Shown: positions 1 to 64,000 of the stretch, piece after piece
Numbering within the stretch: position 1 is the first letter of the stretch
How the letters are laid out: every line of letters begins with the position of its first letter
NCBI GenBank assembly: GCA_019635355.1
Contig: JAHBZQ010000001.1
Coordinates: 4,257,220 to 4,321,219 of the forward strand
DNA from: Rhizobacter sp.
GTDB taxonomy: Bacteria > Pseudomonadota > Gammaproteobacteria > Burkholderiales > Burkholderiaceae_C
DNA: 64,000 nucleotides
Direction of reading: 5' to 3'
Position numbers and translations under genes: made by a program
Notes under the pieces: generated by a model
What the model saw: only the letters and a program-made list of their open reading frames with translations
What the model was told of the DNA's origin: nothing
Database searches by the model: none

Positions 1-621
1 CAGCACGTCGAGGCTCGCGTCGAGCTCGTTGAGCAGCATCACGAAGGGCGCGCGCGGGTGGAGCGCCAGATGGCGTGGGCCGGCCTCGGTGCGCATCGCA
101 AGCGGGTAGGGCTCGTTGGGCGAGAGCGCGCCGGTGTCGGCATCGAAGCGGAACTGCAGGATGTGCCCGCCGCCGAGCGAGGTGGCGAGCACGTGGCGAT
201 TGCCCGGCAGCACGCGGATGCAGTGTGCCTTGGGAGCGGTGGGGATCTGCTGCGTGGACGGCCGCGGCTTGCCATCGGCACCGATCGGGCTCACCGCGAC
301 GATGTTGCCGCCATAGGAGGCGCTGAAGAGCCAGCGGCCGGTCTCGTCGGTCGACAGGTAGGCCATGCTGTCGGGCAGCGGCGCTTCGGCGAGTTTCGTG
401 AGGCGACCGCTCTGGGGGTCGATGCCGAAGGCCACGGCCGCGAGCGGCTCGCTGCGCCGTGCAGCGTAGAGGAAGCGCTGGTCGGGGCTGATGGCGATGG
501 GCATCACCATGCCGCTGACCTCAGCCGTCTGCAGCGTGGTCAGCGTGCCGGCGCTCTCATCGAGCGACAACACCGAGATGTCGCCGCTGTCGGCATTGCT
601 CACATAGACGACGGTGCCCAC
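1..621 (-). CDS. Lactonase, 6-phosphogluconolactonase/Pgl beta-propeller family (UxuL-like aldarolactone hydrolase by context); C-terminus runs off the left edge
   Basis: Not in the ORF track because there is no stop in the window. Manual translation from GTG at 621: VGTVVYVSNADSGDISVLSLD...PMAISPDQRFLYAA-like repeat (PIAISPDQRFLYAARR)...SMAYLSTDETGRWLFSASYGGN...KAHCI...AGPRHLALHPRAPFVMLLNEL, typical Pgl-family repeats. It directly follows the TRAP genes. Confidence 0.85.
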   Translation of the reverse strand, partial: MGTVVYVSNADSGDISVLSLDESAGTLTTLQTAEVSGMVMPIAISPDQRFLYAARRSEPLAAVAFGIDPQSGRLTKLAEAPLPDSMAYLSTDETGRWLFSASYGGNIVAVSPIGADGKPRPSTQQIPTAPKAHCIRVLPGNRHVLATSLGGGHILQFRFDADTGALSPNEPYPLAMRTEAGPRHLALHPRAPFVMLLNELDASLDVL

Positions 622-628
622 ATGCGCC

Positions 629-1912
629 TCACTTCAGGATCAGGTTGGGCAGCCACATCGCGAAGCCCGGCACGTAGGTCACGAGCATCAGCGCGAAGAT
701 CAGCGCGCCGTAGAAGGGCCAGATGGTCTTCATCACCGTGCCCACCGAGACCTCGCCGATGGTGCAGCCCACGAACTGCGTGGTGCCCACCGGCGGTGTG
801 TTGAGGCCGAGCGCGCAGTTGATCAGCATCACGATGCCGAACTGCTCGGTCGTCATGCCGTACTGCTGGCAGATGGGCAGGAAGATCGGCGTGCAGATGA
901 GGATCGTCGCCGCCATGTCGAGGAAGGTGCCCAGCACGAAGAGGATGATGTTCACCCACAGGAAGATCACCCAGGGCGAGCTCGTCATCGAGGCGAGTGC
1001 CTTGCCCGTCAGCTCGGCCACGCCGTAGAGGCCGATCAGGTAGCCGAACATCGAGCTGATGCCGATCAGCAGCAGCACGGTGCCGGTGGTCTTCACCGCT
1101 TTCGCGGCCGCCTTCAGGAACTGCTCGCGCGTGAGGCGCTTGTAGACGAGCGCCGCAAGGAAGAGCGCCCACACCACCGCGACCGACGCCGACTCGGTGG
1201 CGGTGAACGCGCCCGACAAGATGCCCGCGATGATGATCACGACCACCAGCAGGCCCGGCAGCGAGAGCGCGAACGACTGCCCGACGATGGCCCAGCCCGG
1301 GAACTTGCCCGCCGGGTAGCCGCGCTTCACGGCCACGAAGTAGGCCGCCGCGAGGTTGCAGACCGTGAGGATGATCGCCGGCACGATGCCCGCGAGGATG
1401 AGCGCGGCGATGCTCACCTTGCCGCTGGCCGCGAGCGTGAAGATGATGAGGTTGTGCGAGGTGGGCATCAGCGCGCCCACCAGCGACGCGTGCGTGGTCA
1501 CGTTGACCGCGTAGTCGGCGTCGTAGCCTTCCTTCTTCATCTGCGGGATCAGCACTGCGCCCATCGCCGACACGTCGGCCACTGGCGAGCCCGACACGCC
1601 GCCGAAGAGCGTGCAGGCGAGCACGTTGCTCATGCCGAGGCCGCCACGCACGTGGCCCGCCACGGCTTTCGCGAAGTCGATGATCTTGTCGGCGATGCCG
1701 CCGTACATCATGATTTCGCCGGCGAAGATGAAGAACGGGATCGCGAGGAACGAGAACGGGTTCATCCCCGAGATCATTTGCTGGAAGCCGACCGCGAGCG
1801 GCAGGCCTTCGTACAGGATGGTCGCGAGCGACGAGAGCCCGATGGAGAACGCCACCGGCACGCCGAGCAGCAGCAGCACCAGGAAGCTCACGCAGAGGAT
1901 GGTCAGTGCCAT
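629..1912 (-). CDS. dctM: TRAP transporter large permease
   Basis: 427 aa, highly hydrophobic; LAIPFFIFAGEIM, FGGVSGSPVAD and GLNTPPVG DctM motifs. Confidence 0.95.
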   Translation of the reverse strand: MALTILCVSFLVLLLLGVPVAFSIGLSSLATILYEGLPLAVGFQQMISGMNPFSFLAIPFFIFAGEIMMYGGIADKIIDFAKAVAGHVRGGLGMSNVLACTLFGGVSGSPVADVSAMGAVLIPQMKKEGYDADYAVNVTTHASLVGALMPTSHNLIIFTLAASGKVSIAALILAGIVPAIILTVCNLAAAYFVAVKRGYPAGKFPGWAIVGQSFALSLPGLLVVVIIIAGILSGAFTATESASVAVVWALFLAALVYKRLTREQFLKAAAKAVKTTGTVLLLIGISSMFGYLIGLYGVAELTGKALASMTSSPWVIFLWVNIILFVLGTFLDMAATILICTPIFLPICQQYGMTTEQFGIVMLINCALGLNTPPVGTTQFVGCTIGEVSVGTVMKTIWPFYGALIFALMLVTYVPGFAMWLPNLILK

Positions 1913-2391
1913 GACGGGACCACCTCTTCACCACGCACCAGCGCAATGATGTGCTCGACAGAGAACATCGCCACCAGCACACCCGCCACCGCGGGCGGGG
2001 CGTACTTGAAGGCTTCGGAGACACCGAGCGTCGGGATCTTGTAGCCCGACACGCTCTCGGCGAGCAGCCCGCAGTTCCAGGCCATCAAGAGCCCGAAGAC
2101 CAACACCAGCACGTGGATCAGGAGTTCCATCTTGAGCCGCAGCCACTCGGGGGCGAGCGCGAGAAAACTCTCCAGCCCGATGTGCCCCGCGTCGCGCACA
2201 CCCACCGCCATGCCGAGCATGGTCACGTAGAGCACCAGCAGCACGGCCGAGCTTTCGGCCCAGGTGGGGGTGTCGTTGAAGATGTAGCGGCCGATCACCT
2301 GGTAGAGCACGGCGATGATCAGCAGCACGAGGCCGGCCACGCCCAGGCGCAGGCACAGCCGCGCGATGGCGGCGCAGAGGCGGGTGTACAT
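1903..2391 (-). CDS. dctQ: TRAP transporter small permease
   Basis: 162 aa, 4 TM; VIGRYIFNDTPTWAE and HIGLE motifs; overlaps the dctM start. Confidence 0.93.
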   Translation of the reverse strand: MYTRLCAAIARLCLRLGVAGLVLLIIAVLYQVIGRYIFNDTPTWAESSAVLLVLYVTMLGMAVGVRDAGHIGLESFLALAPEWLRLKMELLIHVLVLVFGLLMAWNCGLLAESVSGYKIPTLGVSEAFKYAPPAVAGVLVAMFSVEHIIALVRGEEVVPSWH

Positions 2392-2442
2392 GGAGAGGGA
2401 CTTCTTCTCGTCTCGGGTCGGGTCAGAGGGGTGTGGTGAGGC

Positions 2443-3411
2443 TTACTTGACCTCGCCGATGCGCTTGACCATCGCCTGCAGCTTCGGGTCGGTGAGGAAC
2501 TTGTCGTACACCGGCTTCATGGCCGACTGGAACGAGGCCTTGTCCACTTCGATGATCTCGGCGCCACCGGCCTTCACCGTGGCGAGCGACTTGGCTTCGC
2601 GCTCGTCCCAGAGCTTGCGCATGTAGACCACCGACTCCTTGGCCGCGTCGCGGATGATCTTCTGCTCGTTGGGCGGCAGGGTGTCCCACACACGCTTGGA
2701 GAAGAGCAGGATCTCCGGGGCCATCGAGTGCTCGGTTTTGTTGAAGTACTTGGCGACTTCGAAGTGGCGGCTGCTCTCGTAGCTGGGGTAGTTGTTTTCC
2801 GCCGCGTCGACCAGGCCGGTCTTGAGCGCGGTGTAGACCTCGCCGAAAGGCATCGGCGTGGCGTTGGCGCCCATCGCGCCCATCAGCGCCACCCACAGGT
2901 CGCTCTGCTGCACGCGGATCTTCATGCCCTTGGTGTCGGCGATGCTCTTGACTGGCTTCTTCACCGAGTAGATCGAGCGCGAGCCCGAGTCGTAGAAGGC
3001 GAGGCCGATGAAGCCTTGTGCTTCGCAGTCCTTCAGGATCTCGTCGCCGATGGCGCCGTCGAGCACCTTGCGCATGTGCTCGGTGGAGCGGAAGAGGAAG
3101 GGCATGGTCGGCACCATGGTGGCCGGGCAGATGTTGTTCATCGGCGCGACGTTCACGCGCGTCATCGCGAGCGCGCCGAGCTTGGTCTGCTCGATGGTGT
3201 CTTTCTCGGCGCCGAGGGCCGACTTGGCGAACACCTTCACGCTGTGCTTGCCGTTCGTCGCCTTGGCGATGGTCTCGCCCATGTGGCGCACGGCCAGCAC
3301 GGTGGGGTAGTCCTCGGGGTGGATGTCGGAGGAGCGGAATTCGGTGGCCTGTGTGGCAAATGGCGCTGTGCCGAGGGCGAGCAAGGCGGCGAGGGCAATC
3401 AGTTTTTTCAT
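2443..3411 (-). CDS. dctP: TRAP substrate-binding protein (uronate/aldarate type by context)
   Basis: True start [11 protein letters not shown] at 3411 with GGAG RBS and signal peptide; [29 protein letters not shown] and HSMAPE DctP motifs. Confidence 0.95.
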
Positions 3412-3440
3412 GTCGTGTCTCCTGGTGGAATGGGTGGGGC

Positions 3441-4259
3441 TTATTCGAATGGGCCGGTGCGCGTGAACGCGCCGCCCTGGTAGATGACGGCGGGGTCGTT
3501 CAAGTCGAGCGTCGGGTGGCGCGCTTCGACGGCGGCGCGGAATGGTTCGGAGCTGTCCTGCGGGCGGTAGCCGATGTGCCGGGCGAGCGTGTTGTCCCAC
3601 CAGGTGGTGGCGTTGTCGCTCATGCCGTAGATGATGGAATGGCCCACCACCGGCGCGGTGAGGCTCGCCATCACCAGGCGCTCGAGGTCGTCGTAGCTCA
3701 TCCAGGTGGCCAGCATGCGGCGGTCTTTCGGCTCGGGGAATGAGGAGCCAATGCGCAGGCACACGGTCTCGATGCCGAAGCGGTCCCAGTAGTAGCGCGA
3801 GAGGTTCTCGCCGTAGGCCTTCGAGATGCCGTAGTGGCCATCGGGGCGCAGCGGGGCATGGGCGTCGATCACCTCGTCTTGCCGGTAGAAGCCGGTGACG
3901 TGGTTGCTGCTCGCGAAGACGATGCGCTTCACGCCCTGCTTGCGCGCGGCTTCGTAGAGGTTGTAGGTGCCGACGATGTTGGCCTGCAGGATCGCATCGA
4001 ACGGCTGCTCGGTCGACACGCCGCCGAGGTGCACCACCGCATCCACCCCCGCCAGCAGCGCCAGCATGGCCTCGCGGTCTTCGAGTCTGGCGGGGCGCAG
4101 CTCTTCGCCAGCGGCGGCGTGGCCGAGATCGGCGATGTCGGACAGGCGCAGCGTGTCGCAATAAGCCTTCAGCCGGCCGCGCAGCTCGCGGCCCAGGCCG
4201 CCGGCCGCGCCGGTCATCAACAAGCGGGAGAAGCGCAGGGGCGTGACGGCAGCAGGCAT
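3441..4259 (-). CDS. udh: Uronate dehydrogenase (NAD-dependent, extended SDR)
   Basis: TGAAGGLG Rossmann motif, [24 protein letters not shown] catalytic Yxxx[19 protein letters not shown]; context of TRAP and lactonase. Confidence 0.88.
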
Positions 4260-4346
4260 GGCAACGGGCTCAGTCGGGCGTCAGAGAGGGCAGGGAAGCA
4301 TCGAGGGCAAGGCAGTCGGCAGAACGCCAGACACGCCTCGGGCCGG

Positions 4347-4368
4347 TGTTGTAGGTTGTCGTACAACA
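4347..4368. promoter_or_regulatory. Candidate FadR/GntR (GguR-like) operator between udh and the pectate lyase gene
   Basis: TGTTGTA-GGTTGTCG-TACAACA inverted repeat containing GTTGTCGTACAAC (4355-4367). Confidence 0.7.
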
Positions 4369-4491
4369 GAGCGATCGTCGTTGATGGCCGGGTGGGCTCA
4401 TAGCGGGCTAACCCTGATTCTTCGGGATGCCCTGGAGCGCGCAGGGGTCACCTCTTGGCGGCGAGTCGTGATGAAACGCACACTCCGCCGC

Positions 4492-4510
4492 TCAGTCATA
4501 CGATGACTGA
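4492..4510. promoter_or_regulatory. Candidate GntR-family operator upstream of the pectate lyase gene
   Basis: Perfect palindrome TCAGTCAT-ACG-ATGACTGA; its core GTCATACGATGAC fits the 13-mer seen at 4355, 6443 and 7298. Confidence 0.65.
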
Positions 4511-4544
4511 TGACTCAGATCAAACTTCACAGAGGAGACAACCC

Positions 4545-6386
4545 ATGCAACGAAGGATGTTCGTGATGTCCAGCCTGGCGCCGGTGGCGCTGACCGCCTG
4601 CGGCGGAGGCGAGGACGCCACCCAGACCGTGGCCACGACCGACGGCGAGCGCGCCGCGGCCCTGCAGGCGCCGGCCACCCCCACGCCGCCGGCCACCGGC
4701 ACACGCGCCGCGGCGCTCGACGCGATGAAACGCGCCGCGAAGTTCATGAACGAGACCGTGTCGTACCGCGGCGGCTACGTGTGGCAGTACCTGCCCGACT
4801 TCTCGACCATCTGGGGCGAGATGGAGGCCAAGCGCACGATGTGCTGGATCCAACCTCCCGGCACGCCGACCGCGGGCCACGCCTTCCTCGACGCCTACCA
4901 CGCCACCGGCTCGGAGTATTTCTACGACGCGGCCCACCGCACCGCGAAGGCACTCGTCGAAGCGCAACACCCGGCGGGCGGCTGGAACTACATCTACGAC
5001 TTCGCCGGCGAACGCTCGCTGCGCCAGTGGTACACGACCATCGGCGCCAACGGTTGGCGGCTCGAGGAGTTCCAGCACTACTACGGCAACGCCACCTTCG
5101 ACGATGCGGGCACGGCGGTGTCGTCGCAGTTCCTGCTGCGCATGTATTTGGAAAAGCGCGACCCGCGTTTCCTCGTGCCGGTGCTCAAGGCGATCAGCTT
5201 CGTGCTCTCGGCGCAGTTCAAGGGGGGCGTGGCCGATGGTGGCTGGCCGCAGCGCTGGCCGGTGAACCCGAACGCGATCTCGTCGATGCCGCGGCCCAAC
5301 CCGCAGCAGCTGCCCGAGGGCTCGTGGGCCGGCATGGAAGACGGCGACTACACCACGATGGTCACCTTCAACGACGACGTGGCCGGCGAGAACATCAAGT
5401 TCCTGCTGATGTGCGTGGTGGGCCTGGGCGCGACGCACCTGGTGCCTTACATCCACCGCGCGATGGAGTGCCTGCGCCGCCTGCAGCAGCCCGGCCCGCA
5501 AGCCGGCTGGGGCCTGCAGCACCTGGCGACCGACCGCAACGGCCGGCCGGCCGGCGCCCCCGCGGCGGCCCGCAGCTACGAGCCGCGCGGCCTGGCCACG
5601 CACACCACGCAGACCAACGTGCAGCAGCTCTTCAACTACTTCCGCCTCACCGGCGACCGCAAGTACCTGGCACGCGTGCCCGAAGCGCTCGACTGGCTGG
5701 AGACCTGCAAGCTCACGCCGCAGCAGATCGCCGACAACCCGCTGCTGGCCGGCCGCACGCACCCGACTTACATCGAGCTCGGCACCAACGTCGGCCGCTT
5801 CGTGCACCGCTACGGCTCCAACATCTGGAACGGCGCGTACTACTTCAACCACGACCACCGCAACACGCTGAGCCACTACTCGCAAGGCCGCAACATCAAC
5901 ATCACCGGCATGCGCGCGACCTACGAGCAGCTCAACTCGATGACCGATGCGCAAGTGGCCGAGCTGGTTGCACGTTCACCGCTCAACACGAAGAAGCCGC
6001 GCGCGCTGCCCAAGTACTTCTCCATCCGCGAGGTCGACTTCCCCGACCTCTACGAGGGCGCGGTCATGACCACCCCCACGGTGACCGAAGCGCAGGCGCA
6101 GGCGGTGGTCGACGACCTCGGCAGCAAGAACCACTGGCTCACACGGCTGCCGCAGGTCACCAACGCCTACAAGGGCAACGGCCCGGCCACGCCGCACCTC
6201 GGCAACGAGTACATGAGCAAGCACGTGGGCGACGTGTACGACACCTCGCCCTACGACGCGGCCGACCCGCCGCGCATCGACCCCTATGTGGTGAAAGAGC
6301 AGCCGCTGGGCATCTCCACCGCGAACTGGGTGTCGAACATGGGGCGGCTGATTGCCTTCGTGTCGCCGGTGACGGCCTCGGCGTGA
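4545..6386 (+). CDS. Pectate lyase, polysaccharide lyase family 10 (PelA-like), predicted lipoprotein
   Basis: Start MQRRMFVMSSLAPVALTAC (lipobox LTAC) behind an AGAGGAG RBS; PL10-like motifs ATFDDAGT, GGWPQ, TFNDD, WGLQH and ARSYEP. Confidence 0.8.
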   Translation: MQRRMFVMSSLAPVALTACGGGEDATQTVATTDGERAAALQAPATPTPPATGTRAAALDAMKRAAKFMNETVSYRGGYVWQYLPDFSTIWGEMEAKRTMCWIQPPGTPTAGHAFLDAYHATGSEYFYDAAHRTAKALVEAQHPAGGWNYIYDFAGERSLRQWYTTIGANGWRLEEFQHYYGNATFDDAGTAVSSQFLLRMYLEKRDPRFLVPVLKAISFVLSAQFKGGVADGGWPQRWPVNPNAISSMPRPNPQQLPEGSWAGMEDGDYTTMVTFNDDVAGENIKFLLMCVVGLGATHLVPYIHRAMECLRRLQQPGPQAGWGLQHLATDRNGRPAGAPAAARSYEPRGLATHTTQTNVQQLFNYFRLTGDRKYLARVPEALDWLETCKLTPQQIADNPLLAGRTHPTYIELGTNVGRFVHRYGSNIWNGAYYFNHDHRNTLSHYSQGRNINITGMRATYEQLNSMTDAQVAELVARSPLNTKKPRALPKYFSIREVDFPDLYEGAVMTTPTVTEAQAQAVVDDLGSKNHWLTRLPQVTNAYKGNGPATPHLGNEYMSKHVGDVYDTSPYDAADPPRIDPYVVKEQPLGISTANWVSNMGRLIAFVSPVTASA

Positions 6387-6402
6387 TGGCGTTCTGAGGG
6401 TC

Positions 6403-6430
6403 CGGCCCGGCACCACCGCGTGCCGGGCCG
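6403..6430. terminator. GC-rich hairpin after the lyase gene (terminator or mRNA-stabilising stem)
   Basis: CGGCCCGGCAC-CACCGC-GTGCCGGGCCG, 11-bp perfect stem, no clear U-tract. Confidence 0.45.
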
Positions 6431-6442
6431 CGCTACATTTCT

Positions 6443-6455
6443 GTCGTCATACAAC
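6443..6455. promoter_or_regulatory. Candidate autoregulatory GntR operator
   Basis: GTCGTCATACAAC (reverse complement GTTGTATGACGAC), 16 bp before the regulator start. Confidence 0.6.
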
Positions 6456-6471
6456 CAGCTCCGCCTTCCGA

Positions 6472-7212
6472 ATGAACCTGCCCGCCGCGGCCAGCAAGCG
6501 ATCCAAACCCCGCAACCTGGCGATGGATCTTGTCGACGCCTTGACCGAGCAGGTGCGCGCGGGTGCGCTCGAGATCGGCGCCAAGCTGCCGACCGAGGCG
6601 GCCATCATGGAAGCCTTCGGCGTGAGCCGCACCGTGGTGCGCGAGGCCTTGTCGAAGCTGCAGGCCTCGGGCGTGGTGCAGACCCGCCACGGCATCGGCA
6701 CCTTCGTGGTCGGCCTCGGCGATGCGAGCGCCTTCCGCATCGGACCCGAGCAGCTCGCCACGCTGCGCGACGTGATCTCGGTGCTGGAGCTGCGCATCGG
6801 CGTGGAGACCGAAGCGGCGGCGCTCGCCGCCCAGCGCCGCACCGAAGAGAACCTCGTGGTCATGCGCCAGGCGCTCGACGAGTTCGGCGCCGCGGTGGAG
6901 GCGGGGCGCGATGCGGTCGCGGCCGACTTCACCTTCCACTCCGAGCTGGCGAAGGCGACGCAGAACCCGCGCTATGCCGACCTGATCGGCGCGCTCGGCA
7001 TCACCGCCATCCCGCGCGTGCGCCTGCAGCCCGAACGCTCCGAAGAGGCCGAGCGGCTGGAATACCTGCGGCGCGTGCACCGCGAGCACGAGAGCATCTA
7101 CGAGGCCATCGCCACGCAAGACGCCGAAGCGGCACGTGCCGCGATGCGCACCCACCTGACCAACAGCCGCGAGCGCCGCCGCCGCGCTGCGGCGATGGCC
7201 GCCAACGGCTGA
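6472..7212 (+). CDS. FadR/GntR-family transcriptional regulator (GguR-like by context)
   Basis: KLPTEAAIMEAFGVSRTVVREAL wHTH; FCD domain with ADFTFH...EHESI. Confidence 0.93.
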   Translation: MNLPAAASKRSKPRNLAMDLVDALTEQVRAGALEIGAKLPTEAAIMEAFGVSRTVVREALSKLQASGVVQTRHGIGTFVVGLGDASAFRIGPEQLATLRDVISVLELRIGVETEAAALAAQRRTEENLVVMRQALDEFGAAVEAGRDAVAADFTFHSELAKATQNPRYADLIGALGITAIPRVRLQPERSEEAERLEYLRRVHREHESIYEAIATQDAEAARAAMRTHLTNSRERRRRAAAMAANG

Positions 7213-7297
7213 AGCGCGCCGGCCCGGCGCGGGTCGGGCGATCTGCGCACGCCTGCCGGGCCTTGTGGGCACTACGCATTGCGACAAACCGACCCTA

Positions 7298-7317
7298 GTT
7301 GTACGATGACATACAAC
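7298..7317. promoter_or_regulatory. Candidate GntR operator upstream of the tctC-aldolase operon
   Basis: GTTGTA-CGATGACA-TACAAC, the same GTTGTA-N8-TACAAC architecture as 4348-4367. Confidence 0.7.
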
Positions 7318-7353
7318 AAAGGCGGACTTGCCGCCCATCCGAAGGAGACGTCC

Positions 7354-8307
7354 ATGCTCAAGCCCCTCTTGGCCGCCGCGTTGCTCGCGGCCTCGTCCGC
7401 TGGCGCACTCGCGCAGGCCTGGCCCGACAAGCCGCTGCGCATCGTGGTGCCCTACCCGCCCGGCGGCTCGTCCGACATCATTGCCCGCGCCATCAGCCAG
7501 CCGCTGTCGGACGCGCTCAAGCAGACGGTGATCGTGGAAAACAAGCCCGGCGCCAACGGCAACACCGGCACCGACTTCGTCGCCAAGAGCACCGATGGCC
7601 ACACGCTGCTGCTGTGCGACGTGGGCGCGCTGGCGATCTCGCCCTCGGTCTACCTGAAGCTGCCCTTCGACCCGTCGAAAGACCTGAAGGGCGTGAGCAT
7701 GCTGGCCTATTCGCCGCACCTGCTGGTGGTGAACCCGTCGGTGAAGGCGGGCAACCTCAAGGAGCTGGTTGCGCTGTCGCAGAAGGAGAAGATCGACTTC
7801 GCCGTCACCGCGATGGGCAGCGCCCCGCACCTCGCCGGCGTGGCCGTCGAGAAGGCGACCCAGGCCAAGTGGGAGTACATCCCGTACAAGGGCGGCTCGC
7901 AGGCCGTGGCCGACACCGTGGCCGGCCAGACGCACGTGGTGATGAACGGCATGCTGGCCACGCTGCCCTTCGTGCAGTCGGGCAAGCTGAAGGTGCTGGG
8001 CGTGTCGAAGAAGACGCGCGTGCCGCTGCTGCCCAACGTGCCGACGATTGCCGAGCAGGGCGTTGCGGGCTTCGAGTCGGGCACCTGGCAAGGCGTGCTG
8101 ATGCCGGCGTCCACGCCACCCGCGGTGGTATCGCGCGTGGCCACCGAGTTGGCGCGCATCATCCAGTCGCCCGAGATCCAGCAGCGCCTCGCCTCGCAAG
8201 GCGCCGAAGTGGCGGTGATCGCCCCGGCCGACTTCGGCCCCTTCTTCGAGCGCGAGCGCGCCAAATGGGCCAAGGTGGTGGCCGAGGGCAAGGTCACGAT
8301 CGACTGA
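7354..8307 (+). CDS. Bug/TctC tripartite tricarboxylate transporter substrate-binding protein
   Basis: Start MLKPLLAAALL after an AAGGAG RBS; VPYPPGGSSD, VENKPGANG and PYKGG Bug motifs. Confidence 0.95.
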   Translation: MLKPLLAAALLAASSAGALAQAWPDKPLRIVVPYPPGGSSDIIARAISQPLSDALKQTVIVENKPGANGNTGTDFVAKSTDGHTLLLCDVGALAISPSVYLKLPFDPSKDLKGVSMLAYSPHLLVVNPSVKAGNLKELVALSQKEKIDFAVTAMGSAPHLAGVAVEKATQAKWEYIPYKGGSQAVADTVAGQTHVVMNGMLATLPFVQSGKLKVLGVSKKTRVPLLPNVPTIAEQGVAGFESGTWQGVLMPASTPPAVVSRVATELARIIQSPEIQQRLASQGAEVAVIAPADFGPFFERERAKWAKVVAEGKVTID

Positions 8308-8344
8308 TCACCACGACGAACACAGAGACAACACAAGGACACCC

Positions 8345-9139
8345 ATGAGAAAGAACCGCCTGCGCACGATGTGGAAGGCCGGTGAAGCGGCCGTCAACGG
8401 CTGGCTCGCCATCCCCAACAGCTTCTCCGCCGAGACCATGGCCCACCAGGGCTGGGACACGCTCACCATCGACCTGCAGCACGGCGTGGTCGACTACCAG
8501 GCGATGGTCGGCATGCTGCAAGCCATCTCCACCACGCCCACCGTGCCGGTGGTGCGCGTGCCCTGGCTGGAGCCGGGCATCCTGATGAAGACGCTCGATG
8601 CGGGCGCCTACGGCGTGATCTGCCCGATGGTGAGCACGCGCGAAGACGCGCAGAAGCTCGTGGCCTACACCAGCTATGCACCCAAGGGCACGCGCAGCTT
8701 CGGGCCGATCCGCGCGCTGCTGTACGGCGGCGCCGACTACCCGCAGCACGCCAACGACACCATCGTGCGCTTCGCGATGATCGAAACGGCTCAGGCGCTC
8801 GACAACCTCGACGACATCCTGAGCGTGGAAGGTCTCGACGCGATCTACATCGGCCCGTCGGACCTGTCGCTCGCGCTCGGCTGCAAGCCCACCTTCGACG
8901 AGGTCGACCCGAAGGCCGCGCAGGCCATCGACCACATCCTCGCGCGGGCCAAGCACCACGGCGTCGTCGCCGGCATCCACAACGGCGGGCCCGAGGCGGC
9001 GCTGGCGCGCATTGCCAAGGGTTTCCAGTTCGTGACGGTGGGCTCCGATGCACGGCTGATGGCGGCCGGCGCGCAAGCCGTGGTCGGCAAGATGAAGGCG
9101 GGCCGCACGGCTGGCGATGCCGGCTCGGGCTCCTACTGA
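8345..9139 (+). CDS. HpcH/HpaI-family class II aldolase (GarL-like 5-keto-4-deoxy-aldarate aldolase by context)
   Basis: DLQHG, VRVP, YAPKGTRSFG, MIET and IGPSDLS motifs. Confidence 0.88.
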   Translation: MRKNRLRTMWKAGEAAVNGWLAIPNSFSAETMAHQGWDTLTIDLQHGVVDYQAMVGMLQAISTTPTVPVVRVPWLEPGILMKTLDAGAYGVICPMVSTREDAQKLVAYTSYAPKGTRSFGPIRALLYGGADYPQHANDTIVRFAMIETAQALDNLDDILSVEGLDAIYIGPSDLSLALGCKPTFDEVDPKAAQAIDHILARAKHHGVVAGIHNGGPEAALARIAKGFQFVTVGSDARLMAAGAQAVVGKMKAGRTAGDAGSGSY

Positions 9140-9160
9140 TTTCGATTCGAGGACATCACC

Positions 9161-10045
9161 ATGAAGGTTGGATTCATCGGCCTGGGCATCATGGGCGCGC
9201 CCATGTGCGGCCACCTCATCGCGGCGGGCCACGAGCTTTTCGTGCACACGCGCAGCAAGGCGCCGGCCGGGATCGCCGAGAAAGCGATCAGCTGCCCCGA
9301 TGCGGCGACCGTCGCGCAATCGGCCGAGGTCGTGATCCTGATGCTGCCCGACACGCCCGACGTGGCGAAGGTGCTCTTCGGTGAGAAGGGCGTGGCGGCG
9401 GGCCTGTCCAAGGGCAAGGTCGTGGTCGACATGAGTTCGATCTCGCCGATGGACACGAAGGAGTTCGCCAAGAAGATCGAAGCGCTCGGCTGCGACTACG
9501 TCGACGCGCCGGTCTCGGGAGGCGAAGTCGGCGCCAAGGCCGCCTCGCTCACCATCATGTGCGGCGGCAAGGAAAGCGCCTTCGAACGTGTGAAGCCGCT
9601 CTTCGAGAAGATGGGCAAGAACATCACGCTGGTGGGCGGCGTGGGCGACGGCCAGACCACCAAGGTCGCCAACCAGATCATCGTCGCGCTCAACATCGCG
9701 GCCGTGAGCGAAGCGCTCGTCTTCGCGAGCAAGGCCGGCGCCGACCCGGCCAAGGTGCGCCAGGCGCTGATGGGCGGCTTTGCCGCCAGCCGCATCCTCG
9801 AAGTGCATGGCGAGCGCATGATCAAGCGCACCTTCAACCCGGGCTTTCGCATCGGGCTGCACCTGAAGGATTTGAACCTCGCGCTGCAGGGTGCCCGCAC
9901 GCTGGGCGTGTCGCTGCCGCAGACGGCCGGCGCCGCGCAGCTGATGCAGGCCGTGGCCGCCCACGGCGGCGGCGAGCTCGACCACTCGGCGCTCGTGAAG
10001 GCGCTGGAGCTGATGGCCGATCACCCGGTGATGCCCGACGCTTGA
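9161..10045 (+). CDS. glxR: 2-hydroxy-3-oxopropionate (tartronate semialdehyde) reductase
   Basis: GFIGLGIMG, DAPVSGG, KVANQIIVALNIAAVSE and FNPGFRIGLHLKDL. Confidence 0.9.
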   Translation: MKVGFIGLGIMGAPMCGHLIAAGHELFVHTRSKAPAGIAEKAISCPDAATVAQSAEVVILMLPDTPDVAKVLFGEKGVAAGLSKGKVVVDMSSISPMDTKEFAKKIEALGCDYVDAPVSGGEVGAKAASLTIMCGGKESAFERVKPLFEKMGKNITLVGGVGDGQTTKVANQIIVALNIAAVSEALVFASKAGADPAKVRQALMGGFAASRILEVHGERMIKRTFNPGFRIGLHLKDLNLALQGARTLGVSLPQTAGAAQLMQAVAAHGGGELDHSALVKALELMADHPVMPDA

Positions 10046-10064
10046 TGAGGTTCAGAATCGCCGC

Positions 10065-11354
10065 ATGAGCCTCGACCCCCGCGCGTTCCTCCGCTCGCTC
10101 TTCGACGCGGCCATCGCCGCGGCGCAGCCTGAGCGGGTGATCGCGTCGCACCTGCCGCCACCGCCGAAAGGCCGCACGGTGGTGATCGGGGCGGGCAAGG
10201 CGGGTGGTGCGATGGCCGCGGCGGTCGACGCGCTGTGGCCGGCTGACAAACCCATGTCGGGCCTCGTCGTCACCCGCTACGACCATGTGCCGCCGGCCTA
10301 CAAGGCGCAGCCCGGGCGCATCGAGGTGGTCGAGGCCGCGCACCCGGTGCCCGATGAAGCAGGGGCGCAGGCGGCACGCCGCATCGCCGCGCTCACGCAG
10401 GGTCTCACGGCCGACGACCTGGTGCTGTGCCTCATCTCCGGCGGCGGCTCGGCGCTGCTCAGCATGCCGGCCGAGGGGCTGACGCTCGAAGACAAGCAGC
10501 GCATCAACCAGGCCCTGCTCAAGAGCGGCGCCAACATCACCGAGATGAACTGCGTGCGCAAGCACCTGTCGGCGATCAAGGGCGGGCGCCTCGCCGCCAT
10601 GTGCGCGCCGGCGCAGGTGGTCACGCTGCTCATCTCCGACGTACCCGGCGACGACCCGAGCGTGATCGCGAGTGGCCCCACGGTGGCCGACCCCAGTACC
10701 TGCCGCGAGGCGCTCGGCATCCTGCAGCGATATCGCATTGACGTGCCGCCCGCGGCGGCGGCCGGCCTGCGCACCGGCGCGTTCGAAACCCCCAAGCCCG
10801 GCGATGAGCGGCTCGCGCGCAACACGCTGGCGATGATCGCCACGCCGCAGGCCAGCCTGCACGCCGCGGCGCAGGCTGCCCGCGCGGCCGGCGTTGCCGC
10901 GCATGTGCTGAGCGACGAGATCGAGGGCGAATCGCGCGAGGTCGGCAAGGTGCATGCCGCACTCGCCCGCGCGGTGGCGCGGCGAAACGAGCCCTTCGCC
11001 AAACCCTGCGTCATCCTGAGTGGCGGCGAGACCACCGTCACGGTGAGCAAGAACGCCCGCGGCCGGGGCGGCCGGGCCACCGAGTTCCTGCTCGGCTGCG
11101 CGGTTGCGCTGCAGGGCGAGCCCGGCGTGTGGGTGCTCGCGGGCGACACCGACGGCATCGATGGCGTGGAAAGCAATGCCGGCGCGATCGTCACGCCCGA
11201 CACGCTGGCGCGGGCGATGGCGCTCGGCCGCAAGCCCGACGAATACCTCGCCTCGCACGATGCGTGGAGCTTCTTCTCCGGCCTGGACGACCTGGTGGTG
11301 ACGGGCCCGACCTACACCAACGTCAACGACTTCCGCGCGCTGCTGATCCTCTAG
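10065..11354 (+). CDS. Glycerate 2-kinase (MOFRL/TtuD family)
   Basis: GAGKA, EAAHPVPD, LISGGGSAL, SGGETTV, GGR, DTDGIDG and GPTYTNVNDFR. Confidence 0.92.
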   Translation: MSLDPRAFLRSLFDAAIAAAQPERVIASHLPPPPKGRTVVIGAGKAGGAMAAAVDALWPADKPMSGLVVTRYDHVPPAYKAQPGRIEVVEAAHPVPDEAGAQAARRIAALTQGLTADDLVLCLISGGGSALLSMPAEGLTLEDKQRINQALLKSGANITEMNCVRKHLSAIKGGRLAAMCAPAQVVTLLISDVPGDDPSVIASGPTVADPSTCREALGILQRYRIDVPPAAAAGLRTGAFETPKPGDERLARNTLAMIATPQASLHAAAQAARAAGVAAHVLSDEIEGESREVGKVHAALARAVARRNEPFAKPCVILSGGETTVTVSKNARGRGGRATEFLLGCAVALQGEPGVWVLAGDTDGIDGVESNAGAIVTPDTLARAMALGRKPDEYLASHDAWSFFSGLDDLVVTGPTYTNVNDFRALLIL

Positions 11355-11651
11355 TCGGCGCGTGTTTGCAATCGGTCACAAAACCGTTGTGCGCATGTCG
11401 ATCTCAGTGAACCCAGGCCGCGTTGCGCACTCCATAGCGGGTAGGGTCTTGTGATCGTTGCCCGTGGCTGCCTCGTGGAATGAGTGTGGTCACTAGCGTT
11501 GGTCTCGCCGGTGTCGCGTGCGGCAAACGGCGTGCGCAGGCAATGACCCACACATGGCAGGGCATTTGATCGGATCGGTGCTGCCAAGGGCTGCGGCCCT
11601 CCCTACACTAGCCAGCGCAGGGAGGTTCACCTAAGAAGCATTTGGAACCTC

Positions 11652-12197
11652 ATGAAAACCAGAGACGTCGTTATCTTTTCGGGCAAGCGCTTCAAAGTGC
11701 CCCAGGGCATTCAGCGCATCGATCACCGCGCCACCCACGGCTGGCAACTCCGCTACGGCGGCACCAAGCTCTTCTCAGACGGCACCACCGATGGCAGCGG
11801 CGCTGCGGCATCGCTGAAAGCGGCCACCGAGGAGTTGCTCAAGCGCATTGCCAAGCTGCCCGCCCCGTCGAGGCTGCAACGCAAACCGAGCGAAAACAAG
11901 ACCACCGACCTGCCCGTGGGCATCTCCGGGCCCATCGTGCGGCAACGCCCCGGGGCCAAGGTGCGCGAGTGCAACCTGTCGGTGTCCTTGCCGCGCTACG
12001 GCATGGTGCCGCGTCGCAGCACGATCTACATCGGCAACGAGAACACCTACACCGTGCAGCGGTTCGAAGATGCGTTGGCGCGTGCGATCAAGCTGCGTGA
12101 AGACGCCGAAGCCACGTATCGCCGCGACGCCACGCGGGCCAAGCGGGCCGACGCCCAGCGGTTGGCGGAGAAGCAGCGCCCACGCCGTTCGGCCTGA
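11652..12197 (+). CDS. Hypothetical basic protein with two AP2/integrase-DBD-like repeats
   Basis: GIQRIDHRATHGWQLRY..KLFSDG..GAAASLKAA and LPVGIS...LSVSLP...RSTIYIG...FEDALARAIKLRE each resemble a 3-strand plus helix AP2 fold; good codon usage. Confidence 0.6.
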   Translation: MKTRDVVIFSGKRFKVPQGIQRIDHRATHGWQLRYGGTKLFSDGTTDGSGAAASLKAATEELLKRIAKLPAPSRLQRKPSENKTTDLPVGISGPIVRQRPGAKVRECNLSVSLPRYGMVPRRSTIYIGNENTYTVQRFEDALARAIKLREDAEATYRRDATRAKRADAQRLAEKQRPRRSA

Positions 12198-12213
12198 GCG
12201 AGACCTTCGCAGC

Positions 12214-12870
12214 TCAGCCCGTGCCGGGCTGCTGCGAGTCTTCGAAACTGGCGCGATAGCCACCGAGCGGCGCGTGGTCGCTCAGGCGTGCCTTCATGGA
12301 GTCGATCCAGTCGGGCGGCGTCTGGGGTTCGTCGCGCGCGGCCACCCGCAGCGCCGCGAGGATGCCGGCCGCCGCCAGCAGGTACAGCACCAGCGCGGGC
12401 AGCAGCACCTCGGCCATCGAGCGGCTGTGGTTCCAGCTGCGCGCCACGCCGAGGAAGGCGCAGTACAGCCAGAGTGTGTTCGACAGGGCCACCGGCAGCG
12501 CCACGCTGAGGTGGTCGCGCCACGTCCAGACCGACACACGGTGCGGCCTGGCCAGGCGCGGGAAGGTGATGCGATGCAGCACGAAGGCATTCACGCACAG
12601 CAGCGCCACCAGCAGCATCTTGGCCTGCAGCTTCGGGTTGTCGAAATAGGTGGGTGAGGCCTGGAGGTTCAGCAGGATCGTGCCCGCCCCCGACACGCAC
12701 AGCACGATGAGCGCGATGGCGATCACCTGCCGCTCGAAACGCCGCGGTGGCCGGATGATGCAGCGGTAGCGCGCCATCTTCGCGAGCAGGCGAAGGTCGG
12801 TCGTGAGGATGAGCCCGAGCGCCAGGCAGGTGGCCATCAGGTGTGCATAGCTGAGCAGCAGTTTGTCCAT
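12214..12870 (-). CDS. Hypothetical integral membrane protein (about 5 TM)
   Basis: Start MDKLLLSYAHL at 12870; hydrophobic helices; NPKLQAKMLLVALL..NAFVLH resembles DUF2214-like proteins. Confidence 0.7.
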   Translation of the reverse strand: MDKLLLSYAHLMATCLALGLILTTDLRLLAKMARYRCIIRPPRRFERQVIAIALIVLCVSGAGTILLNLQASPTYFDNPKLQAKMLLVALLCVNAFVLHRITFPRLARPHRVSVWTWRDHLSVALPVALSNTLWLYCAFLGVARSWNHSRSMAEVLLPALVLYLLAAAGILAALRVAARDEPQTPPDWIDSMKARLSDHAPLGGYRASFEDSQQPGTG

Positions 12871-13130
12871 GTGCCTGAAAAGTGCATGCTTGTGCAGATT
12901 GGAGTATCCAGCGCACCGAGCTGGGGGTGGAGAGGGCTTACACGGTCTCTCCGGCGGAACGTCAAGCACATGTCATTCCTCTTGTGGCGGGCTCGCAGTT
13001 CGCATAGAAACGAGCGCTTTCGATAAAAAGCGAAAAGCAGGCAAGCGCGCATCGCGCGCAAATGCTTTCGTTTTGGCTGCGTTCCCACACTCATGCGCCG
13101 CAGAGGCCGTCCACCACAGGAGACATCCCG

Positions 13131-14129
13131 ATGATTCATTCCCGCCGCCACCACCTCATCGCCCTGGCCAGCCTCGGCGCGCTCGGCCTGCCCGGCTGCG
13201 GCACGCTCGGCCCGGCCCCCGCGCCGACCTTCACTTTGCCGATGGCCGATGGCACGCCGCTCTTCGTGCGCCGCTGGCTGGCGGTGAGCGGCACGCCCAA
13301 GGGGGTGGTGCAGGTCATCCACGGTGCGGCCGAGCACAGTGCCCGCTACGACCGCTTCGCGAAGCACCTCAACCGCGAGGGCTGGCTGGTCTACGCCGAC
13401 GACCACCGCGGCCATGCCAACACCCGCGTGCGCACCAAGGCGCTGGGCGACGCCGGCCCCGACGCGTGGAACAAGTTCGTCACCGACGAGAAGGCCCTTA
13501 CCGACCACATCAAGCAGCAGCACCCGGGGCTGAAGGTCTTCCTGCTCGGCCACAGCATGGGCTCGTTCATCGCGCAGGACTACGTGCAGCGCTACGGCAA
13601 CGCCGTGGCCGGCGTGGTGCTCTCGGGCAGCAACGGTGTGCTGGCGAACGCCGACCAGACGGTGGCCGCGGTGCGCGACTTGGCGAAGAAAGACCCGCTC
13701 GGCCCCTCGCCGGTGTTCGCCTCGGTGTTCGAGTCGTTCAACAAGCCCTTCACCGGCAAGGCCGGCTTCGAGTGGCTGAGCCGCGACGCGGCTGAGGTCA
13801 AGAAATACACCGACGACCCGACCTGCGGCTTCCCGTTCAGCAACGAGCTCGTCGCCGACTTCTTCACCGGCCTGCGTGACCTCTGGAACCCGGCCAACGA
13901 AGCGCGCATCCCGAAGGGCATGCCGATCTACGTGGTCTCGGGCGACCAGGACCCGGTCAGCGGCAACACCGCCGGCCTCAAGATCCTCCTGGCCAACTAC
14001 CAGCGCTACGGCCTCACCGACGTGCAGCACAAGTTCTACCCCGGCGCGCGGCACGAGATCCTGAACGAGACCAACCGCGAGGAGGTCGAGCGCGACATCA
14101 TCGCGTGGCTCAACGCCAAACGAGGCTGA
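13131..14129 (+). CDS. Alpha/beta hydrolase (monoacylglycerol lipase/lysophospholipase-like), predicted exported lipoprotein
   Basis: Start MIHSRRHHLIALASLGALGLPGC after a CAGGAG RBS; HGAAEH, DHRGH, GHSMG nucleophile, GDQDPV and ARHEILNE. Confidence 0.9.
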   Translation: MIHSRRHHLIALASLGALGLPGCGTLGPAPAPTFTLPMADGTPLFVRRWLAVSGTPKGVVQVIHGAAEHSARYDRFAKHLNREGWLVYADDHRGHANTRVRTKALGDAGPDAWNKFVTDEKALTDHIKQQHPGLKVFLLGHSMGSFIAQDYVQRYGNAVAGVVLSGSNGVLANADQTVAAVRDLAKKDPLGPSPVFASVFESFNKPFTGKAGFEWLSRDAAEVKKYTDDPTCGFPFSNELVADFFTGLRDLWNPANEARIPKGMPIYVVSGDQDPVSGNTAGLKILLANYQRYGLTDVQHKFYPGARHEILNETNREEVERDIIAWLNAKRG

Positions 14130-14157
14130 GCCGCAAGGCTTGTGTATCGTCGGGCGC

Positions 14158-14622
14158 ATGCAGGAAGACAGACGTTATGCGCCCCCCGCCGCCGCGCTGC
14201 GGGACGAGGAGGCCGAGCGCCTCGTGAGCGAACGCCCGGCGCAGGTGCGCTGGGCTTCGGTGCTGCTGTGGCTGAGCTTCACGCTCGGCTGCGCGCTCTC
14301 GGTCTACGAACTCGGCACGCGGGGCGACCCGTCGGAGCACGCGCCGGTGGTCGACGCGGTGGTGGCCGGCATCACCTTCGGCGCGCTGGCCCTGGGCGCC
14401 TTCCTCAACGTGATGATCTACCGCGGCCACAACTGGGCGCGCATCTTCTACCTCGTGCTCACCCTCGTGTCGCTGGTGCTGCTGCTCGTGCCGGCTGACG
14501 AAGGCGCGGTGCTCACGCTCACCGAGAAGATCGCCTATGCGGTGTCGTCGCTGCTCGACGTCAGCGCGATGGTGCTCGTCTTCACCCGGCCGGGCGCGCT
14601 CTGGTTCAAGCGAAAGCGCTGA
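14158..14622 (+). CDS. Hypothetical 4-TM membrane protein
   Basis: RYAPP N-terminus, four hydrophobic helices, GHNWARI motif. Confidence 0.75.
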   Translation: MQEDRRYAPPAAALRDEEAERLVSERPAQVRWASVLLWLSFTLGCALSVYELGTRGDPSEHAPVVDAVVAGITFGALALGAFLNVMIYRGHNWARIFYLVLTLVSLVLLLVPADEGAVLTLTEKIAYAVSSLLDVSAMVLVFTRPGALWFKRKR

Positions 14623-14632
14623 AAGCGGCGGC

Positions 14633-15769
14633 CTAGAACGGCAGCAGCTTCAGGTTGCCCAGCCGCTCGACCAGCCACACCCCGGCGAGCAGCGCGATGA
14701 GCACCGAGCCGCCGAGGAAGATGAGCCGGCGATAGACCCAATGCCGGCGCAGCGCAAACGCCACCGGCAGGAAGAGCGCCACGATCGCGAGCTGCCCCAC
14801 TTCGACGCCGAGGTTGAAGCCCACGAGGGCGAGCAGCAGCGCGTCGGCCGGCAGGCCGAGGTCCTGCAGCACGCTCGCAAAGCCGAAACCGTGGATGAGC
14901 CCGAAGCAGAAGGCCACCAGCCAGCGCCGGCCTTCGACCACCGGCCGCAGGTTGTTGAGCGCGGCCAGCACCACCGAGGCCGCGATCGCCGACTCGACCC
15001 AGCGCGAGGGCAGCGTGATCCAGCCGAGCGTGGCGAGCGACAGCGTGATCGAGTGCGCCACGGTGAAGGCGGTGACGATCTTGGCCACGTCCCAGAAGGC
15101 GACGCGGAAGCTCTTCGCCGGCTCCCAACGCGGCTTGCGCCACAGCAGCACCGCCGGCAGCAGCAGCGAGACGAGGAAGAGGATGTGGTCGAAGCCGATC
15201 CAGATGTGCCACACGCCTTCGCGTGCGTAGTCGATGAACTGCGACCAGCGGGTGATCTTCGCCAGCTCGAAGGTCTGTTGCGGCGCTTCGGGGCCGAACA
15301 CGGCGCTGCGTGCACCCGCCGCGGTGTGGAGGTTGAGCAGGCCGCGGTGCTGCGGGTCGAGTTCGGCGAAGAGGCGGTAGTCGAGCGTCAGCGTGGTGGG
15401 CGACGCGACCGGGCAGCGGATGGCGAGCTGCAGCACACTGTAGGCGCCGTCGGTGTGGTGGTCGACCAATTGCTCCGGCACGTCGATCTGGCAGGGCTGG
15501 CCATCGGTCTGCAGCTTCAGGCGCGCCAGCGCATAGGCGGCGATCTCGGGGTGCCGGGCACGCGTTTCGCCCCAGGTGATGCGGCCGTCGCCATCGCCAT
15601 CGAGGCCGATCGCGAAATCGAGGTCGCGCAGGGCGATGTCCCATTGGCCGCTGATGCTGCCGGGCTCCGCGCGGATCATGAGGTAGCTGTCGGAAGGCTT
15701 GTGCGCCTGCACGAGACCGGCAGCGGCCAGCAGGAGCAGGGCGCCGAGCCAGCGCAGGAGGTGCCTCAT
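14633..15769 (-). CDS. HupE/UreJ-family membrane protein with N-terminal periplasmic domain
   Basis: Signal peptide ending AQA-HKPSDSYL; HIWIGFDHILF, FTVAHSITL and GLIHGFGFA motifs. Confidence 0.88.
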   Translation of the reverse strand: MRHLLRWLGALLLLAAAGLVQAHKPSDSYLMIRAEPGSISGQWDIALRDLDFAIGLDGDGDGRITWGETRARHPEIAAYALARLKLQTDGQPCQIDVPEQLVDHHTDGAYSVLQLAIRCPVASPTTLTLDYRLFAELDPQHRGLLNLHTAAGARSAVFGPEAPQQTFELAKITRWSQFIDYAREGVWHIWIGFDHILFLVSLLLPAVLLWRKPRWEPAKSFRVAFWDVAKIVTAFTVAHSITLSLATLGWITLPSRWVESAIAASVVLAALNNLRPVVEGRRWLVAFCFGLIHGFGFASVLQDLGLPADALLLALVGFNLGVEVGQLAIVALFLPVAFALRRHWVYRRLIFLGGSVLIALLAGVWLVERLGNLKLLPF

Positions 15770-16962
15770 CGCATGCCCTTCAGCCGTGTGGCCAGCGAGT
15801 GCAGCGCGGCACTTTCGATGTGCGAGCTGGCCATCCACTGCAGCACCGGCTCGGCGGCGGCCGGCTCGCGCGCGGCGATGGCCGCTTCGAGCAGGGCGCG
15901 TGCGTCGGCCGGCTCGCGCTGCACGGCGTAGTTGCGGCGGGCGAGCTCGAGCGCGCGTTTCGCGTCACCAAGCACGGCCAGCACGAAGCGCGACTCTTCC
16001 TTCTCGTGCGTGGCGTCGCCGCGCAGCCGGGCCGCGTCGAAGCGGGCGGCGAGGTCGGCCTGCCACGCCTTGAGCGAGGGGTGTTGCAGCGCCTTGGCCG
16101 CCAGCACCAGGCGCAGCAGGAGCAGGTCGGAGCGGCCCTTGCCGTCGAGCAGGGTCAGCACCTCGGCCGGGCGCTTCTGGTCGAGCAGGAAGTCGGCGTA
16201 GGCGGCGAGCAGGTAGCCGTCGGTGAGCTGCAGCGCGAGCGCGCGGCGGTAGGCTGCTTCGGCTTCGGCGTGGCGCCCGCGGCGTTCCTCGGTTTCGGCC
16301 AGGCGGGTCAGCACCCACAGCTGCTCGTCGGCGGGCGCCGCGGGCTGCGCGGCAAGCGCGTCTTGCAGCGCGCGGGCGGCGGCGTCGGCGCGGCCGCTCA
16401 GCGAGTCGACGCTCGCCTTGCAGGCCACGCCGATCAGCGGGGTGACCAGGGCGGCGGCACGCTCGCACGCTGTGCGCGCCGCCGCGTAGTCGGCCCGCAC
16501 GAGGTGGATGGCGGCCTGCCAGCCCCAGGCCTCGGCGAGGGTGGGGTCTTGGGCCGCGGCGGCCGAGAGGTCGGCCAGGGCGCCGTCGAAGTCGTGGTTG
16601 AACTGCCGCAGCACCGCACGCATCACGCGCACGGCGGGCGGCGGCGCGGGCTCCTTCCACCACGGCGCGAGCGCGGCCTGGGCGTAGCCGATGTAGCGAG
16701 GGTCGCCTTCGGCGGCCACTTCCTCGTAATAGCGGCGGGCGAGGCGCACGGCGAGCTCGGCGTCGGTCGGGTTGCGTGAAAGGCTGGCGCGCAGCTCACG
16801 CATCTCGCGCGCCCGTGGGGCGGTGGTGCGGGTGCTCAGGGTTTCCAGCAGGGTGTCGTCGGAGGCCGGCCGGTAGGGCGCGGCGATGGCCACACTTGCG
16901 CAAACCCCCACGAGAGGCGCCAGGAGCCAGGCAGCATGGCGGGCGGTGTCGATCAGTCGCAT
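15766..16962 (-). CDS. Secreted tetratricopeptide-repeat protein
   Basis: Start MRLIDTARHAAWLL with signal peptide; Ala-rich TPR helices (HDFDGALADLSAA, EAEAAYRRALAL); ATGA-type overlap with the hupE/ureJ-like gene. Confidence 0.85.
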   Translation of the reverse strand: MRLIDTARHAAWLLAPLVGVCASVAIAAPYRPASDDTLLETLSTRTTAPRAREMRELRASLSRNPTDAELAVRLARRYYEEVAAEGDPRYIGYAQAALAPWWKEPAPPPAVRVMRAVLRQFNHDFDGALADLSAAAAQDPTLAEAWGWQAAIHLVRADYAAARTACERAAALVTPLIGVACKASVDSLSGRADAAARALQDALAAQPAAPADEQLWVLTRLAETEERRGRHAEAEAAYRRALALQLTDGYLLAAYADFLLDQKRPAEVLTLLDGKGRSDLLLLRLVLAAKALQHPSLKAWQADLAARFDAARLRGDATHEKEESRFVLAVLGDAKRALELARRNYAVQREPADARALLEAAIAAREPAAAEPVLQWMASSHIESAALHSLATRLKGMR

Positions 16963-17184
16963 GGGGGCCACAGAAGGGAGCGCGGATGGTAGCAACCGCG
17001 TCACGATTGGTCGCAGAATGCGCGCCGGCCCTGTCAACGAAACCAGGCACCTCCCGTTGTGGCAGGTGTCAGCTTCATCCGGTTCATTGGCGTGGGGCTG
17101 ATTCCGACACGGCGAGCCCTGGTCGCAGAGGGCCGTTGCGGAATGGCGAGCCAGTGTTCGTTTCAACCACCCAAGGAAATACCC

Positions 17185-17373
17185 ATGAGCAAGCTTCTCT
17201 CTTCCCTGATCGTCGCCGCTTTTGCCCTGACCGCCGCGGGCGCCCAGGCCGCTTCCCACGCCGGTGCTGCCCCGATGAAGGCCAGCGAAGCCAAGCCCGC
17301 TGCCAGCGGCGCCAAGAAGGCCGAGAAGAAGGCTGAAAAGAAGGCCGAGAAGAAGGAAGAAGCCAAGAAGTAA
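17185..17373 (+). CDS. Small secreted Lys/Ala/Glu-rich low-complexity protein (62 aa)
   Basis: AAGGA RBS; signal peptide MSKLLSSLIVAAFALTAAGAQA; C-terminal KKAE repeats; followed by a terminator. Confidence 0.85.
   Translation: MSKLLSSLIVAAFALTAAGAQAASHAGAAPMKASEAKPAASGAKKAEKKAEKKAEKKEEAKK
17314..17361 (+). repeat. Imperfect 12-bp tandem repeat x4 encoding KKAE/KKEE
   Basis: AAGAAGGCCGAG, AAGAAGGCTGAA, AAGAAGGCCGAG, AAGAAGGAAGAA. Confidence 0.85.
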
Positions 17374-17392
17374 ATCGCTTCGGCTTCAAGCG

Positions 17393-17423
17393 AAAAGGGC
17401 AGGTACCGCACCTGCCCTTTTTT
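17393..17423. terminator. Bidirectional intrinsic terminator
   Basis: AAAAGGGCAGGT-ACCGC-ACCTGCCCTTTT followed by a T-run, between convergent genes. Confidence 0.88.
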
Positions 17424-17453
17424 CTTGTCTAACGAAAAATCGGTGGGGCCTTC

Positions 17454-17849
17454 TCAGGCCTCCCAGCGCCACAGGGCGCGCAGCATGACGCCGATGGGCT
17501 GAGGCTTGGCCGGCATGGGGGCCGGCGCGGCCGGTGGCAACGGGGCGCCGCGGTGGACGAACCAAGCTGCGAAGCGCGCGAGCACCCACGCCATCGCCAC
17601 GAAGAGCCCCATGCCCGCCACCGCAAACATCACCAGCAGCGCGCCGTGCACCCAGTTCTCGCCGAGCGCGCAGAACAGCACCGCCGCCAGCACCGCAATG
17701 CCCGCCGCGCGCCGGCTGCCGCGGGCCTCGAGCATGCCGCCCAGCGCCAGCGCGTAGCAGGCCACGAAGGCCCAGGCGCAGACCATCTGCAAGAGGCTCA
17801 GCTTGTTCAGCGAGACGGTGATGTCATCCATGGGCGAAAGCATAGACAT
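17454..17849 (-). CDS. Hypothetical membrane protein (about 130 aa; start may be 17849, 17843 or 17831)
   Basis: Three or four hydrophobic helices and a Pro-rich tail. Confidence 0.7.
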   Translation of the reverse strand: MSMLSPMDDITVSLNKLSLLQMVCAWAFVACYALALGGMLEARGSRRAAGIAVLAAVLFCALGENWVHGALLVMFAVAGMGLFVAMAWVLARFAAWFVHRGAPLPPAAPAPMPAKPQPIGVMLRALWRWEA

Positions 17850-18052
17850 CTCAGGCGTGTAACGGATGTCAGAAAAAGCCGTGTTGTGCGCTCTTCCACC
17901 GAGATGAGGGAGTGCACATGGGTGCTCTTGTGACAGTCGTGAGAAGGGCTGTCCGCCCTCCGTGCAAAACATCTCGTTCGGCTGGACGCAACGCCCGGCT
18001 TTGGTGCCGGTGCTAGATTGCCGCCCGACTTCAACCACCACGGGAGACACCC

Positions 18053-18472
18053 ATGAGCACCGAGACTTCTACCGCCGTGCGCGCAACCCTGGGCGCGATC
18101 GGCATCGGCGTGCGCGACCTGCAGCGCTCGGCCGATTTCTACCAGCGTGTGCTCGGCATGAAGCAGCTGCAGACCTTCAAGCTGCCCTACATGGACGAGA
18201 TCGTGCTGGGCCTGGAAGGCGGCCGCGGCTCGGCCATCGTGCTCATGCACTGGACCGACGGCTCCGAGCGCCACTACGGCAGCAACGGCATCAAGCTCGT
18301 CTTCTACGTGCCCGACCCCAAGGCCACCGCGCAGCGCTTTCGCGAAGAAGGCCTGGAGGTGGTGCGCGAGCCCGCGCCCGTGCCGGGACTGGGCAATGCG
18401 GTGGTCGGGTTCGCGAAAGACCCCGACGGCCACCTGATCGAGCTGCTGCAGGCCACCGGCCGCCCCGCCTGA
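18053..18472 (+). CDS. VOC/glyoxalase-family protein
   Basis: IGVRDLQRSADFYQRVLGM and FAKDPDGHLIEL; GGGAG RBS. Confidence 0.9.
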   Translation: MSTETSTAVRATLGAIGIGVRDLQRSADFYQRVLGMKQLQTFKLPYMDEIVLGLEGGRGSAIVLMHWTDGSERHYGSNGIKLVFYVPDPKATAQRFREEGLEVVREPAPVPGLGNAVVGFAKDPDGHLIELLQATGRPA

Positions 18473-18480
18473 GCTCGCGC

Positions 18481-19239
18481 ATGGCGCGCCCCTCGGCCGC
18501 ACCCGCGGCGCCCAAGCCTCGACTCACGGCGCAGGAGCGGCGCACGCAGATCATGGACAGCGCCACCGGCCTGATCCTCGGCCGTGGACTCGCGCACTGT
18601 TCGCTCGACGAAGTGGCGGTGGCGGCCGGCATCAGCAAGGCGCTCATCTACCGCCACTTCTCGAGCCGCGACGAGCTGCTCAAGGCGCTGCTCGAGCGCG
18701 AGTTCAGCGTGCTGCGCGGCCGCGGCCTCGGGGCCTTCGCGCCCGATGCGCCGTTCGAGCGTGTGCTGCGCCTGTCGACGCGCCAGGCCTTCGAGTACCT
18801 GCATGAGCGCGGCGCCATCCTGCGCGAGCTCTTCAGCGATCGTTCCGCGATCGAGCTGCTGCAGGAGCGCGACCGCAACGAGCGCATGGAGAGCACGAAG
18901 TTCTTCGTCGAGAAATCGATCCGCACCTACGACGTGCCGCCCGAGGTGGCGCAGGTGATCGCCATCATCACCATCAATGCGCCGGCCGCGGCGGCGCGCG
19001 GCTTGCGCCGCTTCGGCTTTGCGCCCGACTTGAGCGCAGATGTCTGGTCGGAGTTCGTGCTCGGGGGGTGGGCTGCGGTGGCACGCCGCTTTGGCAAGGG
19101 CAAAGCCGCCGCGAAAGGGAGAACGGGCAAACCCGCGTCGTTGTCCACAAGCGACAGCACCTCACGTGACAAGCCCCGGAAGAACCCGAAGAACGCCGCC
19201 GCCACAACGGCGAAGCGAAGCGCTTCTCCCAGGCGCTGA
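18481..19239 (+). CDS. TetR/AcrR-family regulator
   Basis: ERRTQIMDSA...SLDEVAVAAGISKALIYRHFSSRDEL HTH; basic disordered tail. Confidence 0.92.
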   Translation: MARPSAAPAAPKPRLTAQERRTQIMDSATGLILGRGLAHCSLDEVAVAAGISKALIYRHFSSRDELLKALLEREFSVLRGRGLGAFAPDAPFERVLRLSTRQAFEYLHERGAILRELFSDRSAIELLQERDRNERMESTKFFVEKSIRTYDVPPEVAQVIAIITINAPAAAARGLRRFGFAPDLSADVWSEFVLGGWAAVARRFGKGKAAAKGRTGKPASLSTSDSTSRDKPRKNPKNAAATTAKRSASPRR

Positions 19240-19316
19240 AGCAGCGTCTGCGCGCTTGTTCTGTTTGATGCACTGCAGTGGAGGGATTCCCCTCGCTTGA
19301 GCTGCCAGGTCGATTT

Positions 19317-19333
19317 GTAGACTATTTGTCTAC
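19317..19333. promoter_or_regulatory. Candidate TetR operator upstream of the porin gene
   Basis: GTAGAC-TATTT-GTCTAC inverted repeat in an AT-rich intergenic patch. Confidence 0.55.
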
Positions 19334-19437
19334 TAAGGTGTCCGCCCAAGATGGCACCGAATGTCCGGGATCACAGAGTGTGGAACGCACCTGTCTTGCA
19401 TCGCAAAACAGGGAACAAGGACTGGAGACAAAACGTG

Positions 19438-20568
19438 ATGAAGCGATCGGTGGTGGGTCTGGCCGCAGTGGCGGCGTGTTCGAGTGCGATGGCGCAAGTG
19501 CCGCCCACGCCGGGCGTGGTGATCTACGGTGGTGTCGACGGCAACGTGACACGCGCCAGCGCCACCGGCAAGGAAGCCATCTGGCAGGTGCGGGACGGCG
19601 GCATGTACGTCACCAAGCTCGGCTTCACAGGCCGTGAAGACCTGGGCGGCGGCTACTTCGCGAGCTTCGTGATGGAGTCGCAGGCCAGCAGCGACACGGG
19701 CCTTGGCTCCAACACCAACACGACGAATACGCCCGCCGGTAACACTGCGGCCGGCGGCTTCAACTGGAACCGCAAGTCCACCGTGAGCCTGCATTCGCCC
19801 CTCGGCGAAGTGCGCTTCGGCCGCGACTACACCACGACCTTCGTGCCCACCACCTACATGGACCCGTTCTTCAGCGCCGGCGTGGCCAGCGCAGTGAACT
19901 TCCAGGTGTTCTACACGCAGACCGTGGCACCGCCCCCGCTCGTGCGGGCCAGCAACATGGTCGGCTACTACATTCCCGCAACCTGGGTGCCCGGCCTGTA
20001 CGCCTACGCGCAGGTGGCCGCCGGTGAAGGCACCGGCGCACGCTTCACCGGCGTGGGCTCGGGCTATCGCCGCGGCCCGCTGCTTGTGAGCGGCGCGTGG
20101 GGCAAGACCAAGGGGCCGCTGCAAGGCAGTGCCGGCCTCTCGGCCTCGACGGTCGCCGGCGACAACAACCTCACCGTCTGGTCCGTCGGCGCGTCGTATG
20201 CGTTCGGTGGCTTCAAGCCGATGTTCTTCTACCAGCGCCAGGTGATGGACCGTTTCGGCCCCGCCGTCGGCACCACCGAACTCGACCGCACCGTCGACGA
20301 CTGGCTGGTGGGTTTCTCCTGGGCCATTGGCGCCAACACCATCAAGGCGTCGTATCAAGAGAAGAACGACAAGGGCATTGCCAACGTCGACCCCACGCAG
20401 ATCGGCCTGGGTTATTCGTATCACCTGTCCAAGCGCACCGCGGTGTATGCCAACGCGGTGCAGATCAAGAACAAGAACGGTGGCTCGTACAGCTTCCTCG
20501 CCGGTTACGCGCCGGTGGCCAACGGCACCAGCCGGGCGATCCAGGCGGGCCTGAGCCACAACTTCTGA
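19438..20568 (+). CDS. Gram-negative trimeric porin (Omp32/OmpC-like betaproteobacterial type)
   Basis: Signal peptide; IYGGVD, LGFTGREDLGGG, GEVRFGRDYT, YSYHLSKRTAVYA and C-terminal GLSHNF. Confidence 0.95.
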   Translation: MKRSVVGLAAVAACSSAMAQVPPTPGVVIYGGVDGNVTRASATGKEAIWQVRDGGMYVTKLGFTGREDLGGGYFASFVMESQASSDTGLGSNTNTTNTPAGNTAAGGFNWNRKSTVSLHSPLGEVRFGRDYTTTFVPTTYMDPFFSAGVASAVNFQVFYTQTVAPPPLVRASNMVGYYIPATWVPGLYAYAQVAAGEGTGARFTGVGSGYRRGPLLVSGAWGKTKGPLQGSAGLSASTVAGDNNLTVWSVGASYAFGGFKPMFFYQRQVMDRFGPAVGTTELDRTVDDWLVGFSWAIGANTIKASYQEKNDKGIANVDPTQIGLGYSYHLSKRTAVYANAVQIKNKNGGSYSFLAGYAPVANGTSRAIQAGLSHNF

Positions 20569-20614
20569 GTGTTTTCTAGGCGGTGCCGGGGTGAGAGTCC
20601 GGCTGCATGCTTGC

Positions 20615-20640
20615 AATGGGGCTTCGGCCCCATTTTTTTT
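20615..20640 (+). terminator. Intrinsic terminator after the porin gene
   Basis: AATGGGGC-TTCG-GCCCCATT followed by a T-run. Confidence 0.9.
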
Positions 20641-20714
20641 GCCAGGGTATGCCCCGATGAAGGGGGAGGGTGGTCGAGGCAAAGAATGAGTCTTCATCCG
20701 GAGTGACTCATCGC

Positions 20715-22280
20715 ATGAACGCAGTTGTTTCCCCTGTCGACGCCGCCTTGCTGCAGCAAGCGTTGGCGGTGTCCATGACGCGTGGCATGTCGGTGGCCCT
20801 GTGGGCCAGGCTCTTGCCGAATGCACCCGCGATCGTGAGCGAGCACGGCTCGCGCAGCTTTGCCGAGCTCAACGCACGCTGCAACCAGCTCGTGCGCGCG
20901 CTGCGTGCGCGGGGCCTGCAGGCGGGCGACGGCATCGCGCTCCTGTGCAGCAACCGCGTCGAGTTTGCCGAGGTGTTCTGGGCCTCGCGCCGCGCGGGCC
21001 TGCGCATCACACCGGTCAACTGGCACCTCACGGCCGACGAGGCCGCCTACATCGTCAACGACTGCGATGCCAAGGCGCTCTTCTTCGATGCACGCTTCAC
21101 CGACATCGCGCAGGAGCTGCGCGAGAAGACGCACTGCACACGCTTCGCGATGGGCGGCAGCGTGCCGGGGTATGACGACTACGAGGCCGCCTTGGCCGGC
21201 CAGGCCACCGACGACATCGCCGACCCGCAACTCGGCACCTCGATGCTCTATACCTCGGGCACGACCGGCCGCCCCAAGGGCGTGAACCGCGGCGCCGTGG
21301 CCGGCAGCCCCACCAGCGAAGCCGCCGCCTACGCCCCCGGTGAGAGCGTGCACCTGTGCACCGGGCCGCTCTATCACGCGGCGCCGCTCACCTTCTCGCT
21401 CGCCGTGCCCAACATGTTCGGTGCGGCGGTGGTGATGATGGACGGCTGGGACGCCGAGCGCGCGCTCGCGCTCATCGAGCAGCACCGCGTCACGCACACG
21501 CACATGGTGCCCACCATGTTCCACCGCCTGCTCGCGCTGCCCGAGGCCGTGCGCACTCGGCACGACCTGGGCTCGATGCGCTACGTGCTGCACGGTGCCG
21601 CGCCGTGCCCCGTCACGGTGAAGCGCCGCCTCATCGAATGGATCGGCCCCATCGTGCACGAGTACTACGCCGCCACCGAAGGCATGGGCTGCCTGGTGGA
21701 CTCGCACACCTGGCTCGCCAAGCCCGGCACGGTGGGCCAGCCCGAGCCCGGGCACATCCGCATCCTCGGTGAAGACGGCCGCGAGATGCCGGCGGGCGAC
21801 GTGGGCACCGTGTACCTGCGCGCGCCCGACGAAGGCCGTTTCAGCTACTACAAAGACCCGGCCAAGACCGCCAAGGCCTACGAGGGCTCGCACTACACGC
21901 TGGGCGACATGGGCTACCTCGACGACGACGGCTTCCTCTTCCTCACCGACCGCAGCGCCCACCTCATCATCTCGGGCGGCGTGAACATCTACCCCGCCGA
22001 GGTCGAGGCCGTGCTGCTCACCCACCCGGCCGTGGCCGACGTTGGCGTGATCGGCGTGCCCAACGAGGAGTGGGGCGAAGAGGTGAAGGCGGTGGCGATG
22101 CTGCACGCCGGCCACGCCCCCTCGCCCGCGCTGGCGCAGGCGCTCATCGAGCACTGCCGCAGCCAGCTCGCGCACTTCAAGTGCCCGAAGAGCGTCGATT
22201 TCGTCGACGACCTGCCGCGGCTCGACAACGGCAAGCTCTACAAGCAGAAGCTGCGGGAGGCCTACCGCGCCAAGGGCTGA
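20715..22280 (+). CDS. Acyl-CoA synthetase (AMP-binding family)
   Basis: YTSGTTGRPKG, YYAATEG, LGDMGYLD, ISGGVNIYPAEVE and PRLDNGKLYK; alternative GTG start at 20670. Confidence 0.93.
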   Translation: MNAVVSPVDAALLQQALAVSMTRGMSVALWARLLPNAPAIVSEHGSRSFAELNARCNQLVRALRARGLQAGDGIALLCSNRVEFAEVFWASRRAGLRITPVNWHLTADEAAYIVNDCDAKALFFDARFTDIAQELREKTHCTRFAMGGSVPGYDDYEAALAGQATDDIADPQLGTSMLYTSGTTGRPKGVNRGAVAGSPTSEAAAYAPGESVHLCTGPLYHAAPLTFSLAVPNMFGAAVVMMDGWDAERALALIEQHRVTHTHMVPTMFHRLLALPEAVRTRHDLGSMRYVLHGAAPCPVTVKRRLIEWIGPIVHEYYAATEGMGCLVDSHTWLAKPGTVGQPEPGHIRILGEDGREMPAGDVGTVYLRAPDEGRFSYYKDPAKTAKAYEGSHYTLGDMGYLDDDGFLFLTDRSAHLIISGGVNIYPAEVEAVLLTHPAVADVGVIGVPNEEWGEEVKAVAMLHAGHAPSPALAQALIEHCRSQLAHFKCPKSVDFVDDLPRLDNGKLYKQKLREAYRAKG

Positions 22281-22469
22281 GCGGGCCCGCCGCGTTCTGC
22301 CAGCCGGCACCGGCGGCGGGCGCTGAGGCCGCCGTCGCAGCTGGGCGTGCCAATCTCGTCACGCTTTGCGCGGCTTTGCGACCGATGCGGCGGCCATTCG
22401 ACGTGGTGCCGCTCAAGGCCGCCGCCGGCCGACCCGATATCCCCGTTGAACTCCTACGCGCCCCGCGCC

Positions 22470-25199
22470 ATGTTTCAACGCGTCCATGCCCACTGGCGGG
22501 CCCTGCCTGCCACCACCCGCCTCTACGTCACCGCTGCCAGCGTGGCCGGGGCGTTGCTGGCGGCGTTGGGTGGCGGCACCTGGTGGATGCTGGAGCGGGC
22601 CTACACCACCAGCGTGCAGCTCGCCTACAGCGAGGTCGATGCCGCCTCGCAGCGCCTGAGCGACCGGGTGCAGCGCCTCTTCGACCAGCTCAACCAGACC
22701 GCGTCGCTCGTCAAGCACTACCAGGAAAACAGCGGCGGCGCCGACCTGGTGGCGATGGAGAAGAACGGCCTCCTGGTGCCGGCCGGCCGCCTGTCGATGG
22801 CGCTTGCCGACCAGACCGGCCAGGTGCTCGGCATGACCGAATCGCAAGGCGCGGTGCCGGCCGGGGCCAAGCACGTGGCCGACCGCCAGCACTTCCAGGG
22901 CTCGTGGACGCGCACCGACCTCGCCATCGCCCAGCCGGTGTATTCCGAGGTGCTCAAGCGCTGGCTCGTGCCGGGCGGCAAGCAGCTGCAGCACCCCAAC
23001 GGCAAGTTTGCCGGCGCCGTGCTGCTGGCCTTCGATGCCGCGCTGCTGACCGAAGGCTTCACCGTGAACGACAGCCCGGGCAACGCCGTGGGCGTGGTCG
23101 GGGCCGACGGCATCTTCCGCTCGCGCCGCAGCGACGACCGCCAGAGCGCCGGTGACCAGGTCGATGGCGACGAGATCGTGCGCGCCGTCAACCGCGCCGA
23201 CCGCAGCATGGTGCCCACCGCCAGCACCATCGACGGCATCGTGCGCTTCAGGTCCGTCACGCCGATCCCGGGCCATGACCTCTACGCGGTCGTGGCCGTG
23301 CCGGCGTCGACGTCGATGGCGGGCTACTACGCGCTGCGAACCAAGACACTCGCCACGGCCGCATTCGGGGCGCTGCTGATCCTCTTCATGACCTGGGTGC
23401 TGTCGCGCCAGTCGCTGCGCCTGCGCCGCACCGTGATGCAGAAGGAGCAGGCCGAGCTGCGCGTGTACCACGAGAAGGAAATGCTCGAGGTGACGCTGCG
23501 CTCCATCGTCGACGGCGTGGCCACCACCAACCACTTGGGCCGCATCACCTACCTCAACCCCGCCGCCGAGGCGATGACGGGTTGGCCCGCCGCCCAGGCC
23601 ATCGGCAAACCGGTGTCGGAGGTGATCTGCCTCACCCACACCCACACCCGCGAGCGGCTCGGCCTCGGCCTCAACGAATTCGCCCGCCCGGGCGCGCAGC
23701 CGCGCCCCGCGCGTGACTCGGTGCTGGTGCAGCGCGATGGCGCGCACCGCTCCATCGAGGACTCGGCTGCGCCCATCCTTAACCGCAACGGCATGGCGGT
23801 CGGCGCGGTGCTGGTGCTGCACGACGTGAGCCCGGCCAAGAAGCTCGCCGCCGAGATGTCGTACCAGGCGAGCCACGACCTGCTCACCGGCCTGCTCAAC
23901 CGCGCCGCCTTCGAGGTGCGCCTCGACGCCGCCATCACCACCCAAGACCTCGATGAAACCGGCGTGGTCATGTTCCTCGACCTCGACCAGTTCAAGGTGG
24001 TGAACGACACCTGCGGCCACGTCGCGGGCGACCAGCTCCTGAAGCAGGTCACCGCCCTCTTGATGCAGGAGATCCGCAAGCAGGATACGCTCGCCCGCCT
24101 CGGCGGCGACGAGTTTGCCGTGCTGCTGGAAGCCTGCCCGATGGAGCCCGCGCTGCGCGTGGCCGAAGCCATGCGCCGGCGCATCAGCGAGCTGCAGTTC
24201 TCATGGGAAGGCCGCTCCTTCCAGCTCACGGTGAGCGTGGGCGTGGTGCCCTTCAAGGCCCACCAGTACACCCGCTCCGACCTGCTGCGCGTGGCCGACT
24301 CGTCGTGCTACGTGGCCAAGGAAGCCGGCCGCAACCGCGTGCACGTCTACGACGAAGCCGACACGGCGGTGGCCACCCGCAACGACGAGCTCGACTGGTA
24401 CTCGCGCCTGCAGAAGGCGCTCACCGACGACCGCTTCGTGCTCTACGCGCAGCGCATCGCCTCCATCCAGGAAGGTGCCGGTGGCCACGAGAGCGTGGAG
24501 GTGCTGATCCGCTTGCGCGACGACGAAGGCAAGATCGTCGCCCCCATCGCCTTCATCCCCGCCGCTGAACGCTACGGCCTCATGCCGCAGATCGACCGCT
24601 GGGTGATCTCGAAGGCGTTGGCCATGCACGCCGGCTTCGCGCGCCACTACACGCTGCCGGCGCGTTTCTCGATCAACCTCTCGGGCGCTTCGATGGCCGA
24701 CCCGACGCTCGTCGACTTCGTGCGCGAGCAGCTGGCCACCCACCGTGTCTCGCCCGAGCTGATCTGCTTCGAGATCACCGAGACCGCGGCCGTTGCCAGC
24801 TTCGACGTGGCGGTGCAGATGATCAACCGCCTGCGCGAGCTGGGCTGCCGCTTCGCGCTCGACGACTTCGGCGCGGGCATGTCCTCGTTCACCTACTTGA
24901 AGCGCCTGCCGGTCGACTACGTGAAGATCGACGGTGCCTTCGTGAAGGACATGGCCAAGGACGCCGTTGACTTCGCGATGGTCGAGGCCATCCACAACGT
25001 CGCCCACCGCATGGGCCTGCGCACGGTGGCCGAGTTCGTGCAGAACGACGTCACCATCGAGATGCTGCGCGGCCTGGGCGTCGACTATGTGCAGGGCTAC
25101 GGCGTCGAGAAGCCGCGCCCGCTCGATGACGCCACGCGCAGTGAGCCGCCGCCGTCGTTCGTCAAGCCGATGGCGCTGCCCAAGCTGATGGCCGCGTGA
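22470..25199 (+). CDS. Membrane Cache-PAS-GGDEF-EAL c-di-GMP enzyme
   Basis: Two TM segments flanking a Cache-like domain; PAS; HDLLTGLLNR; RKQDTLARLGGDEF with intact RxxD I-site; EVLIR, DDFGAGMSS and QGY EAL motifs. Confidence 0.95.
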   Translation: MFQRVHAHWRALPATTRLYVTAASVAGALLAALGGGTWWMLERAYTTSVQLAYSEVDAASQRLSDRVQRLFDQLNQTASLVKHYQENSGGADLVAMEKNGLLVPAGRLSMALADQTGQVLGMTESQGAVPAGAKHVADRQHFQGSWTRTDLAIAQPVYSEVLKRWLVPGGKQLQHPNGKFAGAVLLAFDAALLTEGFTVNDSPGNAVGVVGADGIFRSRRSDDRQSAGDQVDGDEIVRAVNRADRSMVPTASTIDGIVRFRSVTPIPGHDLYAVVAVPASTSMAGYYALRTKTLATAAFGALLILFMTWVLSRQSLRLRRTVMQKEQAELRVYHEKEMLEVTLRSIVDGVATTNHLGRITYLNPAAEAMTGWPAAQAIGKPVSEVICLTHTHTRERLGLGLNEFARPGAQPRPARDSVLVQRDGAHRSIEDSAAPILNRNGMAVGAVLVLHDVSPAKKLAAEMSYQASHDLLTGLLNRAAFEVRLDAAITTQDLDETGVVMFLDLDQFKVVNDTCGHVAGDQLLKQVTALLMQEIRKQDTLARLGGDEFAVLLEACPMEPALRVAEAMRRRISELQFSWEGRSFQLTVSVGVVPFKAHQYTRSDLLRVADSSCYVAKEAGRNRVHVYDEADTAVATRNDELDWYSRLQKALTDDRFVLYAQRIASIQEGAGGHESVEVLIRLRDDEGKIVAPIAFIPAAERYGLMPQIDRWVISKALAMHAGFARHYTLPARFSINLSGASMADPTLVDFVREQLATHRVSPELICFEITETAAVASFDVAVQMINRLRELGCRFALDDFGAGMSSFTYLKRLPVDYVKIDGAFVKDMAKDAVDFAMVEAIHNVAHRMGLRTVAEFVQNDVTIEMLRGLGVDYVQGYGVEKPRPLDDATRSEPPPSFVKPMALPKLMAA

Positions 25200-27185
25200 T
25201 CAGGGTCGCCTGATCGGCTGCCGCACCTCGGGTGCCGGCGACACCAGCGCGGCCTGCACCGCCGCATGCACCGCCGCGGTGGCCACCGGCTTCACCAGGT
25301 GCGCCACGAACCCCGCCTCGCTCGACTGCTTCATGTCGCCCTGCGTGCCATAGCCGCTGAGCGCGATCACCGGCAGCCGGCCGTGCAGCTGGCGGCCGAT
25401 CTCGATGCCGCTGCCGTCGGGCAGGCCGAGGTCGGTCACCACCACGTCGAAGCCGTCCTGCGAGTTGGCCAGTGTCATCGCTTCATCGCAGCTGTAGGCG
25501 TGCGTCACCCGGTAGCCGAGGTCATGCAGCGACAGGCCGAGCGCATCGGCCGCGTCGCGGTTGTCTTCCACCAGCAGCACGTGCACCGAGGGCGGTGGCC
25601 GTGCACTGCCGTCGTGGGCCTCGGGCGCCTCGGCCTGCACGCTGCTCGCCTGCGTGGTGGGCAGGCGCAAGGTGAACACGGCGCCGCGGTCGCGCCCGTC
25701 GCTGTGCGCGCTCAATGAGCCGTGGTGCCGCGCCACCAGCCCGTGCGCGATCGCGAGACCGAGCCCCAGGCCACCGAAGCGGCGCGAGACGTCGGCGTCG
25801 GCCTGCTCGAACGCGAGGAAGATGCGTGGCAGCGCGTCGGCGTGGATGCCGATGCCGGTGTCGGTGCAGCTCACCTCCAGCTCGCTGCCGACGAGCCGCG
25901 AGCGCACCTCCACCCGCCCGCCGCTCGGGGTGAACTTCACCGCATTGCGCACGATGTTCCACAGCACCTGCTGGATGCGCGCCTCGTCGCCCTGCACCAC
26001 GCTTTCGGGTGCGTCGAGGTGCAGGTCGAGTGTGAGGCCGCTGCGCTGCACGTCGCCTTCCAGCATCTCGGCCACCGCGTGGATCAGCTTGTGCACGTCG
26101 ACCGGCTGCAGCCGCAGGTTGACCTTGCCGGCGCCGATGGCAGTGAGGTCGAGCAGGTCGTCGATCAGGCGCGCTTCCAGGGCCACGTTGCGCCGGATCA
26201 TGGGCAAGAGGTGCGCGAGCTTGTCGGGCACGGTCGCGTTGCGCTCCAGCAGCTGCGCCGCCGCGGCAATCGGCGCGAGCGGCGTGCGCAGCTCGTGCGA
26301 GAGCACCGCGAGGAAACGGTCTTTCGCGCGGTTGGCGCGCTCGGCTTCCTCTTTCGCTTCGCGCAGCGCCTGCGCGTCGCGCCAGGCCGGCGTGGCGTCG
26401 TGCACCAGCATCGAGAAGCCGGTGTGATCGCCCTGCGTGTTGTAGAGCGCGGTGACCACGCCTTCGCCGCGCATGCGGCTGCCGTCGGCCCGCACCAGCC
26501 AGCGGTCGTTCTGCGCGTGGCCGAGCGCGAAGGCGGTTTCCAGCTCGCGGCGCCACACGCCGTGTTCGCGGTCTTCGGGGGTGAAGACGAGGTCGATCGA
26601 GCGGCCAAGCGTGTCTTCGCGGCGGTGGCCGAAGATGGCCTGCGCGGCGAGGTTCCACGAGCGCACGATGCCCGCGCCATCGAGCAGGATCACCGCGTAG
26701 TTGCGCAGCGAGTCCACCACGCGGGCGTAGAGGGCGTCGGCGTCGCGCAGCTGGGCCTCCACCGCTTCGCGCGCCTCGCGCAGGCGCACTTCTTCCAGTG
26801 CCCGGTCGATGGCCACCGGCAGGCGCGACAGGCGGTTCTTGATCACGTAGTCGGTCGCGCCGCGCTTGAGCATGTCGACCGCGTTGTCTTCGCCGATCAC
26901 GCCCGAGACGAAGATGAAGGGGATGTGCGGATCCCGCTGCCGCACCAGATCGAGCGCCTCGCCGCCGGAATACCGCGGCAGCTGGTAGTCGGACAGGATC
27001 ACGTCGTAGCGGTAGCGGTCGAGCGAGGCCACGAAGTTCGGCTCGTCGTCGACCCAGGTCACGCGCACGTGGGGGTAGGCGCGCTTGAGCCACTCCTGCA
27101 GGATCTCGGCGTCGAAGGCCGAGTCTTCCAGCAGCAGCACGCTCAGGCGGCGGTCGTGCGGCGCGGTGGGGTGAGGGTCACTCAT
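25200..27185 (-). CDS. Hybrid histidine kinase REC-PAS-HisKA-HATPase-REC
   Basis: Start MSDPHP at 27185; LLLEDS/SDYQLP REC; HELRTPL H-box; NAVKFT, DTGIGI, GGLGLGL; C-terminal LLVEDN..TDLGLP REC. Confidence 0.95.
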   Translation of the reverse strand: MSDPHPTAPHDRRLSVLLLEDSAFDAEILQEWLKRAYPHVRVTWVDDEPNFVASLDRYRYDVILSDYQLPRYSGGEALDLVRQRDPHIPFIFVSGVIGEDNAVDMLKRGATDYVIKNRLSRLPVAIDRALEEVRLREAREAVEAQLRDADALYARVVDSLRNYAVILLDGAGIVRSWNLAAQAIFGHRREDTLGRSIDLVFTPEDREHGVWRRELETAFALGHAQNDRWLVRADGSRMRGEGVVTALYNTQGDHTGFSMLVHDATPAWRDAQALREAKEEAERANRAKDRFLAVLSHELRTPLAPIAAAAQLLERNATVPDKLAHLLPMIRRNVALEARLIDDLLDLTAIGAGKVNLRLQPVDVHKLIHAVAEMLEGDVQRSGLTLDLHLDAPESVVQGDEARIQQVLWNIVRNAVKFTPSGGRVEVRSRLVGSELEVSCTDTGIGIHADALPRIFLAFEQADADVSRRFGGLGLGLAIAHGLVARHHGSLSAHSDGRDRGAVFTLRLPTTQASSVQAEAPEAHDGSARPPPSVHVLLVEDNRDAADALGLSLHDLGYRVTHAYSCDEAMTLANSQDGFDVVVTDLGLPDGSGIEIGRQLHGRLPVIALSGYGTQGDMKQSSEAGFVAHLVKPVATAAVHAAVQAALVSPAPEVRQPIRRP

Positions 27186-27636
27186 TCCGGCGGCCCACCT
27201 TGAGCGAGCCTGGTGGCGGTTCATTGAGGACCGCCCAGAACACACCCAGGTCGGCGATGGCGGAGACGAACTGCTTGAACTCCACCGGCTTCACCACATA
27301 CGCGTTCACACCCAGCTCGTAGCTGCGCAACACGTCGGACTCTTCATGCGAGGAGGTGAGCATCACCACCGGCACGCTGCGCAGTCCCTCGGTGGCGCGC
27401 ACCGTCTTGAGCACTTCCAGGCCGTTCACCTTGGGCAGCTTGAGGTCGAGCAGGATCACCGCCGGGTTGCCTTCGGAGCGCTCGCGGTGGTGGCCTTCGC
27501 GGTTGAGGTAGTCGAGCGCCTCGGCGCCGTCGCGCACCACGATGACCTCGTTGGCCAGCTGGCTGCGTTCGAGGGCCACCAGGGTCAGTTCGAGGTCGCG
27601 TGGATCGTCTTCGACGAGGAGGATGGGCTTGAGCAT
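27178..27636 (-). CDS. Single-domain response regulator (phytochrome-associated Rcp1/BRR type)
   Basis: LLVEDD, LLDLKLPKVNG, LTSS and NAYVVKP; lies directly downstream of bphP. Confidence 0.93.
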   Translation of the reverse strand: MLKPILLVEDDPRDLELTLVALERSQLANEVIVVRDGAEALDYLNREGHHRERSEGNPAVILLDLKLPKVNGLEVLKTVRATEGLRSVPVVMLTSSHEESDVLRSYELGVNAYVVKPVEFKQFVSAIADLGVFWAVLNEPPPGSLKVGRRNE

Positions 27637-27642
27637 GAAGAC

Positions 27643-29865
27643 CTAACGGGCAGTGGAAGAGGAGAGCAGCACCTCGCGGCGCGGCAGGAGCAGGGTGAAG
27701 GTGGCGCCGCGGTCGGGTGCACCTTCGGCGCTGACGGTGCCTCCGTGGCGCTCGACGATGCGGCGCACGCTCGCGAGGCCGATGCCGGTGCCTTCGAACT
27801 CCTCGACCTGGTGCAGCCGCTGGAAGACGCCGAAGAGCTTGTTCACGTACTTCATGTCGAAGCCCACGCCGTTGTCGATGACCGCGAGGCCATCGCCTTC
27901 CGGGGTGCTCACGGCGCGCAGGGTGATCTCGGGCGCCTCGCGCGTGCGGCTGTACTTGACGGCGTTGCCAACCAGGTTGCGCACGGCCACCTGCATCAGC
28001 AGTGCGTCGCCCCAGAGCGTGGCGAAGGGGCCTTCGACGTGCCAGCGGATGCGCCCCGACTGCGGCGCGTCGAATTCGCGCACGAGGTCGCCGACCAGCG
28101 CGCCGAGGTTGATGTCGACCCGGCGCAGCGCCGAGCGGCCCATGCGCGAGAACTCGAGCAGCGCGTCGACCAGCTCGCCCGCGTAGGCCGCCGCATCCTT
28201 CACATGCGCCAGGTAGCGCTTGGAGCGGTCTCCGAGCTGTTCGCCGTCGAGCACCAGGTCGACGTAACCCGCGATGTGGCGCATCGGCGCGCGCAGGTCG
28301 TGCGACACGGTGTACGAGAACGCTTCGAGTTCCTTGTTGACGCGGCCGAGCTCGGTGGCCACTTCGGCCAGCTCTTCCGCTCGGCGCAGCACGATGCCGA
28401 TCAGCGCCTGCCGCAGCTCGAGCGCGGCACCCAGCTCACCGGGCGTCCAGTCGAGCGAGCGGCCGCGCAGCTCTTCGCGCCAGGTGGCGAAGCTGCGGCG
28501 CGGGTGCAGGCGGCCGTCGCCATTCGGGTCGACGTTCTTGCGTGGGTCTCCGGCCCAGTGGATCTCCTGCACCACCTCGGGCCGGAACCACAGGATGTAC
28601 TGCCGGTGCACCTGCGAGATCGAGAGGGCGAGCAGGCCGGAGGCGATGCGGGTGTGGCCCGCCATCGGCGGGCACAGCGCGGGCAGCCGCGCGGTGTGGA
28701 AGGCGTCGGTGGTGCGCGGCCCGAGCCATTCGACGAGCTGTTGCAGGCTGGCGTCGTCGGGCACGTCGCCCACCGTCCAGCACTCGTCGTTGAGCACCAC
28801 CGCCGCACCGCTCGCGCGCGCGATGCGCAGCAGCAGGCCCGGGTGGTCGACCAGGCGCTGCAGCGTGGCGTCGCTGTCGGCCAGGTGTGCCACCAGCGCA
28901 AGCGTGAGCTGGCGCAACTCGGCCTCTTGCGAGATGCGGGCGTTGTCTTCCTTGGCCTCGATCTGCAGCGAGAGCAGCTGGCCCAGGTGCTCGCAGGCCA
29001 TGCGGGTGGCGTAGTCGAGCTGGCGCGGGTTGTGGTCGTGCACCGAGATCAGCCCCCACAGCTCGCCGCGCACCATGATCGAGACCGAGCTCGACGCGAG
29101 CGTGCCCATGTTGCGCATGTATTCCAGGTGCACCGGCGAGACGCTGCGCAGCTGCAGCAGCGACATGTCGAGCGGCTTGTCGGCCCAGGCGGGTGAGACG
29201 ACCCGCACCGGCACCGGGGTGTAGTTCGCGTCGGCGATGAGGCGGAAGCGGTTGACCTTGTACAGCTCGCGCGCCTGCGGCGGGATGTCGGAGCCGGGAA
29301 AGTGGTGGCCGAGGTAGGAGTCGTAGCCGGCGTCGCGCGCCTCGGCCAGCACGGCACCGTGGCCCTCGGCATCGAACGAGTAGACAAGGCAGCGGCCGAA
29401 GCCCGTGAGCTGCTTCATCGACATCGCGGCCAGCTGGCACAGCGCCTCGACCGTCTGCGCCTCCTGCATGCGCGGCAGCAGCTGGCGGGTGAGCACATAG
29501 ATGGGCGCGCGTGCGCCCGGCTCGTCGGCCTGCGCTTCGAGTTCGACGTGGAGCAGGCCGTCGCGCAGATGGGCGCTCGCATGCAAATGGCGCCCGCCCA
29601 CGCGCATGGAGCCGAGCGATGACGAGCCGTCATTGCGCGAGAGGTCGGCGAGCTCGACGTCCAGGTCGGCGAACACGTCTTCGATGCGGTGGGTGAGGTC
29701 GGGCGAGTCACCCAGCAGTTGTGTCCAGTTCTCGCTGTAGGCGACGAGGGCGCGGGAACGCGCATCGAGCGAAACCATCCAGCCGTGTGGCTGGATCGCC
29801 CCCGGCACGCGGATCGGCTCACGCGCGCAGTGCGCGAGGTCGAGCGAGGTGATGGACTCGCTCAT
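27643..29865 (-). CDS. bphP: Bacteriophytochrome PAS-GAF-PHY-HisKA-HATPase
   Basis: True start MSESITSLDLAHCAREPIRVPGAIQPHG with the biliverdin-binding Cys; SDIP motif; SPVHLEYMRNM; PRRSF tongue; HDLRAP H-box. Confidence 0.96.
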   Translation of the reverse strand: MSESITSLDLAHCAREPIRVPGAIQPHGWMVSLDARSRALVAYSENWTQLLGDSPDLTHRIEDVFADLDVELADLSRNDGSSSLGSMRVGGRHLHASAHLRDGLLHVELEAQADEPGARAPIYVLTRQLLPRMQEAQTVEALCQLAAMSMKQLTGFGRCLVYSFDAEGHGAVLAEARDAGYDSYLGHHFPGSDIPPQARELYKVNRFRLIADANYTPVPVRVVSPAWADKPLDMSLLQLRSVSPVHLEYMRNMGTLASSSVSIMVRGELWGLISVHDHNPRQLDYATRMACEHLGQLLSLQIEAKEDNARISQEAELRQLTLALVAHLADSDATLQRLVDHPGLLLRIARASGAAVVLNDECWTVGDVPDDASLQQLVEWLGPRTTDAFHTARLPALCPPMAGHTRIASGLLALSISQVHRQYILWFRPEVVQEIHWAGDPRKNVDPNGDGRLHPRRSFATWREELRGRSLDWTPGELGAALELRQALIGIVLRRAEELAEVATELGRVNKELEAFSYTVSHDLRAPMRHIAGYVDLVLDGEQLGDRSKRYLAHVKDAAAYAGELVDALLEFSRMGRSALRRVDINLGALVGDLVREFDAPQSGRIRWHVEGPFATLWGDALLMQVAVRNLVGNAVKYSRTREAPEITLRAVSTPEGDGLAVIDNGVGFDMKYVNKLFGVFQRLHQVEEFEGTGIGLASVRRIVERHGGTVSAEGAPDRGATFTLLLPRREVLLSSSTAR

Positions 29866-30512
29866 GCCGGCAGCCCGTCGAACACCTCGCACAAGGCGGC
29901 GAAGGTGCGCTGCGCGCTGTGGCAGGCGCTGCGGGCCGCGGCGTCGTCGGCGCCGAGTTCGTGGGCGATGACCTCTCGGAACTCGCGCCACATCGCCGCG
30001 GTGGCCGGCCCGTGGCCGTGGAAATAGCGGGCGCCGTGGGAGGGCGTGAGGCCGAGGTGCTGCTTGAGCAGCGGGGTGATGACCTGCCCGCCGAGGGCGG
30101 AGCCTTCGATCACGTACATCGAGCCGAGCGCTCCGGCCACATCGGCCATCGGGATGCTGCGCACGGCACGCTCGGCGGCGTGGGCCAGGTGCGGGGTATG
30201 CGGCCCGCCGAGCTGGCGCAGGTCGTCGGCGGCAAAGCCACTGCGCTTGCGCTTGGCACACCAGTCGCGCAGATGGGCGGGCAGGGCGGCGGCCACACGC
30301 GGCTCCCAGCGCCAGAGGAATTCATGGAAGCCCGCCATGACGCCCGCATAACGGGCTGCGCTCATGGGGTGCGTGAGCCGCAGCACCGACTCGATGCGCG
30401 TGTGCTCGGTGCGGGTCTTCTCTCGCAACTCCTTCAACAGCCCTGCTTCAATGCCCAATGAGGCGGCTCCCAATCGAGAACAAAAGTGCGCTGATTCTGG
30501 AGGAGCAGCCAT
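29862..30512 (-). CDS. bphO: Biliverdin-producing heme oxygenase
   Basis: LREKTRTEHTRIE (proximal His) and LGSMYVIEGSALGGQVI; ATGA overlap with bphP; exact start uncertain. Confidence 0.92.
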   Translation of the reverse strand: MAAPPESAHFCSRLGAASLGIEAGLLKELREKTRTEHTRIESVLRLTHPMSAARYAGVMAGFHEFLWRWEPRVAAALPAHLRDWCAKRKRSGFAADDLRQLGGPHTPHLAHAAERAVRSIPMADVAGALGSMYVIEGSALGGQVITPLLKQHLGLTPSHGARYFHGHGPATAAMWREFREVIAHELGADDAAARSACHSAQRTFAALCEVFDGLPA

Positions 30513-30627
30513 GCCCCTGCGCGGCAGTCCAGCTTGCAAAAATTACCGATGGGTAGGTGCTTTCCCACAGCGGAATCGGGTGTTGCAGACTGGCGCGCGC
30601 GCAGGCGGGCCTCTTAGCCTTGCGTGC

Positions 30628-31485
30628 ATGGCAACCGCATCGCGATCACTGTGGAAAGGCGCCATCAGCTTCGGGCTGGTGCACATCCCCGTGAGCCTGC
30701 ATTCGGCGTCCACCGAAAGCGGGGTCGACTTCGACTGGCTCGACAAACGCAGCATGGACCCGGTCGGCTACAAGCGCATCAACAAGCGCACCGGCCGTGA
30801 AATCACCAAGGAAAACATCGTCAAGGGCATCGAGTACGAGAACGAGAAGTACGTGCTGCTCAGCGACGAGGAAATCGAGGCGGTGTACCCGCGCTCCACC
30901 CAGGCCATCGAGATCGAGGCCTTCGTCTCGATGAGCGAGATCCCGTTCGTTTACCTCGACCGGCCCTATTACCTGGCGCCTGTGGCGAAGGGCCAGAAGG
31001 TCTATGCGCTGCTGCGCGAGGCGCTGGTGCGCAGCGAGCGCGTGGGCCTGGCGCGGGTGGTGATCCACACCAAGCAGCACCTGGCAGCGCTCGTGCCGGC
31101 CGGGCCGGCGCTGGTGCTCAACCTCTTGCGCTGGAGCGACGAGATCCGCACCTGGGAAGACCTGGCGTTGCCAAAGGAAGGCGCGAAGGCCAACCACCTC
31201 ACCGAGCGTGAGCTCGAGATGGCCGGCCAGCTGATCGACGACATGACGGTGGCCTTCGACCCTTCGCAGTTCTCCGACCGCTTCAAGGAGCAGGTGATGG
31301 CGCTCGTGGAGCGCAAGGTCGAAGCCGGCGAGACGGAGACGGTGCTCGAGCCCGAGGAGCAACCCCTGCCGAAGGATGCCAAGGGCGCCGACGTGGTCGA
31401 CCTCACGGCCCTGCTGCAGGAGAGCCTGAAGGGCCGTGGCGAGCACAAGCACAAGGCCGCTCCGAGAAAGAAGAAGGCCGCCTGA
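30628..31485 (+). CDS. ku: Non-homologous end-joining protein Ku
   Basis: WKGAISFGLVHIPV, IVKGIEYE, IEIEAFV, YLDRPYYL and VVDLTALLQESL; basic tail. Confidence 0.96.
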   Translation: MATASRSLWKGAISFGLVHIPVSLHSASTESGVDFDWLDKRSMDPVGYKRINKRTGREITKENIVKGIEYENEKYVLLSDEEIEAVYPRSTQAIEIEAFVSMSEIPFVYLDRPYYLAPVAKGQKVYALLREALVRSERVGLARVVIHTKQHLAALVPAGPALVLNLLRWSDEIRTWEDLALPKEGAKANHLTERELEMAGQLIDDMTVAFDPSQFSDRFKEQVMALVERKVEAGETETVLEPEEQPLPKDAKGADVVDLTALLQESLKGRGEHKHKAAPRKKKAA

Positions 31486-31494
31486 GGACGCACC

Positions 31495-33993
31495 ATGGGC
31501 ACCAGCAGCCTCGCCACCTACCAGCGCAAGCGCAACTTCGGCGCCACGCCGGAACCGGCAGGCGAAGTGGTGGCCTCGGGCGACGAGCTCAGCTTCGTCA
31601 TCCAGAAGCACGCGGCACGACGGCTGCATTACGACTTCCGGCTCGAACTCGATGGCACGCTCAAAAGCTGGGCCGTGCCCAAGGGCCCGAGCCTCGACCC
31701 GCATGACAAGCGCATGGCGGTGCAGGTGGAAGACCACCCGCTGTCGTATGGCGGCTTCGAGGGCACGATCCCCGAAGGCCACTACGGCGCCGGCTCGGTG
31801 ATCGTGTGGGACCGCGGCACCTGGGTGCCGCTTGGCGACCCGCGCAAGGGCTACCGCGAGGGCAAGCTCAAGTTCGAGCTCAAGGGCGAGAAGCTGCACG
31901 GTGGCTTCACGCTCGTGCGCATGAAGTCGCGTGAGAACGAGCGACAGGTGCCGTGGCTGCTCATCAAGGAGCACGACGACGAAGCGCGGTCGGCGAGCGA
32001 GTTCGACGTGATCGAGGCGCTGCCCGACAGCGTGCTGGCCGGCAGGAAGAAGCGCCCCGTCGCGGCCAAGGCACCGGCGAAGTCGCCCGCCAAAGCTCGG
32101 CGCAACGCGAAAGCCGAGCTGCCGCTCTCGCTCACGCCGCAGCTGGCCACGCTGGTCGACGACATCCCGCCCGGCGACGACTGGCTCTACGAGATCAAGT
32201 TCGACGGCTACCGCGTCGTCACGCGCATCGATGGCGACGACGTGCGCTGCTTCACCCGCAAAGGGCACGACTGGTCGCACCGATTGCCCACGCTCGTGAA
32301 GGCGATCCGTGCGCTTGGCATCGGCTGGGGGTGGCTCGACGGCGAGATCGTCGTCGCAGGCCCCAAGGGCACGCCCGATTTCCAGCTGCTGCAGAACGCG
32401 TTCGATGCGCAGCGCACGCAAGACATCCAGTACTACGTGTTCGACCTGCCATTCCACGACGGCGAAGACCTGCGCGAGCGGCCCTTGAGCGAGCGGCGCG
32501 AGCGCTTGCAATCGCTGCTGGCAGGACACACGGGCGGCACAGTGCAGTTCAGCGCGTCGTTCGACGCCGACCCGCGCGAGCTGCTCGCCTCGGCTCGCGA
32601 CGCCGGCCTCGAAGGGCTGATCGGCAAGCGTGCGTCGGCCACCTATCACTCGCGCCGCTCGGCCGACTGGGTCAAGCTCAAGCTCGGCCAGCGGCAGGAG
32701 TTCGTGATCGGCGGCTTCACCGACCCCAAGGGTTCGCGCGCGGGCATCGGCGCGTTGCTGATCGGCGTGCACGATGCCGAGGGGAAGCTGCGCTACGCCG
32801 GCAACGTGGGCACCGGGTTCGACGACAAGACGCTGCTCGCGCTGCGCCAGCAGCTCGACGAGATCGAGACGACGACGAGCCCCTACACCGATGGGCCCGC
32901 ACGCGTCGGCACGGTCAAGCTCGTGAAGCCGCATTGGGTGAAGCCCAAGCTCATCGCCGAGGTGGCGTTTGCCGAGTGGACGAAGAGCGGGCATGTGCGC
33001 CAGGCGGTCTTCCACGGCCTGCGCAGCGACAAGCCGCCGGAGCGCATCACGAAGGAAGTCGCCAGGCACATGGAGAAAGCACCTGCCAACAAGGCGCTGC
33101 CGAAAGACTTCCGCGTGACGCACCCGGAGCGTGTGGTCGACAAGCGCACCGGCGTCACCAAGGGCGAGCTCATCGCGTATTGCGCGCAAGTGGCCGAGCT
33201 GATGCTGCCGCACCTGAAGCAGCGGCCGGTCTCGCTGCTGCGCGCGCCCGATGGCGTGGACGGGCAGTTCTTCTTCCAGAAGCACGCCGAGAAGAAGAGC
33301 TTTCCGAACATCGAGGTCCTCGACCGGGCGTTGTACCCGTCGCACGACCCGTTGCTCGCGATCGGCACGCCGCTCGCGCTGCTGTCGGCCGCGCAGATGA
33401 ACGTGCTGGAGTTCCACACCTGGAACGCCACCACGCGCGCAATGGACCGGCCCGACCGCATGGTGTTCGACCTCGACCCCGGCGAGGGCGTGGGCTGGCC
33501 GCAGGTGCTGGAAGCTGCGCAGCTGGTGCATGCGCTGCTGGAGGAGATCGGCCTCGTGGGCTTCCTGAAGACGAGCGGCGGCAAGGGCCTGCACGTGGTG
33601 GTGCCGCTCGCGCCCAAGTACGACTGGGACACGGTGAAAGACTTCTCGCAGGCCATCGTGGCGCACATGGCCTCGGTGATCCCCGATCGCTTCGTTGCGA
33701 AGAGCGGGCCGAAGAATCGCGTCGGCCGCATCTTCATCGACTACCTGCGCAACGGGCTCGGCGCGACCACGGTGTGTGCGTGGTCGGCCCGTGCGCGGCC
33801 GGGGCTGGGCGTCTCGGTGCCGGTGACGTGGGATGAGCTCGCGGGCCTGAAGAGCGGCGCGCAGTGGACGGTTGAGAACGTGGCCGAGCGACTGGCCGTC
33901 GGCAACACCCCGTGGGCCGACTACGCGAAGACGAAGCAGAGCCTGGTGAAGCCGATGAAGGCGATGGGCTTCGATCCGAAGGCGGTGCGATGA
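31495..33993 (+). CDS. ligD: ATP-dependent DNA ligase D (phosphoesterase-ligase-polymerase)
   Basis: YQRKRNF, QKHAARRLHYDFRLE (PE); EIKFDGYR, EGLIGKR (LIG); THPERV, DLDPG, KTSGGKGLH, IDYLRN (POL). Confidence 0.97.
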   Translation: MGTSSLATYQRKRNFGATPEPAGEVVASGDELSFVIQKHAARRLHYDFRLELDGTLKSWAVPKGPSLDPHDKRMAVQVEDHPLSYGGFEGTIPEGHYGAGSVIVWDRGTWVPLGDPRKGYREGKLKFELKGEKLHGGFTLVRMKSRENERQVPWLLIKEHDDEARSASEFDVIEALPDSVLAGRKKRPVAAKAPAKSPAKARRNAKAELPLSLTPQLATLVDDIPPGDDWLYEIKFDGYRVVTRIDGDDVRCFTRKGHDWSHRLPTLVKAIRALGIGWGWLDGEIVVAGPKGTPDFQLLQNAFDAQRTQDIQYYVFDLPFHDGEDLRERPLSERRERLQSLLAGHTGGTVQFSASFDADPRELLASARDAGLEGLIGKRASATYHSRRSADWVKLKLGQRQEFVIGGFTDPKGSRAGIGALLIGVHDAEGKLRYAGNVGTGFDDKTLLALRQQLDEIETTTSPYTDGPARVGTVKLVKPHWVKPKLIAEVAFAEWTKSGHVRQAVFHGLRSDKPPERITKEVARHMEKAPANKALPKDFRVTHPERVVDKRTGVTKGELIAYCAQVAELMLPHLKQRPVSLLRAPDGVDGQFFFQKHAEKKSFPNIEVLDRALYPSHDPLLAIGTPLALLSAAQMNVLEFHTWNATTRAMDRPDRMVFDLDPGEGVGWPQVLEAAQLVHALLEEIGLVGFLKTSGGKGLHVVVPLAPKYDWDTVKDFSQAIVAHMASVIPDRFVAKSGPKNRVGRIFIDYLRNGLGATTVCAWSARARPGLGVSVPVTWDELAGLKSGAQWTVENVAERLAVGNTPWADYAKTKQSLVKPMKAMGFDPKAVR

Positions 33994-35039
33994 GGGCTGT
34001 GGTGAATCCCTTCGAATCCGAGGCACCGCCGGGGCTGCGCTACGTGAGCGACACCATGCCCGGCATACGCCGGCTGCGCGACGGCGACGGCTTCCGCTAC
34101 CGCGATGCCAAGGGCCGGCTGCTGCGCAACGCAAAGGAGCTGCAGCGCATCCGCAAGCTCGCCATCCCGCCCGCCTACGAAGAGGTGTGGATCTGCCCGC
34201 TGCCCGAAGGCCACCTGCAGGCCACCGGCCGCGACGCGCGTGGCCGGAAGCAGTACCGCTACCACCCCGACTGGCGCGAAGCGCGCGACGCACACAAGTT
34301 CGAGCGCATGCGCGAGTTCGGCCAGGCGCTGCCGCGCATCCGTGCCAAGGTGAAGCGCGATCTGGCGGCACCGGTGGGCAGCCGCGCATCGGTGCTCGCG
34401 GCGCTGGTGCGACTGCTCGACACCACGCTCGTGCGCATCGGCAACGACGAATACGCGCGCGAGAACGGCTCCTTCGGCCTCACCACCTTGCGCAACAAGC
34501 ACGCGGCGGTGAAAGGCGCGACGCTGCACTTGCGCTTTCGCGGCAAGAGTGGCGTGTGGCACGAGCTCACGCTCGAAGACCCGCAGGTCGCGCGCATCGT
34601 GCGCGCCTGCCAGGCGATGCCGGGCCAGGAACTCTTCCAGTACGAAGACGACAAGGGCGAGACACGCTGCGTCGGCTCGGCCGACGTCAACGAATACATC
34701 AAGGTCTTGAGCGGCGCCGACTTCACCGCGAAGGACTTCCGCACCTGGCACGCGAGCGTGCATGCGCTCGCGCGGCTGTGCGCTTTGCCGGTCACCGGGC
34801 CGGTGAGCCGAAAGCGGGCGAACGAGGTCTTGCGGGAAGTGGCCGGACTGCTGGGCAACACGCTCGCGGTGTGCCGCAAGTCGTATGTGCACCCGGGGGT
34901 GATGGCGGTCGCGACGCAGCGCGGCGTCGAGGCCCTGGCGGGTGGGGCGTTGAAACGCTGCCGGGGCCTGACGGTGGCCGAGTGCCGGCTGCTGGCCTTC
35001 CTGTCAGCGCAACCGGGGCCCGTGGAGGAGCCCCGGTAG
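33990..35039 (+). CDS. Bacterial (poxvirus-like) DNA topoisomerase IB
   Basis: IPPAYEEVWIC, GRDARGRKQYRYH, RIGNDEY, FRGKSG, KDFRTW and GNTLAVCRKSYVHP (catalytic Tyr); ATG overlaps the ligD TGA. Confidence 0.95.
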   Translation: MRAVVNPFESEAPPGLRYVSDTMPGIRRLRDGDGFRYRDAKGRLLRNAKELQRIRKLAIPPAYEEVWICPLPEGHLQATGRDARGRKQYRYHPDWREARDAHKFERMREFGQALPRIRAKVKRDLAAPVGSRASVLAALVRLLDTTLVRIGNDEYARENGSFGLTTLRNKHAAVKGATLHLRFRGKSGVWHELTLEDPQVARIVRACQAMPGQELFQYEDDKGETRCVGSADVNEYIKVLSGADFTAKDFRTWHASVHALARLCALPVTGPVSRKRANEVLREVAGLLGNTLAVCRKSYVHPGVMAVATQRGVEALAGGALKRCRGLTVAECRLLAFLSAQPGPVEEPR

Positions 35040-35044
35040 GCCGA

Positions 35045-35320
35045 TCAGGCGGCGGCCGTCGTGGTGGACGAGGAGGAGGGCGACAGCTTGGCGCGTGCCG
35101 CTTCTTCGGCCTCCTTGCAGGACGGGGCGCACACATGTTGCGCCTTGCCCAGCAGGCGGCGGGTCTTCAGGGTGTTGCGGGGGCGATGCTTGCCGCACAG
35201 GAAGCACGACATGGTCCCGGCCTGGAAGTCACCCGCACTCGCGAACGGCGAGCCGCCTTCCTTGACCTTGTAACGCAGCCCATCGGCCTGGATCTTGGTT
35301 TTGACGACGTCTTTTGCCAA
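35045..35320 (-). CDS. Small hypothetical Cys-rich protein (possible Zn ribbon), 91 aa
   Basis: TTG start at 35320 with GAGGAAG RBS; SCFLCGKHR...HVCAPSCKE. Confidence 0.75.
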   Translation of the reverse strand: MAKDVVKTKIQADGLRYKVKEGGSPFASAGDFQAGTMSCFLCGKHRPRNTLKTRRLLGKAQHVCAPSCKEAEEAARAKLSPSSSSTTTAAA

Positions 35321-35659
35321 AGTAACTTCCTCAATTGGTTGAAAACGCAAACCCTGTATTGTCCTGCGATCTCGGTCGACGCGCACGCCTAGGGTGAAAC
35401 AAAGCATCCGCGCAGCGCCGAGAAGATTGGATTGTCCAGGCTTGACGCCCAGTATGCAAACGCCAACTCACCGGGAAGGCGAGGCCAGGCACTGGCGATA
35501 ACCCTTAGATCCACGGCGCCGGCATGGTTCCGCAGGCGGGCCCGCCCGGAGCGCGCCGCCGTCTTTGACGCCCGCAAGGGCCCGTTTGCAGGCGTTTCAG
35601 GGGTTCCCTTGGAGAGCCGATTGCCGCTACACCTGGAGCCGAGACGACATGGAGGCGCC

Positions 35660-36076
35660 ATGCAGTACCTCAGGCCCAGGTGCAGGGCTGTTTGCACCCT
35701 GTCTGCCCTGTGCGGGCTGCTGAGCACCGCCGCGGCTCAGCAGGCGACCGTCACAGCCGGCCACACGGTGATCGACAACTGCGTGACCACGGCCCGGCTC
35801 TCGTTCAAGGCCGGCGTCAACGGCATCGTGCTCGATGAGCGCGACGGCGCCGAGGTGGCGGCGAGCATCGTGCGCCGTTACCCGATGATCGAGCGCGATG
35901 GCCTGTACCCCACGGCGGTGGCCCTGTGGCGGCCGCCCAAAGGCGAATGGGTCTACGCCACGCTGTCGCAGAAGGCGCATGCGCCGCACGCGGCCTGCTT
36001 CACGGCGAACGTCGATGCCTCGAAGGTCGACGCGACGCCCACGCTGATCCGCAAATACTTCAGCCCGGCGCCTTGA
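35660..36076 (+). CDS. Hypothetical secreted protein
   Basis: GGAGG RBS before the ATG at 35660; signal peptide ending AAAQ; no recognisable domain. Confidence 0.7.
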   Translation: MQYLRPRCRAVCTLSALCGLLSTAAAQQATVTAGHTVIDNCVTTARLSFKAGVNGIVLDERDGAEVAASIVRRYPMIERDGLYPTAVALWRPPKGEWVYATLSQKAHAPHAACFTANVDASKVDATPTLIRKYFSPAP

Positions 36077-36512
36077 TCTGGGCCGCCTGGGCTTCCGCCT
36101 GCACCCGACCGCACGCGCGCACGATGCGCCAGTGCGCAAGCGCCACGGCGCCGGCCTTGCCGACGCCCCAGCCGAGCACCCAGCCGAGCGCGACCTCGGC
36201 CACCCAGGCACCGAGCGCCGGGATGGACTCGACACCCGCCGGCTCGATGGGGAAGAACATGGCGAGGCCGGTGAAGGCGATCGCCGTCCACAAGGCCGTC
36301 CAGCCGCCACTGCGGCCGAGCTGGCGGTTGATGACACGCTCGAAGTGCTCGTTGCGCGCGGAGCGCAGCCCGGGCACGCGCAGCGTCACGCGCAGGCGCG
36401 GCAGCTTCCAGCGCTTGTTGATCGACTGACGGAAGGCGTCGAGATCAGCGAGTGAGTCGATCGCCAGCGTGCGGGGCGGCGGGATGCGGCGTACCGCGTG
36501 CTTGGTCGCCAC
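36060..36512 (-). CDS. Hypothetical 2-TM membrane protein
   Basis: GTG start 3 bp after the tandem-TetR stop; two hydrophobic helices. Confidence 0.65.
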   Translation of the reverse strand: MATKHAVRRIPPPRTLAIDSLADLDAFRQSINKRWKLPRLRVTLRVPGLRSARNEHFERVINRQLGRSGGWTALWTAIAFTGLAMFFPIEPAGVESIPALGAWVAEVALGWVLGWGVGKAGAVALAHWRIVRACGRVQAEAQAAQIKAPG

Positions 36513-36515
36513 CGG

Positions 36516-37757
36516 TCAGATGGCCGCGCTCGGCGGGCAGAGGATGCCCAGGAAGATCGGCCGCACGTAGAGCTCGGCCACGTTGTCCTGCGTGGCGCTC
36601 GGCACCCAGTGCGTGAGGCTGCCGGCCGAGTTGACGAGGCCGCTCGCCACCTGCGCGGCGATCACCGGGTGCAGCGGGCGGATGGAGCCGTCCATCATGC
36701 CGTCGACCACCACGTCGGCCAGGCGCTCGGTGAGGCGGCTCATGGTGCGGCGCACGTCGCTGCGACGCTCGGGGTCGGAGAGGGCGCTGGTCGCGCCCAG
36801 GCGCAGCAGCGGGCCTTCGGGCGACAGCTGGAAGCGTGCGAGCGACCGCGAGATCGCACAGGCGCGGTCCCAGCCCTTGCCTTCGATGCCGTCGGCCAGG
36901 CTCAGCGCGCGGCGGATCACGGCGAAGGTGCGCTGGAAGCAGTCGAAGATCAGGTCTTCCTTGTTGTCGTTGTGGTGGTAGAACGAGCCCTTGGTCACGT
37001 TGAGCTTGGCCGAGATCATGTCGACCGAGGCGCCGCGGTAGCCCTGCTCGTTGACGAGGAAGGAGGCGGCGCGCAGGAAGGCTTCGGCGGTGGCGTCGTC
37101 GTTGACGGTGAGTCGCCATTCGCGCTCGGCCTGCGACGGGGCCCACACCGAGCCGGCCGCGGCGCTGCCGTGGATCACGATGTCGCTCACGCGCGCGGCG
37201 ATGTGGGCGTATTCGTCGGTCTCGTAGCGGTCGATCCAGCCGCGCACCCAGTGCGCCACCGACAACACCATGTAGGTGCGCGCGGCCAGGTCGGCCCGGC
37301 CGAGCTGCGCCGTCTGCGGCGTGCGCAGCAGCTCGCGCAGGCGGCGGAACATGTCGTTGTAGGCGTCGGAGACCACCTCGAAATGCGGGCTCGGCAGCGC
37401 GCGCATGTCGTTGAAGGTCATGAGCGGCGCATGCGCGCCGTGGTCGATGTCGGCGAAGAGGGCGGCTTGCAGGCGGAAGAACTCATGCACCCGCGCCTCG
37501 ATGCCGCTCTTTTGCGATGCCTGGTCGATGACGTGGCGGATGACCTCGATCGCCCGCAGGAAGCAGGCGGTCGCCAGGTCTTCCTTCTTGCGGTAGTAGT
37601 AGGTGACGCTGTTGGTGACCAGCCCCACGCTGGCCGCGATGTCGGCGAGCGTCGCGCCCTTCACGCCGTGCTGGTTGAAGAGGTCGGCAGCGGCACTGAG
37701 GATGGCTTCGCGCTTTTCCTGAAAGCGCTGCGTCTGGGCAGGGAGCGTCGCGGACAT
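36516..37757 (-). CDS. Tandem (double) TetR-family regulator
   Basis: Two TetR HTHs: EAILSAAADLFNQHGVKGATLADIAASVGLVTNSVTYYY and EAFLRAASFLVNEQGYRGASVDMISAKLNVTKGSFYHH; alternative start 37793. Confidence 0.9.
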   Translation of the reverse strand: MSATLPAQTQRFQEKREAILSAAADLFNQHGVKGATLADIAASVGLVTNSVTYYYRKKEDLATACFLRAIEVIRHVIDQASQKSGIEARVHEFFRLQAALFADIDHGAHAPLMTFNDMRALPSPHFEVVSDAYNDMFRRLRELLRTPQTAQLGRADLAARTYMVLSVAHWVRGWIDRYETDEYAHIAARVSDIVIHGSAAAGSVWAPSQAEREWRLTVNDDATAEAFLRAASFLVNEQGYRGASVDMISAKLNVTKGSFYHHNDNKEDLIFDCFQRTFAVIRRALSLADGIEGKGWDRACAISRSLARFQLSPEGPLLRLGATSALSDPERRSDVRRTMSRLTERLADVVVDGMMDGSIRPLHPVIAAQVASGLVNSAGSLTHWVPSATQDNVAELYVRPIFLGILCPPSAAI

Positions 37758-37838
37758 CGGCGGGTGACGGGAGGGGGGCTTGCGTGCAGCCATGAATTAT
37801 CCGCCAGCCCCTTCTCCTGTTCTGCCCTGCGCTACGCG

Positions 37839-38879
37839 TCAGGCAGCAATCTTTCGCGATTCCGGCATCTGCATCACCACGCCGTCGTGCAGGTGGCAGG
37901 CCACCGCGCGGCCATTGCCCTTGTCGAGCAGTGCCGGGTCCTTGGTCTTGCAGACGTCCATCGCCTCGGGGCAACGCGGGTGGAAGCGGCAGCCCGAGGG
38001 CGGACGCAGGGCGCTGGGCACTTCGCCGGTGACGACGATGCGCGGGCGCGTGGCCTCGATCTCGGGGTCGGCCACCGGCACGGCCGACATCAGCGCGCGG
38101 GTGTAGGGGTGCATCGGGCGCTGGTAGAGGTCGTCTTTGGACGCGATCTCGACGATGCGGCCGAGGTACATCACCGCGATGCGGTGGCTGATGTGGCGCA
38201 CCACCGCGAGGTCGTGCGCGACGAAGAGGTACGACAGGCCCAGGCGCTGCTGCAGCTCGACCAGCACGTTGACCACCTGCGCCTGGATCGACACGTCGAG
38301 CGCCGACACCGGCTCGTCGCAGATGATGAGGCTGGGCTCCAGCGCGAGCGCGCGGGCGATCGCGATGCGCTGGCGCTGGCCACCCGAGAACTCGTGCGGG
38401 TAGCGGTCGGCCATGTCGGGCAGGAGCCCCACCGTCTTGAGCAGGTGGGCCACACGGTCGCGGCGCTCGGCCTTGGTGCCGACGTTGTAGACCTCCAGCG
38501 GCTCGCTCACGATGTCGGCCACCGTCATGCGCGGGTTCAGCGAGCCATACGGGTCTTGATAGACCATCTGCATGCGGCGGCGGAAGCGCCCGGTGCGCTT
38601 GTCTTGCGCGGTGATGTCTTCGCCTTCGAAGAACACCTTGCCTTCGGTGATGTCCTGCATGCGCAGGATGGCGAGGCCCGTGGTCGACTTGCCGCAACCC
38701 GATTCGCCGACGAGGCCGAGCGTCTCGCCGCGGTTGAGCGTGAACGAGACGCCGTCGACAGCCTTCACCGCGCCGACCTGCTTGCGCAGCACGGCGCCCG
38801 CGTGCACGGGGAAGTGGACTTTCAGGCCCTCGACGCGCAGCAGCGGGTCGGACTTGGCGGACAGGGAGGTGGTGCTCAT
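37839..38879 (-). CDS. Opp/Dpp-type ABC ATPase (OppF-like)
   Basis: [22 protein letters not shown] and the C-terminal GCRFHPRC Fe-S motif. Confidence 0.96.
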
Positions 38880-39886
38880 GGGTTCACGGGTTCCGAACGG
38901 GCGGGGGACACGGCAGCGGCGTCACGGATGCAGGCCATGATGTGGTCGGTGCCGACCGTGCGCAGCTCAGGGCGGACCTGCCGGCATTCATCGGTGGCCA
39001 GCCGGCAACGCGGTGCGAAGGCGCAGCCGGGCGGCAGGCGAGTGAGGTCGGGCGGCGAGCCTTCGATGGGCACGAGGCGCTGAGACGAGTCCCCATCCAG
39101 GCGCGGTACCGAAGCCAGCAGGCCGCGCGTGTAGGGGTGGCTCGGGTTCTTGTAGATGTTGCGGGCCGACGACTGCTCGACGATGCGCCCGCCGTACATC
39201 ACCGCCACACGGTCGGCATAACGCGCAACGACGCCGAGGTCGTGGGTGATGAGGATGAGCGACGCGTTGGTCTCGCGGCACAGCTCCTTCAGCAGGTCGA
39301 GCACCTGGGCCTGCACCGTCACGTCGAGCGCGGTGGTGGGCTCGTCGGCAATGATGAGCCGCGGCTTGCAGGCGAGCGCCATCGCGATCATGGCGCGCTG
39401 GCGCTGGCCGCCCGAGAACTGGTGCGGGTAGGCGCTGCCCTTCGAGGCCGCATCGGGAATGCGCACCTTCGCCAGCAGCTCGCCCGCGGTCTTCAGCGCC
39501 ACCTCCCACACGGTGCCGCGGTGCAGGTTCATCGGCTCGGCGATCTGCTTGCCCACCGTGATGGTCGGGTTGAGCGAGGTCATCGGCTCCTGGAAGATCA
39601 TCGCGATGCGATCACCGCGCACCGCGCGGATCTCCTCATCGCTCATCTTCACCAGGTCCTTGCCTTCGAAGAGGATCTGGCCACTCTCGATGCGCCCCGG
39701 CGGGTTGGGAATGAGCCGCAGGATCGAGAGCGCGGTGACGCTCTTGCCCGAGCCCGACTCGCCCACGATGGCGAGCGTCTCGCCGGGGGCGACGTCGAAG
39801 GAGACGTTGTCGACCGCGGTCACCTCGCCACGGTCCGTGCGGAAGCGCGTGGTGAGGTTGCGGACTTGGAGCAGGGGTTCGGTCAA
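38876..39886 (-). CDS. Opp/Dpp-type ABC ATPase (OppD-like)
   Basis: TTG start; [25 protein letters not shown] and GCAFAPRC. Confidence 0.96.
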
Positions 39887-39893
39887 TTCGATC

Positions 39894-41588
39894 TCACTTA
39901 CCCATCTTTTTCTTGAGGTCCTGGTCGATCCAGATGCGTGAATAGATCGGCCAGGGGCGCACCGCGCCTGCGCGCAGCTCGCCGTCGTAGTTCTTCACCC
40001 ACGGCCACCAGGCCACGTGGTTGTAGGGCGTGGGCAGCCACACGTAGGGCGCCTTCTCGAGGATCTCGCGCGTCATCACCTTCAGCGCAATCTGGCGCTT
40101 GCCTTCGTCACGCTCGGCCAGCACCTCGTTCATGCGGCGCTCGAAGGCCGGGTCGTCCCACTGCGAGGGGTTCCAGACCTGGCCCTTGACGAAGTTCTTG
40201 CGGATCGATGTCGTCGGGTTGGTGTGGCCGTTGTCCATCAGGTAGAGCGGCGCGTTGGTGCGCGTCGTCATCGCCGACAGGAAGGCCGGGTACTCCATCG
40301 GCTGGATCTCGAGCTTGACGCCGATCTTGTCGTAGTAGGCGGCCAGCATCTGCACCAGGTCGGCGTGCGTGCCGTTGACCGAGTTGTATTGCACCTTGAA
40401 GGTGAAGCCGTTGGGGTAGCCGGCTTCGGCCAGCAGCTGCTTGGCGCGGGTCGGGTTGTAGGTGAAGAGGTCTTGCACCGCCTTCGGCATGGCCGACAGC
40501 GGCTCGAAGTAGCCCACGTAGTCGGGGTGCATCGGGAAGCCGAACACTTCGGCATGCCCGCTGTAGATCGACTTGATGATGGCCTGGCGGTCGACCGCCA
40601 TGTTCATTGCCTGGCGCACGCGGATGTCGTCGAAGGGCTTGGTGTCGACGCGCATGGCCATGTAGGTGCCGGCCATCGCCAGCGTGCGCGACCACTTGAG
40701 CTGCGGCGCCTGCTTCTTCAGGTCTTCCACTTCGCTCGCGCGGATCACTTCGAGGATGTCGAGCTTGCCGGTGCGCAAGAGCGAGTAGCGCGTGGCCTCG
40801 TCCTTGATGGTGCGGTAGGTCACCTTGTCGACGAAGGGGAGCTTGTACTCCTGGCCGCCGATCTTTTCCTTGTCCCAGTAGTTGGGGTTCTTGACGTAGG
40901 TGTTGGAGTTGCCGGCCTGGAAGTCCTGCAGCAGGAAGGGGCCGGTGCCGTTGACGTTCTTCCAGTTCGACGCGCCGGCCTCGACCACTTCCTTCGGCAC
41001 GATGGCCGAGTAGTAGCCCCAGCCCCAGCGGTAGTCCCACTCGGCGTTGTAGTGCTTGAAGTTGAAGACGACGGTGTGCTTGTCTTTCGCCGTGACCTTG
41101 GCGATGTGGTCGAGGTACTCGGGGATCTTCTTCGGGCTCTTCTGCTGGCGCTCGACCGCGTAGACCACGTCGTCGGCCACGAACTCGCGCGCCTTCATCA
41201 CGCCCGGCTTCTCGGGGTACATCACGCCCTTGCGCAGCTTCACTTCGAGCGTGAGCGGCTCGGTCCACTTCCAGCTCTCGGCCAGCTCGCCGCGGATCGC
41301 ATCGCTCGGCAGCCAGGCGTCGGCCACGAAGCGGTGCTTGCCGCCGTTCTTGACCGACTTCGACAGGTCACCCGCCCACAGCACCTCGTACTGCGCGCCG
41401 GCATCGTGGTTGATCTTCCAGTTGTAGTCGGCCGGGTCCCACGAGAGGGCGGAGATGCCCACGTAGACGGTGCCCAGCCGCAGCTCGCCGCCATATTGCG
41501 GCTTGCCTTGGGCAAGGGCGGCGGCAGGCGCCACGGCGATGGCGGCCGCGAGGGCGCATGCATGCAAGCAACTGCTGAACGTCTTCAT
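39894..41588 (-). CDS. ABC substrate-binding protein, family 5 (copy 2)
   Basis: Signal peptide; [21 protein letters not shown] and [17 protein letters not shown]. Confidence 0.93.
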
Positions 41589-41648
41589 GGGCTCGTCTCC
41601 TGTTGAGGTTGATCTGTCGCGATGGGGCCTCTGTCAACTACTTCTGAA

Positions 41649-43352
41649 TCACTTCCCCATCTTCTTCTTGAGTTCCTGGTCGACCCAGATGCGGGCGTGG
41701 ATCGGACCGGGGCGCTCGGCACCGGCGCGCAACTCGCCGCCGTAGTTCTTCACCCAGGGCCACCAGCCGGTGTAGACATAGGGCGAAGGCAGGAAGATCG
41801 CCGGCGCCTGCGCGAGGATGATTCGCGTCATCTGGCGCACCTTGACCTGGCGCACGCGCTCATCAGGCTCGGCGAGCACCTCGGCCATCATCTTCTCGAT
41901 GGTCGGGTCATAGAACTGCGACGGGTTCCACATCTGGCCCTTGACGAAGCTCTTGCGCAGCGCCGTTGTCGGGTTGGTGTGGCCGAGGAACATGAAGTAG
42001 CCCGGGGCGTTCTTCTTGGTCGTCATGGCCGAGAGGTACGCGCCATAGTCGAGCGTCTCGATCTCCATCGTCACGCCCACCTTCTGCAGGTAGGACGCGA
42101 TCATGGCCAGCAGGTCGGCATCGACGCTGCTGCTGGAGGTCTGCACCTTGAAGCTGAAGCCCTTGGGCAGGCCTGCCTCGGCGAGCAGCTGCTTGGCCTT
42201 GGTCGGGTTGTAGGTGTAGAGCTCCTTGATCTCGGGCGGCATGCTCTCGAGCGGCTCGTAGTACCCGGTGTAGTTGACGTGCATCGGGTAGTTGAGCATC
42301 TCGCCGTTGCCGCCGAAGTAGCCCTTGATGATGGCCTGCTTGTCCACCGCCATGTTCAGGGCGCGGCGCACGCGCACGTCGTCCAGCGGCTTGGTGTCCA
42401 TGCGCAGCGCAATGAAGTTGCCGCCGTTGGCCAGGTACTTGTTCCACTTGATCTGCGGGGCCGAGCGCTTCAGCTCTTCGACCGCGCTCCAGCGCACGGC
42501 TTCGAGCACGTCGATCTTGCCGGTGCGCAGCGCCGTCAGGAACGTCGCTTCATCCTTGATGTAGCGGTAGGTGATCTTGTCGACGAAGGGCAGCTTGTAT
42601 TCCTGGCCGCCGATCTTTTCCTTGTCCCAGTAGTTCGGGTTTTTCGTGAAGGTGAGCGACGCGCTCTGCGTGTAGCTGTCGAACATGAACGGCCCGGTGC
42701 CGTTGAGGTTCTTCCAGTCCTTGGCACCGGCGGCCACCACTTCCTTCGGCACGATGGCCGAGTAGTAGCCCCAGCCGAAGCGGTAGTCCCACTCGGCGTT
42801 GTATTCCTTGAAGTGGAAGGTGACGGTGTGCTTGTCGTTCGCCTCGACCTTGGTGAGGTGGTCGAAGTAGCCGGGGATCTTCTTCGGGCTCTTGTTGAGG
42901 CGGTCGTAGCTTGCGACCACGTCTTCGGCGGTCAGCTCGCGTGCTTCCATCACGCCAGGCCTCGCCGGGAACATCACGCCCTTGCGCAGCTTGACCACCA
43001 CGCGCATCGGGTTCTGCTCCATCTTCCAGCTCTCGGCGAGCTCGCCGCGCAGCGCGTCGGGGGGCAGCCAGGCGTCGGCGCTGAAGGTGTACTTGCCGCC
43101 GTTGCGCTTGGACTTCGTGAGGTCGGCGGAGAAGAGCTGCTCATAGACGAGGCCGGTGTCCTGGTTGTGCTTCCACGCCCAGTCGACGTGGTCGGACGAC
43201 AGCGGCGAGACGGTCACGTAGACGTTGCCGATGTTGAGCTGGCCGCCGTATTGCGGCTTTTCGGCCTGGGCGAAGGCCGTCGACGAAATGAGTGAAAGGG
43301 CCGCAGGGAGGGCGATGGCGCGCAGCTGCCGCGCCAAGGTCGTGAGTTGCAT
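41649..43352 (-). CDS. ABC substrate-binding protein, family 5 (copy 1)
   Basis: Start MQLTTLAR; [37 protein letters not shown] and DVRVRRALNMAVDK. Confidence 0.93.
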   Translation of the reverse strand: MQLTTLARQLRAIALPAALSLISSTAFAQAEKPQYGGQLNIGNVYVTVSPLSSDHVDWAWKHNQDTGLVYEQLFSADLTKSKRNGGKYTFSADAWLPPDALRGELAESWKMEQNPMRVVVKLRKGVMFPARPGVMEARELTAEDVVASYDRLNKSPKKIPGYFDHLTKVEANDKHTVTFHFKEYNAEWDYRFGWGYYSAIVPKEVVAAGAKDWKNLNGTGPFMFDSYTQSASLTFTKNPNYWDKEKIGGQEYKLPFVDKITYRYIKDEATFLTALRTGKIDVLEAVRWSAVEELKRSAPQIKWNKYLANGGNFIALRMDTKPLDDVRVRRALNMAVDKQAIIKGYFGGNGEMLNYPMHVNYTGYYEPLESMPPEIKELYTYNPTKAKQLLAEAGLPKGFSFKVQTSSSSVDADLLAMIASYLQKVGVTMEIETLDYGAYLSAMTTKKNAPGYFMFLGHTNPTTALRKSFVKGQMWNPSQFYDPTIEKMMAEVLAEPDERVRQVKVRQMTRIILAQAPAIFLPSPYVYTGWWPWVKNYGGELRAGAERPGPIHARIWVDQELKKKMGK

Positions 43353-43385
43353 GGGGTTCCTGTTGAGAGAAGACAAAGACGGAGA

Positions 43386-44285
43386 TCAGCGCGAGCCACG
43401 CATGCGCGGGTCGAGCAGGTCGCGCAGGGCATCGCCGAACACGTTGGTCGCGTAGACCATCACGGTCAGGCACAGGCCCGGTGCGAGGGCCAGCCACGGG
43501 CCCTGGAACATGTAGGTGCGGCCACTGCCGGAGAGCATGCCGCCCCAGGTGGGTGCCGGCGGCGGCACACCCAGGCCGAGGAAGGCGAGGCCCGATTCGG
43601 CGAGGATCACCGTGCCCACGCGGGTGGTGAAGATCACGATCACCACCGGCATCACGTTGGGCAGGATGTGCTTCCACAGGATGCGCAGCGACGAGGCGCC
43701 GAGCGACTGCGCGGCGTGCACGTACATGTTCTCGCGCACGGCCACCACCGCGCTGCGCACGATGCGCGAGCCGTCGATGCCCAGCAGCACGCCCAGCGTG
43801 ATGATGGTCTGCGGCATGCCGGGGCCGAACACCGAGACGACGACGATCAGGATGATGAGGCCGGGGAAGCTCATCCACGCATCGACGAAGCGCTGCATCA
43901 CCATGTCGAAGCGGCCGCTCCAGTAGCCGCTGGTCACGCCGATGATGATCGAGATGATGGTCGACAGCAGCGCGGCCGAGCAGCCGATGATCACCGACAG
44001 GCGCGCGCCGTAGATGCAGCGCGAGAGCACGTCGCGGCCGAGGTTGTCGGTGCCGAACCAGTGTGCCCACGATGGCGCCTGCAGGCGCTCGATCATGTTG
44101 ATCTCGTTGTAGCCGTAGGGCGCGAAGAACTCGGCGAAGACGCCCACCACCAGCATGAAGAGCAGCACCAGGCCACCGGCCGTGCCGAGCGGCTTCTGCT
44201 TGAAGAGGCGCTTGATCAGGCTGCGCGAAGGCGCGCGCGGCGGGGCCGCCTGCGCCACGGGAGTGGTTTCAATGACAGCAGCCAT
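43386..44285 (-). CDS. Opp/Dpp-type ABC permease (OppC-like)
   Basis: HWFGTDNLGRDVLSR, YVHAAQSLGAS, ESGLAFLGLG and GDALRDLLDPR. Confidence 0.96.
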   Translation of the reverse strand: MAAVIETTPVAQAAPPRAPSRSLIKRLFKQKPLGTAGGLVLLFMLVVGVFAEFFAPYGYNEINMIERLQAPSWAHWFGTDNLGRDVLSRCIYGARLSVIIGCSAALLSTIISIIIGVTSGYWSGRFDMVMQRFVDAWMSFPGLIILIVVVSVFGPGMPQTIITLGVLLGIDGSRIVRSAVVAVRENMYVHAAQSLGASSLRILWKHILPNVMPVVIVIFTTRVGTVILAESGLAFLGLGVPPPAPTWGGMLSGSGRTYMFQGPWLALAPGLCLTVMVYATNVFGDALRDLLDPRMRGSR

Positions 44286-45242
44286 TTAGCGGTACCTCAC
44301 CTTCGGGTCGAGCAGGCCATAGCTCAGGTCCACGACCAGGTTGATGAGCATCACCGCCACGCCGACCACGAGGAAGACGCCGGTGATGATGGGGTAGTCA
44401 CGCTGGTTCACCGCATCGAGCAGCAAGAGGCCCATGCCGGGGATCACGAAGATCTGCTCGATGATCACCGCGCCGCCGATCAGCAGCGGGGCCTGCAGGC
44501 CGATCAGGGTGACGACCGGGATCAGCGCGTTGCGCAGTGCGTGCCGCATCACGACGAGCGGCTCGGAGAGGCCCTTGGCCCAGGCGGTGCGGATGTAGTC
44601 CTGCCGCAGCACCTCGAGCATCATGGTGCGCGTGAGGCGCATGGTGATGGCCGAGAGCGCGGCGCCGAGGATGATCGCCGGGATGATCATCTGCTTGAGG
44701 TTCTGCCACGGGTCGGTGAAGAAGGGCACGTACTCCACCTCGGGTGACCAGCCCCACCAGATCGACGGGAAGACCATCACCATGGTGCCGATCCAGAAGC
44801 TCGGTACCGCCAGCAGCAGGATGGAGAACGAGCGGCCGATGTAGTCGCCCGCGGTGTCTTGGCGAATGGCCGAGTACACGCCGATCGGGATCGCGATCAA
44901 GAGGCCGACGATCAGCGCCAGCAGCCCGAGCTCGAAGGTCACCGGCATGCGCGCCTTGAGGAACTCGGTGACGGGGGAGTTCTGCCACAGCGAGCTGCCG
45001 AGATCGCCGCGGAAGACGATGTTCGACACCCAGGTGACGTACTGCTCCCACATCGGCTTGTCGAGGCCGAGGGCCGCGACGACCTGGTCGCGGCTCTTCT
45101 TGTCGGCCGCCACGTCGTTCTGGCTCAACATCATGTCGATGATGTCGCCGGGGATCAGCCGCACCGTGATGAACACGATGAGGCTCGCGAAGAAGAGGGT
45201 CGGCAGCAGCGACAGCAGGCGCCGGATCACATAGCCGCGCAT
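44286..45242 (-). CDS. Opp/Dpp-type ABC permease (OppB-like)
   Basis: GDLGSS, QDYIRTAWAKGL, HALRNALIP, EQIFVIPGMG and DPKVRY. Confidence 0.96.
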   Translation of the reverse strand: MRGYVIRRLLSLLPTLFFASLIVFITVRLIPGDIIDMMLSQNDVAADKKSRDQVVAALGLDKPMWEQYVTWVSNIVFRGDLGSSLWQNSPVTEFLKARMPVTFELGLLALIVGLLIAIPIGVYSAIRQDTAGDYIGRSFSILLLAVPSFWIGTMVMVFPSIWWGWSPEVEYVPFFTDPWQNLKQMIIPAIILGAALSAITMRLTRTMMLEVLRQDYIRTAWAKGLSEPLVVMRHALRNALIPVVTLIGLQAPLLIGGAVIIEQIFVIPGMGLLLLDAVNQRDYPIITGVFLVVGVAVMLINLVVDLSYGLLDPKVRYR

Positions 45243-45377
45243 CAGCTCTGCCCCTCACTCACGATGGCGTTCTGCCACCATACCCAATCTTCTGCATGTC
45301 GGAATTCAGTTTGCATTCGCCTGCCTTGAGGTTCTTGCAGCTTTTCGCTGCGAAGCGGGGCGAATCATCCACTGAAG

Positions 45378-45460
45378 AAGATTCGAAGTCTCGCAGGGCA
45401 AACACTTAGCTGCCCTCGGTGTACGGGGTAATGCGGATGCATACCCAAGATTCGAAATCC
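45378..45460. promoter_or_regulatory. Two candidate operator sites upstream of the ABC operon
   Basis: AAGATTCGAAGTCT (45378-45391) and AAGATTCGAAATCC (45447-45460), near-palindromes 69 bp apart. Confidence 0.55.
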
Positions 45461-45532
45461 GGGAAAACGCGAAGAGCTGCGATGGAACTCGCGGTGCTTT
45501 GGCGCACTCTGGCGAGTGATTGTTCGGGCGTG

Positions 45533-46522
45533 CTATTCCGCAGGGCGGGCCGATGCGCGCGCGGGCCAGCCGAAGAGCAGCCCGCGCAGTGCGGTGACGA
45601 ACGCGAGCGGCTGGTCGACCATCAGGTGATGGCGTGCCGCGGGGATCTCGATGCGTGGTGTGCCAGCGGGTGACAACCCGGCGATGTAGGCCAGGATGTC
45701 GGCATCGAACAGCATCGATTGCGCGCCCCACACGATCGCCACCGGGCATTGCAGCGCGTGGAAGTCGGGCAGCGGGTTTTCCATGCGCAGGTCGCGCCAC
45801 TGGAAGGGGTCGAAGCGCCAGGTCCAGCCTTCGCCGTCACCCATTTCAAGCGGCGCACGCTTCAGCGACGTGCGTGCGATGTGGTCGGCGATGTAGAGGT
45901 TCTTGCAGACCTGCGGCGGCGCGAAGCGAAAGCGTGCGAGTGCCGAGGGCAGCGTCTCGTAGACCCGGTTGGGTCGCGGCTCCAGCCCGCCCGGCCCCGG
46001 GCCGCGGCGGGCCTTGCGCATCTCGGGCGACATCACCGGGCAGTCGACCAGCACCAGCCCGCCGACCTTCGTGCCGGCGCGCGCGCTGTAGCGCAGCGCA
46101 GGAAAGCCGCCGAACGAATGCGCCACGACGACGGGTTTGGTCTTGCTCTCGAACATGCCCGCGGCCTCGGCCACGGCGGCCACTTCTTCCGACAGCAGTT
46201 CGATCGAGTAGCTGTCGCGCCAATCGGAGCCGCCCATGCCCGACCACGACATCGCGACCACGCGGAAGTCATCGGCGAAGAAGGGTGCGATGAAGCTGTA
46301 CCAGTCGGCGTGCGCGCGGTTGCCGTGCAGCAGCACGAGGCCGGGCTTGCCGAGCTCGCCCCAGGTGAGCGTCTCGATGCGTGCACCCTTCACCTCGACG
46401 AAGCTGCGCGCGGGCTCGCGTTTCAGGGCCTTGTCGAACCAGCTCGGCGCCTCGGGTTTTTCCCCTTTGAACGGAGCCAGCGGTGACTGAATGTTGAGTT
46501 CCTTGGAGCTTTCGGCGGTCAT
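45533..46522 (-). CDS. Alpha/beta hydrolase
   Basis: LLHGNRAH, AHSFGG nucleophile elbow and HHLMVDQP catalytic His region. Confidence 0.9.
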   Translation of the reverse strand: MTAESSKELNIQSPLAPFKGEKPEAPSWFDKALKREPARSFVEVKGARIETLTWGELGKPGLVLLHGNRAHADWYSFIAPFFADDFRVVAMSWSGMGGSDWRDSYSIELLSEEVAAVAEAAGMFESKTKPVVVAHSFGGFPALRYSARAGTKVGGLVLVDCPVMSPEMRKARRGPGPGGLEPRPNRVYETLPSALARFRFAPPQVCKNLYIADHIARTSLKRAPLEMGDGEGWTWRFDPFQWRDLRMENPLPDFHALQCPVAIVWGAQSMLFDADILAYIAGLSPAGTPRIEIPAARHHLMVDQPLAFVTALRGLLFGWPARASARPAE

Positions 46523-46667
46523 CGGGGTTTGTGCGGTCGGTTGCCGGTCTGGAAAGACAGGTATGTGCTGATACAGTGCGGCGCCTGTCGCAGACGAGAC
46601 TTGAAACTGCGGTGTCGTCGTCTATAAACGCGCCCATGGGGCGGCGTTCTCCTTGGCGGTACAGATT

Positions 46668-46682
46668 GGGTTTCGAAAAGTC
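46668..46682. promoter_or_regulatory. Candidate operator in the divergent hydrolase/ACAD promoter
   Basis: GGGTTTCGAAAAGTC; 14/15 identical to 51024-51038. Confidence 0.55.
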
Positions 46683-46753
46683 AGTCTGCCAGAGAATCTC
46701 AACTCGTGCCACGGGGCAGCCCCGAGTTCAAAACACACTTTGGAGAGAAGCGA

Positions 46754-47998
46754 ATGAATTTCTCGATGTCGGAACGCCAGATCTACTGGCGCGATCGCGT
46801 GGTCGACTTCATGAACAAGTACGTGTACCCCGCGGTGCCGACGTACTACGAGCAAATGAAGGGCTTCGGTGCCAACCGCTGGCAGGTCGTGCCGGTGGTC
46901 GAGGAACTCAAGGCCATCGCCAAGAAGGAAGGCCTGTGGAACCTCTTCCTGCCCAAGGATTCGCTGCCCGAAGACAGCCCCTACCGCGGCGCCGGCCTCA
47001 CCAACCTCGAGTACGCGATGTGCGCGGAAGAGATGGGCAAGGTGGGCTTCGCCTCTGAAGTCTTCAACTGCTCGGCGCCCGACACCGGCAACATGGAAGT
47101 GCTGGCGCGCTACGCGAACGATGCGCAGAAGAAGATGTGGATGGAGCCCCTGCTCGACGGCAAGATCCGCTCGGCCTTCCTGATGACCGAGCCGGCGGTG
47201 GCCTCGTCGGATGCGACCAACATCGCACTCGAGATCAAGCGCGACGGTGACCACTACGTGCTCAACGGCCGCAAGTGGTGGTCGTCCGGCGTGGGCGACC
47301 CGCGCTGCAAGATCGCCATCGTGATGGGCAAGAGCAACCCCGACGCGCCCTCGCACGCGCAGCAGTCGCAGATCCTCGTGCCGATGGACACCCCGGGCAT
47401 CACCGTGCTGCGCATGCTGCCGGTGTTCGGCTTCGACGACGCACCGCACGGCCACGCCGAGGTCGTCTTCAAGGACGTGCGCGTGCCGCTGGAAAACCTG
47501 CTGCTCGGCGAAGGCCGTGGCTTCGAGATCGCCCAAGGCCGCTTGGGCCCGGGCCGCATCCACCACTGCATGCGCACCATCGGCAGCGCCGAAGTCGCGC
47601 TCGAGAAGATGATGAAGCGCCTGCAGTCGCGCGTCGCCTTCGGCAAGCGCATCATCGACCAGTCGCTGTGGGAAGAGCGCATCGCCACCGCCCGCATCGA
47701 CATCGAGATGACGCGCCTCTTGTGCCTGAAGGCCGCCGACATGATGGACAAGGTCGGCAACAAGGTCGCCCGCCTCGAGATCGCGATGATCAAGGTCGCC
47801 GCCCCGCGCATGGCGCTCAAGATCATCGACGACGCGATCCAGGCCCACGGCGCCGGTGGCGTGTCGGAAGACTTCGGCCTCGCCAAGCAATACGCCAGCA
47901 TGCGCACCATGCGCCTGGCCGACGGCCCGGACGAAGTGCACAACCGCGCCATCGCCCGCTGGGAGATGGGCAAGTACCGCGCCCCGAAGTCGGCTTGA
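46754..47998 (+). CDS. Acyl-CoA dehydrogenase, ACAD10/11-LvaC-like subfamily
   Basis: [37 protein letters not shown]-like [24 protein letters not shown] and LADGPDEVH (no IYEGT-type Glu). Confidence 0.9.
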
Positions 47999-48040
47999 TG
48001 GCCTGAGGCTCGTCGCGCCCGTCTGCCGGCGGGTGTGAAC

Positions 48041-48076
48041 AAGGGCGCAGGGGAGTGCATCCTCTGCGCCCTTTTT
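48041..48076 (+). terminator. Intrinsic terminator after the ACAD gene
   Basis: AAGGGCGCAG...CTGCGCCCTT followed by a T-run. Confidence 0.8.
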
Positions 48077-48179
48077 GCGCATTCTGTGCGGTGGATCACC
48101 CCGCCGATGCGCCTTTGGTGGCATGGTTCGCAGTGTTGGGCGCCGCCGGTGGCGCACCCGGAACAGTTGGGTTGATCGT

Positions 48180-50039
48180 GTGAAGAAAACGCCGGAGGGT
48201 CCGGTTCAGCGACCTGTGGAAGGGCAGGTGCGCGGGGCATTCGAGGCCAGCATGGAAGTGGCGTGGGTGGACCGGGCGTTCTGGATCCTCCCCCGCATGA
48301 CGGCCCTCAACATCTTCGTGGCCATGGTGCTGATGCCGTGGTTCTGGCCCTTGCTGCCCATGAACGTGCTGGCCGCGTGGCTCGCGGCCCTGGGCGTGTT
48401 CGTCGTGTCGCGCGTGCTGGCGATCCGCCACCTGAAGCGCTGGCGCGCCGATCCGCAGCGCAAGGCCGAAGGCTCCTACAACCGCTTCTTCCTGCTCGCC
48501 CTGGTGTCGGGTGTGTACTGGGGCATCACCGCCTGGCTGCTGTTCCCCTACGGCGGGGCGAAGGAGCAGATGCTGCTCGGCTTCGTGCTCTACGGGTTGT
48601 GCGTGCTCAACTCGTATCACATCTCGATGAAGTACTACGCCTTCGAGGCGCACTTCTTCTGCTCGCTGATGCCGATGGTCGCGCACATTGCCCTGGGCGG
48701 TGACGCTTCCAGCATCCTCATCGCCGTGACCTTGCTCGTGATCGTGGGCGGCACGGGCTTCCTGTCGCGTTTCTACCTCATGAACTTCCGCAAGCTCGGC
48801 GAGGGCATGATGTGGCAGATGGGCCAGGAGAAGGCCGCGGCCGACGAGGCCCGTCGCGCGGCCGACGTGGCCCGCCACGAGGCCGAGGTGGCCAACCGCG
48901 CCAAGACCCAGTTCTTCGCCGCTGCCAGCCATGACCTGCGCCAGCCGCTGCATGCGATGGGCCTCTTGGCCGAGGCCTTGAGCCAGCGCAGCCACGACAA
49001 GGAACTCGCCCCGCTCGTGGCCAGCATCAACGGCTCGGTCGACGCGCTCGAAGGCCTTTTCTCCGAGCTGCTCGACATCACCAAGATCGACAGCGGCGCC
49101 GTCACCGTGTCACCCGAGCACTTTGCGGCCGGCGAGCTCTTCCGCAAGCTGCGCCTGCACTTCGAGCCGGTGGCGTTCGACAAAGGCCTGTCGTTGCGCT
49201 TTCGCGGTGGGGAGCAGGTGCTGCACGCCGACCCGGTGCTCGTCGAGCGCATCCTGCGCAACCTCGTCTCCAACGCCGTGCGCTACACGCATGACGGCAG
49301 CGTGCTCGTGAGCTGCCGCCGCCGCGGCGAGCGTGTGCAGCTGCAGGTGTGGGACACCGGCGTCGGCATCCCTGCCGACGAGCGAGAGCGCATCTTCGAA
49401 GAGTTCTATCAGGTGGCCGACACCCAGGCGCAGGTGCCGCAGGAGCGCAAGGGCCTGGGCCTCGGCCTCTCGATCGCGCAGCGGCTCGCGGCGCTGATGC
49501 AGGCGCCGCTGGGCTTGCGCTCGGAGCCGGGGCGCGGCTCGGTGTTCACGCTGGAGTTGCCGGTGGGCGATGTCTCGCAAGCGCATGCGCTGCACGAGCC
49601 GTGCGGCACGGCAGCGTCGGCGCGGGCGCTGGTCGGCCGCACGATCCTGGTGGTGGACGACGACGCCACGATCCGCGCGGGCCTCGAGGCCCTGCTCGGA
49701 GGCTGGGGCGCGAAGGTGCTGGCTTTCGGCAGCTTGCAGGCCGTGCGCACCTGGGCCGCACGGGCCGATGCGGTGCGGCCCGACCTGCTGATCGCCGACT
49801 ACCGGCTCGATGGCCACCACACCGGCGTCGAAGCCATTGCGGCCGTGCGGGGGCGTTTCGAGGGCGGCCTGCCCGCCATCATGATCACCGGCAGCCTGGG
49901 GAGTGAGCTCGGTGGCGAGTCCGCCGACCACGGCTTCCAGTTGCTGCTGAAGCCGGTGGCACCGCACAAGCTGCGGGCGCTGGTGAACTTCGCCTTGGCA
50001 GACGCAGACGGCGCCCGCAAGGACCCGGCCGCCGCGTGA
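48180..50039 (+). CDS. Membrane hybrid histidine kinase (multi-TM, HisKA, HATPase, REC); start uncertain (48180 or 48252)
   Basis: About 5-6 TM helices; ASHDLRQPL, NAVRYT, DTGVGI, GLGLGL; VVDDD..IADYRL REC. Confidence 0.92.
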   Translation: MKKTPEGPVQRPVEGQVRGAFEASMEVAWVDRAFWILPRMTALNIFVAMVLMPWFWPLLPMNVLAAWLAALGVFVVSRVLAIRHLKRWRADPQRKAEGSYNRFFLLALVSGVYWGITAWLLFPYGGAKEQMLLGFVLYGLCVLNSYHISMKYYAFEAHFFCSLMPMVAHIALGGDASSILIAVTLLVIVGGTGFLSRFYLMNFRKLGEGMMWQMGQEKAAADEARRAADVARHEAEVANRAKTQFFAAASHDLRQPLHAMGLLAEALSQRSHDKELAPLVASINGSVDALEGLFSELLDITKIDSGAVTVSPEHFAAGELFRKLRLHFEPVAFDKGLSLRFRGGEQVLHADPVLVERILRNLVSNAVRYTHDGSVLVSCRRRGERVQLQVWDTGVGIPADERERIFEEFYQVADTQAQVPQERKGLGLGLSIAQRLAALMQAPLGLRSEPGRGSVFTLELPVGDVSQAHALHEPCGTAASARALVGRTILVVDDDATIRAGLEALLGGWGAKVLAFGSLQAVRTWAARADAVRPDLLIADYRLDGHHTGVEAIAAVRGRFEGGLPAIMITGSLGSELGGESADHGFQLLLKPVAPHKLRALVNFALADADGARKDPAAA

Positions 50040-50060
50040 GCGGCCGGCCGGTGGCGGTCG

Positions 50061-50939
50061 TCAGCTCGACGCCGCCATCGCCTTGCCCACTTCATTGCGG
50101 CCCTGCTCGCTGCCGCTCTGCGGCACCACTTCCTCGTCGCGCGACGAGATGGCCTCGAACTGCGCCGCCACCTGGTCGTCGGCATCGGCGCCGGTGCCGA
50201 TGTGCGTGCCGAGCGTCATGGTCACGTAGCTGCGGGCAAACGTGCCGGCGCCGGCGTTGAGGATCACGCGCGTCGGCGCGTCTTCGCTCACGAGGTAGAG
50301 CAGGCCGGGCGTCACGGCGGCAGGCGCGAGCTTGTCGAGCACCACCTGCGGCATCAGGCCTTCGGTCATCGCGGTGGCCGCGGTCGGGGCCAGGCAGTTG
50401 ACCTTGACGTTGTCTTTCGCGCCTTCGAGCGAGAGCGTCTGCATCAGGCCGACGAGTGCCATCTTGGCGGCGCCGTAGTTCGACTGGCCGAAGTTGCCGA
50501 AGAGGCCCGACGACGAGGTGGTGTTGACGATGCGGCCGTACTTCTGCGCGCGCATGATGTCCCACACGGCCTTGGTGCAGTACACCGCGCCCATCAGGTG
50601 CACGTCGACCACGAGCTTGAAGTCGGCCATCTCCATCTTCGAGAAGCTCTTGTCGCGCAGGATGCCGGCGTTGTTGACGAGGATGTCGACACGGCCCCAG
50701 GTGTCCATCGTGGTCTTGACCATCGCCTGCACGGCGTCGAAGTCGGTCACCGAGCACGACACCGCGATGGCCTGGCCGCCGGTGGCCTTGATCTCGTCGG
50801 CCACGGTCTGTGCGCCAGGGCCCAGGTCGTTCACCACCACCTTCGCGCCACGCTTGGCGAGCGCGAGTGCGTGCTCGCGGCCCAAGCCGCCACCTGCGCC
50901 TGTCACGATCGCGACACGGCCGTCAAAGCTAATGCTCAT
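50061..50939 (-). CDS. SDR, MFE-2/HSD17B4-like (3R)-hydroxyacyl-CoA dehydrogenase
   Basis: TGAGGGLG, VVVNDLG, NNAGILRD and SSSGLFGNFGQSNYGAAK. Confidence 0.9.
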   Translation of the reverse strand: MSISFDGRVAIVTGAGGGLGREHALALAKRGAKVVVNDLGPGAQTVADEIKATGGQAIAVSCSVTDFDAVQAMVKTTMDTWGRVDILVNNAGILRDKSFSKMEMADFKLVVDVHLMGAVYCTKAVWDIMRAQKYGRIVNTTSSSGLFGNFGQSNYGAAKMALVGLMQTLSLEGAKDNVKVNCLAPTAATAMTEGLMPQVVLDKLAPAAVTPGLLYLVSEDAPTRVILNAGAGTFARSYVTMTLGTHIGTGADADDQVAAQFEAISSRDEEVVPQSGSEQGRNEVGKAMAASS

Positions 50940-50986
50940 AGTCCTCTTTCCAACAATCTGGTATGTTTTCCGAGGCTCAGAAAAAG

Positions 50987-51003
50987 GCCCTGTTTCACAG
51001 GGC
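50987..51003. promoter_or_regulatory. Palindrome in the divergent SDR promoter region
   Basis: GCCCTGT-TTC-ACAGGGC. Confidence 0.4.
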
Positions 51004-51023
51004 AGATCATCACTCGGAGACAA

Positions 51024-51038
51024 GGGTTTAGAAAAGTC
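51024..51038. promoter_or_regulatory. Candidate operator in the divergent SDR/SDR promoter
   Basis: GGGTTTAGAAAAGTC; matches 46668-46682. Confidence 0.55.
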
Positions 51039-51109
51039 GGTTGGTCGCCTTGCGCGCCTGCGTGGCCCAACCCTCGAAGCCCCTCCATTTAACCAGCAAG
51101 GAAGCTCTC

Positions 51110-51874
51110 ATGTCGTTGTTCGATCTCACAGGCAAGGTCGCCGTCATCACCGGCTCGTCACGCGGCATCGGCAAAGCCATCGCCGAGCGCATGGCCGAAC
51201 AAGGCGCCAAGGTCGTGATCTCGTCGCGCAAGCCGGAGCCCTGCGCCGAGGTGGCCGCGGCGATCAACAAGGCCCACGGTGCGGGCTCGGCGATCTCGAT
51301 CCCGGCCAACATCTCGTCGAAGGACGACCTCAAGCACCTGGTCGACGAGACCACGAAGCAGTTCGGCAAGGTCGACATCGTGGTGTGCAACGCCGCGTCG
51401 AACCCGTACTACGGCCCGCTCGCCGGCATCGAAGACGACCAGTTCCGCAAGATCCTCGAGAACAACGTGATCGCCAACCACTGGCTGATCAACTTCGCCG
51501 CACCGCAGATGATCGAGCGCAAGGACGGCACGATCATCATCGTGTCGAGCATCGGTGGCCTGCGCGGCTCGCCGGTGATCGGCGCGTACAACATCTCCAA
51601 GGCAGCGGACTTCCAGCTCGCGCGCAACCTGGCGGTGGAGTACGGCCCGCACAACATCCGCGTGAATTGCATCGCGCCTGGTCTGATCAAGACCGACTTC
51701 GCGAAGGCGCTGTGGGACAACCCCGAGACCCTGAAGCGCTCGACTGCCAACGCCCCGCTGCGCCGCATCGGCGAGCCCGACGAGATCGCCGGCGCGGCCG
51801 TGTTCCTCGCCTCGAAGGCCGGCTCGTTCATGACGGGCCAGGCGCTCGTCATCGACGGCGGCGTGACCATCTGA
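51110..51874 (+). CDS. SDR, DHRS4/LvaD-like carbonyl (keto-acyl) reductase
   Basis: TGSSRGIG, VVISSRK, NAASNP (DHRS4-type replacement of NNAG), YNISK and GLIKTDFAKALW. Confidence 0.9.
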   Translation: MSLFDLTGKVAVITGSSRGIGKAIAERMAEQGAKVVISSRKPEPCAEVAAAINKAHGAGSAISIPANISSKDDLKHLVDETTKQFGKVDIVVCNAASNPYYGPLAGIEDDQFRKILENNVIANHWLINFAAPQMIERKDGTIIIVSSIGGLRGSPVIGAYNISKAADFQLARNLAVEYGPHNIRVNCIAPGLIKTDFAKALWDNPETLKRSTANAPLRRIGEPDEIAGAAVFLASKAGSFMTGQALVIDGGVTI

Positions 51875-51890
51875 CCGATCGGAGCAACGC

Positions 51891-53096
51891 ATGACGACTG
51901 CGACTGCAGAGAAGCCCGAACTGAAAACCTTCCGCGAAGAAACGCGCGCGTGGCTGGAGCAGAACTGCCCGCCCGAGATGCGCAAGCCCGTCACCAGCGA
52001 AGACGACGTCTGCTGGGGCGGCCGCAAGTGGAAGTTCTCGTCCGACGCGCAGAAGGTGTGGCTGGAGCGCATGGCCGCGAAGGGCTGGACAGTGCCGACC
52101 TGGCCCAAGGAATACGGCGGCGGCGGCCTCGCTGGCGAGCAGGCCAAGATCCTCGCGCAGGAGATGCGTGCACTGAACTGCCGCGCCCCGGTGCAAAGCT
52201 TCGGCATCTGGATGCTGGGCCCGGCGCTCTTGAAGTTCGGCACGCACGAGCAGAAGCTCGAGTTCCTGCCGCCCATCGCGCGTGGCGAGATCCGCTGGTG
52301 CCAGGGCTACTCGGAGCCCAATGCCGGCTCCGACCTCGCCTCGCTGCAGACCAAGGCCGAAGACAAGGGCGACCACTTCATCGTCAACGGCCAGAAGATC
52401 TGGACGTCATACGCCGACAAGGCCGACTGGATCTTCTGCCTCGTGCGCACCGACCCGCAGGCGAAGAAGCACACCGGCATCAGCTTCGTGCTCTTCGACA
52501 TGCAGACGCCGGGCGTGACCACCAAGCCCATCCTCCTGATCTCGGGCAAGTCGCCCTTCTGCGAGACCTTCTTCGACAACGTGCGCGTCGAGAAGAAGAA
52601 CCTCGTGGGCACGCTCAACGCCGGCTGGGACGTGGCCAAGTACCTGCTGACGCACGAGCGCGAAATGATCGGCGGCATCGGCGACCGCGGCGCGGCCAAG
52701 CCGCTCGGCGTGTTCGCGCTGGAGCAGGTGGGGGCCGATGCGCAAGGGCGCGTCGCCGACCCGGTGCTGCGTGCACAGATTGCGCAGTTCGAGGTCGATG
52801 AAGCGGCCTTCCGCCTGACGATGGAGCGCGCGATGGACATGGCCCGCGCCGGCCAGGGCAACCCGGCCTTCAGCTCGGTGCTCAAGTACTACGGCGCCGA
52901 GCTCAACAAGCGCCGCCACGAACTGATGATGCAGGCGGGCGGCAGCGATGCGCTCGATTGGGAGAGCCCGCGCTCGCGCGAAGGTGCGCTGGCGCGTGCG
53001 TGGCTGCGCACCAAGGGCAATTCCATCGAAGGCGGCACGAGCGAAGTGCAGCTCAACGTCATCGCCAAACGCATCCTCGATCTCCCTGGAGCCTGA
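51891..53096 (+). CDS. Acyl-CoA dehydrogenase, catalytic subunit of a heteromeric pair (PimC/FadE26-like)
   Basis: WPKEYGG, WCQGYSEPNAGSDLASL, NGQKIWTS, LTHERE (catalytic Glu) and SIEGGTSEVQ. Confidence 0.92.
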   Translation: MTTATAEKPELKTFREETRAWLEQNCPPEMRKPVTSEDDVCWGGRKWKFSSDAQKVWLERMAAKGWTVPTWPKEYGGGGLAGEQAKILAQEMRALNCRAPVQSFGIWMLGPALLKFGTHEQKLEFLPPIARGEIRWCQGYSEPNAGSDLASLQTKAEDKGDHFIVNGQKIWTSYADKADWIFCLVRTDPQAKKHTGISFVLFDMQTPGVTTKPILLISGKSPFCETFFDNVRVEKKNLVGTLNAGWDVAKYLLTHEREMIGGIGDRGAAKPLGVFALEQVGADAQGRVADPVLRAQIAQFEVDEAAFRLTMERAMDMARAGQGNPAFSSVLKYYGAELNKRRHELMMQAGGSDALDWESPRSREGALARAWLRTKGNSIEGGTSEVQLNVIAKRILDLPGA

Positions 53097-53103
53097 ACAC
53101 CTC

Positions 53104-54243
53104 ATGGCACTCGTACTCACTGAAGAACAAGGGATGCTGCGCGACAGCGCCAAGTCATTCCTCGCCGACAACGCCCCCGTCTCCGAGCTGCGCAAGCTGC
53201 GCGACACGCGCAGCGCCGATGGTTTCAACCGCGGCCTGTGGAAGCAGTTCGCCGAGATGGGCTTCATCGGCGTGCTGATCCCTGAAGACCTCGGCGGCAT
53301 GGGCCTCGGCCTGGTGGAAGCCGGCGTGGTGATGGAAGAGATCGGGCGCAACCTCACGGCCTCGCCCTTCCTCGCGTCCAGCGTCGTGGCGGCGACCGCG
53401 CTCCTGAGCGCCGGCACCGCGGCGCAGAAGCAGGCCACCTTGCCGAAGATCGCCTCGGGCGAGTTGATCGCCACGCTGGCGGTCGATGAGCACAGCAAGC
53501 ACAACCCGCGCAACACCGCGCTCAAGGCCGAAAAGAATGGCAGCGGCTACACGCTCGATGGCGCCAAGACCTTCGTGCTCGATGGCCATGTGGCCGATCT
53601 CTTCATCGTCGCGGCCCGCACCAGTGGCGCCAAGGGCGATCTTGCCGGCGTCACGCTCTTCCTCGTCGATGCGAAGACGAGCGGCGTGAAGGTCGAACGC
53701 GTGGTGATGGTCGACGCGCACAACGCCGCACGCATCACCTTCGACAAGGTCGCCGTGCCCGAAAGCGCCGTGCTCGGCAAGGTCGGCGAAGGCCTCGTGC
53801 CGCTGAACGCCGCGCTGAGCGCCGGCCGCGTGGCCGCCTCGGCCGAGATGCTGGGCATCGCCGACGAGGTGTTCACCCGCACGGTGAATTACCTCAAGGA
53901 GCGCCAGCAGTTCGCCAAGATCATCGGCGAGTTCCAGGCGTTGCAGCACCGCGCGGCCCACCTCTATTGCGAGATCGAGTTCACCCGCTCGGCAGTGCTG
54001 AAGGCACTGCAGGGGCTGGACGAAGGCACGCCCACGGCCATCGGCCTCGCCTCGGTCGCCAAGTCCAAGGCGGGGGCGACCGTCACGCTCGCGGTGCAGG
54101 AAGGCGTGCAGATGCACGGCGGCATCGGCATGACCGACGAATTCGAGATGGGCTTCTTCATGAAGCGTGCGCGTGTGCTGCAAGAACTCTTCGGTGACGC
54201 GACCTACCACGCCGACCTGCTGGCCCAGCTGAAGAAGTACTGA
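53104..54243 (+). CDS. Acyl-CoA dehydrogenase, non-catalytic partner subunit (PimD/FadE27-like)
   Basis: Start MALVLTEEQ; degenerate N-terminal FAD motifs; RQQFAKIIGEFQALQH and QMHGGIGMTDE. Confidence 0.9.
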   Translation: MALVLTEEQGMLRDSAKSFLADNAPVSELRKLRDTRSADGFNRGLWKQFAEMGFIGVLIPEDLGGMGLGLVEAGVVMEEIGRNLTASPFLASSVVAATALLSAGTAAQKQATLPKIASGELIATLAVDEHSKHNPRNTALKAEKNGSGYTLDGAKTFVLDGHVADLFIVAARTSGAKGDLAGVTLFLVDAKTSGVKVERVVMVDAHNAARITFDKVAVPESAVLGKVGEGLVPLNAALSAGRVAASAEMLGIADEVFTRTVNYLKERQQFAKIIGEFQALQHRAAHLYCEIEFTRSAVLKALQGLDEGTPTAIGLASVAKSKAGATVTLAVQEGVQMHGGIGMTDEFEMGFFMKRARVLQELFGDATYHADLLAQLKKY

Positions 54244-54246
54244 GCG

Positions 54247-55992
54247 ATGACGACCTCACCGGATGCGAAACCCTGGCCGGTGATGTCGCTGGCCGAAGCG
54301 CATGCCTTGATGACGGCGCCGGGCACGCAGTTCGAGATCGAAGAGATCACGATCCGCGGCGTGCCCACGCGCGTGTGGAAGAACGCCCCGGCGACGCTTC
54401 GCGACCTCTTCCTCGCCGGTCGTGCGCATGGGGGCAAGACCTTCCTCGTCTACGAAGACGACCGCGCCACCTTCGAGAGCTTCTCGCGCGCCGCGCTCGC
54501 CATCGCGCATGCGCTGCTGCGCGACGGGGTGAAGAAGGGCGACCGCGTGGCCGTGGCCATGCGCAACCTGCCCGAGTGGCCCGCGGCCTTCTTCGGCGCG
54601 GCGCTCACGGGGGCCATCGTCACGCCGCTCAACGCCTGGGGGCAGGGCGCCGAACTCGAATACGCCCTCAACGACTCGGGCGCGAGCGTCGTCTTCCTCG
54701 ACGGCGAGCGGCTCGACCGCCTGGCCGACGGCCACCTCGCGAACTGCAGTGCGCTCCAGCGTGTCTACGTCACCCGCGATGCGAGAACCCATGTTGACGC
54801 CCGCGTGCATCGCCTGGAGAGCATCACCGGCACCGTCAACGACTGGGGCCGCCTGCCCGAGCTGCCGCTGCCCGACGTGAACCTCGCGCCCGACGACGAC
54901 GCGACCATCTTCTACACCTCGGGCACCACCGGCGCGCAGAAGGGCGCGCTCGGCACGCAGCGCTGCACCGGCACCACCGTCTTCGCCGGCCTGTTTTCCG
55001 GACAGCGGGTGTTCATCCGCAAAGGCGAGCCGGTGCCCGACCCCGCGGCTCGCACGCTGCAGCGCGCCTCGCTGGTGGCGATCCCGTTCTTCCACACCAC
55101 CGGCTGCCAGTCGATCCTGGCCGGCGCGCTCTATGGCGGCAGCAAGCTCGTCACCATGCACCGCTGGGACGTGGAGCAGGCGATGGACCTGATCGAGCGC
55201 GAGCAGATCACCGTGGCCGGGGGTGTGCCCACCATCGCGTGGCAGATCCTCGAGCACCCGAACCGCGAGCGCTACAACCTTTCGACCCTCGAGAGCGTGG
55301 CCTACGGCGGTGCGCCGGCTTCGGCCGAACTCGTGCGGCGCATCAAGCAGGTGTTCCCCACCGCGTCACCCAGCAGCGGCTGGGGCATGACCGAGACCAG
55401 CGCCACCTTCACCCACCACAGCGGCGAAGACTACGTGCGCAAGCCCGACAGCGCCGGCCCGTCCATCCCGGTCGGCGAGCTGCGCATCGTGGGCGAGCAG
55501 GGCGAGACCCTGCCGGCCGGCGAGGTGGGCGAGCTCTGGGCCAAGGGCCCGCATGTGGTGAAGGGCTACTGGAACAAGCCCGAGGTCAGCGCCGAGACCT
55601 TCACCGAAGGCTGGGTGAAGACCGGCGACCTCGCCTACCTCGACGACGAAGGCTGGCTCTACATCGTCGACCGCAAGAAAGACATGCTCATCCGCGGCGG
55701 CGAAAACATCTACTGCACCGAAGTCGAAGGCGTGCTCTACGAGCACCCCGCGGTGATGGATGCGAGCGTGGTGGGCCTGCCACACAAGCAGCTCGGCGAA
55801 GAGCCCGGTGCGGCCGTCACCCTCAAGGCCGGCGCCGAGGCGAGCGAACAGGAGTTGCGCGCTTTCGTGGCCGAGCGGCTGGCGCGCTTCAAGGTGCCGG
55901 TGCGCATCCTCGTGCTCGACGAGACCTTGCCGCGCAACGCCAACGGCAAGATCCTCAAGAAGGAAGTGAAGAGGCTGCTGGGCGTGGCCTGA
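54247..55992 (+). CDS. Long-chain acyl-CoA synthetase (FadD-like)
   Basis: YTSGTTGAQKG, GWGMTET, TGDLAYLD, IRGGENI and PRNANGKILK. Confidence 0.93.
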   Translation: MTTSPDAKPWPVMSLAEAHALMTAPGTQFEIEEITIRGVPTRVWKNAPATLRDLFLAGRAHGGKTFLVYEDDRATFESFSRAALAIAHALLRDGVKKGDRVAVAMRNLPEWPAAFFGAALTGAIVTPLNAWGQGAELEYALNDSGASVVFLDGERLDRLADGHLANCSALQRVYVTRDARTHVDARVHRLESITGTVNDWGRLPELPLPDVNLAPDDDATIFYTSGTTGAQKGALGTQRCTGTTVFAGLFSGQRVFIRKGEPVPDPAARTLQRASLVAIPFFHTTGCQSILAGALYGGSKLVTMHRWDVEQAMDLIEREQITVAGGVPTIAWQILEHPNRERYNLSTLESVAYGGAPASAELVRRIKQVFPTASPSSGWGMTETSATFTHHSGEDYVRKPDSAGPSIPVGELRIVGEQGETLPAGEVGELWAKGPHVVKGYWNKPEVSAETFTEGWVKTGDLAYLDDEGWLYIVDRKKDMLIRGGENIYCTEVEGVLYEHPAVMDASVVGLPHKQLGEEPGAAVTLKAGAEASEQELRAFVAERLARFKVPVRILVLDETLPRNANGKILKKEVKRLLGVA

Positions 55993-56007
55993 GCGGCGAG
56001 GCGGCGC

Positions 56008-56529
56008 TCAGCCGTCCACCGGCGCGGCCGGCGTGTCGAGGAGGCGCTGGTAGAAGGCCAGGTCGAGCCAGCGGCCGAACTTGAAGCCTGCCTGGCGGAT
56101 GGTGCCGGCGTGTTCGAAGCCCAGGCTTTCGTGCAGCGCGATGCTGCCGGCGTTGGCGGCATCGATGCCGCCGATCAGCGTGTGCACCTGGCGCTCGCGT
56201 GCCGCCTCGACGATGGCTTGCAGCAGCGTGCGGCCGAGGCCCTTGCCGCGGTGGTCCTTGTGCACGTAGATCGAGTGTTCCACCGAGTACTTGTAGGCCG
56301 GCCACGCGCGGAAGGTGCCGTAGCTCGCAAAGCCGAGCAGCGTGCCGGCCTCGTCTTCGCAGCCGATGACCGGGAAGCCGTTGGCACGCTTGGTGGCAAA
56401 CCAGCCCACCATCGACTCGGGGGCGCGCGGCTTGTAGTCGTAGAGCGCGGTCGAGCTGACGATGGCCTCGTTGAAGATCTCGAGGATGGCGCTGGCGTGG
56501 CGGGCTTCGGTGCAGTCGACGAGTGTCAT
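56008..56529 (-). CDS. GNAT acetyltransferase (phosphinothricin/methionine-sulfoximine, MddA/YncA-like)
   Basis: True start MTLVDCTE; FRAWPAYKYSVEHSIYV, RGKGLG, NAGSIALHESLGF and GFKFGRWLD. Confidence 0.93.
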   Translation of the reverse strand: MTLVDCTEARHASAILEIFNEAIVSSTALYDYKPRAPESMVGWFATKRANGFPVIGCEDEAGTLLGFASYGTFRAWPAYKYSVEHSIYVHKDHRGKGLGRTLLQAIVEAARERQVHTLIGGIDAANAGSIALHESLGFEHAGTIRQAGFKFGRWLDLAFYQRLLDTPAAPVDG

Positions 56530-56551
56530 GGGTGATCCTGCGGATGTGCTG

Positions 56552-56571
56552 TCGGTTATGATCGTAACCGA
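56552..56571. promoter_or_regulatory. Candidate XRE operator in the GNAT/XRE divergent gap
   Basis: TCGGTTA-TGATCG-TAACCGA; a second near-palindrome CGTTCTCT-AA-AGGAAACG lies at 56575-56592. Confidence 0.5.
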
Positions 56572-56595
56572 TCCGTTCTCTAAAGGAAACGAGCT

Positions 56596-57180
56596 GTGGC
56601 ACTTCCCGGGCTGGCCGAGCCGGCCGACATCGACGCGCTGATCGCCGGTCGCCTGCTGGCCTTGCGCCAGGCGCGGGGCTTGAGCCTCTCGGAGCTGGCC
56701 GCGCTCTGTGGTGTGAGCAAGGCCACGGTGTCGAAGGTCGAGCGTGCGCAAAGCAGCCCGAGCGCAGCCATCCTCGGGCGCCTGGCGGCGGGGCTGGGCA
56801 TCCCGCTCGCCCAGCTGCTGACCGATGACGCGGCTCCACCCACCGAGCGCGTGCGGCGCCGGGCCGAGCAGCCGGTGTGGCGCGACCCGGCGCAGGGTTA
56901 TCGCCGTCGCCAGGTGGCCGAGCGCGATGCGGTGCACGGCCCGGAGATGGTCGAGATCGAGTTGCCGCGTGGCGCCCAGGTGCACTACCCGCGCTGGAGC
57001 GGCAAGCCGTACCGGCAGCGCCTGTGGATGGTCGAGGGCGAGCTGCGCGTGGCTTACGGCGACGAGGTCTACGAGCTCGCGCCGGGCGACTGCCTCGATT
57101 TCGGCGTCGACCGCGCCTTGTCGTTCAAGGCGCTCGGTGGGCGCGGCTGCCGCTACCTGCTGGTCGTCGCGGCCGGCTGA
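56596..57180 (+). CDS. XRE-family HTH plus cupin regulator
   Basis: RQARGLSLSELAALCGVSKATVSKVERAQSSPS; C-terminal cupin (EGELRV..LAPGDCL). Confidence 0.92.
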   Translation: MALPGLAEPADIDALIAGRLLALRQARGLSLSELAALCGVSKATVSKVERAQSSPSAAILGRLAAGLGIPLAQLLTDDAAPPTERVRRRAEQPVWRDPAQGYRRRQVAERDAVHGPEMVEIELPRGAQVHYPRWSGKPYRQRLWMVEGELRVAYGDEVYELAPGDCLDFGVDRALSFKALGGRGCRYLLVVAAG

Positions 57181-57184
57181 ACGC

Positions 57185-57817
57185 TCAAGCCGCGGGCCGC
57201 GCGCGCAGGCCGTTCAGCACCATGTCGAGGTACTGCTCCACCACCTGCACCGCGCTGAGCGGGCCGCCCGGCTTGTGCCAGCGCGGGAGGTAGTTCACGC
57301 CCGAGAGCAGCAGCCGCGTGGCGAGCGCCGGGTCGATCTCGCGCAGCGCGCCTTGCGCCACGGCGTCGCTCACGCACTGGCGCAGCAGGCGCTCGAAGCG
57401 GTCGCGCTCGGGCACCACCGCCTGGCGCTGGGCGGGGTCGAAATTCGACCAGAAGGTGTTCGACGAGCTGATCCAGCCGGCGCGGTCGCGGTCGATGTGG
57501 TCGGCGCTGCACAGCAGGAAGACGCGGATCTTCTCCAGCGGGTCGGTGACGCCGGCCACCGCCTCGGTCACACGCTCGACGAGCGCCGCCATGCGCCCGG
57601 CCACCACCCGCTGGAAGAGCGCTTCCTTCTCGGGGAACCAGTAGTACAGCGCCGCCTTGGTGATGCCCGCCTGCTCGGCGATGTCGCGCAGCGAGGTGCC
57701 TTCGTAGCCCTTCTGGGCGAAGAGGCTGGCGGCGATGGTCACCAGCTGCTCTTCGCGCAGCCCACCCTCGGGGGCGGTCTTGCGGGCGGTGGTGGCGGGG
57801 GTCTTCTTGGCGGGCAT
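57185..57817 (-). CDS. TetR/AcrR-family regulator (KstR2-like C-terminus)
   Basis: AASLFAQKGYEGTSLRDIAEQAGITKAALYYWFPEKE; RWHKPGGPLS. Confidence 0.93.
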   Translation of the reverse strand: MPAKKTPATTARKTAPEGGLREEQLVTIAASLFAQKGYEGTSLRDIAEQAGITKAALYYWFPEKEALFQRVVAGRMAALVERVTEAVAGVTDPLEKIRVFLLCSADHIDRDRAGWISSSNTFWSNFDPAQRQAVVPERDRFERLLRQCVSDAVAQGALREIDPALATRLLLSGVNYLPRWHKPGGPLSAVQVVEQYLDMVLNGLRARPAA

Positions 57818-57878
57818 GGTGCACTCGGGCGGGCCCTGCATCGGGCGCCGGGATCATATCGACAAGCCGGTGCGGCCC

Positions 57879-58997
57879 CTACAGCACCCGCCGCACCGCC
57901 GGCAGGCGCAGCAGCACGCCGGCGAGCCAGTAGCACACGAGGCCGGCGGCGCATCCGGTGACGGCGAACTTCAGGAGCGCGGGCGCCGGCACGCCGCGCC
58001 ACGCGAGCGCGATGGCCACCACCGGCAGCGGGTGGATCACGTACATCGCATACGCCCGGCGCGAGAGCTTCTGCCACAGCGGCGATGACACGGTGTCGCC
58101 GCGTTGCACGCGTGCCAGCAGCCAGAGGATCACGCCCCAGGCGACGAAGGGCTCCCAGAAGGCGTACAGCAGGGCCGGCAGGTTCCAGCCCCCCATCGGG
58201 TCGGCCTGGAAGAGCGGCACCGCGTCTTTCAGCAGGCCGAGCGGCGCGAGCAGCGGCACCGTGCACCAGGCGATGCGGCGCCAGCGGCGCACTTGCGGCG
58301 CGGGCACCTGACCGAGCCAATCGTGTTGGGCCGCGAGCTTGCCGGCCACGTAGAGGATCACGTAGCCCGCGAAGTAGCCGAGCTGCAGCCCCCACCACGT
58401 GCTGCCCACTGGCCACACGAGCCGCAAGGCGAAGGCCGCCGTGCCCCACACGAGCGCTGCCAGCAGCAGCTGCCGGTCGGACGGCGGCGGCCTCGTGCCT
58501 CGATGCGGCCAGCCGGCCACGCGGTGCACGAGCAGCGAAGCGAGTGCCATCAGCAGCAAGGCGGTCGCAAACCACAGCGGCCCTTGCTCGAAGACGCCGC
58601 GCCGCCACAGCGCAGCGAGCACCTGCGTGAATTCGCGCTCGCGCAGCGTGCTCTGCACCAGGGCGATGGTCACCGGCCCGAGCAGCCAGCCGAACACGAG
58701 CAGCGGAATGCCCAGCCGCACGAGCCTGTCGCCCAGGAAGCGAGCCGCGCTCTTGCGCTCCAGGGCCTGCGGCGTGAAGTACCCCGCGATGAGGAAGAAG
58801 AGGCCCATGAACCAGGCCTGGTTGATGGCGCAGAAGAAGGTGAGCAGGATCGACGACGGCCTGTCGCCCTGTGTCAGCTCCCGGTAGAACCAGCCCCCCG
58901 CGCCGCCGTAGGTGATGGCGGTGTGGTGAAAGATCACCAGCAGGGTGACGCCTGCCTTCAGCCGGTCGAGCCCGTCGTGGCGCCCGGCCGTTCCCAT
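57879..58997 (-). CDS. Acyltransferase family 3 (OpgC/MdoC-like) membrane protein
   Basis: True start MGTAGRHDGLDRLK at 58997, overlapping the upstream TGA; VIFHH, FFLIAGYF, RLVRLGIP, PLWF and YVIHP; about 10 TM. Confidence 0.88.
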   Translation of the reverse strand: MGTAGRHDGLDRLKAGVTLLVIFHHTAITYGGAGGWFYRELTQGDRPSSILLTFFCAINQAWFMGLFFLIAGYFTPQALERKSAARFLGDRLVRLGIPLLVFGWLLGPVTIALVQSTLREREFTQVLAALWRRGVFEQGPLWFATALLLMALASLLVHRVAGWPHRGTRPPPSDRQLLLAALVWGTAAFALRLVWPVGSTWWGLQLGYFAGYVILYVAGKLAAQHDWLGQVPAPQVRRWRRIAWCTVPLLAPLGLLKDAVPLFQADPMGGWNLPALLYAFWEPFVAWGVILWLLARVQRGDTVSSPLWQKLSRRAYAMYVIHPLPVVAIALAWRGVPAPALLKFAVTGCAAGLVCYWLAGVLLRLPAVRRVL

Positions 58998-59740
58998 CAG
59001 CGGCCCTTGAAGTTCGGCGTGCGCTTCTCGGCCCAGGCGGCCGCGCCTTCCTTCAGGTCGTCGGACTCGGCGGCGCGCGCGATGTCGCGCTGCAGGTCGG
59101 TCGCGTCGAGCGTGCCGCGGGCGATGCGGGTGAGGTGCTTCTTCATGCCGAGCAGCGCGAGCGGCGCCATCTGCGCGAGCGTCTGGGTGAGCTGGTCGGC
59201 GGTGTGCGTGAGTTCGTAGGCTGGCACGAGGTGCGTGAGGAAGCCGCAGGCGTGCATCTCGCGCGCGCCGATGCGCTCGGCGGTGAGGAAGAGGCGCTTG
59301 GCCATGTTGATGCCGAGCCGGCTCACGTAGCGCTCCATGCCGCGCTGGTAGAAGTGCAGGCCGAGCCGCGCGGCGGGCATGAACATGTCGACCGCGTCGC
59401 AGCCGATGCGGAAGTCGCAGGCGAGTGCCATGTCGGTGCCGCCGCCGTACACACCGCCTTGCAGCACGGCGATGGTGACGGGGCGCGCGTCTTCGATTGC
59501 ATCGACCATCTGGTCGAAGCTCACGCCGCGGGCGCTGCCGATCTGGCCGATGTCGTAGCCGCTGCAGAAGTACTTGCCTTCGGCCTGCAGGCGCAGCACC
59601 AGCACCGCCTCGTTGGCGTTGATGGCGGCCACATGCTCCGACAGGGCGGCCAGGTCTTCCGGTGCGAGGCGGTTGGCTTGCTGCGGCCGGCGCAGCGTGA
59701 TGGTGGCGATGTGGTCCTGGATCGAGAGATCGGGTGTCAT
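58997..59740 (-). CDS. Crotonase-fold (enoyl-CoA hydratase/isomerase family) protein
   Basis: FCSGYDI and GGGTDMALACDFRIG..MPAARLG. Confidence 0.9.
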   Translation of the reverse strand: MTPDLSIQDHIATITLRRPQQANRLAPEDLAALSEHVAAINANEAVLVLRLQAEGKYFCSGYDIGQIGSARGVSFDQMVDAIEDARPVTIAVLQGGVYGGGTDMALACDFRIGCDAVDMFMPAARLGLHFYQRGMERYVSRLGINMAKRLFLTAERIGAREMHACGFLTHLVPAYELTHTADQLTQTLAQMAPLALLGMKKHLTRIARGTLDATDLQRDIARAAESDDLKEGAAAWAEKRTPNFKGR

Positions 59741-59773
59741 GTGCCCGATTCTCTATGCCTCCACGCGGCGTGA

Positions 59774-60583
59774 CTAGCGGCCTCTGAACTCCGGCCGGCG
59801 CTTTTCCATGAAGGCCTTGCGGCCCTCGATGTAGTCCTCGCTGTTGAAACACTGGTCGATCATCGCGGCCACGTGCGAGGCATCGGTGCGCGAGTAGCGC
59901 TCGAAGGTGTTGACCGCCGCCTTGGCGGCGCGGATCGTGAGCGGCGCATTGCGGGCGATGGCGCCGGCGTACTGGCGCACATGCTCTTCGAGGGTGGCCT
60001 CGGGCACCACGGTGTTGAGCAGGCCCATGCGCAGCGCTTCGGGCGCGTCGAAGAAGCGGGCGCTGAAGAGGATGTCGCGCGCCGACGAGGGGCCGACGAG
60101 GCGCGCCAGCGCCGCCACGCCGCTGTAGTCGTAGCCGAGGCCCAGCTTCGCGGCGGGGATGCCGAAGGTGGAGCCCTCGGCGGCGATGCGCACGTCGGCG
60201 CTCAGCGACACCGCCAGGCCGCCGCCGATGCAAAAGCCCTGGATCATCGCGATCAGCGGCTTGTCGAGCTTGTTGAGCCAGATGCGCCCGGCTTCGGCCA
60301 CCTCGCCGTACTGCTTGCGCTGCTCGGCGTTGGAGCGCTTCTCGCCGAACTCGGAGATGTCGGCCCCCGAGGCGAAGGCCTTGCCACCGGCGCCCTTCAT
60401 CACCACCACGCGCACGGCGTCGTCGTGCTGGAAGGCTTGCAGCGCGTCACCGAGGCCGGCCCACATCTCCAGCGAGATCGCGTTGCGGCGCTCGGGGTTG
60501 TTGAAGGTGAGCCAGCCGATGCCGCCTTCCACCTGGGCGATGAGTTTGTCGGTCTTCAGGGGAACGTTGACGAGGGCGCTCAC
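59774..60583 (-). CDS. Crotonase-fold (enoyl-CoA hydratase/isomerase family) protein
   Basis: GTG start overlapping the CoA-transferase stop; FASGADI, GGGLAVSLSADVRI..IPAAKLGLGY, NAPLT and EGRKAFMEKR. Confidence 0.9.
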   Translation of the reverse strand: MSALVNVPLKTDKLIAQVEGGIGWLTFNNPERRNAISLEMWAGLGDALQAFQHDDAVRVVVMKGAGGKAFASGADISEFGEKRSNAEQRKQYGEVAEAGRIWLNKLDKPLIAMIQGFCIGGGLAVSLSADVRIAAEGSTFGIPAAKLGLGYDYSGVAALARLVGPSSARDILFSARFFDAPEALRMGLLNTVVPEATLEEHVRQYAGAIARNAPLTIRAAKAAVNTFERYSRTDASHVAAMIDQCFNSEDYIEGRKAFMEKRRPEFRGR

Positions 60584-61776
60584 GCGATGGCTCCTTGTTC
60601 TTTCAGGTTGTCGATGGTGTTGGCGTCGAAGCCCAGCTCGGCGAGCAGCTCGCGCGAGTGTTCGCCGGCATCGGGCGCGGCATGGTGGAAGGCCTCGGGG
60701 TGCGGGAAGGCCGACAGGTTGATCGGCGTGCGCACGAGATTCACCTCGCCGAGCACCGGGTGACGGGCGGGGCGCGTCATGCGCAGGTGCTTCGTCTGCG
60801 GGTCGTTGAAGGCCTGGCCGATGTCGTTGATGGGGCCGCAGGGCACGCCGACGGCGTTGAGCTTCTCCACCAGTTCGGAGGTGGAGAAGCGGCGGGTGAG
60901 CGTGTTGACATCGACGTTGAGGCGCTCGCGGTGCTTCACGCGCGAGCGCACGTCCACGTAGTCGGGGTCGTTGAAGAGGTCGTCGGCGTGCAGCACCTTG
61001 CACATCGCGGCCCACATCTTCTGCGTGCTCGCGGCCACGTTGACGAGGCCGTCGTTCGCCTCGAACACGCCCATCGGCACGGCGGTCGGGTGGAAGTTGC
61101 CCTGCTGGCGCGGCACCTCACCGCTCATGGTGTAGCGCGCGCCCTGGAAGTCGAGCTTGTTGAGCATCGATTCCAGCAGCGAGGTGTGCACCCATTGGCC
61201 CTCGCCCGTGTGTTCGCGGTGGAGCAGGGCGAGCAGGATGCCCTGGCCGAGGAACATGCCGGCCGAGGTGTCGCTCACCGCGATGCCGGCGCGCATGGGG
61301 CCGTGGCCGGGCTCGCCGGTGATCGACATCAGGCCGGCGAGGCCCTGCACGATCTGGTCGACGCCAGGGCGGTCGCGGTAGGGGCCGTCCTGGCCGAAGC
61401 CGGAGATGCTCGCCAGGATGATGCGCGGGTTGATGGCCTTGAGCTGCTCGTAGTCGAGGCCGAGGCGCGTCTTCACGTCGGCGCGGAAGTTCTCCACCAC
61501 CACGTCGGCTTTCTTCACCAGGTCGTGCAGGAGCGCGATGCCCTTCGGGTGCTTGAGGTCGATGCACAGGCTGCGCTTGTTGCGGTGCAGGTTCTGCTCG
61601 TCGGCGTTGCGGCGCAGGGCGCCGGTGATGTTGCCGGTCGACTGCTTGGGCGGCGCTTCGATGCGGATCACGCGCGCGCCCCAATCGGCGAGCAGGCGCA
61701 CGGCGGTGGGGCCGGCGCGCGCGATGGTGAGGTCCAGCACGGTGTAGCGGGACAGGGGGAGGGCTGCTGTCGTCAT
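60580..61776 (-). CDS. Class III CoA-transferase (CaiB/BaiF family)
   Basis: RAGPTAVRLLADWGA, HRNKRSLCIDLK, ADVVVENFR, ISGFGQDGPY and PGVDQIVQ. Confidence 0.95.
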   Translation of the reverse strand: MTTAALPLSRYTVLDLTIARAGPTAVRLLADWGARVIRIEAPPKQSTGNITGALRRNADEQNLHRNKRSLCIDLKHPKGIALLHDLVKKADVVVENFRADVKTRLGLDYEQLKAINPRIILASISGFGQDGPYRDRPGVDQIVQGLAGLMSITGEPGHGPMRAGIAVSDTSAGMFLGQGILLALLHREHTGEGQWVHTSLLESMLNKLDFQGARYTMSGEVPRQQGNFHPTAVPMGVFEANDGLVNVAASTQKMWAAMCKVLHADDLFNDPDYVDVRSRVKHRERLNVDVNTLTRRFSTSELVEKLNAVGVPCGPINDIGQAFNDPQTKHLRMTRPARHPVLGEVNLVRTPINLSAFPHPEAFHHAAPDAGEHSRELLAELGFDANTIDNLKEQGAIA

Positions 61777-61815
61777 GTGTTTTGTTTGTCTGGCGCGCTC
61801 TTATCTCGCGCGCTC

Positions 61816-63369
61816 TTACCTGGCATAGAGCGAACTGCCCGGGTGGAAGGCGGGCACCTGCGCGATGGCTTGGCGCTCTGCACCTCGCGGGTCGTTGACG
61901 ACGGCGGTGTCGGCCGAGAAGACCATCGTCGCGCGCTCGTTGAGGGAATAGGTGGGCCAGGTCGGCAGCTCGTCGTGCTGCGGGTTGCCGGTGCGGGCGA
62001 ACTGCGCCCACGCGCGCATCATCTGGCGCTCGAGCTTCGGCAGCTCCGGCCCGTCGCCGGTGAAGGCGTGGGCGAGCGCAACGTTGCCGAACACGAAGGG
62101 GATCTCGGCGGTGTGCGGCGACATGAACTTGCCGCCGAGCACCGCGCTCTCCCACGCGAACTCGTAGGCGTAGACCGGGGCGGTGCCCTGCTTCACCTTC
62201 TGCTCGGCGCCGGTGATGTTGTTGAGGCGGTAGAGGTAGTCGCTCGCGATGTAGGCGAGCAGCTCGCTGCCGGGGGCGTTCGGGTGCTCGCGCTCGTAGA
62301 CCGCGAGCACGGCCTCGGCCTGGGCCTCGTCGACGCGCAGGAAGCGCTTGATGCGCTGGCGCGCCTCGTCACCCTCGACGGTGAAGTTCGTCGGGTCGGC
62401 CGCGAGGAAGAAGGTCGCTTCGGTGCGTGTGTGGCCGATCATCAGCGGCACGCTCGCCGACACCTCGGGCGCGGTCGGGTGGAACGGGTGGCGCTTCAGC
62501 GTGCGGCCGTCGATCACCGGGCGGAAGCTGTCTTGCCCGCCGCTCGCACCCACCACCGATTGCATCGCGTGCAGCAGCGTCGTGGCGGGCACGGCCTGCA
62601 GTGCGGCGAAGTCACCCTCGGGCAGCTCGAGCTTCTGGAACAGCTTGCGCGTGGCCGCTTCGCATTCCTCGCGCGGCTGCACGCGAAAGCCCGACGACGA
62701 GCTCTGCACGATGGCGCGGTGGAAGAGGCCTTGCGCTTCGGCCATCGCCATCAGGATGGCGACCTTCGCACCACCGCCCGACTGGCCGAAGATCGTCACG
62801 CAGCCGGGGTCGCCGCCGAAGCGTGCGATGTTGTCGCGCACCCAGCGCAGCGCGGCCACGAGGTCGAGCATGCCGGCGTTGCCCGCATCGGCGAAACGCG
62901 GGTCGCTGTTGGCGAGCGGCGTGAGGTAGCCGAAGAGGTTGAGCCGGTGGTTGACGGTGACGAGCACCACGTCTTCACGCTGCGTGAGCGAGGCGCCGTC
63001 GTACACGTGCGAGCTGCCCGAGCCGAGCGCGAACGCGCCGCCGTGCAGGTAGACCATCACCGGGCGCTGGCGCGCATCGGCCGCGGGGGTGTCGACGTTG
63101 AGCACCAGGCAGTCTTCGCCGAGCGGTGCATCGCTCGCGAGCCACTGGAAGATGCGTGTGCGCGGTGTGACGATCTGCGGGCAGCTGGAGCCGTAGGCGG
63201 TGGCCTCGCGCACGCCGCTCCACGGCGTGGCCGGTTGGGGAGGCAGGAAACGGTGGGCGCCGCCGGTGTCGGCGGCGTAAGGGATGCCGCGGAAGCTGAA
63301 GCCGCCGCCTGCACGGGCGCTGCCGCGCACCCGGCCGAGCGTGGTCTCGACGATGGTGGAGTCTGTCAT
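61816..63369 (-). CDS. Type-B carboxylesterase (PnbA/lipase family)
   Basis: FRGIPYA, EDCLVLNV, HGGAF, FGQSGGG nucleophile, TEA (Glu) and HTAEIPFVFG. Confidence 0.94.
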   Translation of the reverse strand: MTDSTIVETTLGRVRGSARAGGGFSFRGIPYAADTGGAHRFLPPQPATPWSGVREATAYGSSCPQIVTPRTRIFQWLASDAPLGEDCLVLNVDTPAADARQRPVMVYLHGGAFALGSGSSHVYDGASLTQREDVVLVTVNHRLNLFGYLTPLANSDPRFADAGNAGMLDLVAALRWVRDNIARFGGDPGCVTIFGQSGGGAKVAILMAMAEAQGLFHRAIVQSSSSGFRVQPREECEAATRKLFQKLELPEGDFAALQAVPATTLLHAMQSVVGASGGQDSFRPVIDGRTLKRHPFHPTAPEVSASVPLMIGHTRTEATFFLAADPTNFTVEGDEARQRIKRFLRVDEAQAEAVLAVYEREHPNAPGSELLAYIASDYLYRLNNITGAEQKVKQGTAPVYAYEFAWESAVLGGKFMSPHTAEIPFVFGNVALAHAFTGDGPELPKLERQMMRAWAQFARTGNPQHDELPTWPTYSLNERATMVFSADTAVVNDPRGAERQAIAQVPAFHPGSSLYAR

Positions 63370-63370
63370 G

Positions 63371-63397
63371 GCCTTGTTCAGATATATCTGATAAGGC
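63371..63397. promoter_or_regulatory. Long palindromic operator upstream of the esterase gene
   Basis: GCCTT-GT-TCAGATATATCTGA-T-AAGGC with a perfect 14-bp core at 63378-63391; half-site ACAGATATGT follows. Confidence 0.65.
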
Positions 63398-63449
63398 TAC
63401 AGATATGTACTCCCATCGTCAACGGGCCTTGCCCGGGTACGGGCTCCCG

Positions 63450-64000
63450 TCAGAGAGCGGCCTTGTAGCGCGCGATCATTTCTTCCTGCGTCTCGACCGG
63501 GCCTTCCATGCCGCTCTGGTCGCGAATCATCTCGCCAAGCGTCGGCAGCGCGGAGCGTTTCACCTGCGACGCCGGGTCCCACAGCCGCGATCGCATGAAG
63601 GCCTTGGGGCAGTGCAGGTAGATCTCGTCGGTGCTGACGACGATGGCGAGCTTGGGCGCGCGTTTGTCGTCGGGCAGGGCTGCGAGATGCGCCGGGTCGC
63701 GCGAGAGGTGAGCCGCGCCGTTGACGCGCAGCGTCTCGTCCACGCCCGGGATCATGAAGATGAGCCCGACCTTTCCGGTCTCGACGATGTTGCGCATCGA
63801 GTCGAGGCGGTTGTTGCCGGGCGAGTCGGGGATGAGCAGGGTGTGCTCGTCCCAGGCTTTGATGAAGCCCGGCGCGCCTCCGCGCGGCGACGCATCGGGC
63901 ATGCCGCTCGCGCCGCTGGTGGCCACCACGACAAAGGGCGTGAGCTCGATGAAGCGCAGGCTGTGCTTCTCGAGCGTCGAGAGCTGCTTGCGCATCGCCC
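63450..64000 (-). CDS. Pyridoxamine 5'-phosphate oxidase-like FMN-binding protein (MSMEG_1061 family); N-terminus beyond the right edge
   Basis: DASPRGGAPGF, PDSPGNNRLDS, ETLRVNG and IYLHCPKAFMRSRLW; frame open to the window end. Confidence 0.9.
   Translation of the reverse strand, partial: AMRKQLSTLEKHSLRFIELTPFVVVATSGASGMPDASPRGGAPGFIKAWDEHTLLIPDSPGNNRLDSMRNIVETGKVGLIFMIPGVDETLRVNGAAHLSRDPAHLAALPDDKRAPKLAIVVSTDEIYLHCPKAFMRSRLWDPASQVKRSALPTLGEMIRDQSGMEGPVETQEEMIARYKAAL

Follow-up and report, generated by a model that had tools for sequence, protein, structure and literature searches.

Genes of the locus

The locus lies in a window of 64,000 nucleotides from Rhizobacter sp. and comprises two strings of genes that are read away from each other. 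The minus strand carries a four-gene cassette, in the order bphO, bphP, response regulator and hybrid kinase, whereas ku, ligD and a topoisomerase IB gene are on the plus strand. These identities and the head-to-head orientation were part of the original prediction and are borne out by profile searches. In the following, clade a denotes the six species that bear the cassette and clade b the cassette-free congeners of the same genus. The features are:

22347-25199, plus strand: PAS-GGDEF-EAL gene (Pfam EAL, GGDEF, PAS), the left flank of the insertion
25200-27185, minus strand: hybrid histidine kinase, the final cassette gene (Pfam REC-PAS-HisKA-HATPase_c-REC)
27178-27636, minus strand: single-domain response regulator, REC only (Pfam PF00072)
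27643-29865, minus strand: BphP, bacteriophytochrome histidine kinase (Pfam PAS_2, GAF, PHY, HisKA, HATPase_c)
29862-30458, minus strand: BphO, heme oxygenase (Pfam PF01126), start revised to TTG 30458
30459-30627, no strand: divergent control region of 169 bp, from alignments, with the leader and promoter side of bphO and the upstream element and core promoter of ku
30529-30547, no strand: Block A, CCAGCTTGCAAAAATTACC, candidate bphO promoter/operator, conserved in six species
30553-30593, plus strand: Block B, GTAGGTGCTTTCCCACAGCGGAATCGGGTGTTGCAGACTGG, ancestral upstream element of ku, 41 nt, from alignments
30615-30620, plus strand: -10-like hexamer TAGCCT, 7 nt before the ku ATG, aligned with the clade b boxes
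30628-31485, plus strand: ku (TIGR02772)
31495-33993, plus strand: ligD, with phosphoesterase, ligase and primase-polymerase domains (Pfam, NCBIfam)
33996-35039, start approximate, plus strand: bacterial topoisomerase IB, third gene of the ku-ligD string (Pfam Topoisom_I, Top1B_N_bact)

The Ku protein matches TIGR02772 with 297.9 bits (cut-off 150) in a profile search, and LigD matches TIGR02776 with 702.8 bits as well as PF13298, PF01068, PF04679 and PF21686. The two genes are 9 nt apart. The topoisomerase IB gene is found downstream of ligD also in congeners and outgroups, as judged by synteny. A second Ku, 35% identical, is encoded 273 kb from the ku of the locus.

BphP contains a complete photosensory core (PF08446, PF01590 and PF00360, each exceeding its cut-off) and is the sole protein of the genome with a PHY domain. 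The protein starts with MSESITS, which is residue 133 of a long open reading frame, and Cys13 in LAHCAREPIRVPGAIQPHG, close to the N-terminus, is the putative biliverdin-attachment residue. Its ATG overlaps the stop codon of bphO, which is directly upstream (ATGA). The hybrid kinase probably starts with the ATG near 27185, overlapping the stop of the response regulator gene; its orthologues are 82-95% identical in five congeners and 45-59% identical in the cassettes of other genera. The single-domain response regulator is 76-89% identical across genera, and BphP is much less conserved (46-63%). A Pfam search of the four cassette genes found no DNA-binding domain.

The divergent control region

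The original prediction started bphO at the ATG at 30512 and placed the promoters of both operons within about 115 bp. This ATG is missing in three of five orthologues, whereas the TTG at 30458 is kept in all six species, has a GGAG or GGGAG Shine-Dalgarno sequence 8-9 nt upstream and agrees with the Pfam domain start of BphO. Thus the gap is head-to-head and short, as proposed, but most likely extends over 169 bp (30459-30627).

Two blocks, A and B, are nearly invariant in this gap across the six species, and the sequence around both varies. Block B, nearly invariant in clade a, also precedes ku in eight congeners that lack the cassette, at an unchanged distance from the gene, and TAGCCT aligns with the TAGGAT, TACGAT and TAGCAT boxes of clade b. 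Since relatives without bphO also have Block B and the -10-like box in front of ku, the element is older than the cassette, and the gene probably retains an ancestral promoter of its own. Control of ku from a region that it must share with bphO, as had been suggested, is not supported by these relatives. The promoter assignments for both genes, and any co-regulation of the two, are nevertheless putative.

In clade b the -10-like box is followed by a leader of about 30 nt with a GAGG Shine-Dalgarno sequence. This leader is lost in clade a, where the ku mRNA is probably leaderless, as the position of TAGCCT 7 nt before the ATG suggests. The hexamer is offset by +61 from GTAGG, which equals the offset at two other promoters, and elsewhere in the genome 2-4 promoters carry a bipartite motif related to Block B. 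When compared with the RpoS type of -10 element, C(-13)-TAnnnT, the clade b sequences (CCTAGGAT/CCTACGAT) have the C, whereas those of clade a (CGTAGCCT/CTTAGCCT) lack it at -13. The genome encodes RpoS (417.6 bits, cut-off 378.7).

The idea that Block B is a general 'ku box' was rejected, because 73 ku loci of other genera have no such element in front of the gene; it is likewise absent upstream of bphO in other genera. Block B (30556-30570) also forms an inverted repeat with codons 8-12 of ku (30649-30663). As a leader structure this repeat was set aside: transcription of ku would start only past Block B, and the universal LWKG motif dictates the sequence of the coding arm.

Any bphO promoter must lie in, or overlap, the sequence that is left beside the ku element. 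Block A, the candidate promoter or operator of bphO, is found only in the cassette-bearing clade and does not precede ku in clade b. Its minus strand reads GGTAATTTTTGCAAGCTGG and includes an AT-rich -10-like TAATTT (30545-30540). Block B would then overlap the putative bphO -35 region; in one species, G003, 7 bp are inserted between the two blocks. A stem sequestering the Shine-Dalgarno sequence in the bphO leader was rejected: the consensus fold is weak (-8 kcal/mol) and its covariation term is unfavorable.

In agreement with the original prediction, which had seen no convincing sigma-factor motif, a scan of positions 24900-35600 for the sigma-70 consensus gave no match. Attempts by eye to read the conserved blocks as sigma-54, RpoH or ECF-type promoters were dropped because the spacings are wrong. 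The LexA box CTGT-N8-ACAG has no match in positions 20441-46085 of the window, even with one mismatch, and no Rfam family was found in the control region.

Origin of the arrangement

The head-to-head arrangement is confined to six of the 27 genomes of the genus, each a different species. The cassette-bearing species are a small group of soil betaproteobacteria. The same architecture as in the window is seen in G013, G024, G014, G004 and G003, whose Ku proteins are 87-98% identical. In eight congeners (Ku 71-82% identical) the EAL gene is followed directly by ku-ligD with no cassette between them (the EAL-gene synteny is seen at loci L092-L099 and L001-L007). In the LigD tree clade a has a support of 100/100 and is nested among cassette-free lineages, with G009 and G020 branching earlier. 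The left junction is tight: the TGA of the EAL gene (25197-25199) abuts the stop codon of the kinase (25200-25202). The arrangement is absent from sister lineages with the same flanks and from the 80 nearest out-of-clade Ku loci (0/80). In G019 the cassette is present at another site, as it is in about 20 other contexts.

Synteny in outgroups was unusable for polarizing the insertion, because the outgroups have no EAL-ku adjacency, and was replaced by the LigD tree. The identical flanks without the cassette in eight congeners, together with the nesting in the LigD tree, show that the gap between the EAL stop codon and the upstream element of ku received an insert of about 5.3 kb. The arrangement is therefore derived, the cassette having been inserted beside a resident ku-ligD. 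Of the shared control region that had been proposed, the divergent operons with tightly packed control regions remain, but they are not one ancient shared unit.

Phytochrome and Ku genes in other genomes

Phytochromes and Ku occur together in 55 genomes of the family sample, compared to 26 expected (odds ratio 6.8). The two genes are within 7 kb of each other, a threshold picked after the first cases were known, in 5 of the 98 other genomes that have both (four lineages), against 0.52 expected from a chance model that assumes uniform gene placement (P ~0.002, or ~0.02 in the replicate sample alone). Accessory genes cluster, so that the true enrichment is below ~8-fold. The adjacency is enriched beyond chance all the same, and the count that had been proposed as a check of the original prediction thus came out in its favor. 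The cases (G161/G283, G292, G731 and G614) represent four different arrangements. On shared contigs the pair distances have a bimodal distribution: six pairs are 1.8-6.5 kb apart and a seventh 19 kb, after which the closest is at 114 kb.

In a control with all proteins (3,626 low-copy proteins), Ku is in one of about six non-signaling groups found repeatedly near the phytochrome loci of two or more other genera; PDH E1 with Lrp and a YdeN-like hydrolase also recur there, in two genera. The other cases have damage and stress genes as neighbors, namely SRAP, a LexA-boxed umuC and katE, and in one lineage the order is bphP-katE-ku. The four-gene cassette type is near ku also in G161/G283, and in G731 it follows ku-ligD and has a separate upstream region of 330 bp. 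Nevertheless, only 3 of ~24 cassette contexts show the pairing with Ku. Ku, LigD, UmuC, SRAP and TopIB are not beside the other ~21, and a Pfam tally of 61 neighbors of 17 of these cassettes found only signaling domains to recur.

Comparison with known systems

The cassette resembles the canonical bphO-bphP(-bphR) operons known from non-photosynthetic bacteria, such as DrBphP/BphR of Deinococcus radiodurans and bphOP of Pseudomonas aeruginosa, in the translational coupling of bphO to a PAS_2-GAF-PHY kinase, the N-terminal biliverdin cysteine and the single-domain response regulator directly downstream. It differs in having a fourth gene, the REC-PAS-HK-REC hybrid kinase, which travels with the others in many genera, in lacking a DNA-binding output, and in being head-to-head with ku-ligD in clade a. 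The repair genes are similar to the ku-ligD operons of Mycobacterium, Pseudomonas and Sinorhizobium in that Ku is followed by a three-domain LigD. Unlike those, they include topoisomerase IB as the third gene, a genus-specific 41-nt element and, in clade a, an apparently leaderless ku, and have no LexA box.

The NHEJ genes of S. meliloti are induced by stress or in stationary phase, partly via RpoE2, the sigma factor of the general stress response (PMC6379672). In D. radiodurans, BphP and its response regulator have a light-dependent effect on the survival of DNA damage (Jung et al. 2021, PMC8363230), which was seen only under chronic mitomycin C; UV and gamma irradiation gave no such effect. 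The literature search found no other experimental connection of a BphP with a DNA-damage phenotype. The study shows no adjacency of the genes and is not concerned with Ku or LigD.

In Alphaproteobacteria, LOV kinases and PhyR/EcfG feed a general stress response that has ku in its regulon. The logic would be similar, in that light acts on a stress regulator and through it on NHEJ, via single-domain response regulators and partner kinases without a DNA-binding domain. This is no more than a resemblance. Both the photoreceptor class and the sigma system are different from those of the Rhizobacter locus, where we know of no evident PhyR/EcfG-type module. To our knowledge, the triggers of bacterial NHEJ are poorly known outside Alphaproteobacteria.

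Interpretation

The reading that we prefer, with a probability of about 0.55, combines a derived insertion of the cassette, separate back-to-back promoters and a pairing that is neither ancient nor purely random. The self-contained four-gene cassette (~5.3 kb, 25200 to ~30552) would have entered the short gap between the GGDEF-EAL gene and the resident ku-ligD-topIB in the ancestor of the six-species subclade. The two operons would be read divergently from separate promoters, positioned back to back. In this arrangement ku would have kept its pre-existing Block B and TAGCCT box, probably with a leaderless mRNA in clade a, and bphO would use the cassette-borne Block A, its core promoter abutting or overlapping Block B. 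The co-occurrence of phytochromes and Ku and their repeated, independent neighboring would fit co-selection or co-expression of accessory genes that may serve the survival of non-growing cells under sun and drying.

It is rather unlikely that the cassette fell by pure accident into a permissive gap before ku, with the other pairings due to general clustering of accessory genes and no functional or regulatory relation. One derived insertion does account for the local arrangement, the pairing is found in 0/80 of the closest out-of-clade Ku loci and missing from ~21 of 24 cassette contexts, and unrelated low-copy genes (PDH E1 with Lrp, the YdeN-like hydrolase) recur near phytochromes in two genera as well. 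However, accident fits poorly with four further independent lineages, differing in gene order, where 0.5 genomes are expected, with the absence of distances between 19 and 114 kb, with the strong co-occurrence, and with the SRAP, umuC and katE genes that again accompany the other cases.

Light-anticipatory control, which the original prediction had raised, is improbable. A BphP phosphorelay (REC protein and hybrid kinase, then a putative DNA-binding output) would raise or gate ku-ligD-topIB transcription or NHEJ capacity, red/far-red light serving as a proxy for sun and drying that primes double-strand-break repair. In its favor, bphP is beside ku or ligD independently in five lineages, two of them (G731, G161/G283) with the same cassette type; one protein bound to Block B, at the expected bphO -35, could act on both promoters; and light-activated BphP raises mitomycin C survival in D. 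radiodurans (PMC8363230). The cassette encodes no DNA-binding domain, however, the core of the older ku element is unchanged in relatives without the cassette, the G731 cassette has an upstream region of its own, and most cassettes have unrelated neighbors. Furthermore, the literature search found no paper that ties phytochrome to NHEJ. The other explanation offered with the original prediction, a neighborhood of stress genes, fits at least as well, because one lineage has the order bphP-katE-ku, RpoS is encoded and NHEJ is stress-induced elsewhere (PMC6379672).

A shared bidirectional element, at which one regulator on Block B (e.g. a stationary-phase or stress activator) would co-induce ku and bphO by the same non-light signal, is very improbable: Block B lies between the two putative starts, with its TTCCCACA core at -35 if TAATTT is the bphO -10, the related motif before a few other genes suggests a small regulon, and, besides the RpoS of this genome, bphOP of P. 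aeruginosa is RpoS-dependent according to a report cited in PMC6932827, but the 7-bp insertion of G003 would displace any bphO promoter element with respect to Block B, and still the arrangement is kept, Block B is upstream of neither bphO in other genera nor ku outside the genus, and the RpoS-typical C at -13 is in clade b and not in clade a.

A passage in a PLoS Biology paper (PMC6932827) states that the targets of bacteriophytochromes in non-photosynthetic bacteria are largely unknown. There is a small chance that signaling by the cassette controls Ku/LigD end joining, giving light-primed break repair in non-growing cells, and that the recurrent bphP-ku pairing marks a general output. If so, the bphP-ku neighborhoods in at least five lineages would record an undescribed general output of bacteriophytochromes in non-photosynthetic bacteria. 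The enriched and repeatedly evolved neighborhood makes the link between light and repair a concrete, cheap hypothesis that is worth testing, and the genus supplies a natural control in sister species with identical flanks and the same ku promoter element but no cassette. Even if there is no coupling, the locus would still be a clean case of a signaling cassette that was inserted only a few bases ahead of a resident promoter and left it in place.

Structure of the locus

Four minus-strand genes, bphO, bphP, a response regulator (RR) gene and a hybrid kinase gene, form a cassette that stands head-to-head with ku, ligD and topIB. The genes, and two stretches (Blocks A and B) that are nearly invariant in the bphO-ku gaps of six cassette-bearing species, are as follows.

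22347-25199, PAS-GGDEF-EAL gene, 950 aa
minus strand, hybrid kinase, REC-PAS-HisKA-HATPase-REC
27178-27636, minus strand, single-domain response regulator, 152 aa
minus strand, bphP, bacteriophytochrome histidine kinase, PAS_2-GAF-PHY-HisKA-HATPase_c with N-terminal biliverdin cysteine
revised start TTG 30458, minus strand, bphO, heme oxygenase
30529-30547, Block A, CCAGCTTGCAAAAATTACC
30553-30593, Block B, GTAGGTGCTTTCCCACAGCGGAATCGGGTGTTGCAGACTGG
plus strand, ku, TIGR02772, 298 bits
plus strand, ligD, three-domain
plus strand, topIB, bacterial topoisomerase IB, on the same side as ku-ligD

The divergent arrangement of bphO and ku in the original prediction was confirmed, with the start of bphO corrected from ATG 30512, which is not conserved among the orthologues, to TTG 30458, which is present with a GGAG 8-9 nt upstream in all six. 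The non-coding gap is thus 169 bp (30459-30627). The bphO stop is overlapped by the bphP ATG. BphP is the only phytochrome of the genome (5.34 Mb, 4 contigs), which also encodes a second Ku, 273 kb away and with 35% identity.

The RR is 76-89% identical across genera and families, compared to 46-63% for its BphP partner (cassette loci L101-L182). Constraint this strong is unusual for a stand-alone REC protein and suggests a conserved downstream partner.

Origin of the arrangement

Among 27 genomes of the genus, five congeners (Ku 87-98% identical) have the exact order kinase-RR-bphP-bphO with divergent ku-ligD and constitute, together with the present species, clade a. Eight cassette-free congeners (clade b, Ku 71-82% identical) share the flanking genes on either side, but their PAS-GGDEF-EAL gene is followed directly by ku-ligD-topIB. 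When the 80 Ku loci nearest in sequence were retrieved from other species (61-78% identity), neither bphO nor a true bphP turned up in their 8-kb flanks. The LigD tree places clade a (support 100/100) within the cassette-free lineages, of which G009 and G020 branch off earlier, so that a single cassette insertion is a better explanation than three or more losses. In G019, another congener, the cassette lies 750 kb from ku. On this comparative sequence evidence the arrangement is derived and confined to one lineage.

The left junction has the EAL stop (TGA, 25197-25199) immediately next to the kinase stop (TCA, 25200-25202); the right junction is a few bases ahead of Block B. The convergent EAL and kinase genes thus meet as TGATCA (25197-25202) with zero intergenic bases, and no terminator-like hairpin was found between them.

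The bphO-ku gap

Variable sequence separates the two blocks in the alignment of the six clade a gaps. The eight cassette-free congeners all have Block B and a -10-like box ahead of ku at the same spacing, with Block B starting 7-28 nt past the EAL stop. Since it precedes ku in these species, Block B is, by this comparison, ku's own ancestral element. In clade b the box (TAGGAT, TACGAT or TAGCAT) is followed by a leader of ~30 nt with a GAGG Shine-Dalgarno sequence. In clade a this leader is deleted, leaving TAGCCT (30615-30620) 7 nt ahead of the ATG (30594-30630 compared to L092-L099), with no Shine-Dalgarno sequence in between; the simplest reading is that the clade a ku mRNA is probably leaderless. 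In the phylogeny this deletion falls together with the cassette insertion, the cassette-free congeners keeping the leader.

Block A is present only where bphO is present. The best bphO -10 candidates on the minus strand are TAATTT (30545-30540) and TACCCA (30555-30550), and either would put the Block B core within or beside the bphO core promoter. This places the two control regions back-to-back, probably with physical overlap. Of the shared or overlapping promoter region proposed originally, the tight packing and probable overlap hold, but Block B belonged to ku before the cassette arrived, and 7 extra bp between the blocks in one genome, G003, argue against a rigid shared element. Neither a sigma-70 consensus nor a LexA box nor an Rfam family was found in the gap. 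Base-pairing between the GGAG Shine-Dalgarno sequence and a conserved CTCC(T)CC stretch of the bphO leader (30459-30545, minus strand) is possible; the consensus fold is weak (-8 kcal/mol), without convincing covariation.

Ahead of ku, 30553-30620 contains a bipartite motif, GTAGGnGnaTTCCCACA with CCTAnGnT at +61. Two other promoters of the same genome, C1:808206(+) and C1:2167720(-), have exact copies, and two or three more, including C1:622935(+) and C1:636978(+), have partial ones. The motif is absent upstream of ku in other genera. Besides ku, the genes with a full copy are a small ORF that itself lies upstream of a copper P-type ATPase gene, and the gene for a HAMP-array protein; those with a weaker copy encode an alpha/beta hydrolase and a sigma-54-dependent response regulator. 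Judged by this motif, the genes look like a small regulon.

Phytochrome and Ku in other genomes

Across 401 genomes sampled evenly from the family, with the PHY domain and Ku as markers, PHY was found in 85, Ku in 122 and both in 55, compared to 26 expected (odds ratio 6.8). The two lie within 7 kb in the present genome and in G161, G283 and G292. An independent phylum-wide sample of 401 genomes, with 44 further genomes containing both, added G731, G614 and G707.

G161 and G283 (one genus): SRAP, kinase-RR-bphP-bphO, umuC (G283 only), aldolase, lysR, ku
G292: bphP, GspA/ExeA-like ATPase, ligD, ku, all on one strand
G731 (another family): ku, ligD, small acidic ORF, 330 bp, bphO-bphP-RR-kinase, all on one strand
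G614 (L170 7619-13312): bphP, large KatE-type catalase, ku, one co-directional string
G707: PHY and Ku 19 kb apart, a weaker case

G283 is a second DNA-damage neighbourhood around a cassette of this type. Its umuC, absent in G161, is divergent from bphO and has a perfect LexA box, CTGTATATGTACACAG, a few bases upstream (L102 ~8490-8570); the gene for SRAP, an SOS-response peptidase, lies just past the cassette kinase. The G614 Ku match contains one in-frame TAA; either a pseudogene or a sequencing error could account for it.

Same-contig distances have a bimodal distribution, with six pairs at 1.8-6.5 kb, a single pair at 19 kb and no other below 114 kb. The adjacency count proposed originally gave, with the present genome excluded, five genomes in four lineages within 7 kb compared to 0.52 expected (P ~0.002; phylum sample alone, P ~0.02), but the true excess is smaller, because accessory genes cluster and the null of uniform gene placement overstates the enrichment; the 7-kb cut-off was also set after the first cases had been seen. 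None of 60 further phytochrome loci of the family has Ku, LigD, UmuC, SRAP or TopIB within ~10 kb, and among 61 genes beside 17 other cassettes, tallied by Pfam, nothing recurred except signalling domains. A second replicate, probed with the highly conserved response regulator, yielded a further six cassette contexts, all from other families and all lacking Ku; therefore only ~3 of 24 cassette contexts adjoin ku.

As an all-protein control, 3,626 low-copy proteins of the present genome were compared to 63 phytochrome loci from 37 genera. Recurrence in two or more other genera was seen for about six non-signalling gene groups, Ku among them; the others are PrkA/YeaH, TspO, PDH-E1 with Lrp, and a YdeN-like hydrolase. 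The tendency of phytochrome and Ku to co-occur and become neighbours is real but modest.

Genes for the PrkA/YeaH stress kinase (L135, L148) and for tetrapyrrole-binding TspO (L132, L142) each recur, in two genera, at no more than 10 kb from phytochrome genes. In three genomes of one genus (L121, L157, L160) a protein with the WKYDG motif, by sequence an ATP-dependent DNA ligase homologous to C1:4746348-4748108 of the present genome, is encoded ~7-9 kb from a bphO-bphP-RR operon.

Stress neighbourhood or light control

A stress or dormancy gene neighbourhood joining phytochrome and NHEJ fits the companions in other lineages (katE, SRAP and SOS-boxed umuC) and the presence of rpoS in the genome. 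In S. meliloti stress induces the NHEJ genes, in part by way of RpoE2 (PMC6379672), and dependence on RpoS has been reported for bphOP of P. aeruginosa (cited in PMC6932827). For direct light control of ku, the other interpretation offered originally, which is possible but less likely, the nearest experimental precedent is BphP-dependent, light-enhanced survival of mitomycin C in Deinococcus (PMC8363230). The cassette has no DNA-binding output, and ku's upstream element is older than the cassette. Taken as a whole, the original interpretation is borne out in part. A literature search found no paper connecting bacteriophytochromes with NHEJ or LigD. The best-supported reading is that a mobile light-sensing cassette was inserted beside a resident NHEJ operon, which kept its own promoter.

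Follow-up and report, generated by a model that had tools for sequence, protein, structure and literature searches.

Why does a gene for a type IB topoisomerase stand at the end of a bacterial NHEJ operon, and does its product take part in this repair? Bacterial NHEJ is usually presented as the work of two proteins, and poxvirus-like TopIB enzymes were recognized in bacteria about two decades ago, to our knowledge without a defined physiological role. In the window considered here (the whole 64,000-nt stretch of DNA that was analyzed, from a Rhizobacter-like betaproteobacterium), topIB directly follows ku and ligD, an arrangement from which the original prediction proposed that TopIB may be functionally tied to NHEJ, which would amount to a three-gene repair system.

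Organization of the ku-ligD-topIB locus

Read directly from the sequence, the three genes are tightly packed on one strand (Table 1), with 9 nt between ku and ligD and the topIB start codon overlapping the ligD stop codon in the tetranucleotide ATGA, both exactly as predicted. Purine runs resembling Shine-Dalgarno sequences stand before ligD (GAGGA, which overlaps the ku stop codon) and topIB (GAAGG), and no terminator-like site was found between ku, ligD and topIB. The block is intact in four close relatives, all Rhizobacter-like Sphaerotilaceae (L163 to L166, TopIB 79-91% identical), while their upstream flank differs; the 4-nt overlap recurs in L163, L164 and L166, with a 71-nt gap instead in L165. 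This exact gene order is confined to one clade among the loci compared. Given the single strand, the minimal or overlapping spacing, the lack of an internal terminator and the order kept in these relatives, ku, ligD and topIB are predicted to form one transcription unit, and translation of topIB is probably coupled to that of ligD. Overlaps of 4 nt are usual among operon genes: this one supports co-transcription and probable coupling, and is not special alone. The earlier operon reading is thus correct, while the translational coupling that the overlap was said to indicate is only probable, such overlaps being commonplace. Acquisition of the block as a genomic island or by horizontal transfer was rejected (GC content flat at 0.65-0.71, no flanking repeats, GC3 similar to that of the neighbors), and an Rfam scan of positions 29800-36600 returned no match.

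Table 1. Features of the ku-ligD-topIB locus and its flanks (positions in the window)
Feature	Position	Strand	Description	Basis
hybrid kinase	25200-27245		bacteriophytochrome cluster	Pfam
response regulator	27178-27636		bacteriophytochrome cluster	Pfam
bphP	about 27643-29890		bacteriophytochrome cluster	Pfam
bphO	29862..30539	-	heme oxygenase, first gene of the divergent bacteriophytochrome cluster	Pfam matches
42-nt block	30552..30593	+	GGTAGGTGCTTTCCCACAGCGGAATCGGGTGTTGCAGACTGG, conserved before ku, candidate promoter or operator	alignment of relatives
ku	30628..31485	+	bacterial Ku DNA-end-binding protein, 285 aa, Lys-rich C-terminal tail; ATG 30628, TGA 31483-31485	PF02735, TIGR02772
ku/ligD gap	31486-31494		9 nt	direct reading
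ligD	31495..33993	+	DNA ligase D, 832 aa, PE-LIG-POL domain order; ATG 31495, TGA 33991-33993	PF13298, PF01068, PF04679, PF21686, TIGR02776
ATGA	33990..33993	+	overlap of topIB start codon and ligD stop codon	direct reading
topIB	33990..35039	+	poxvirus-like bacterial type IB topoisomerase, 349 aa; ATG 33990, stop codon 35037-35039	PF21338 + PF01028, 2F4Q
small ORF	35045..35407	-	conserved, convergent with topIB, CxxC...CxxxC motif	conservation

Judged by their domains and motifs, Ku, LigD and TopIB all look active. Ku belongs to the bacterial Ku family, its beta-barrel core domain lying above the curated cut-off (PF02735, 167 bits, positions 1-190 of 190 covered; TIGR02772, 298 bits against a cut-off of 150). 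LigD is a DNA ligase D with ATP-dependent ligase, primase-polymerase and 3'-phosphoesterase domains (TIGR02776, 703 bits; NF004628, 1199 bits; four Pfam domains all above their cut-offs), and keeps H39..H45-D47-R49 in PE, K235-FDG in the ligase (KxDG adenylation motif) and D659-L-D661 in POL. TopIB, encoded by the sole TopIB gene of the genome, matches PF01028 (119 bits) and PF21338 (89 bits) above their cut-offs and the Deinococcus radiodurans enzyme 2F4Q at E 1e-53. Its pentad R149/K186/R251/N290/Y299 aligns with that enzyme, in agreement with the catalytic motifs described earlier as intact; across 40 diverse homologues R, K, R and Y are invariant and N nearly so, and the pentad spacing together with the bacterial N-terminal domain assigns the protein to the bacterial/poxvirus subfamily of type IB enzymes. 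Beyond the TopIB domains, the longest TopIB proteins carry nothing but pieces of GT4, HTH or ADH domains, which probably stem from faulty gene calls, and none has a Ku or LigD domain.

The 42-nt block before ku aligns in five of five relatives regardless of the upstream gene, occurs once in the genome and, in the close clade, is found only at this position. The operon is probably read from this conserved element, which lies 35-75 nt upstream of ku. It is absent from the TopIB loci of other genomes, and a regulon could not be defined from it. A sigma-54 reading was rejected on an alignment read by eye (GG not conserved, spacing off by one), as was an EcfG reading (no recognizable GGAAC-N16-17-CGTT); sigma-70 and RpoS readings were unconvincing, and a promoter scan found nothing at the block. 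The neighboring bacteriophytochrome cluster, present in L164 and L165 and absent in L163 and L166, is a flank outside the module. On the other side, the small convergent ORF marks the end of the operon; L163-L166 carry it with 72-96% identity, no other locus compared has it, and its lone Pfam match is sub-threshold.

Co-occurrence and linkage of TopIB with NHEJ genes

Across 401 genomes of Pseudomonadota, TopIB and Ku occur together in 63, TopIB only in 14 and Ku only in 11 (phi 0.80, odds ratio 128, counts that ignore phylogeny). TopIB is thus without Ku in 14 of 77 cases and Ku without TopIB in 11 of 74, making 25 discordant genomes among 88 carriers. The association holds by genus (39 with both, 6 with TopIB only, 7 with Ku only, 160 with neither), and is found again in 191 genomes of Bacteroidota (phi 0.64, odds ratio 50). 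In the family of the window the two genes are always found or missing together, and the genomes are of similar size: seven (4.3-6.6 Mb) have both genes and six (3.3-5.4 Mb) neither. Phylogenetic profiling, proposed along with the original prediction, therefore gives strong co-occurrence in two phyla, but the relationship is facultative, as the discordant carriers show.

Two comparisons give a scale for these values. Ku and LigD-PE, a benchmark of true partners, reach a phi of 0.94, whereas DUF892, the one family used as stress-regulon control, reaches 0.62-0.64 with TopIB and Ku. The TopIB-Ku association survives stratification by DUF892, with odds ratios of 9 in genomes that have DUF892 and 168 in those without it. 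The tie between TopIB and NHEJ is intermediate, above that of mere regulon mates and below that of true partners. The distribution of PE follows that of TopIB no more closely than the distribution of Ku does (phi 0.78 versus 0.80); as a phyletic test of whether PE heals TopIB ends this comparison is not discriminating, PE nearly always accompanying Ku, and no extra support was gained from it.

Physical linkage is less common. TopIB has an NHEJ gene within 10 kb at 9 of 79 loci in Pseudomonadota, at 3 of 80 loci in a cross-phylum set, and in 1 of the 15 Bacteroidota genomes with both genes in an evenly drawn sample (2.5 kb apart, divergent); 88-96% of TopIB genes do not adjoin NHEJ genes, and a regularly shared three-gene locus is not what these genomes contain. 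The nine linked genomes of Pseudomonadota nevertheless compare with about 0.9 expected by chance, an approximately tenfold excess (Poisson P about 5e-7). On the TopIB tree the linkage is polyphyletic, with at least six independent origins, and none of 500 label shuffles had as few changes as the six observed (shuffled mean 8.7). The partners (ligD, stand-alone PolDom, ku and stand-alone ATP-dependent ligases) and the gene orders vary: for example, ligD-ku-katE-topIB (L043), ku-ligD convergent with topIB-ku (L023, 39 nt between topIB and ku), glgX-topIB-PolDom (L075, 4-nt topIB/PolDom overlap), ku-PolDom-topIB (L086), and ligD-ku divergent from topIB (L122). As in ku-ligD-topIB, topIB stands beside NHEJ genes in these five loci, but order and partner differ and the origins are separate. 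The tightest couplings of topIB are specifically with NHEJ genes, namely the ligD/topIB ATGA, the topIB/PolDom overlap of L075 and the topIB-ku pair of L023. Other neighbors are stationary-phase or desiccation genes, such as katE (L043), glgX (L075) and MscS (in Sphingomonadaceae), with DUF892 found beside ku. TopIB neighborhoods are otherwise highly variable; in a search for a conserved non-NHEJ neighbor, only generic families recurred (ABC ATPase, SDR, aminotransferase, aldehyde dehydrogenase) along with the lineage-specific MscS.

Possible roles of TopIB beside Ku and LigD

TopIB is not a core NHEJ factor or core third component, because either gene set can be found on its own and TopIB is missing from the model organisms of NHEJ: in such models NHEJ functions with Ku and LigD alone, for example in B. 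subtilis, which as a control has Ku and no TopIB. Conversely, all 11 Deinococcus species compared in a review possess TopIB and lack Ku and LigD (PMC6300522). With moderate confidence, TopIB can instead be regarded as an accessory protein that is co-expressed with Ku and LigD and belongs, like them, to a programme of DNA maintenance in cells that are not growing, are stressed or are desiccated. Its contribution would be to cut and rejoin strands without ATP (relaxation, handling of nicks) on the same chromosome while this is not replicating, and we infer both this biochemical role and the stress or stationary-phase timing of the operon. Consistent with such an accessory role are the block kept intact in relatives while the flank changes, the co-occurrence of TopIB and Ku in two phyla, the stationary-phase and desiccation neighbors, the facultative relationship, and a published dependence on EcfG/RpoE2. 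In Sphingomonas melonis, TopIB and Ku both depend on EcfG as separate members of the general stress regulon (PMC6599016), and in S. meliloti ku3-ku4 and ligD4 depend on RpoE2 and NHEJ is stress-induced (PMC6379672).

To what extent could shared stress regulation be the whole answer? It explains much of the signal, because DUF892 also co-occurs strongly and both S. melonis genes are EcfG-dependent, but not all of it, as TopIB and Ku are more strongly associated than either is with DUF892, even after stratification. This comparison and the NHEJ-specific tight couplings hint at something beyond shared regulation. A functional tie is thus upheld by the two-phylum co-occurrence, the tenfold linkage and the repeated juxtapositions, while "three-gene repair system" overstates it, because TopIB is mostly unlinked, discordant genomes exist, Deinococcus and B. 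subtilis each do with one gene set, DUF892 co-occurs as well, and the S. melonis genes are separate regulon members.

A more direct role, in which TopIB would be an accessory enzyme of Ku/LigD end joining acting at or just after the joint, is a tentative possibility. LigD-POL prefers rNTPs, and LigD-PE removes ribonucleotides and phosphates from 3' ends; type IB enzymes cut DNA at ribonucleotides, producing 2',3'-cyclic phosphates. TopIB might thus incise at ribonucleotides embedded by LigD-POL, leaving ends that LigD-PE could heal; it might also join 5'-OH ends that LigD cannot seal, or bridge or relax DNA at the break. Such a role is supported by the predicted coupling of topIB translation to that of ligD in this operon and of a stand-alone PolDom in a different family, by the six or more separate events that placed topIB next to ku, ligD, PolDom or a stand-alone ligase, by linkage in excess of chance and by the co-occurrence above the regulon control. 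Against it stand the mostly unlinked TopIB genes, the sufficiency of Ku and LigD in models without TopIB, the lack of any fusion of TopIB to NHEJ domains among the longest TopIB representatives, and the failure of PE to track TopIB better than Ku does; moreover, PE is also missing in 13 of the 14 TopIB-only genomes, and TopIB therefore works without NHEJ. More speculatively, TopIB may be a dedicated accessory enzyme of ATP-dependent-ligase repair in non-growing cells (Ku/LigD, PolDom, LigC-type ligases). It could then, for example, remove ribonucleotides left by LigD-POL at repaired joints, producing 2',3'-cyclic-phosphate and 5'-OH ends to be processed by LigD-PE or, alternatively, join ends ATP-independently in an energy-starved cell. 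If true, this would be the first defined physiological role for the bacterial TopIB family.

It is improbable that the dependency runs in the opposite direction. Ku and LigD would then be kept because TopIB, when its cleavage aborts at nicks, lesions or ribonucleotides, leaves breaks that non-replicating cells can mend by NHEJ alone. Type IB cleavage complexes adjoining nicks do yield double-strand breaks, LigD-PE removes 3'-phosphates, and the co-occurrence and linkage fit such a dependency, but the distributions are not nested, TopIB lacking Ku as often as Ku lacks TopIB, and the Deinococcus species retain TopIB in the absence of NHEJ. A neutral, lineage-specific juxtaposition, with co-occurrence due only to large soil-bacterium genomes and shared ancestry, is very unlikely: the exact order in a single clade, the variable neighborhoods, the phylogeny-blind counts and the co-occurring DUF892 fit it, but not the replication in Bacteroidota, the perfect match within the window's family, the genus-level association or the polyphyletic linkage.

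Whether TopIB is an accessory member of the stress programme, as preferred here, or has a closer role, its association with NHEJ, in which topIB has joined operons with ligD, PolDom and ku repeatedly and independently, is a testable clue to the role of bacterial TopIB. Quantified in two phyla, it narrows the search for TopIB function to non-growing, break-repairing cells, and even a purely regulatory link would count TopIB among the tools with which cells meet stationary-phase and desiccation stress.

Comparison with known systems

In the literature searched, no report was found of a link between TopIB and NHEJ, or of TopIB together with LigD in that sense, and published accounts limit NHEJ to Ku plus LigD, as in the abstracts of PMC6379672 and PMC7969030. 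The in vivo roles proposed so far for TopIB concern G4 DNA and genome segregation, both in Deinococcus. The D. radiodurans DraTopIB (2F4Q) and the P. aeruginosa PAT (PMC2666729) have the same two domains and the same R-K-R-N-Y pentad as the enzyme described here but, unlike it, have not been described in an NHEJ operon, and Deinococcus is without Ku and LigD. For PAT, DNA relaxation has been assayed with the purified protein (PMC2666729).

The EcfG/RpoE2 regulon of Alphaproteobacteria likewise brings TopIB and NHEJ genes together through co-expression under stress; its genes are scattered, each with its own EcfG promoter, whereas here they are joined in one betaproteobacterial operon without a recognizable EcfG box. 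A further counterpart is the canonical ku-ligD locus of Pseudomonas aeruginosa, Mycobacterium tuberculosis and B. subtilis (ykoV-ykoU), which also places Ku beside a multidomain LigD, and the LigD of the window has the Pseudomonas-type PE-LIG-POL order with all signature motifs. Unlike that canonical locus, the one described here carries a third gene, topIB, with predicted translational coupling to ligD.

The ku-ligD-topIB operon and its surroundings

The three genes lie exactly where the original prediction had placed them, and both junctions that it described, the 9-nt spacing between ku and ligD (by ORF reading) and the ATGA common to the ligD stop and the topIB start codon (ATG at 33990), can be read directly. 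Ahead of both ligD and topIB stands an SD-like purine run. In LigD, profile searches recover the 3'-phosphoesterase (PE), ligase and primase-polymerase domains, arranged as in Pseudomonas, with the PE His/Asp/Arg cluster, KFDG and DLD all retained. The catalytic motifs of TopIB, predicted to be intact, are so: aligned with the solved D. radiodurans enzyme (2F4Q, E 1e-53), they hold R149, K186, R251, N290 and Y299; across 40 diverse homologues the asparagine is almost constant and the other four residues do not vary.

Features of the window around the operon
Feature	Position	Strand	Remarks
bphO-bphP-response regulator-hybrid histidine kinase	25200-30539	-	bacteriophytochrome cluster; upstream, divergent from ku
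ku	30628-31485	+	TIGR02772, 298 bits
ligD	31495-33993	+	TIGR02776, 703 bits; full length
topIB	33990-35039	+	bacterial type IB topoisomerase; PF21338 and PF01028
small ORF	35045-35407	-	convergent with topIB, stops 5 nt apart; CxxC...CxxxC motif and Ser/Thr/Ala tail
TetR-family protein, 425 aa	36516-37793	-	two TetR_N DNA-binding domains (tandem duplication)

Four relatives carrying a 79-91% identical TopIB, among them a Rhizobacter MAG and the Sphaerotilaceae bacterium SBD11-9, keep the gene block intact, and the 4-nt overlap recurs in three of them; together with the tight spacing, and with no terminator-like site seen between the genes, this supports the operon reading and makes co-transcription probable, and the arrangement is real and conserved within the clade. 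The upstream flank varies: the phytochrome cluster, whose bphO is only 88 nt from ku in the window, is present in L164 and L165 and absent from L163 and L166, where a GGDEF-EAL gene lies directly upstream, and it is thus an inserted or lost flank outside the repair module. A 42-nt block situated 35-75 nt 5' of ku is conserved in all five loci compared irrespective of the preceding gene, occurs once in the genome, gave no match at other TopIB loci, and is taken as a candidate promoter or operator of the operon. No Rfam match was obtained in the ku-ligD-topIB region.

Downstream of topIB follow the small ORF, unknown ORFs, the double TetR and ABC transporter genes. The small ORF, for which no family match passed threshold, is shared by the four close relatives (72-96% conservation) and by none of the other loci compared. 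The double-TetR gene is kept in relatives, adjoining an oligopeptide ABC transporter. In L164, a stressosome-like set (RsbR-type RsbRD_N-STAS, STAS, HATPase kinase and SpoIIE phosphatase; 11447-14114) lies ~3.4 kb 3' of topIB.

The host genome (5.34 Mb, 68% GC) encodes one TopIB, one LigD and one further Ku unlinked to the operon; base composition is uniform at the locus and no genomic-island marks were found there. This second Ku (C1:4014607-4015644, outside the window) is 33% identical, and no ligase was found near it; a 269-aa ORF begins in a 4-nt overlap with its stop and, by eye, looks to have a MerR-like N-terminus and TPR-like repeats.

Co-occurrence of TopIB and Ku

Phylogenetic profiling of topIB against ku and ligD, proposed with the original prediction, was run on 401 evenly drawn Pseudomonadota genomes, with counts that ignore kinship. 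Of these, 77 carry TopIB and 74 carry Ku, 63 having both, 14 TopIB only, 11 Ku only and 313 neither (odds ratio 128, phi 0.80); the corresponding numbers of genera are 39, 6, 7 and 160. In the window's family the split is seven genomes with both genes against six with neither, and genome sizes overlap. The Bacteroidota replicate (n=191) gave 15, 7, 7 and 162 genomes, respectively (odds ratio 50, phi 0.64, P 3e-12, kinship again ignored), and three further TopIB carriers (Acidobacteriota, Verrucomicrobiota, Kapaibacterium) have Ku elsewhere in the genome.

For calibration, DUF892 served as the sole stress-regulon control family. The true partners Ku and LigD-PE reach phi 0.94, TopIB with LigD-PE 0.78, and DUF892 0.64 with Ku and 0.62 with TopIB, so that the TopIB-Ku pair is intermediate between partner and regulon mate; its association is significant among genomes with DUF892 (odds ratio 9) and among those without it (168), kinship being ignored. 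A gene for DUF892, a YciE/YciF-like ferritin-type stress protein, lies ~700 nt or less from ku in many sampled genomes (G064, G084, G096, G116, G151, G260, G389), placing Ku in stress-gene islands there.

Physical linkage of TopIB to NHEJ genes

A survey of ±10 kb round each of the 78 TopIB loci in the Pseudomonadota set, with the window counted, found an NHEJ gene within reach at 9 of 79 loci, where chance would give ~0.9 linked genomes (Poisson P about 5e-7). No two types of arrangement are alike: ligD-ku-katE-topIB in a different genus of the window's family (L043); ku-ligD convergent with topIB-ku (L023); truncated ku-topIB close to stand-alone ligases (L011, L012); ku-PolDom separated from topIB by 7 kb that include a DUF892 gene (L046); and, in a single genus (three genomes, L074-L076), glgX-topIB-PolDom in which topIB and PolDom overlap by 4 nt. 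The two genomes with truncated ku (G296, G323), of one genus, each carry two divergent TopIB paralogues (L011/L071 and L012/L073), just one of which adjoins ku or ligase genes. Only 3 of 80 cross-phylum loci are linked (ku-PolDom-topIB in Rhizobacter sp. Root404, ligD-ku divergent from topIB in Eoetvoesiella, and a convergent ligase by topIB on a verrucomicrobial contig), and the genes are near each other in only 1 of the 15 Bacteroidota genomes with both. Well-supported branches of the TopIB tree force at least six gains or losses of linkage which, with these low counts, makes it rare yet recurrent and polyphyletic: TopIB-NHEJ linkage recurs, but is a minority arrangement.

The remaining neighbours are variable, the informative ones being stationary-phase or desiccation genes (large catalase, glycogen/trehalose debranching enzyme, MscS). 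An MscS-type channel gene lies directly 3' of topIB on the same strand at L047, L054, L059, L061-L063 and others (cluster 14), all in one family of Pseudomonadota (f48), probably Sphingomonadaceae-like by comparison with S. melonis.

Possible roles of TopIB and known systems

TopIB is not a core NHEJ factor, since TopIB and NHEJ each exist alone and NHEJ model systems do without TopIB; the proposal of a third NHEJ component keeps co-occurrence and recurrent linkage in its favour, but not core status. Most economically, TopIB is read as sharing with Ku and LigD a DNA-maintenance programme of the non-growing state, where an ATP-independent enzyme suits energy-poor cells; in the Rhizobacter-like lineage, it would have been fused into their operon. 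A direct biochemical role with Ku/LigD appears rather unlikely; in its favour, TopIB-Ku co-occurrence exceeds that of the regulon control, tight coupling is repeatedly to ligD, PolDom and ku specifically, and type IB cleavage products at ribonucleotides would chemically match LigD-PE substrates. A dependency the other way round, with NHEJ repairing the accidents of TopIB, is made less likely by the symmetric discordance (14 TopIB only vs 11 Ku only) and by Deinococcus, all 11 compared species of which have TopIB and lack Ku and LigD, according to PMC6300522. Replication in a second phylum and the polyphyly of linkage tell against pure accident.

The literature search returned no paper joining TopIB with LigD or with bacterial NHEJ, Deinococcus reviews excepted. 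A D. radiodurans topoIB mutant is sensitive to a G4 drug and has segregation defects, and Mg stimulates the relaxase activity of P. aeruginosa TopIB (PMC2666729), a word search of that paper giving nothing on phenotype, physiological role, repair or stationary phase. PMC6379672 reports that S. meliloti requires RpoE2 for ku3-ku4 and ligD4, and that stress and stationary phase induce NHEJ. The EcfG-dependent genes of Sphingomonas melonis include both 'Topoisomerase IB' (#1831) and 'Ku protein' (#1102), with EcfG promoter motifs (PMC6599016), and the topIB-MscS order of family f48 recurs there in #1831 and #1832, which are both EcfG-dependent.

Follow-up and report, generated by a model that had tools for sequence, protein, structure and literature searches.

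The gene cluster described here spans positions 36516-55992 of the window, that is, of the whole 64-kb stretch of DNA analysed, and lies in a genome of 5.34 Mb. The host is a betaproteobacterium of soil or freshwater. All genes listed in an earlier sequence-only reading, which had been made without database searches, were found in the window, with corrected starts: for the ACAD, the two SDRs and the second gene of the ACAD pair, translation likely starts further downstream than the longest ORF would suggest. One further gene, a hybrid histidine kinase, had been omitted from that list. The cluster comprises the following features.

36516-37793, minus strand: fused double TetR regulator, 425 aa (Pfam TetR_N twice, TetR_C_24)
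37839-45242, minus strand: Opp/Dpp-type ABC importer, six genes (Pfam ABC_tran + oligo_HPY, SBP_bac_5, BPD_transp_1), as follows
37839-38879 and 38876-39886, minus strand: Opp ATPases (ABC_tran + oligo_HPY)
39894-41588 and 41649-43376, minus strand: Opp family-5 binding proteins (SBP_bac_5)
43386-44285 and 44286-45242, minus strand: Opp permeases (BPD_transp_1)
45533-46522, minus strand: alpha/beta-fold hydrolase, divergent from the ACAD (Pfam Abhydrolase_6/1)
46669-46685, plus strand: 17-nt motif GGTTTCGAAAAGTCAGT, candidate operator, 69-85 bp upstream of the ACAD start codon
46754-47998, plus strand: ACAD10/ACAD11/LvaC-type flavoenzyme (phmmer against the PDB, residue alignment)
48075-50039, plus strand: hybrid sensor histidine kinase/response regulator, 654 aa (Pfam HisKA, HATPase_c, Response_reg)
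50061-50939, minus strand: MFE-2-type SDR (best PDB relatives)
51025-51041, plus strand: second copy of the 17-nt motif, GGTTTAGAAAAGTCGGT, 69-85 bp upstream of the start codon of the DHRS4-like SDR
51110-51874, plus strand: DHRS4-like classical SDR (best PDB relatives)
51891-53096, plus strand: two-gene ACAD, large subunit, PimC/FadE26-like (NCBIfam, PDB)
53105-54243, plus strand: two-gene ACAD, small subunit, PimD-like (NCBIfam)
54247-55992, plus strand: acyl-CoA ligase (Pfam AMP-binding)

The G+C content of the region is 0.64-0.70 and its composition is not foreign. As the cluster is also kept within the genus, the term island used for it earlier should not be taken to mean horizontal acquisition. 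Gene neighbourhoods were compared at ACAD loci, and counts refer either to 80 loci or to 40 orthologous loci with full flanks. The clustering exceeds chance: around orthologues of the ACAD in other Burkholderiales and in Alphaproteobacteria, the DHRS4-like SDR, ACAD pair, ligase and double TetR are found again together with it.

The best PDB match of the ACAD encoded at 46754-47998 was mouse ACAD11 (phmmer, E 9e-136, 456 bits), whereas the next ACAD class reached 128 bits. Aligned over 408 aa, the protein and the ACAD domain of the mouse enzyme share 56.6% identity. The motifs RIHHCMR and ADGPDEVH are both present, and a 14-residue stretch together with ADGPDEVH aligns with ACAD11 residues R626, R631, H634, R637 and D753, all five of which are kept. 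D753 is the catalytic base of ACAD11, R631 is conserved throughout ACADs, and R626, H634 and R637 form a cluster that occurs solely in ACAD10/11 and LvaC and has been proposed to hold the 4-phosphate (PMC12440821). The enzyme thus falls inside the ACAD10/ACAD11/LvaC clade, as had been suspected from family motifs. Judged by its sequence, the cluster carries a bacterial counterpart of mammalian ACAD11, predicted to eliminate phosphate from 4-phosphoacyl-CoA to yield 2-enoyl-CoA.

Alignment likewise upheld the earlier family calls for both SDRs and for the ACAD pair. The best solved relatives of the SDR at 50061-50939 are the MFE-2 dehydrogenase domains 2et6, 1gz6, 3oml and 1zbq (E 5.8e-123 to 1.6e-64, the value for 2et6 being a whole-protein one over two matched stretches), and the protein is predicted to be a (3R)-hydroxyacyl-CoA dehydrogenase. 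It occupies the same position in four other loci (L009, L010, L012 and L045). Among solved structures, the SDR at 51110-51874 comes closest to human and pig DHRS4 (E 9e-54, 40% identity), and the motifs TGSSRGIG and VVISSRK indicate that it is probably NADPH-dependent. Orthologues with at least 65% identity lie no more than 10 kb from the ACAD in 21 of the 40 full-flank loci, and two loci (L023 and L024) place the gene within ACAD-kinase-SDR-ligase operons. By neighbourhood and analogy, it is predicted to act as a 4-oxoacyl-CoA reductase, which is the step of LvaD.

The two adjacent ACAD genes have their nearest relatives in PimC/PimD and in the FadE26-FadE27 heterotetramer of solved structure, and probably encode an alpha2beta2 enzyme, in line with the heteromeric ACAD that had been proposed. 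The best PDB matches of the large subunit are 4x28 and 6wy8/6wy9. Against TIGR03204 (pimC_large) the large subunit scored 298 bits at a cut-off of 624, and the small subunit reached 237 bits against TIGR03203 (pimD_small) at a cut-off of 653; with scores under half of the Pim equivalog cut-offs, the pair was rejected as PimCD itself. Both subunits co-occur in seven further loci (L009, L011, L014, L021, L032, L035 and L070). The ligase scored 425 bits against an NCBIfam long-chain-fatty-acid--CoA ligase subfamily, below the cut-off of 476, and presumably activates the acid substrate. Its orthologues (58-65% identity) are found in the ACAD clusters of L023, L024, L029, L031, L035, L046 and L070, and both the ligase and the DHRS4-like SDR are recurrent partners of the ACAD.

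The hydrolase carries the nucleophile motif AHSFGG, shows no signal peptide in its translation and gave weak matches only in the PDB and NCBIfam. It may be a cytoplasmic esterase, lactonase or thioesterase. The gene adjoins the ACAD in 3 of 80 loci (L009, L026 and L070), and the lactone-opening role proposed earlier would have to lean on this weak synteny. The Opp system accompanies the ACAD in 2 of 80 loci, its close orthologues adjoin the ACAD only in L021, and the solved structures nearest to its binding proteins belong to generic binders of peptides or haem. Membership of the importer in the pathway can be put forward only tentatively.

The last gene of the Opp operon encodes the double TetR, with two TetR_N helix-turn-helix units in one chain. 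Orthologues (48-62% identity) adjoin the ACAD divergently in six loci (L014, L017, L045, L029, L031 and L070), and the protein likely regulates the ACAD module. Across the 5.34-Mb genome, the pattern GGTTTNGAAAAGTCNGT of the 17-nt motif has only two occurrences, also when up to 2 mismatches are allowed, and L009 carries a near-copy upstream of its ACAD. The hybrid histidine kinase has a NahK/ErcS-like C-terminal part and an N-terminal part of 270 aa without known domain, and scored 363 bits against NCBIfam NF041832 (cut-off 400). As an insertion between the ACAD and SDR genes it is variable: L009 lacks it at this place, and the genomes G003 and G006 have it (72-74% identity).

A phosphate eliminase calls for a kinase, and the sequence-only reading had stated that an APH kinase and a thiolase are not in the window. 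This is correct, but both are encoded 11.7 to 15 kb past its end. The genome holds exactly two kinases of ACAD10/11 type, at 4.33 Mb and at 1.0 Mb. The former (C1:4332911-4334002) lies ~28 kb downstream of the ACAD on the opposite strand, in an operon with a FadB-like enzyme, a thiolase, an SDR, a ligase, TctC and ETF. It matches the ACAD11 kinase domain with E 8e-90 and PDB entry 3dxp with 1e-149, and its HGDxxxxN and DWE catalytic motifs (as given in bioRxiv 10.1101/2025.09.10.675409) are intact. The genome search suggested earlier for a kinase sharing the operator of the window yielded the kinase but not the operator: in a genome-wide pattern search, the 17-nt motif was not found at the kinase operon. 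Since the kinase gene is also non-adjacent, co-regulation of ACAD and kinase would be a conjecture.

With four ACAD11-like paralogues and only two such kinases in the genome, the pairing was inferred from synteny in other genomes. The 4.33-Mb kinase groups with those of L010, L013 and L045 (99% SH-aLRT), whose genes are directly preceded by those of a window-ACAD orthologue (81-84% identity) and a DHRS4-like SDR. In other Burkholderiales, orthologues of the kinase, FadB-like enzyme, thiolase and TctC directly adjoin window-ACAD orthologues; the latter three are contiguous with the ACAD in seven loci (L014, L016, L018, L021, L010, L013 and L045). The kinase gene comes directly after the ACAD gene in many Alphaproteobacteria. 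Members of the genus have the two genes 8-30 kb apart. Of about 400 genomes sampled across the class, 38 have this ACAD type, and 37 of these also carry the kinase, compared to 6 of ~363 that lack the ACAD type.

Taken together, we give a probability of roughly 0.7 to the window being one half of a dispersed pathway that takes 4-hydroxy, and probably 4-oxo, carboxylic acids into beta-oxidation via phosphorylation and phosphate elimination. The ligase at 54247-55992 would form the CoA ester, and 4-oxo substrates would be reduced to 4-hydroxyacyl-CoA by the DHRS4-like NADPH-type SDR. The 4-hydroxyl would then be phosphorylated by the APH kinase encoded outside the window, and the ACAD would remove the phosphate in a redox-neutral, FAD-dependent reaction to give 2-enoyl-CoA and possibly some 3-hydroxyacyl-CoA. 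Ordinary beta-oxidation would follow, to which the window would contribute the MFE-2-type dehydrogenase and the two-subunit ACAD, and the kinase operon its FadB-like enzyme, thiolase and ETF. LvaA/LvaC of Pseudomonas putida and their Burkholderia pseudomallei orthologues perform this phosphorylation and elimination (PMC11342911, PMC6692424). The pathway interpretation made from sequence is partly supported: identity and chain length of the substrate are a matter of inference, and lactones or plant polyester fragments are a guess. The genome-level checks proposed along with that interpretation did not contradict it, as the ACAD lies within the expected clade and the genome encodes a kinase partner.

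The relation of the ACAD pair to PimC/PimD, which serve dicarboxylate degradation, and to FadE26-FadE27, an enzyme of steroid side chains, a steroid-24-oyl-CoA synthetase as second-best NCBIfam match of the ligase, and an MFE-2-type dehydrogenase, typical for branched or bulky substrates, would also suit a beta-oxidation set for another unusual acyl-CoA (dicarboxylic, methyl-branched or with a steroid-like side chain), in which the ACAD11-like enzyme is an ordinary dehydrogenase or an unrelated accessory. We regard this as unlikely, since no activity on conventional acyl-CoAs was seen for ACAD10 or ACAD11 (PMC12440821) and the window ACAD keeps the phospho-substrate-specific residues. In addition, among the 40 orthologous full-flank loci, 22 have the kinase gene directly 3' of the ACAD gene, as opposed to 5 with the ACAD pair, and the Pim and CasG scores are all far under curated cut-offs. 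It is similarly improbable that the ACAD is part of a separate pathway, using the product of the 1.0-Mb kinase or eliminating a different leaving group. The distance, opposite strands and differing promoter motifs of the ACAD and the 4.33-Mb kinase are compatible with such a separation, and a third locus at 2.84 Mb (SDR, ACAD11-like paralogue and a ligase 66% identical to that of the kinase operon) is an equally possible partner of this kinase. However, it is the orthologues of the 4.33-Mb kinase, not of the 1.0-Mb one, that follow the window-ACAD orthologues in L010, L013 and L045, the contiguity in seven Burkholderiales loci extends to other genes of its operon, and the 1.0-Mb kinase already has its own, overlapping ACAD gene. 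That the kinase acts on 1-O-alkylglycerol in ether-lipid salvage and the ACAD has a different job is very improbable: several prokaryotic ACAD10-kinase homologues phosphorylated chimyl alcohol in vitro, some with stimulation by acetyl-CoA (bioRxiv 10.1101/2025.09.10.675409), but this leaves unexplained the near-obligate genomic pairing with the ACAD and the place of the kinase in a beta-oxidation operon, and the B. pseudomallei kinase and ACAD substituted for the ACAD10 domains on 4-hydroxyhexanoyl-CoA (PMC11342911).

The proposed 4-hydroxy acid pathway has already been proven in P. putida, B. pseudomallei and mammals, so that the present cluster is an expected further example of it; lvaABCD homologues have been reported in Alpha-, Beta- and Gammaproteobacteria (PMC6692424). 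With the P. putida KT2440 lva operon (lvaR, lvaABCDEFG; Rand et al. 2017, as relayed in PMC6692424 and PMC12440821), it shares the logic of ligase, keto-reductase (SDR), kinase and ACAD-type eliminase. Unlike in that operon, the genes are scattered across about 50 kb, the kinase has no space beside it for a small LvaB-like gene, and a TetR-type regulator stands in for an adjacent sigma-54 LvaR. The kinase is ACAD10/11-like, whereas LvaA is more divergent (29% identical to ACAD10/11; PMC11342911). Like PimCD of Rhodopseudomonas palustris and FadE26-FadE27 of Mycobacterium tuberculosis (PDB 4x28), the ACAD pair is encoded by adjacent genes, with a heterotetramer as best solved relative.

The two SDRs resemble DHRS4 and the dehydrogenase domain of MFE-2 (HSD17B4), which, like ACAD11, are peroxisomal in mammals and are also co-listed in peroxisome inventories. 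The identity to DHRS4 is only 40%, our literature search found no published functional link between DHRS4 and 4-hydroxy acids, and in contrast to MFE-2 the window protein has no attached hydratase-2 or SCP2 domain.

The LvaA and LvaC orthologues of B. pseudomallei, from the same order (Burkholderiales) and with the same two-protein chemistry, were assayed in vitro on 4-hydroxyhexanoyl-CoA with no LvaB requirement reported (PMC11342911); a literature search found nothing on whether their genes neighbour those of DHRS4-like or MFE-2-like SDRs. In mammalian ACAD11 and ACAD10, the 4-hydroxyacyl-CoA kinase is fused to the ACAD domain that eliminates phosphate from 4-phosphoacyl-CoA (PDB 8v3u, 8v3v, 2wbi; PMC12440821, PMC11342911). 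Here, in contrast, kinase and ACAD are separate genes rather than one polypeptide, a HAD domain is missing, and four ACAD paralogues share two kinases. As in ACAD11, the window ACAD has the catalytic Asp and the Arg/His/Arg residues of the phosphate site, and the motifs of the 4.33-Mb kinase are intact. An ACAD11-type enzyme of this kind would provide the entry of 4-hydroxy and 4-oxo fatty acids into normal fat breakdown.

The stretch 36516-55992 had been read from sequence as a candidate lactone / 4-hydroxy- or 4-oxo-fatty-acid pathway. Gene calling by third-position G+C, with likely start codons corrected by reading of the sequence, and annotation with Pfam and NCBIfam found every gene named in that sequence-only reading to be present in the window (C1:4257220-4321219 of the 5.34-Mb genome; bare coordinates refer to the window, those prefixed C1 to the contig). 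A hybrid histidine kinase/response regulator was missing from its list. The features are as follows.

45242 down to 36516, minus strand: Opp operon with two permeases, two family-5 binding proteins, two Opp-type ATPases and a fused double TetR (Pfam/NCBIfam)
45533-46522, minus strand: alpha/beta hydrolase (Pfam/NCBIfam)
46754-47998, plus strand: acyl-CoA dehydrogenase (window ACAD) with motifs RIHHCMR and ADGPDEVH, divergent from the hydrolase
48075-50039, plus strand: hybrid histidine kinase/response regulator, between the window ACAD and the SDRs
50061-50939, minus strand: MFE-2-like SDR
51110-51874, plus strand: DHRS4-like SDR
51891-53096 and 53105-54243, plus strand: two-gene acyl-CoA dehydrogenase (ACAD pair), adjacent genes
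54247-55992, plus strand: CoA ligase

The hybrid histidine kinase is a variable insertion. No copy stands at the same position in the closest public relative, and in two genus members (G003 and G006) it is just 72-74% identical, compared with 93-98% for the adjoining ACAD; its N-terminal 270 amino acids contain no recognised domain. G+C content is 68% over the whole window and falls to ~0.64-0.65 at 40001-48000, a stretch spanning binding-protein, permease, hydrolase and window ACAD genes, compared with 0.67-0.71 elsewhere in the window. Horizontal acquisition of the cluster was considered and rejected, because this dip is only slight and members of the genus share the cluster.

The window ACAD had been assigned to the ACAD10/ACAD11/LvaC clade from family motifs, and this assignment survives alignment. 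The protein scores 456 bits against mouse ACAD11 (E 9e-136), 442 bits against human ACAD11 (E 2e-131) and 438 bits against 4hr3, whereas the best conventional ACAD class reaches 128 bits only. It is 56.6% identical to the ACAD domain of mouse ACAD11 over 408 residues. Mouse ACAD11-type sequences are the only ones with which the window ACAD and its paralogues group in the tree; the window ACAD lies inside a 16-member Burkholderiales clade, with its three paralogues and mouse ACAD11 outside. Its closest public relative comes from a Rhizobacter MAG, with those of Rubrivivax and Ideonella next.

The residues that set this family apart are likewise kept. D753 is the catalytic base of ACAD11 (PMC12440821), replacing the usual Glu, and the alignment places an Asp at this position in the window ACAD; PDB entry 8v3v has an Asn there. 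R626, H634 and R637 make up a cluster that only ACAD10/11 and LvaC have, and which is proposed to bind the 4-phosphate (PMC12440821). The 14-residue stretch holding their equivalents is identical between the window ACAD and ACAD11, and a stretch of this type was found in 85 of 85 compared sequences. The alternative that the enzyme serves as an ordinary dehydrogenase, or in a dicarboxylate- or steroid-type pathway, is unlikely, as it is at odds with both the conserved phospho-site residues and the linkage to a kinase.

The sequence-only reading had placed both the kinase and a thiolase outside the window. This is correct, but both are close by, in one operon. An APH-type, ACAD10/11-like kinase (the 4.33-Mb kinase; C1:4332911-4334002, minus strand) is located 11.7 kb past the window end, at ~28 kb downstream from the window ACAD, in a kinase operon that encodes a FadB-like enzyme, the thiolase, an SDR, the kinase, a ligase, TctC and both ETF subunits. 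The kinase aligns with the ACAD11 kinase domain (E 8e-90) and the structural-genomics entry 3dxp (1e-149), and its HGDxxxxN and DWE motifs are intact. Between the ACAD cluster and the kinase operon we observed a further operon (57879-63369, minus strand) of a carboxylesterase, a family III CoA-transferase, two crotonases and a membrane acyltransferase-3, and beyond it genes for another ligase, a cyclase-fold hydrolase, a beta-lactamase-fold protein, a 2-hydroxyacid dehydrogenase and a class II aldolase. Ester- and acyl-CoA-handling genes are abundant across the whole ~50-kb stretch.

The genome search for a kinase partner, suggested at the outset, returned exactly two ACAD10/11-type kinases; the second, at 1.0 Mb, has a gene that overlaps its own ACAD gene. 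No histidine phosphatase gene was found beside either kinase, where the neighbours include a Crp-like regulator and a GST. There are four ACAD11-like paralogues in the genome. One belongs to a third, Lva-like set at C1:2839600-2843428 (locus L092), which comprises an SDR, the paralogue (58% blastp identity with the window ACAD) and a ligase that shares 66% identity with its counterpart beside the 4.33-Mb kinase, without a kinase. The fourth gene is located at C1:706366-707643. An apparent 1126-aa fusion with an ACAD11-like domain at 0.71 Mb was rejected as an artefact that arose when ORFs were extended in high-G+C DNA; the gene itself encodes ~425 aa. Altogether, two kinases are shared by four eliminase-type ACADs. 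Candidate 4-oxoacyl-CoA-reducing SDRs number three: one in the window (51110-51874), one beside the kinase and one beside the 2.84-Mb paralogue.

Whether the two halves belong together was addressed in 80 loci surrounding relatives of the window ACAD, on which homologues of every cluster protein were mapped; adjacency was counted in the 40 loci that have at least 8 kb on both sides. A kinase stands immediately downstream of the ACAD in 22 of these 40 loci and a DHRS4-like SDR is present in 21, while the ACAD pair occurs in five, the Opp system in two and the hydrolase in one. Three Burkholderiales MAGs (L010, L013 and L045) share the order ACAD, (MFE-2-like SDR), DHRS4-like SDR, kinase, TctC. 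Their kinases share 70-73% identity with the 4.33-Mb kinase and fall in the same clade (99% SH-aLRT), with the 1.0-Mb kinase outside it. In four further loci (L014, L016, L018 and L021), the ACAD cluster continues directly into orthologues of the FadB-like enzyme and the thiolase (69-81% identity). An uncultured Rhodoblastus sp. MAG (L023) carries ACAD, kinase, DHRS4-like SDR and ligase as one tight operon, and so, judged by the same four homologues, does L024. It is unlikely that the window ACAD pairs with the 1.0-Mb kinase instead, as this synteny of orthologues speaks against it.

Co-occurrence was assessed in a class sample of ~400 genomes, of which 38 contain a window-type ACAD and ~363 do not. 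The kinase was found in 37 of the 38 ACAD-positive genomes vs 6 of the ~363 ACAD-negative ones. Many of these genomes have the ACAD and the kinase on separate contigs or at a long distance from each other, so that lack of linkage is common and not an anomaly. In 14 of 20 sampled class loci no kinase homologue was detected within ~8 kb of the ACAD gene, several of the genomes concerned having it on a separate contig or at a distant site. In this genome and its genus the kinase is neither fused nor adjacent to the ACAD, the distance to a 4.33-Mb-type kinase in genus members being 8-30 kb. Adjacency of ACAD and kinase is common, not defining. Although alkylglycerol kinase activity has been reported for prokaryotic homologues of the kinase (bioRxiv 10.1101/2025.09.10.675409), such a role in this bacterium is highly improbable, as it would leave the ACAD pairing and the beta-oxidation context of the kinase unexplained.

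The earlier family calls for the companion enzymes held up on comparison with solved structures and curated models. Among solved structures, the DHRS4-like SDR is most similar to human and pig DHRS4 (3o4r, E 9e-54; 2zat, E 1.6e-53) at 40% identity, a similarity that may or may not reflect orthology; it is a classical SDR with NADP(H)-type motifs and carries TGSSRGIG, VVISSRK and YNISK. For the MFE-2-like SDR, the nearest solved relatives are the (3R)-hydroxyacyl-CoA dehydrogenase domains of MFE-2 (2et6, 1gz6, 3oml and 1zbq, E 5.8e-123 to 1.6e-64), compared with E 4e-48 for the best FabG, and the enzyme is presumably (3R)-stereospecific. The ACAD pair, which had been called heteromeric, is nearest to PimC/PimD and to the FadE26-FadE27 heterotetramer. 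It reaches 298 bits against TIGR03204 and 237 bits against TIGR03203, with curated equivalog cut-offs of 624 and 653. Being far under these values, the pair is not PimCD, but Pim-like and two-subunit.

In P. putida, LvaA and LvaC phosphorylate 4-hydroxyacyl-CoA and then eliminate the phosphate in a redox-neutral, FAD-dependent reaction, which yields 2-enoyl-CoA with some 3-hydroxyacyl-CoA (PMC12440821, PMC6692424). The fused domains of ACAD10/11 catalyse the same two steps (PMC12440821, PMC11342911), and orthologues from B. pseudomallei do the same chemistry in vitro (PMC11342911). By analogy and from the conserved neighbourhood, the CoA ligase at 54247-55992 would activate the acid and the DHRS4-like SDR would reduce the 4-oxoacyl-CoA, which is LvaD's step. 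The 4.33-Mb kinase is predicted to phosphorylate the resulting 4-hydroxyacyl-CoA, and the window ACAD to eliminate phosphate from the 4-phosphoacyl-CoA to give 2-enoyl-CoA with no external electron acceptor. MFE-2-like SDR, ACAD pair, FadB-like enzyme, thiolase and ETF would shorten the chain, both until the 4-position is reached and afterwards. Ester or lactone opening may be the task of the hydrolase, and uptake of the substrate may be that of the Opp or TctC proteins.

With regard to regulation, the double TetR gene adjoins the ACAD in six other loci, and the protein is likely to be the regulator of the window ACAD module. The 17-nt non-palindromic motif GGTTTNGAAAAGTCNGT has two copies genome-wide, at 46669-46685 and 51025-51041, which lie 69-85 bp upstream of the start codons of the window ACAD and the DHRS4-like SDR, respectively; no further copy exists elsewhere in the genome even allowing 2 mismatches. 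Being asymmetric, the motif would fit the fused double TetR as a candidate operator. Two further TTCGAA sites are located upstream of the Opp operon, at 45382 and 45451. Promoter and terminator consensus scans of 45000-57000 gave no excess over shuffled sequence. No kinase carrying the same operator as the window promoters was found: GGTTTNGAAAAGTCNGT is absent from the kinase operon, and a shared operator was rejected. The divergent promoter region at C1:4338340-4338640 (17342-17642 of locus L089 of this genome), between the FadB-like gene of the kinase operon and another ACAD pair, has two clear inverted repeats of a different kind, ATGTTC-N9-GAACAT and GATGCAGA-A-TCTGCATC. These are unrelated to GGTTTNGAAAAGTCNGT, which suggests that the kinase operon is under a separate regulator. 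A sigma-54 activator gene lies ~5 kb beyond the kinase operon.

A more far-reaching proposal, to which we give about one chance in seven, is that ACAD11-like eliminase, kinase and DHRS4-like SDR, which recur together in bacteria, form a conserved module, joined in Burkholderiales by the MFE-2-like SDR. The DHRS4-family reductase would make (R)-4-hydroxyacyl-CoA from 4-oxoacyl-CoA or invert the (S)-isomer, and the MFE-2-type enzyme would oxidise the (3R)-hydroxy product of the eliminase. If so, peroxisomal DHRS4 would act upstream of ACAD11 when mammals break down 4-oxo and 4-hydroxy acids; the literature searched yielded no functional link between DHRS4 and ACAD11. The conserved companions (DHRS4-like SDR, ligase, two-subunit ACAD, double TetR) are cheap biochemical targets and yield this one testable idea on the role of mammalian DHRS4. 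Moreover, the ACAD10/11-type 4-hydroxy-acid route is recognisable in bacteria even with the kinase away from the flavoenzyme, where annotation based on adjacency would miss or under-call it.

Homologues of lvaABCD have been noted before in Alpha-, Beta- and Gammaproteobacteria (PMC6692424), and Burkholderia proteins have already been assayed. The pathway is therefore already known in kind, and neither the chemistry nor the system is new. No lvaABCDE-type operon was recognisable in 20 loci around ACAD11-like genes of the class-wide sample. The lva operon of P. putida is contiguous and has the sigma-54 activator LvaR, whereas here the genes are dispersed over ~50 kb with TetR-type regulators in the window. 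In P. putida the gene for the small LvaB adjoins that of the kinase, and the two proteins are required together; here the gaps beside the 4.33-Mb kinase gene measure 147 bp and 34 bp and thus leave no room for a 12-kDa LvaB gene. What is particular to this genome is the dispersed layout, four ACAD paralogues with two kinases, the lack of room for LvaB, likely TetR-type control, and the recurrent DHRS4-like and MFE-2-like companions.
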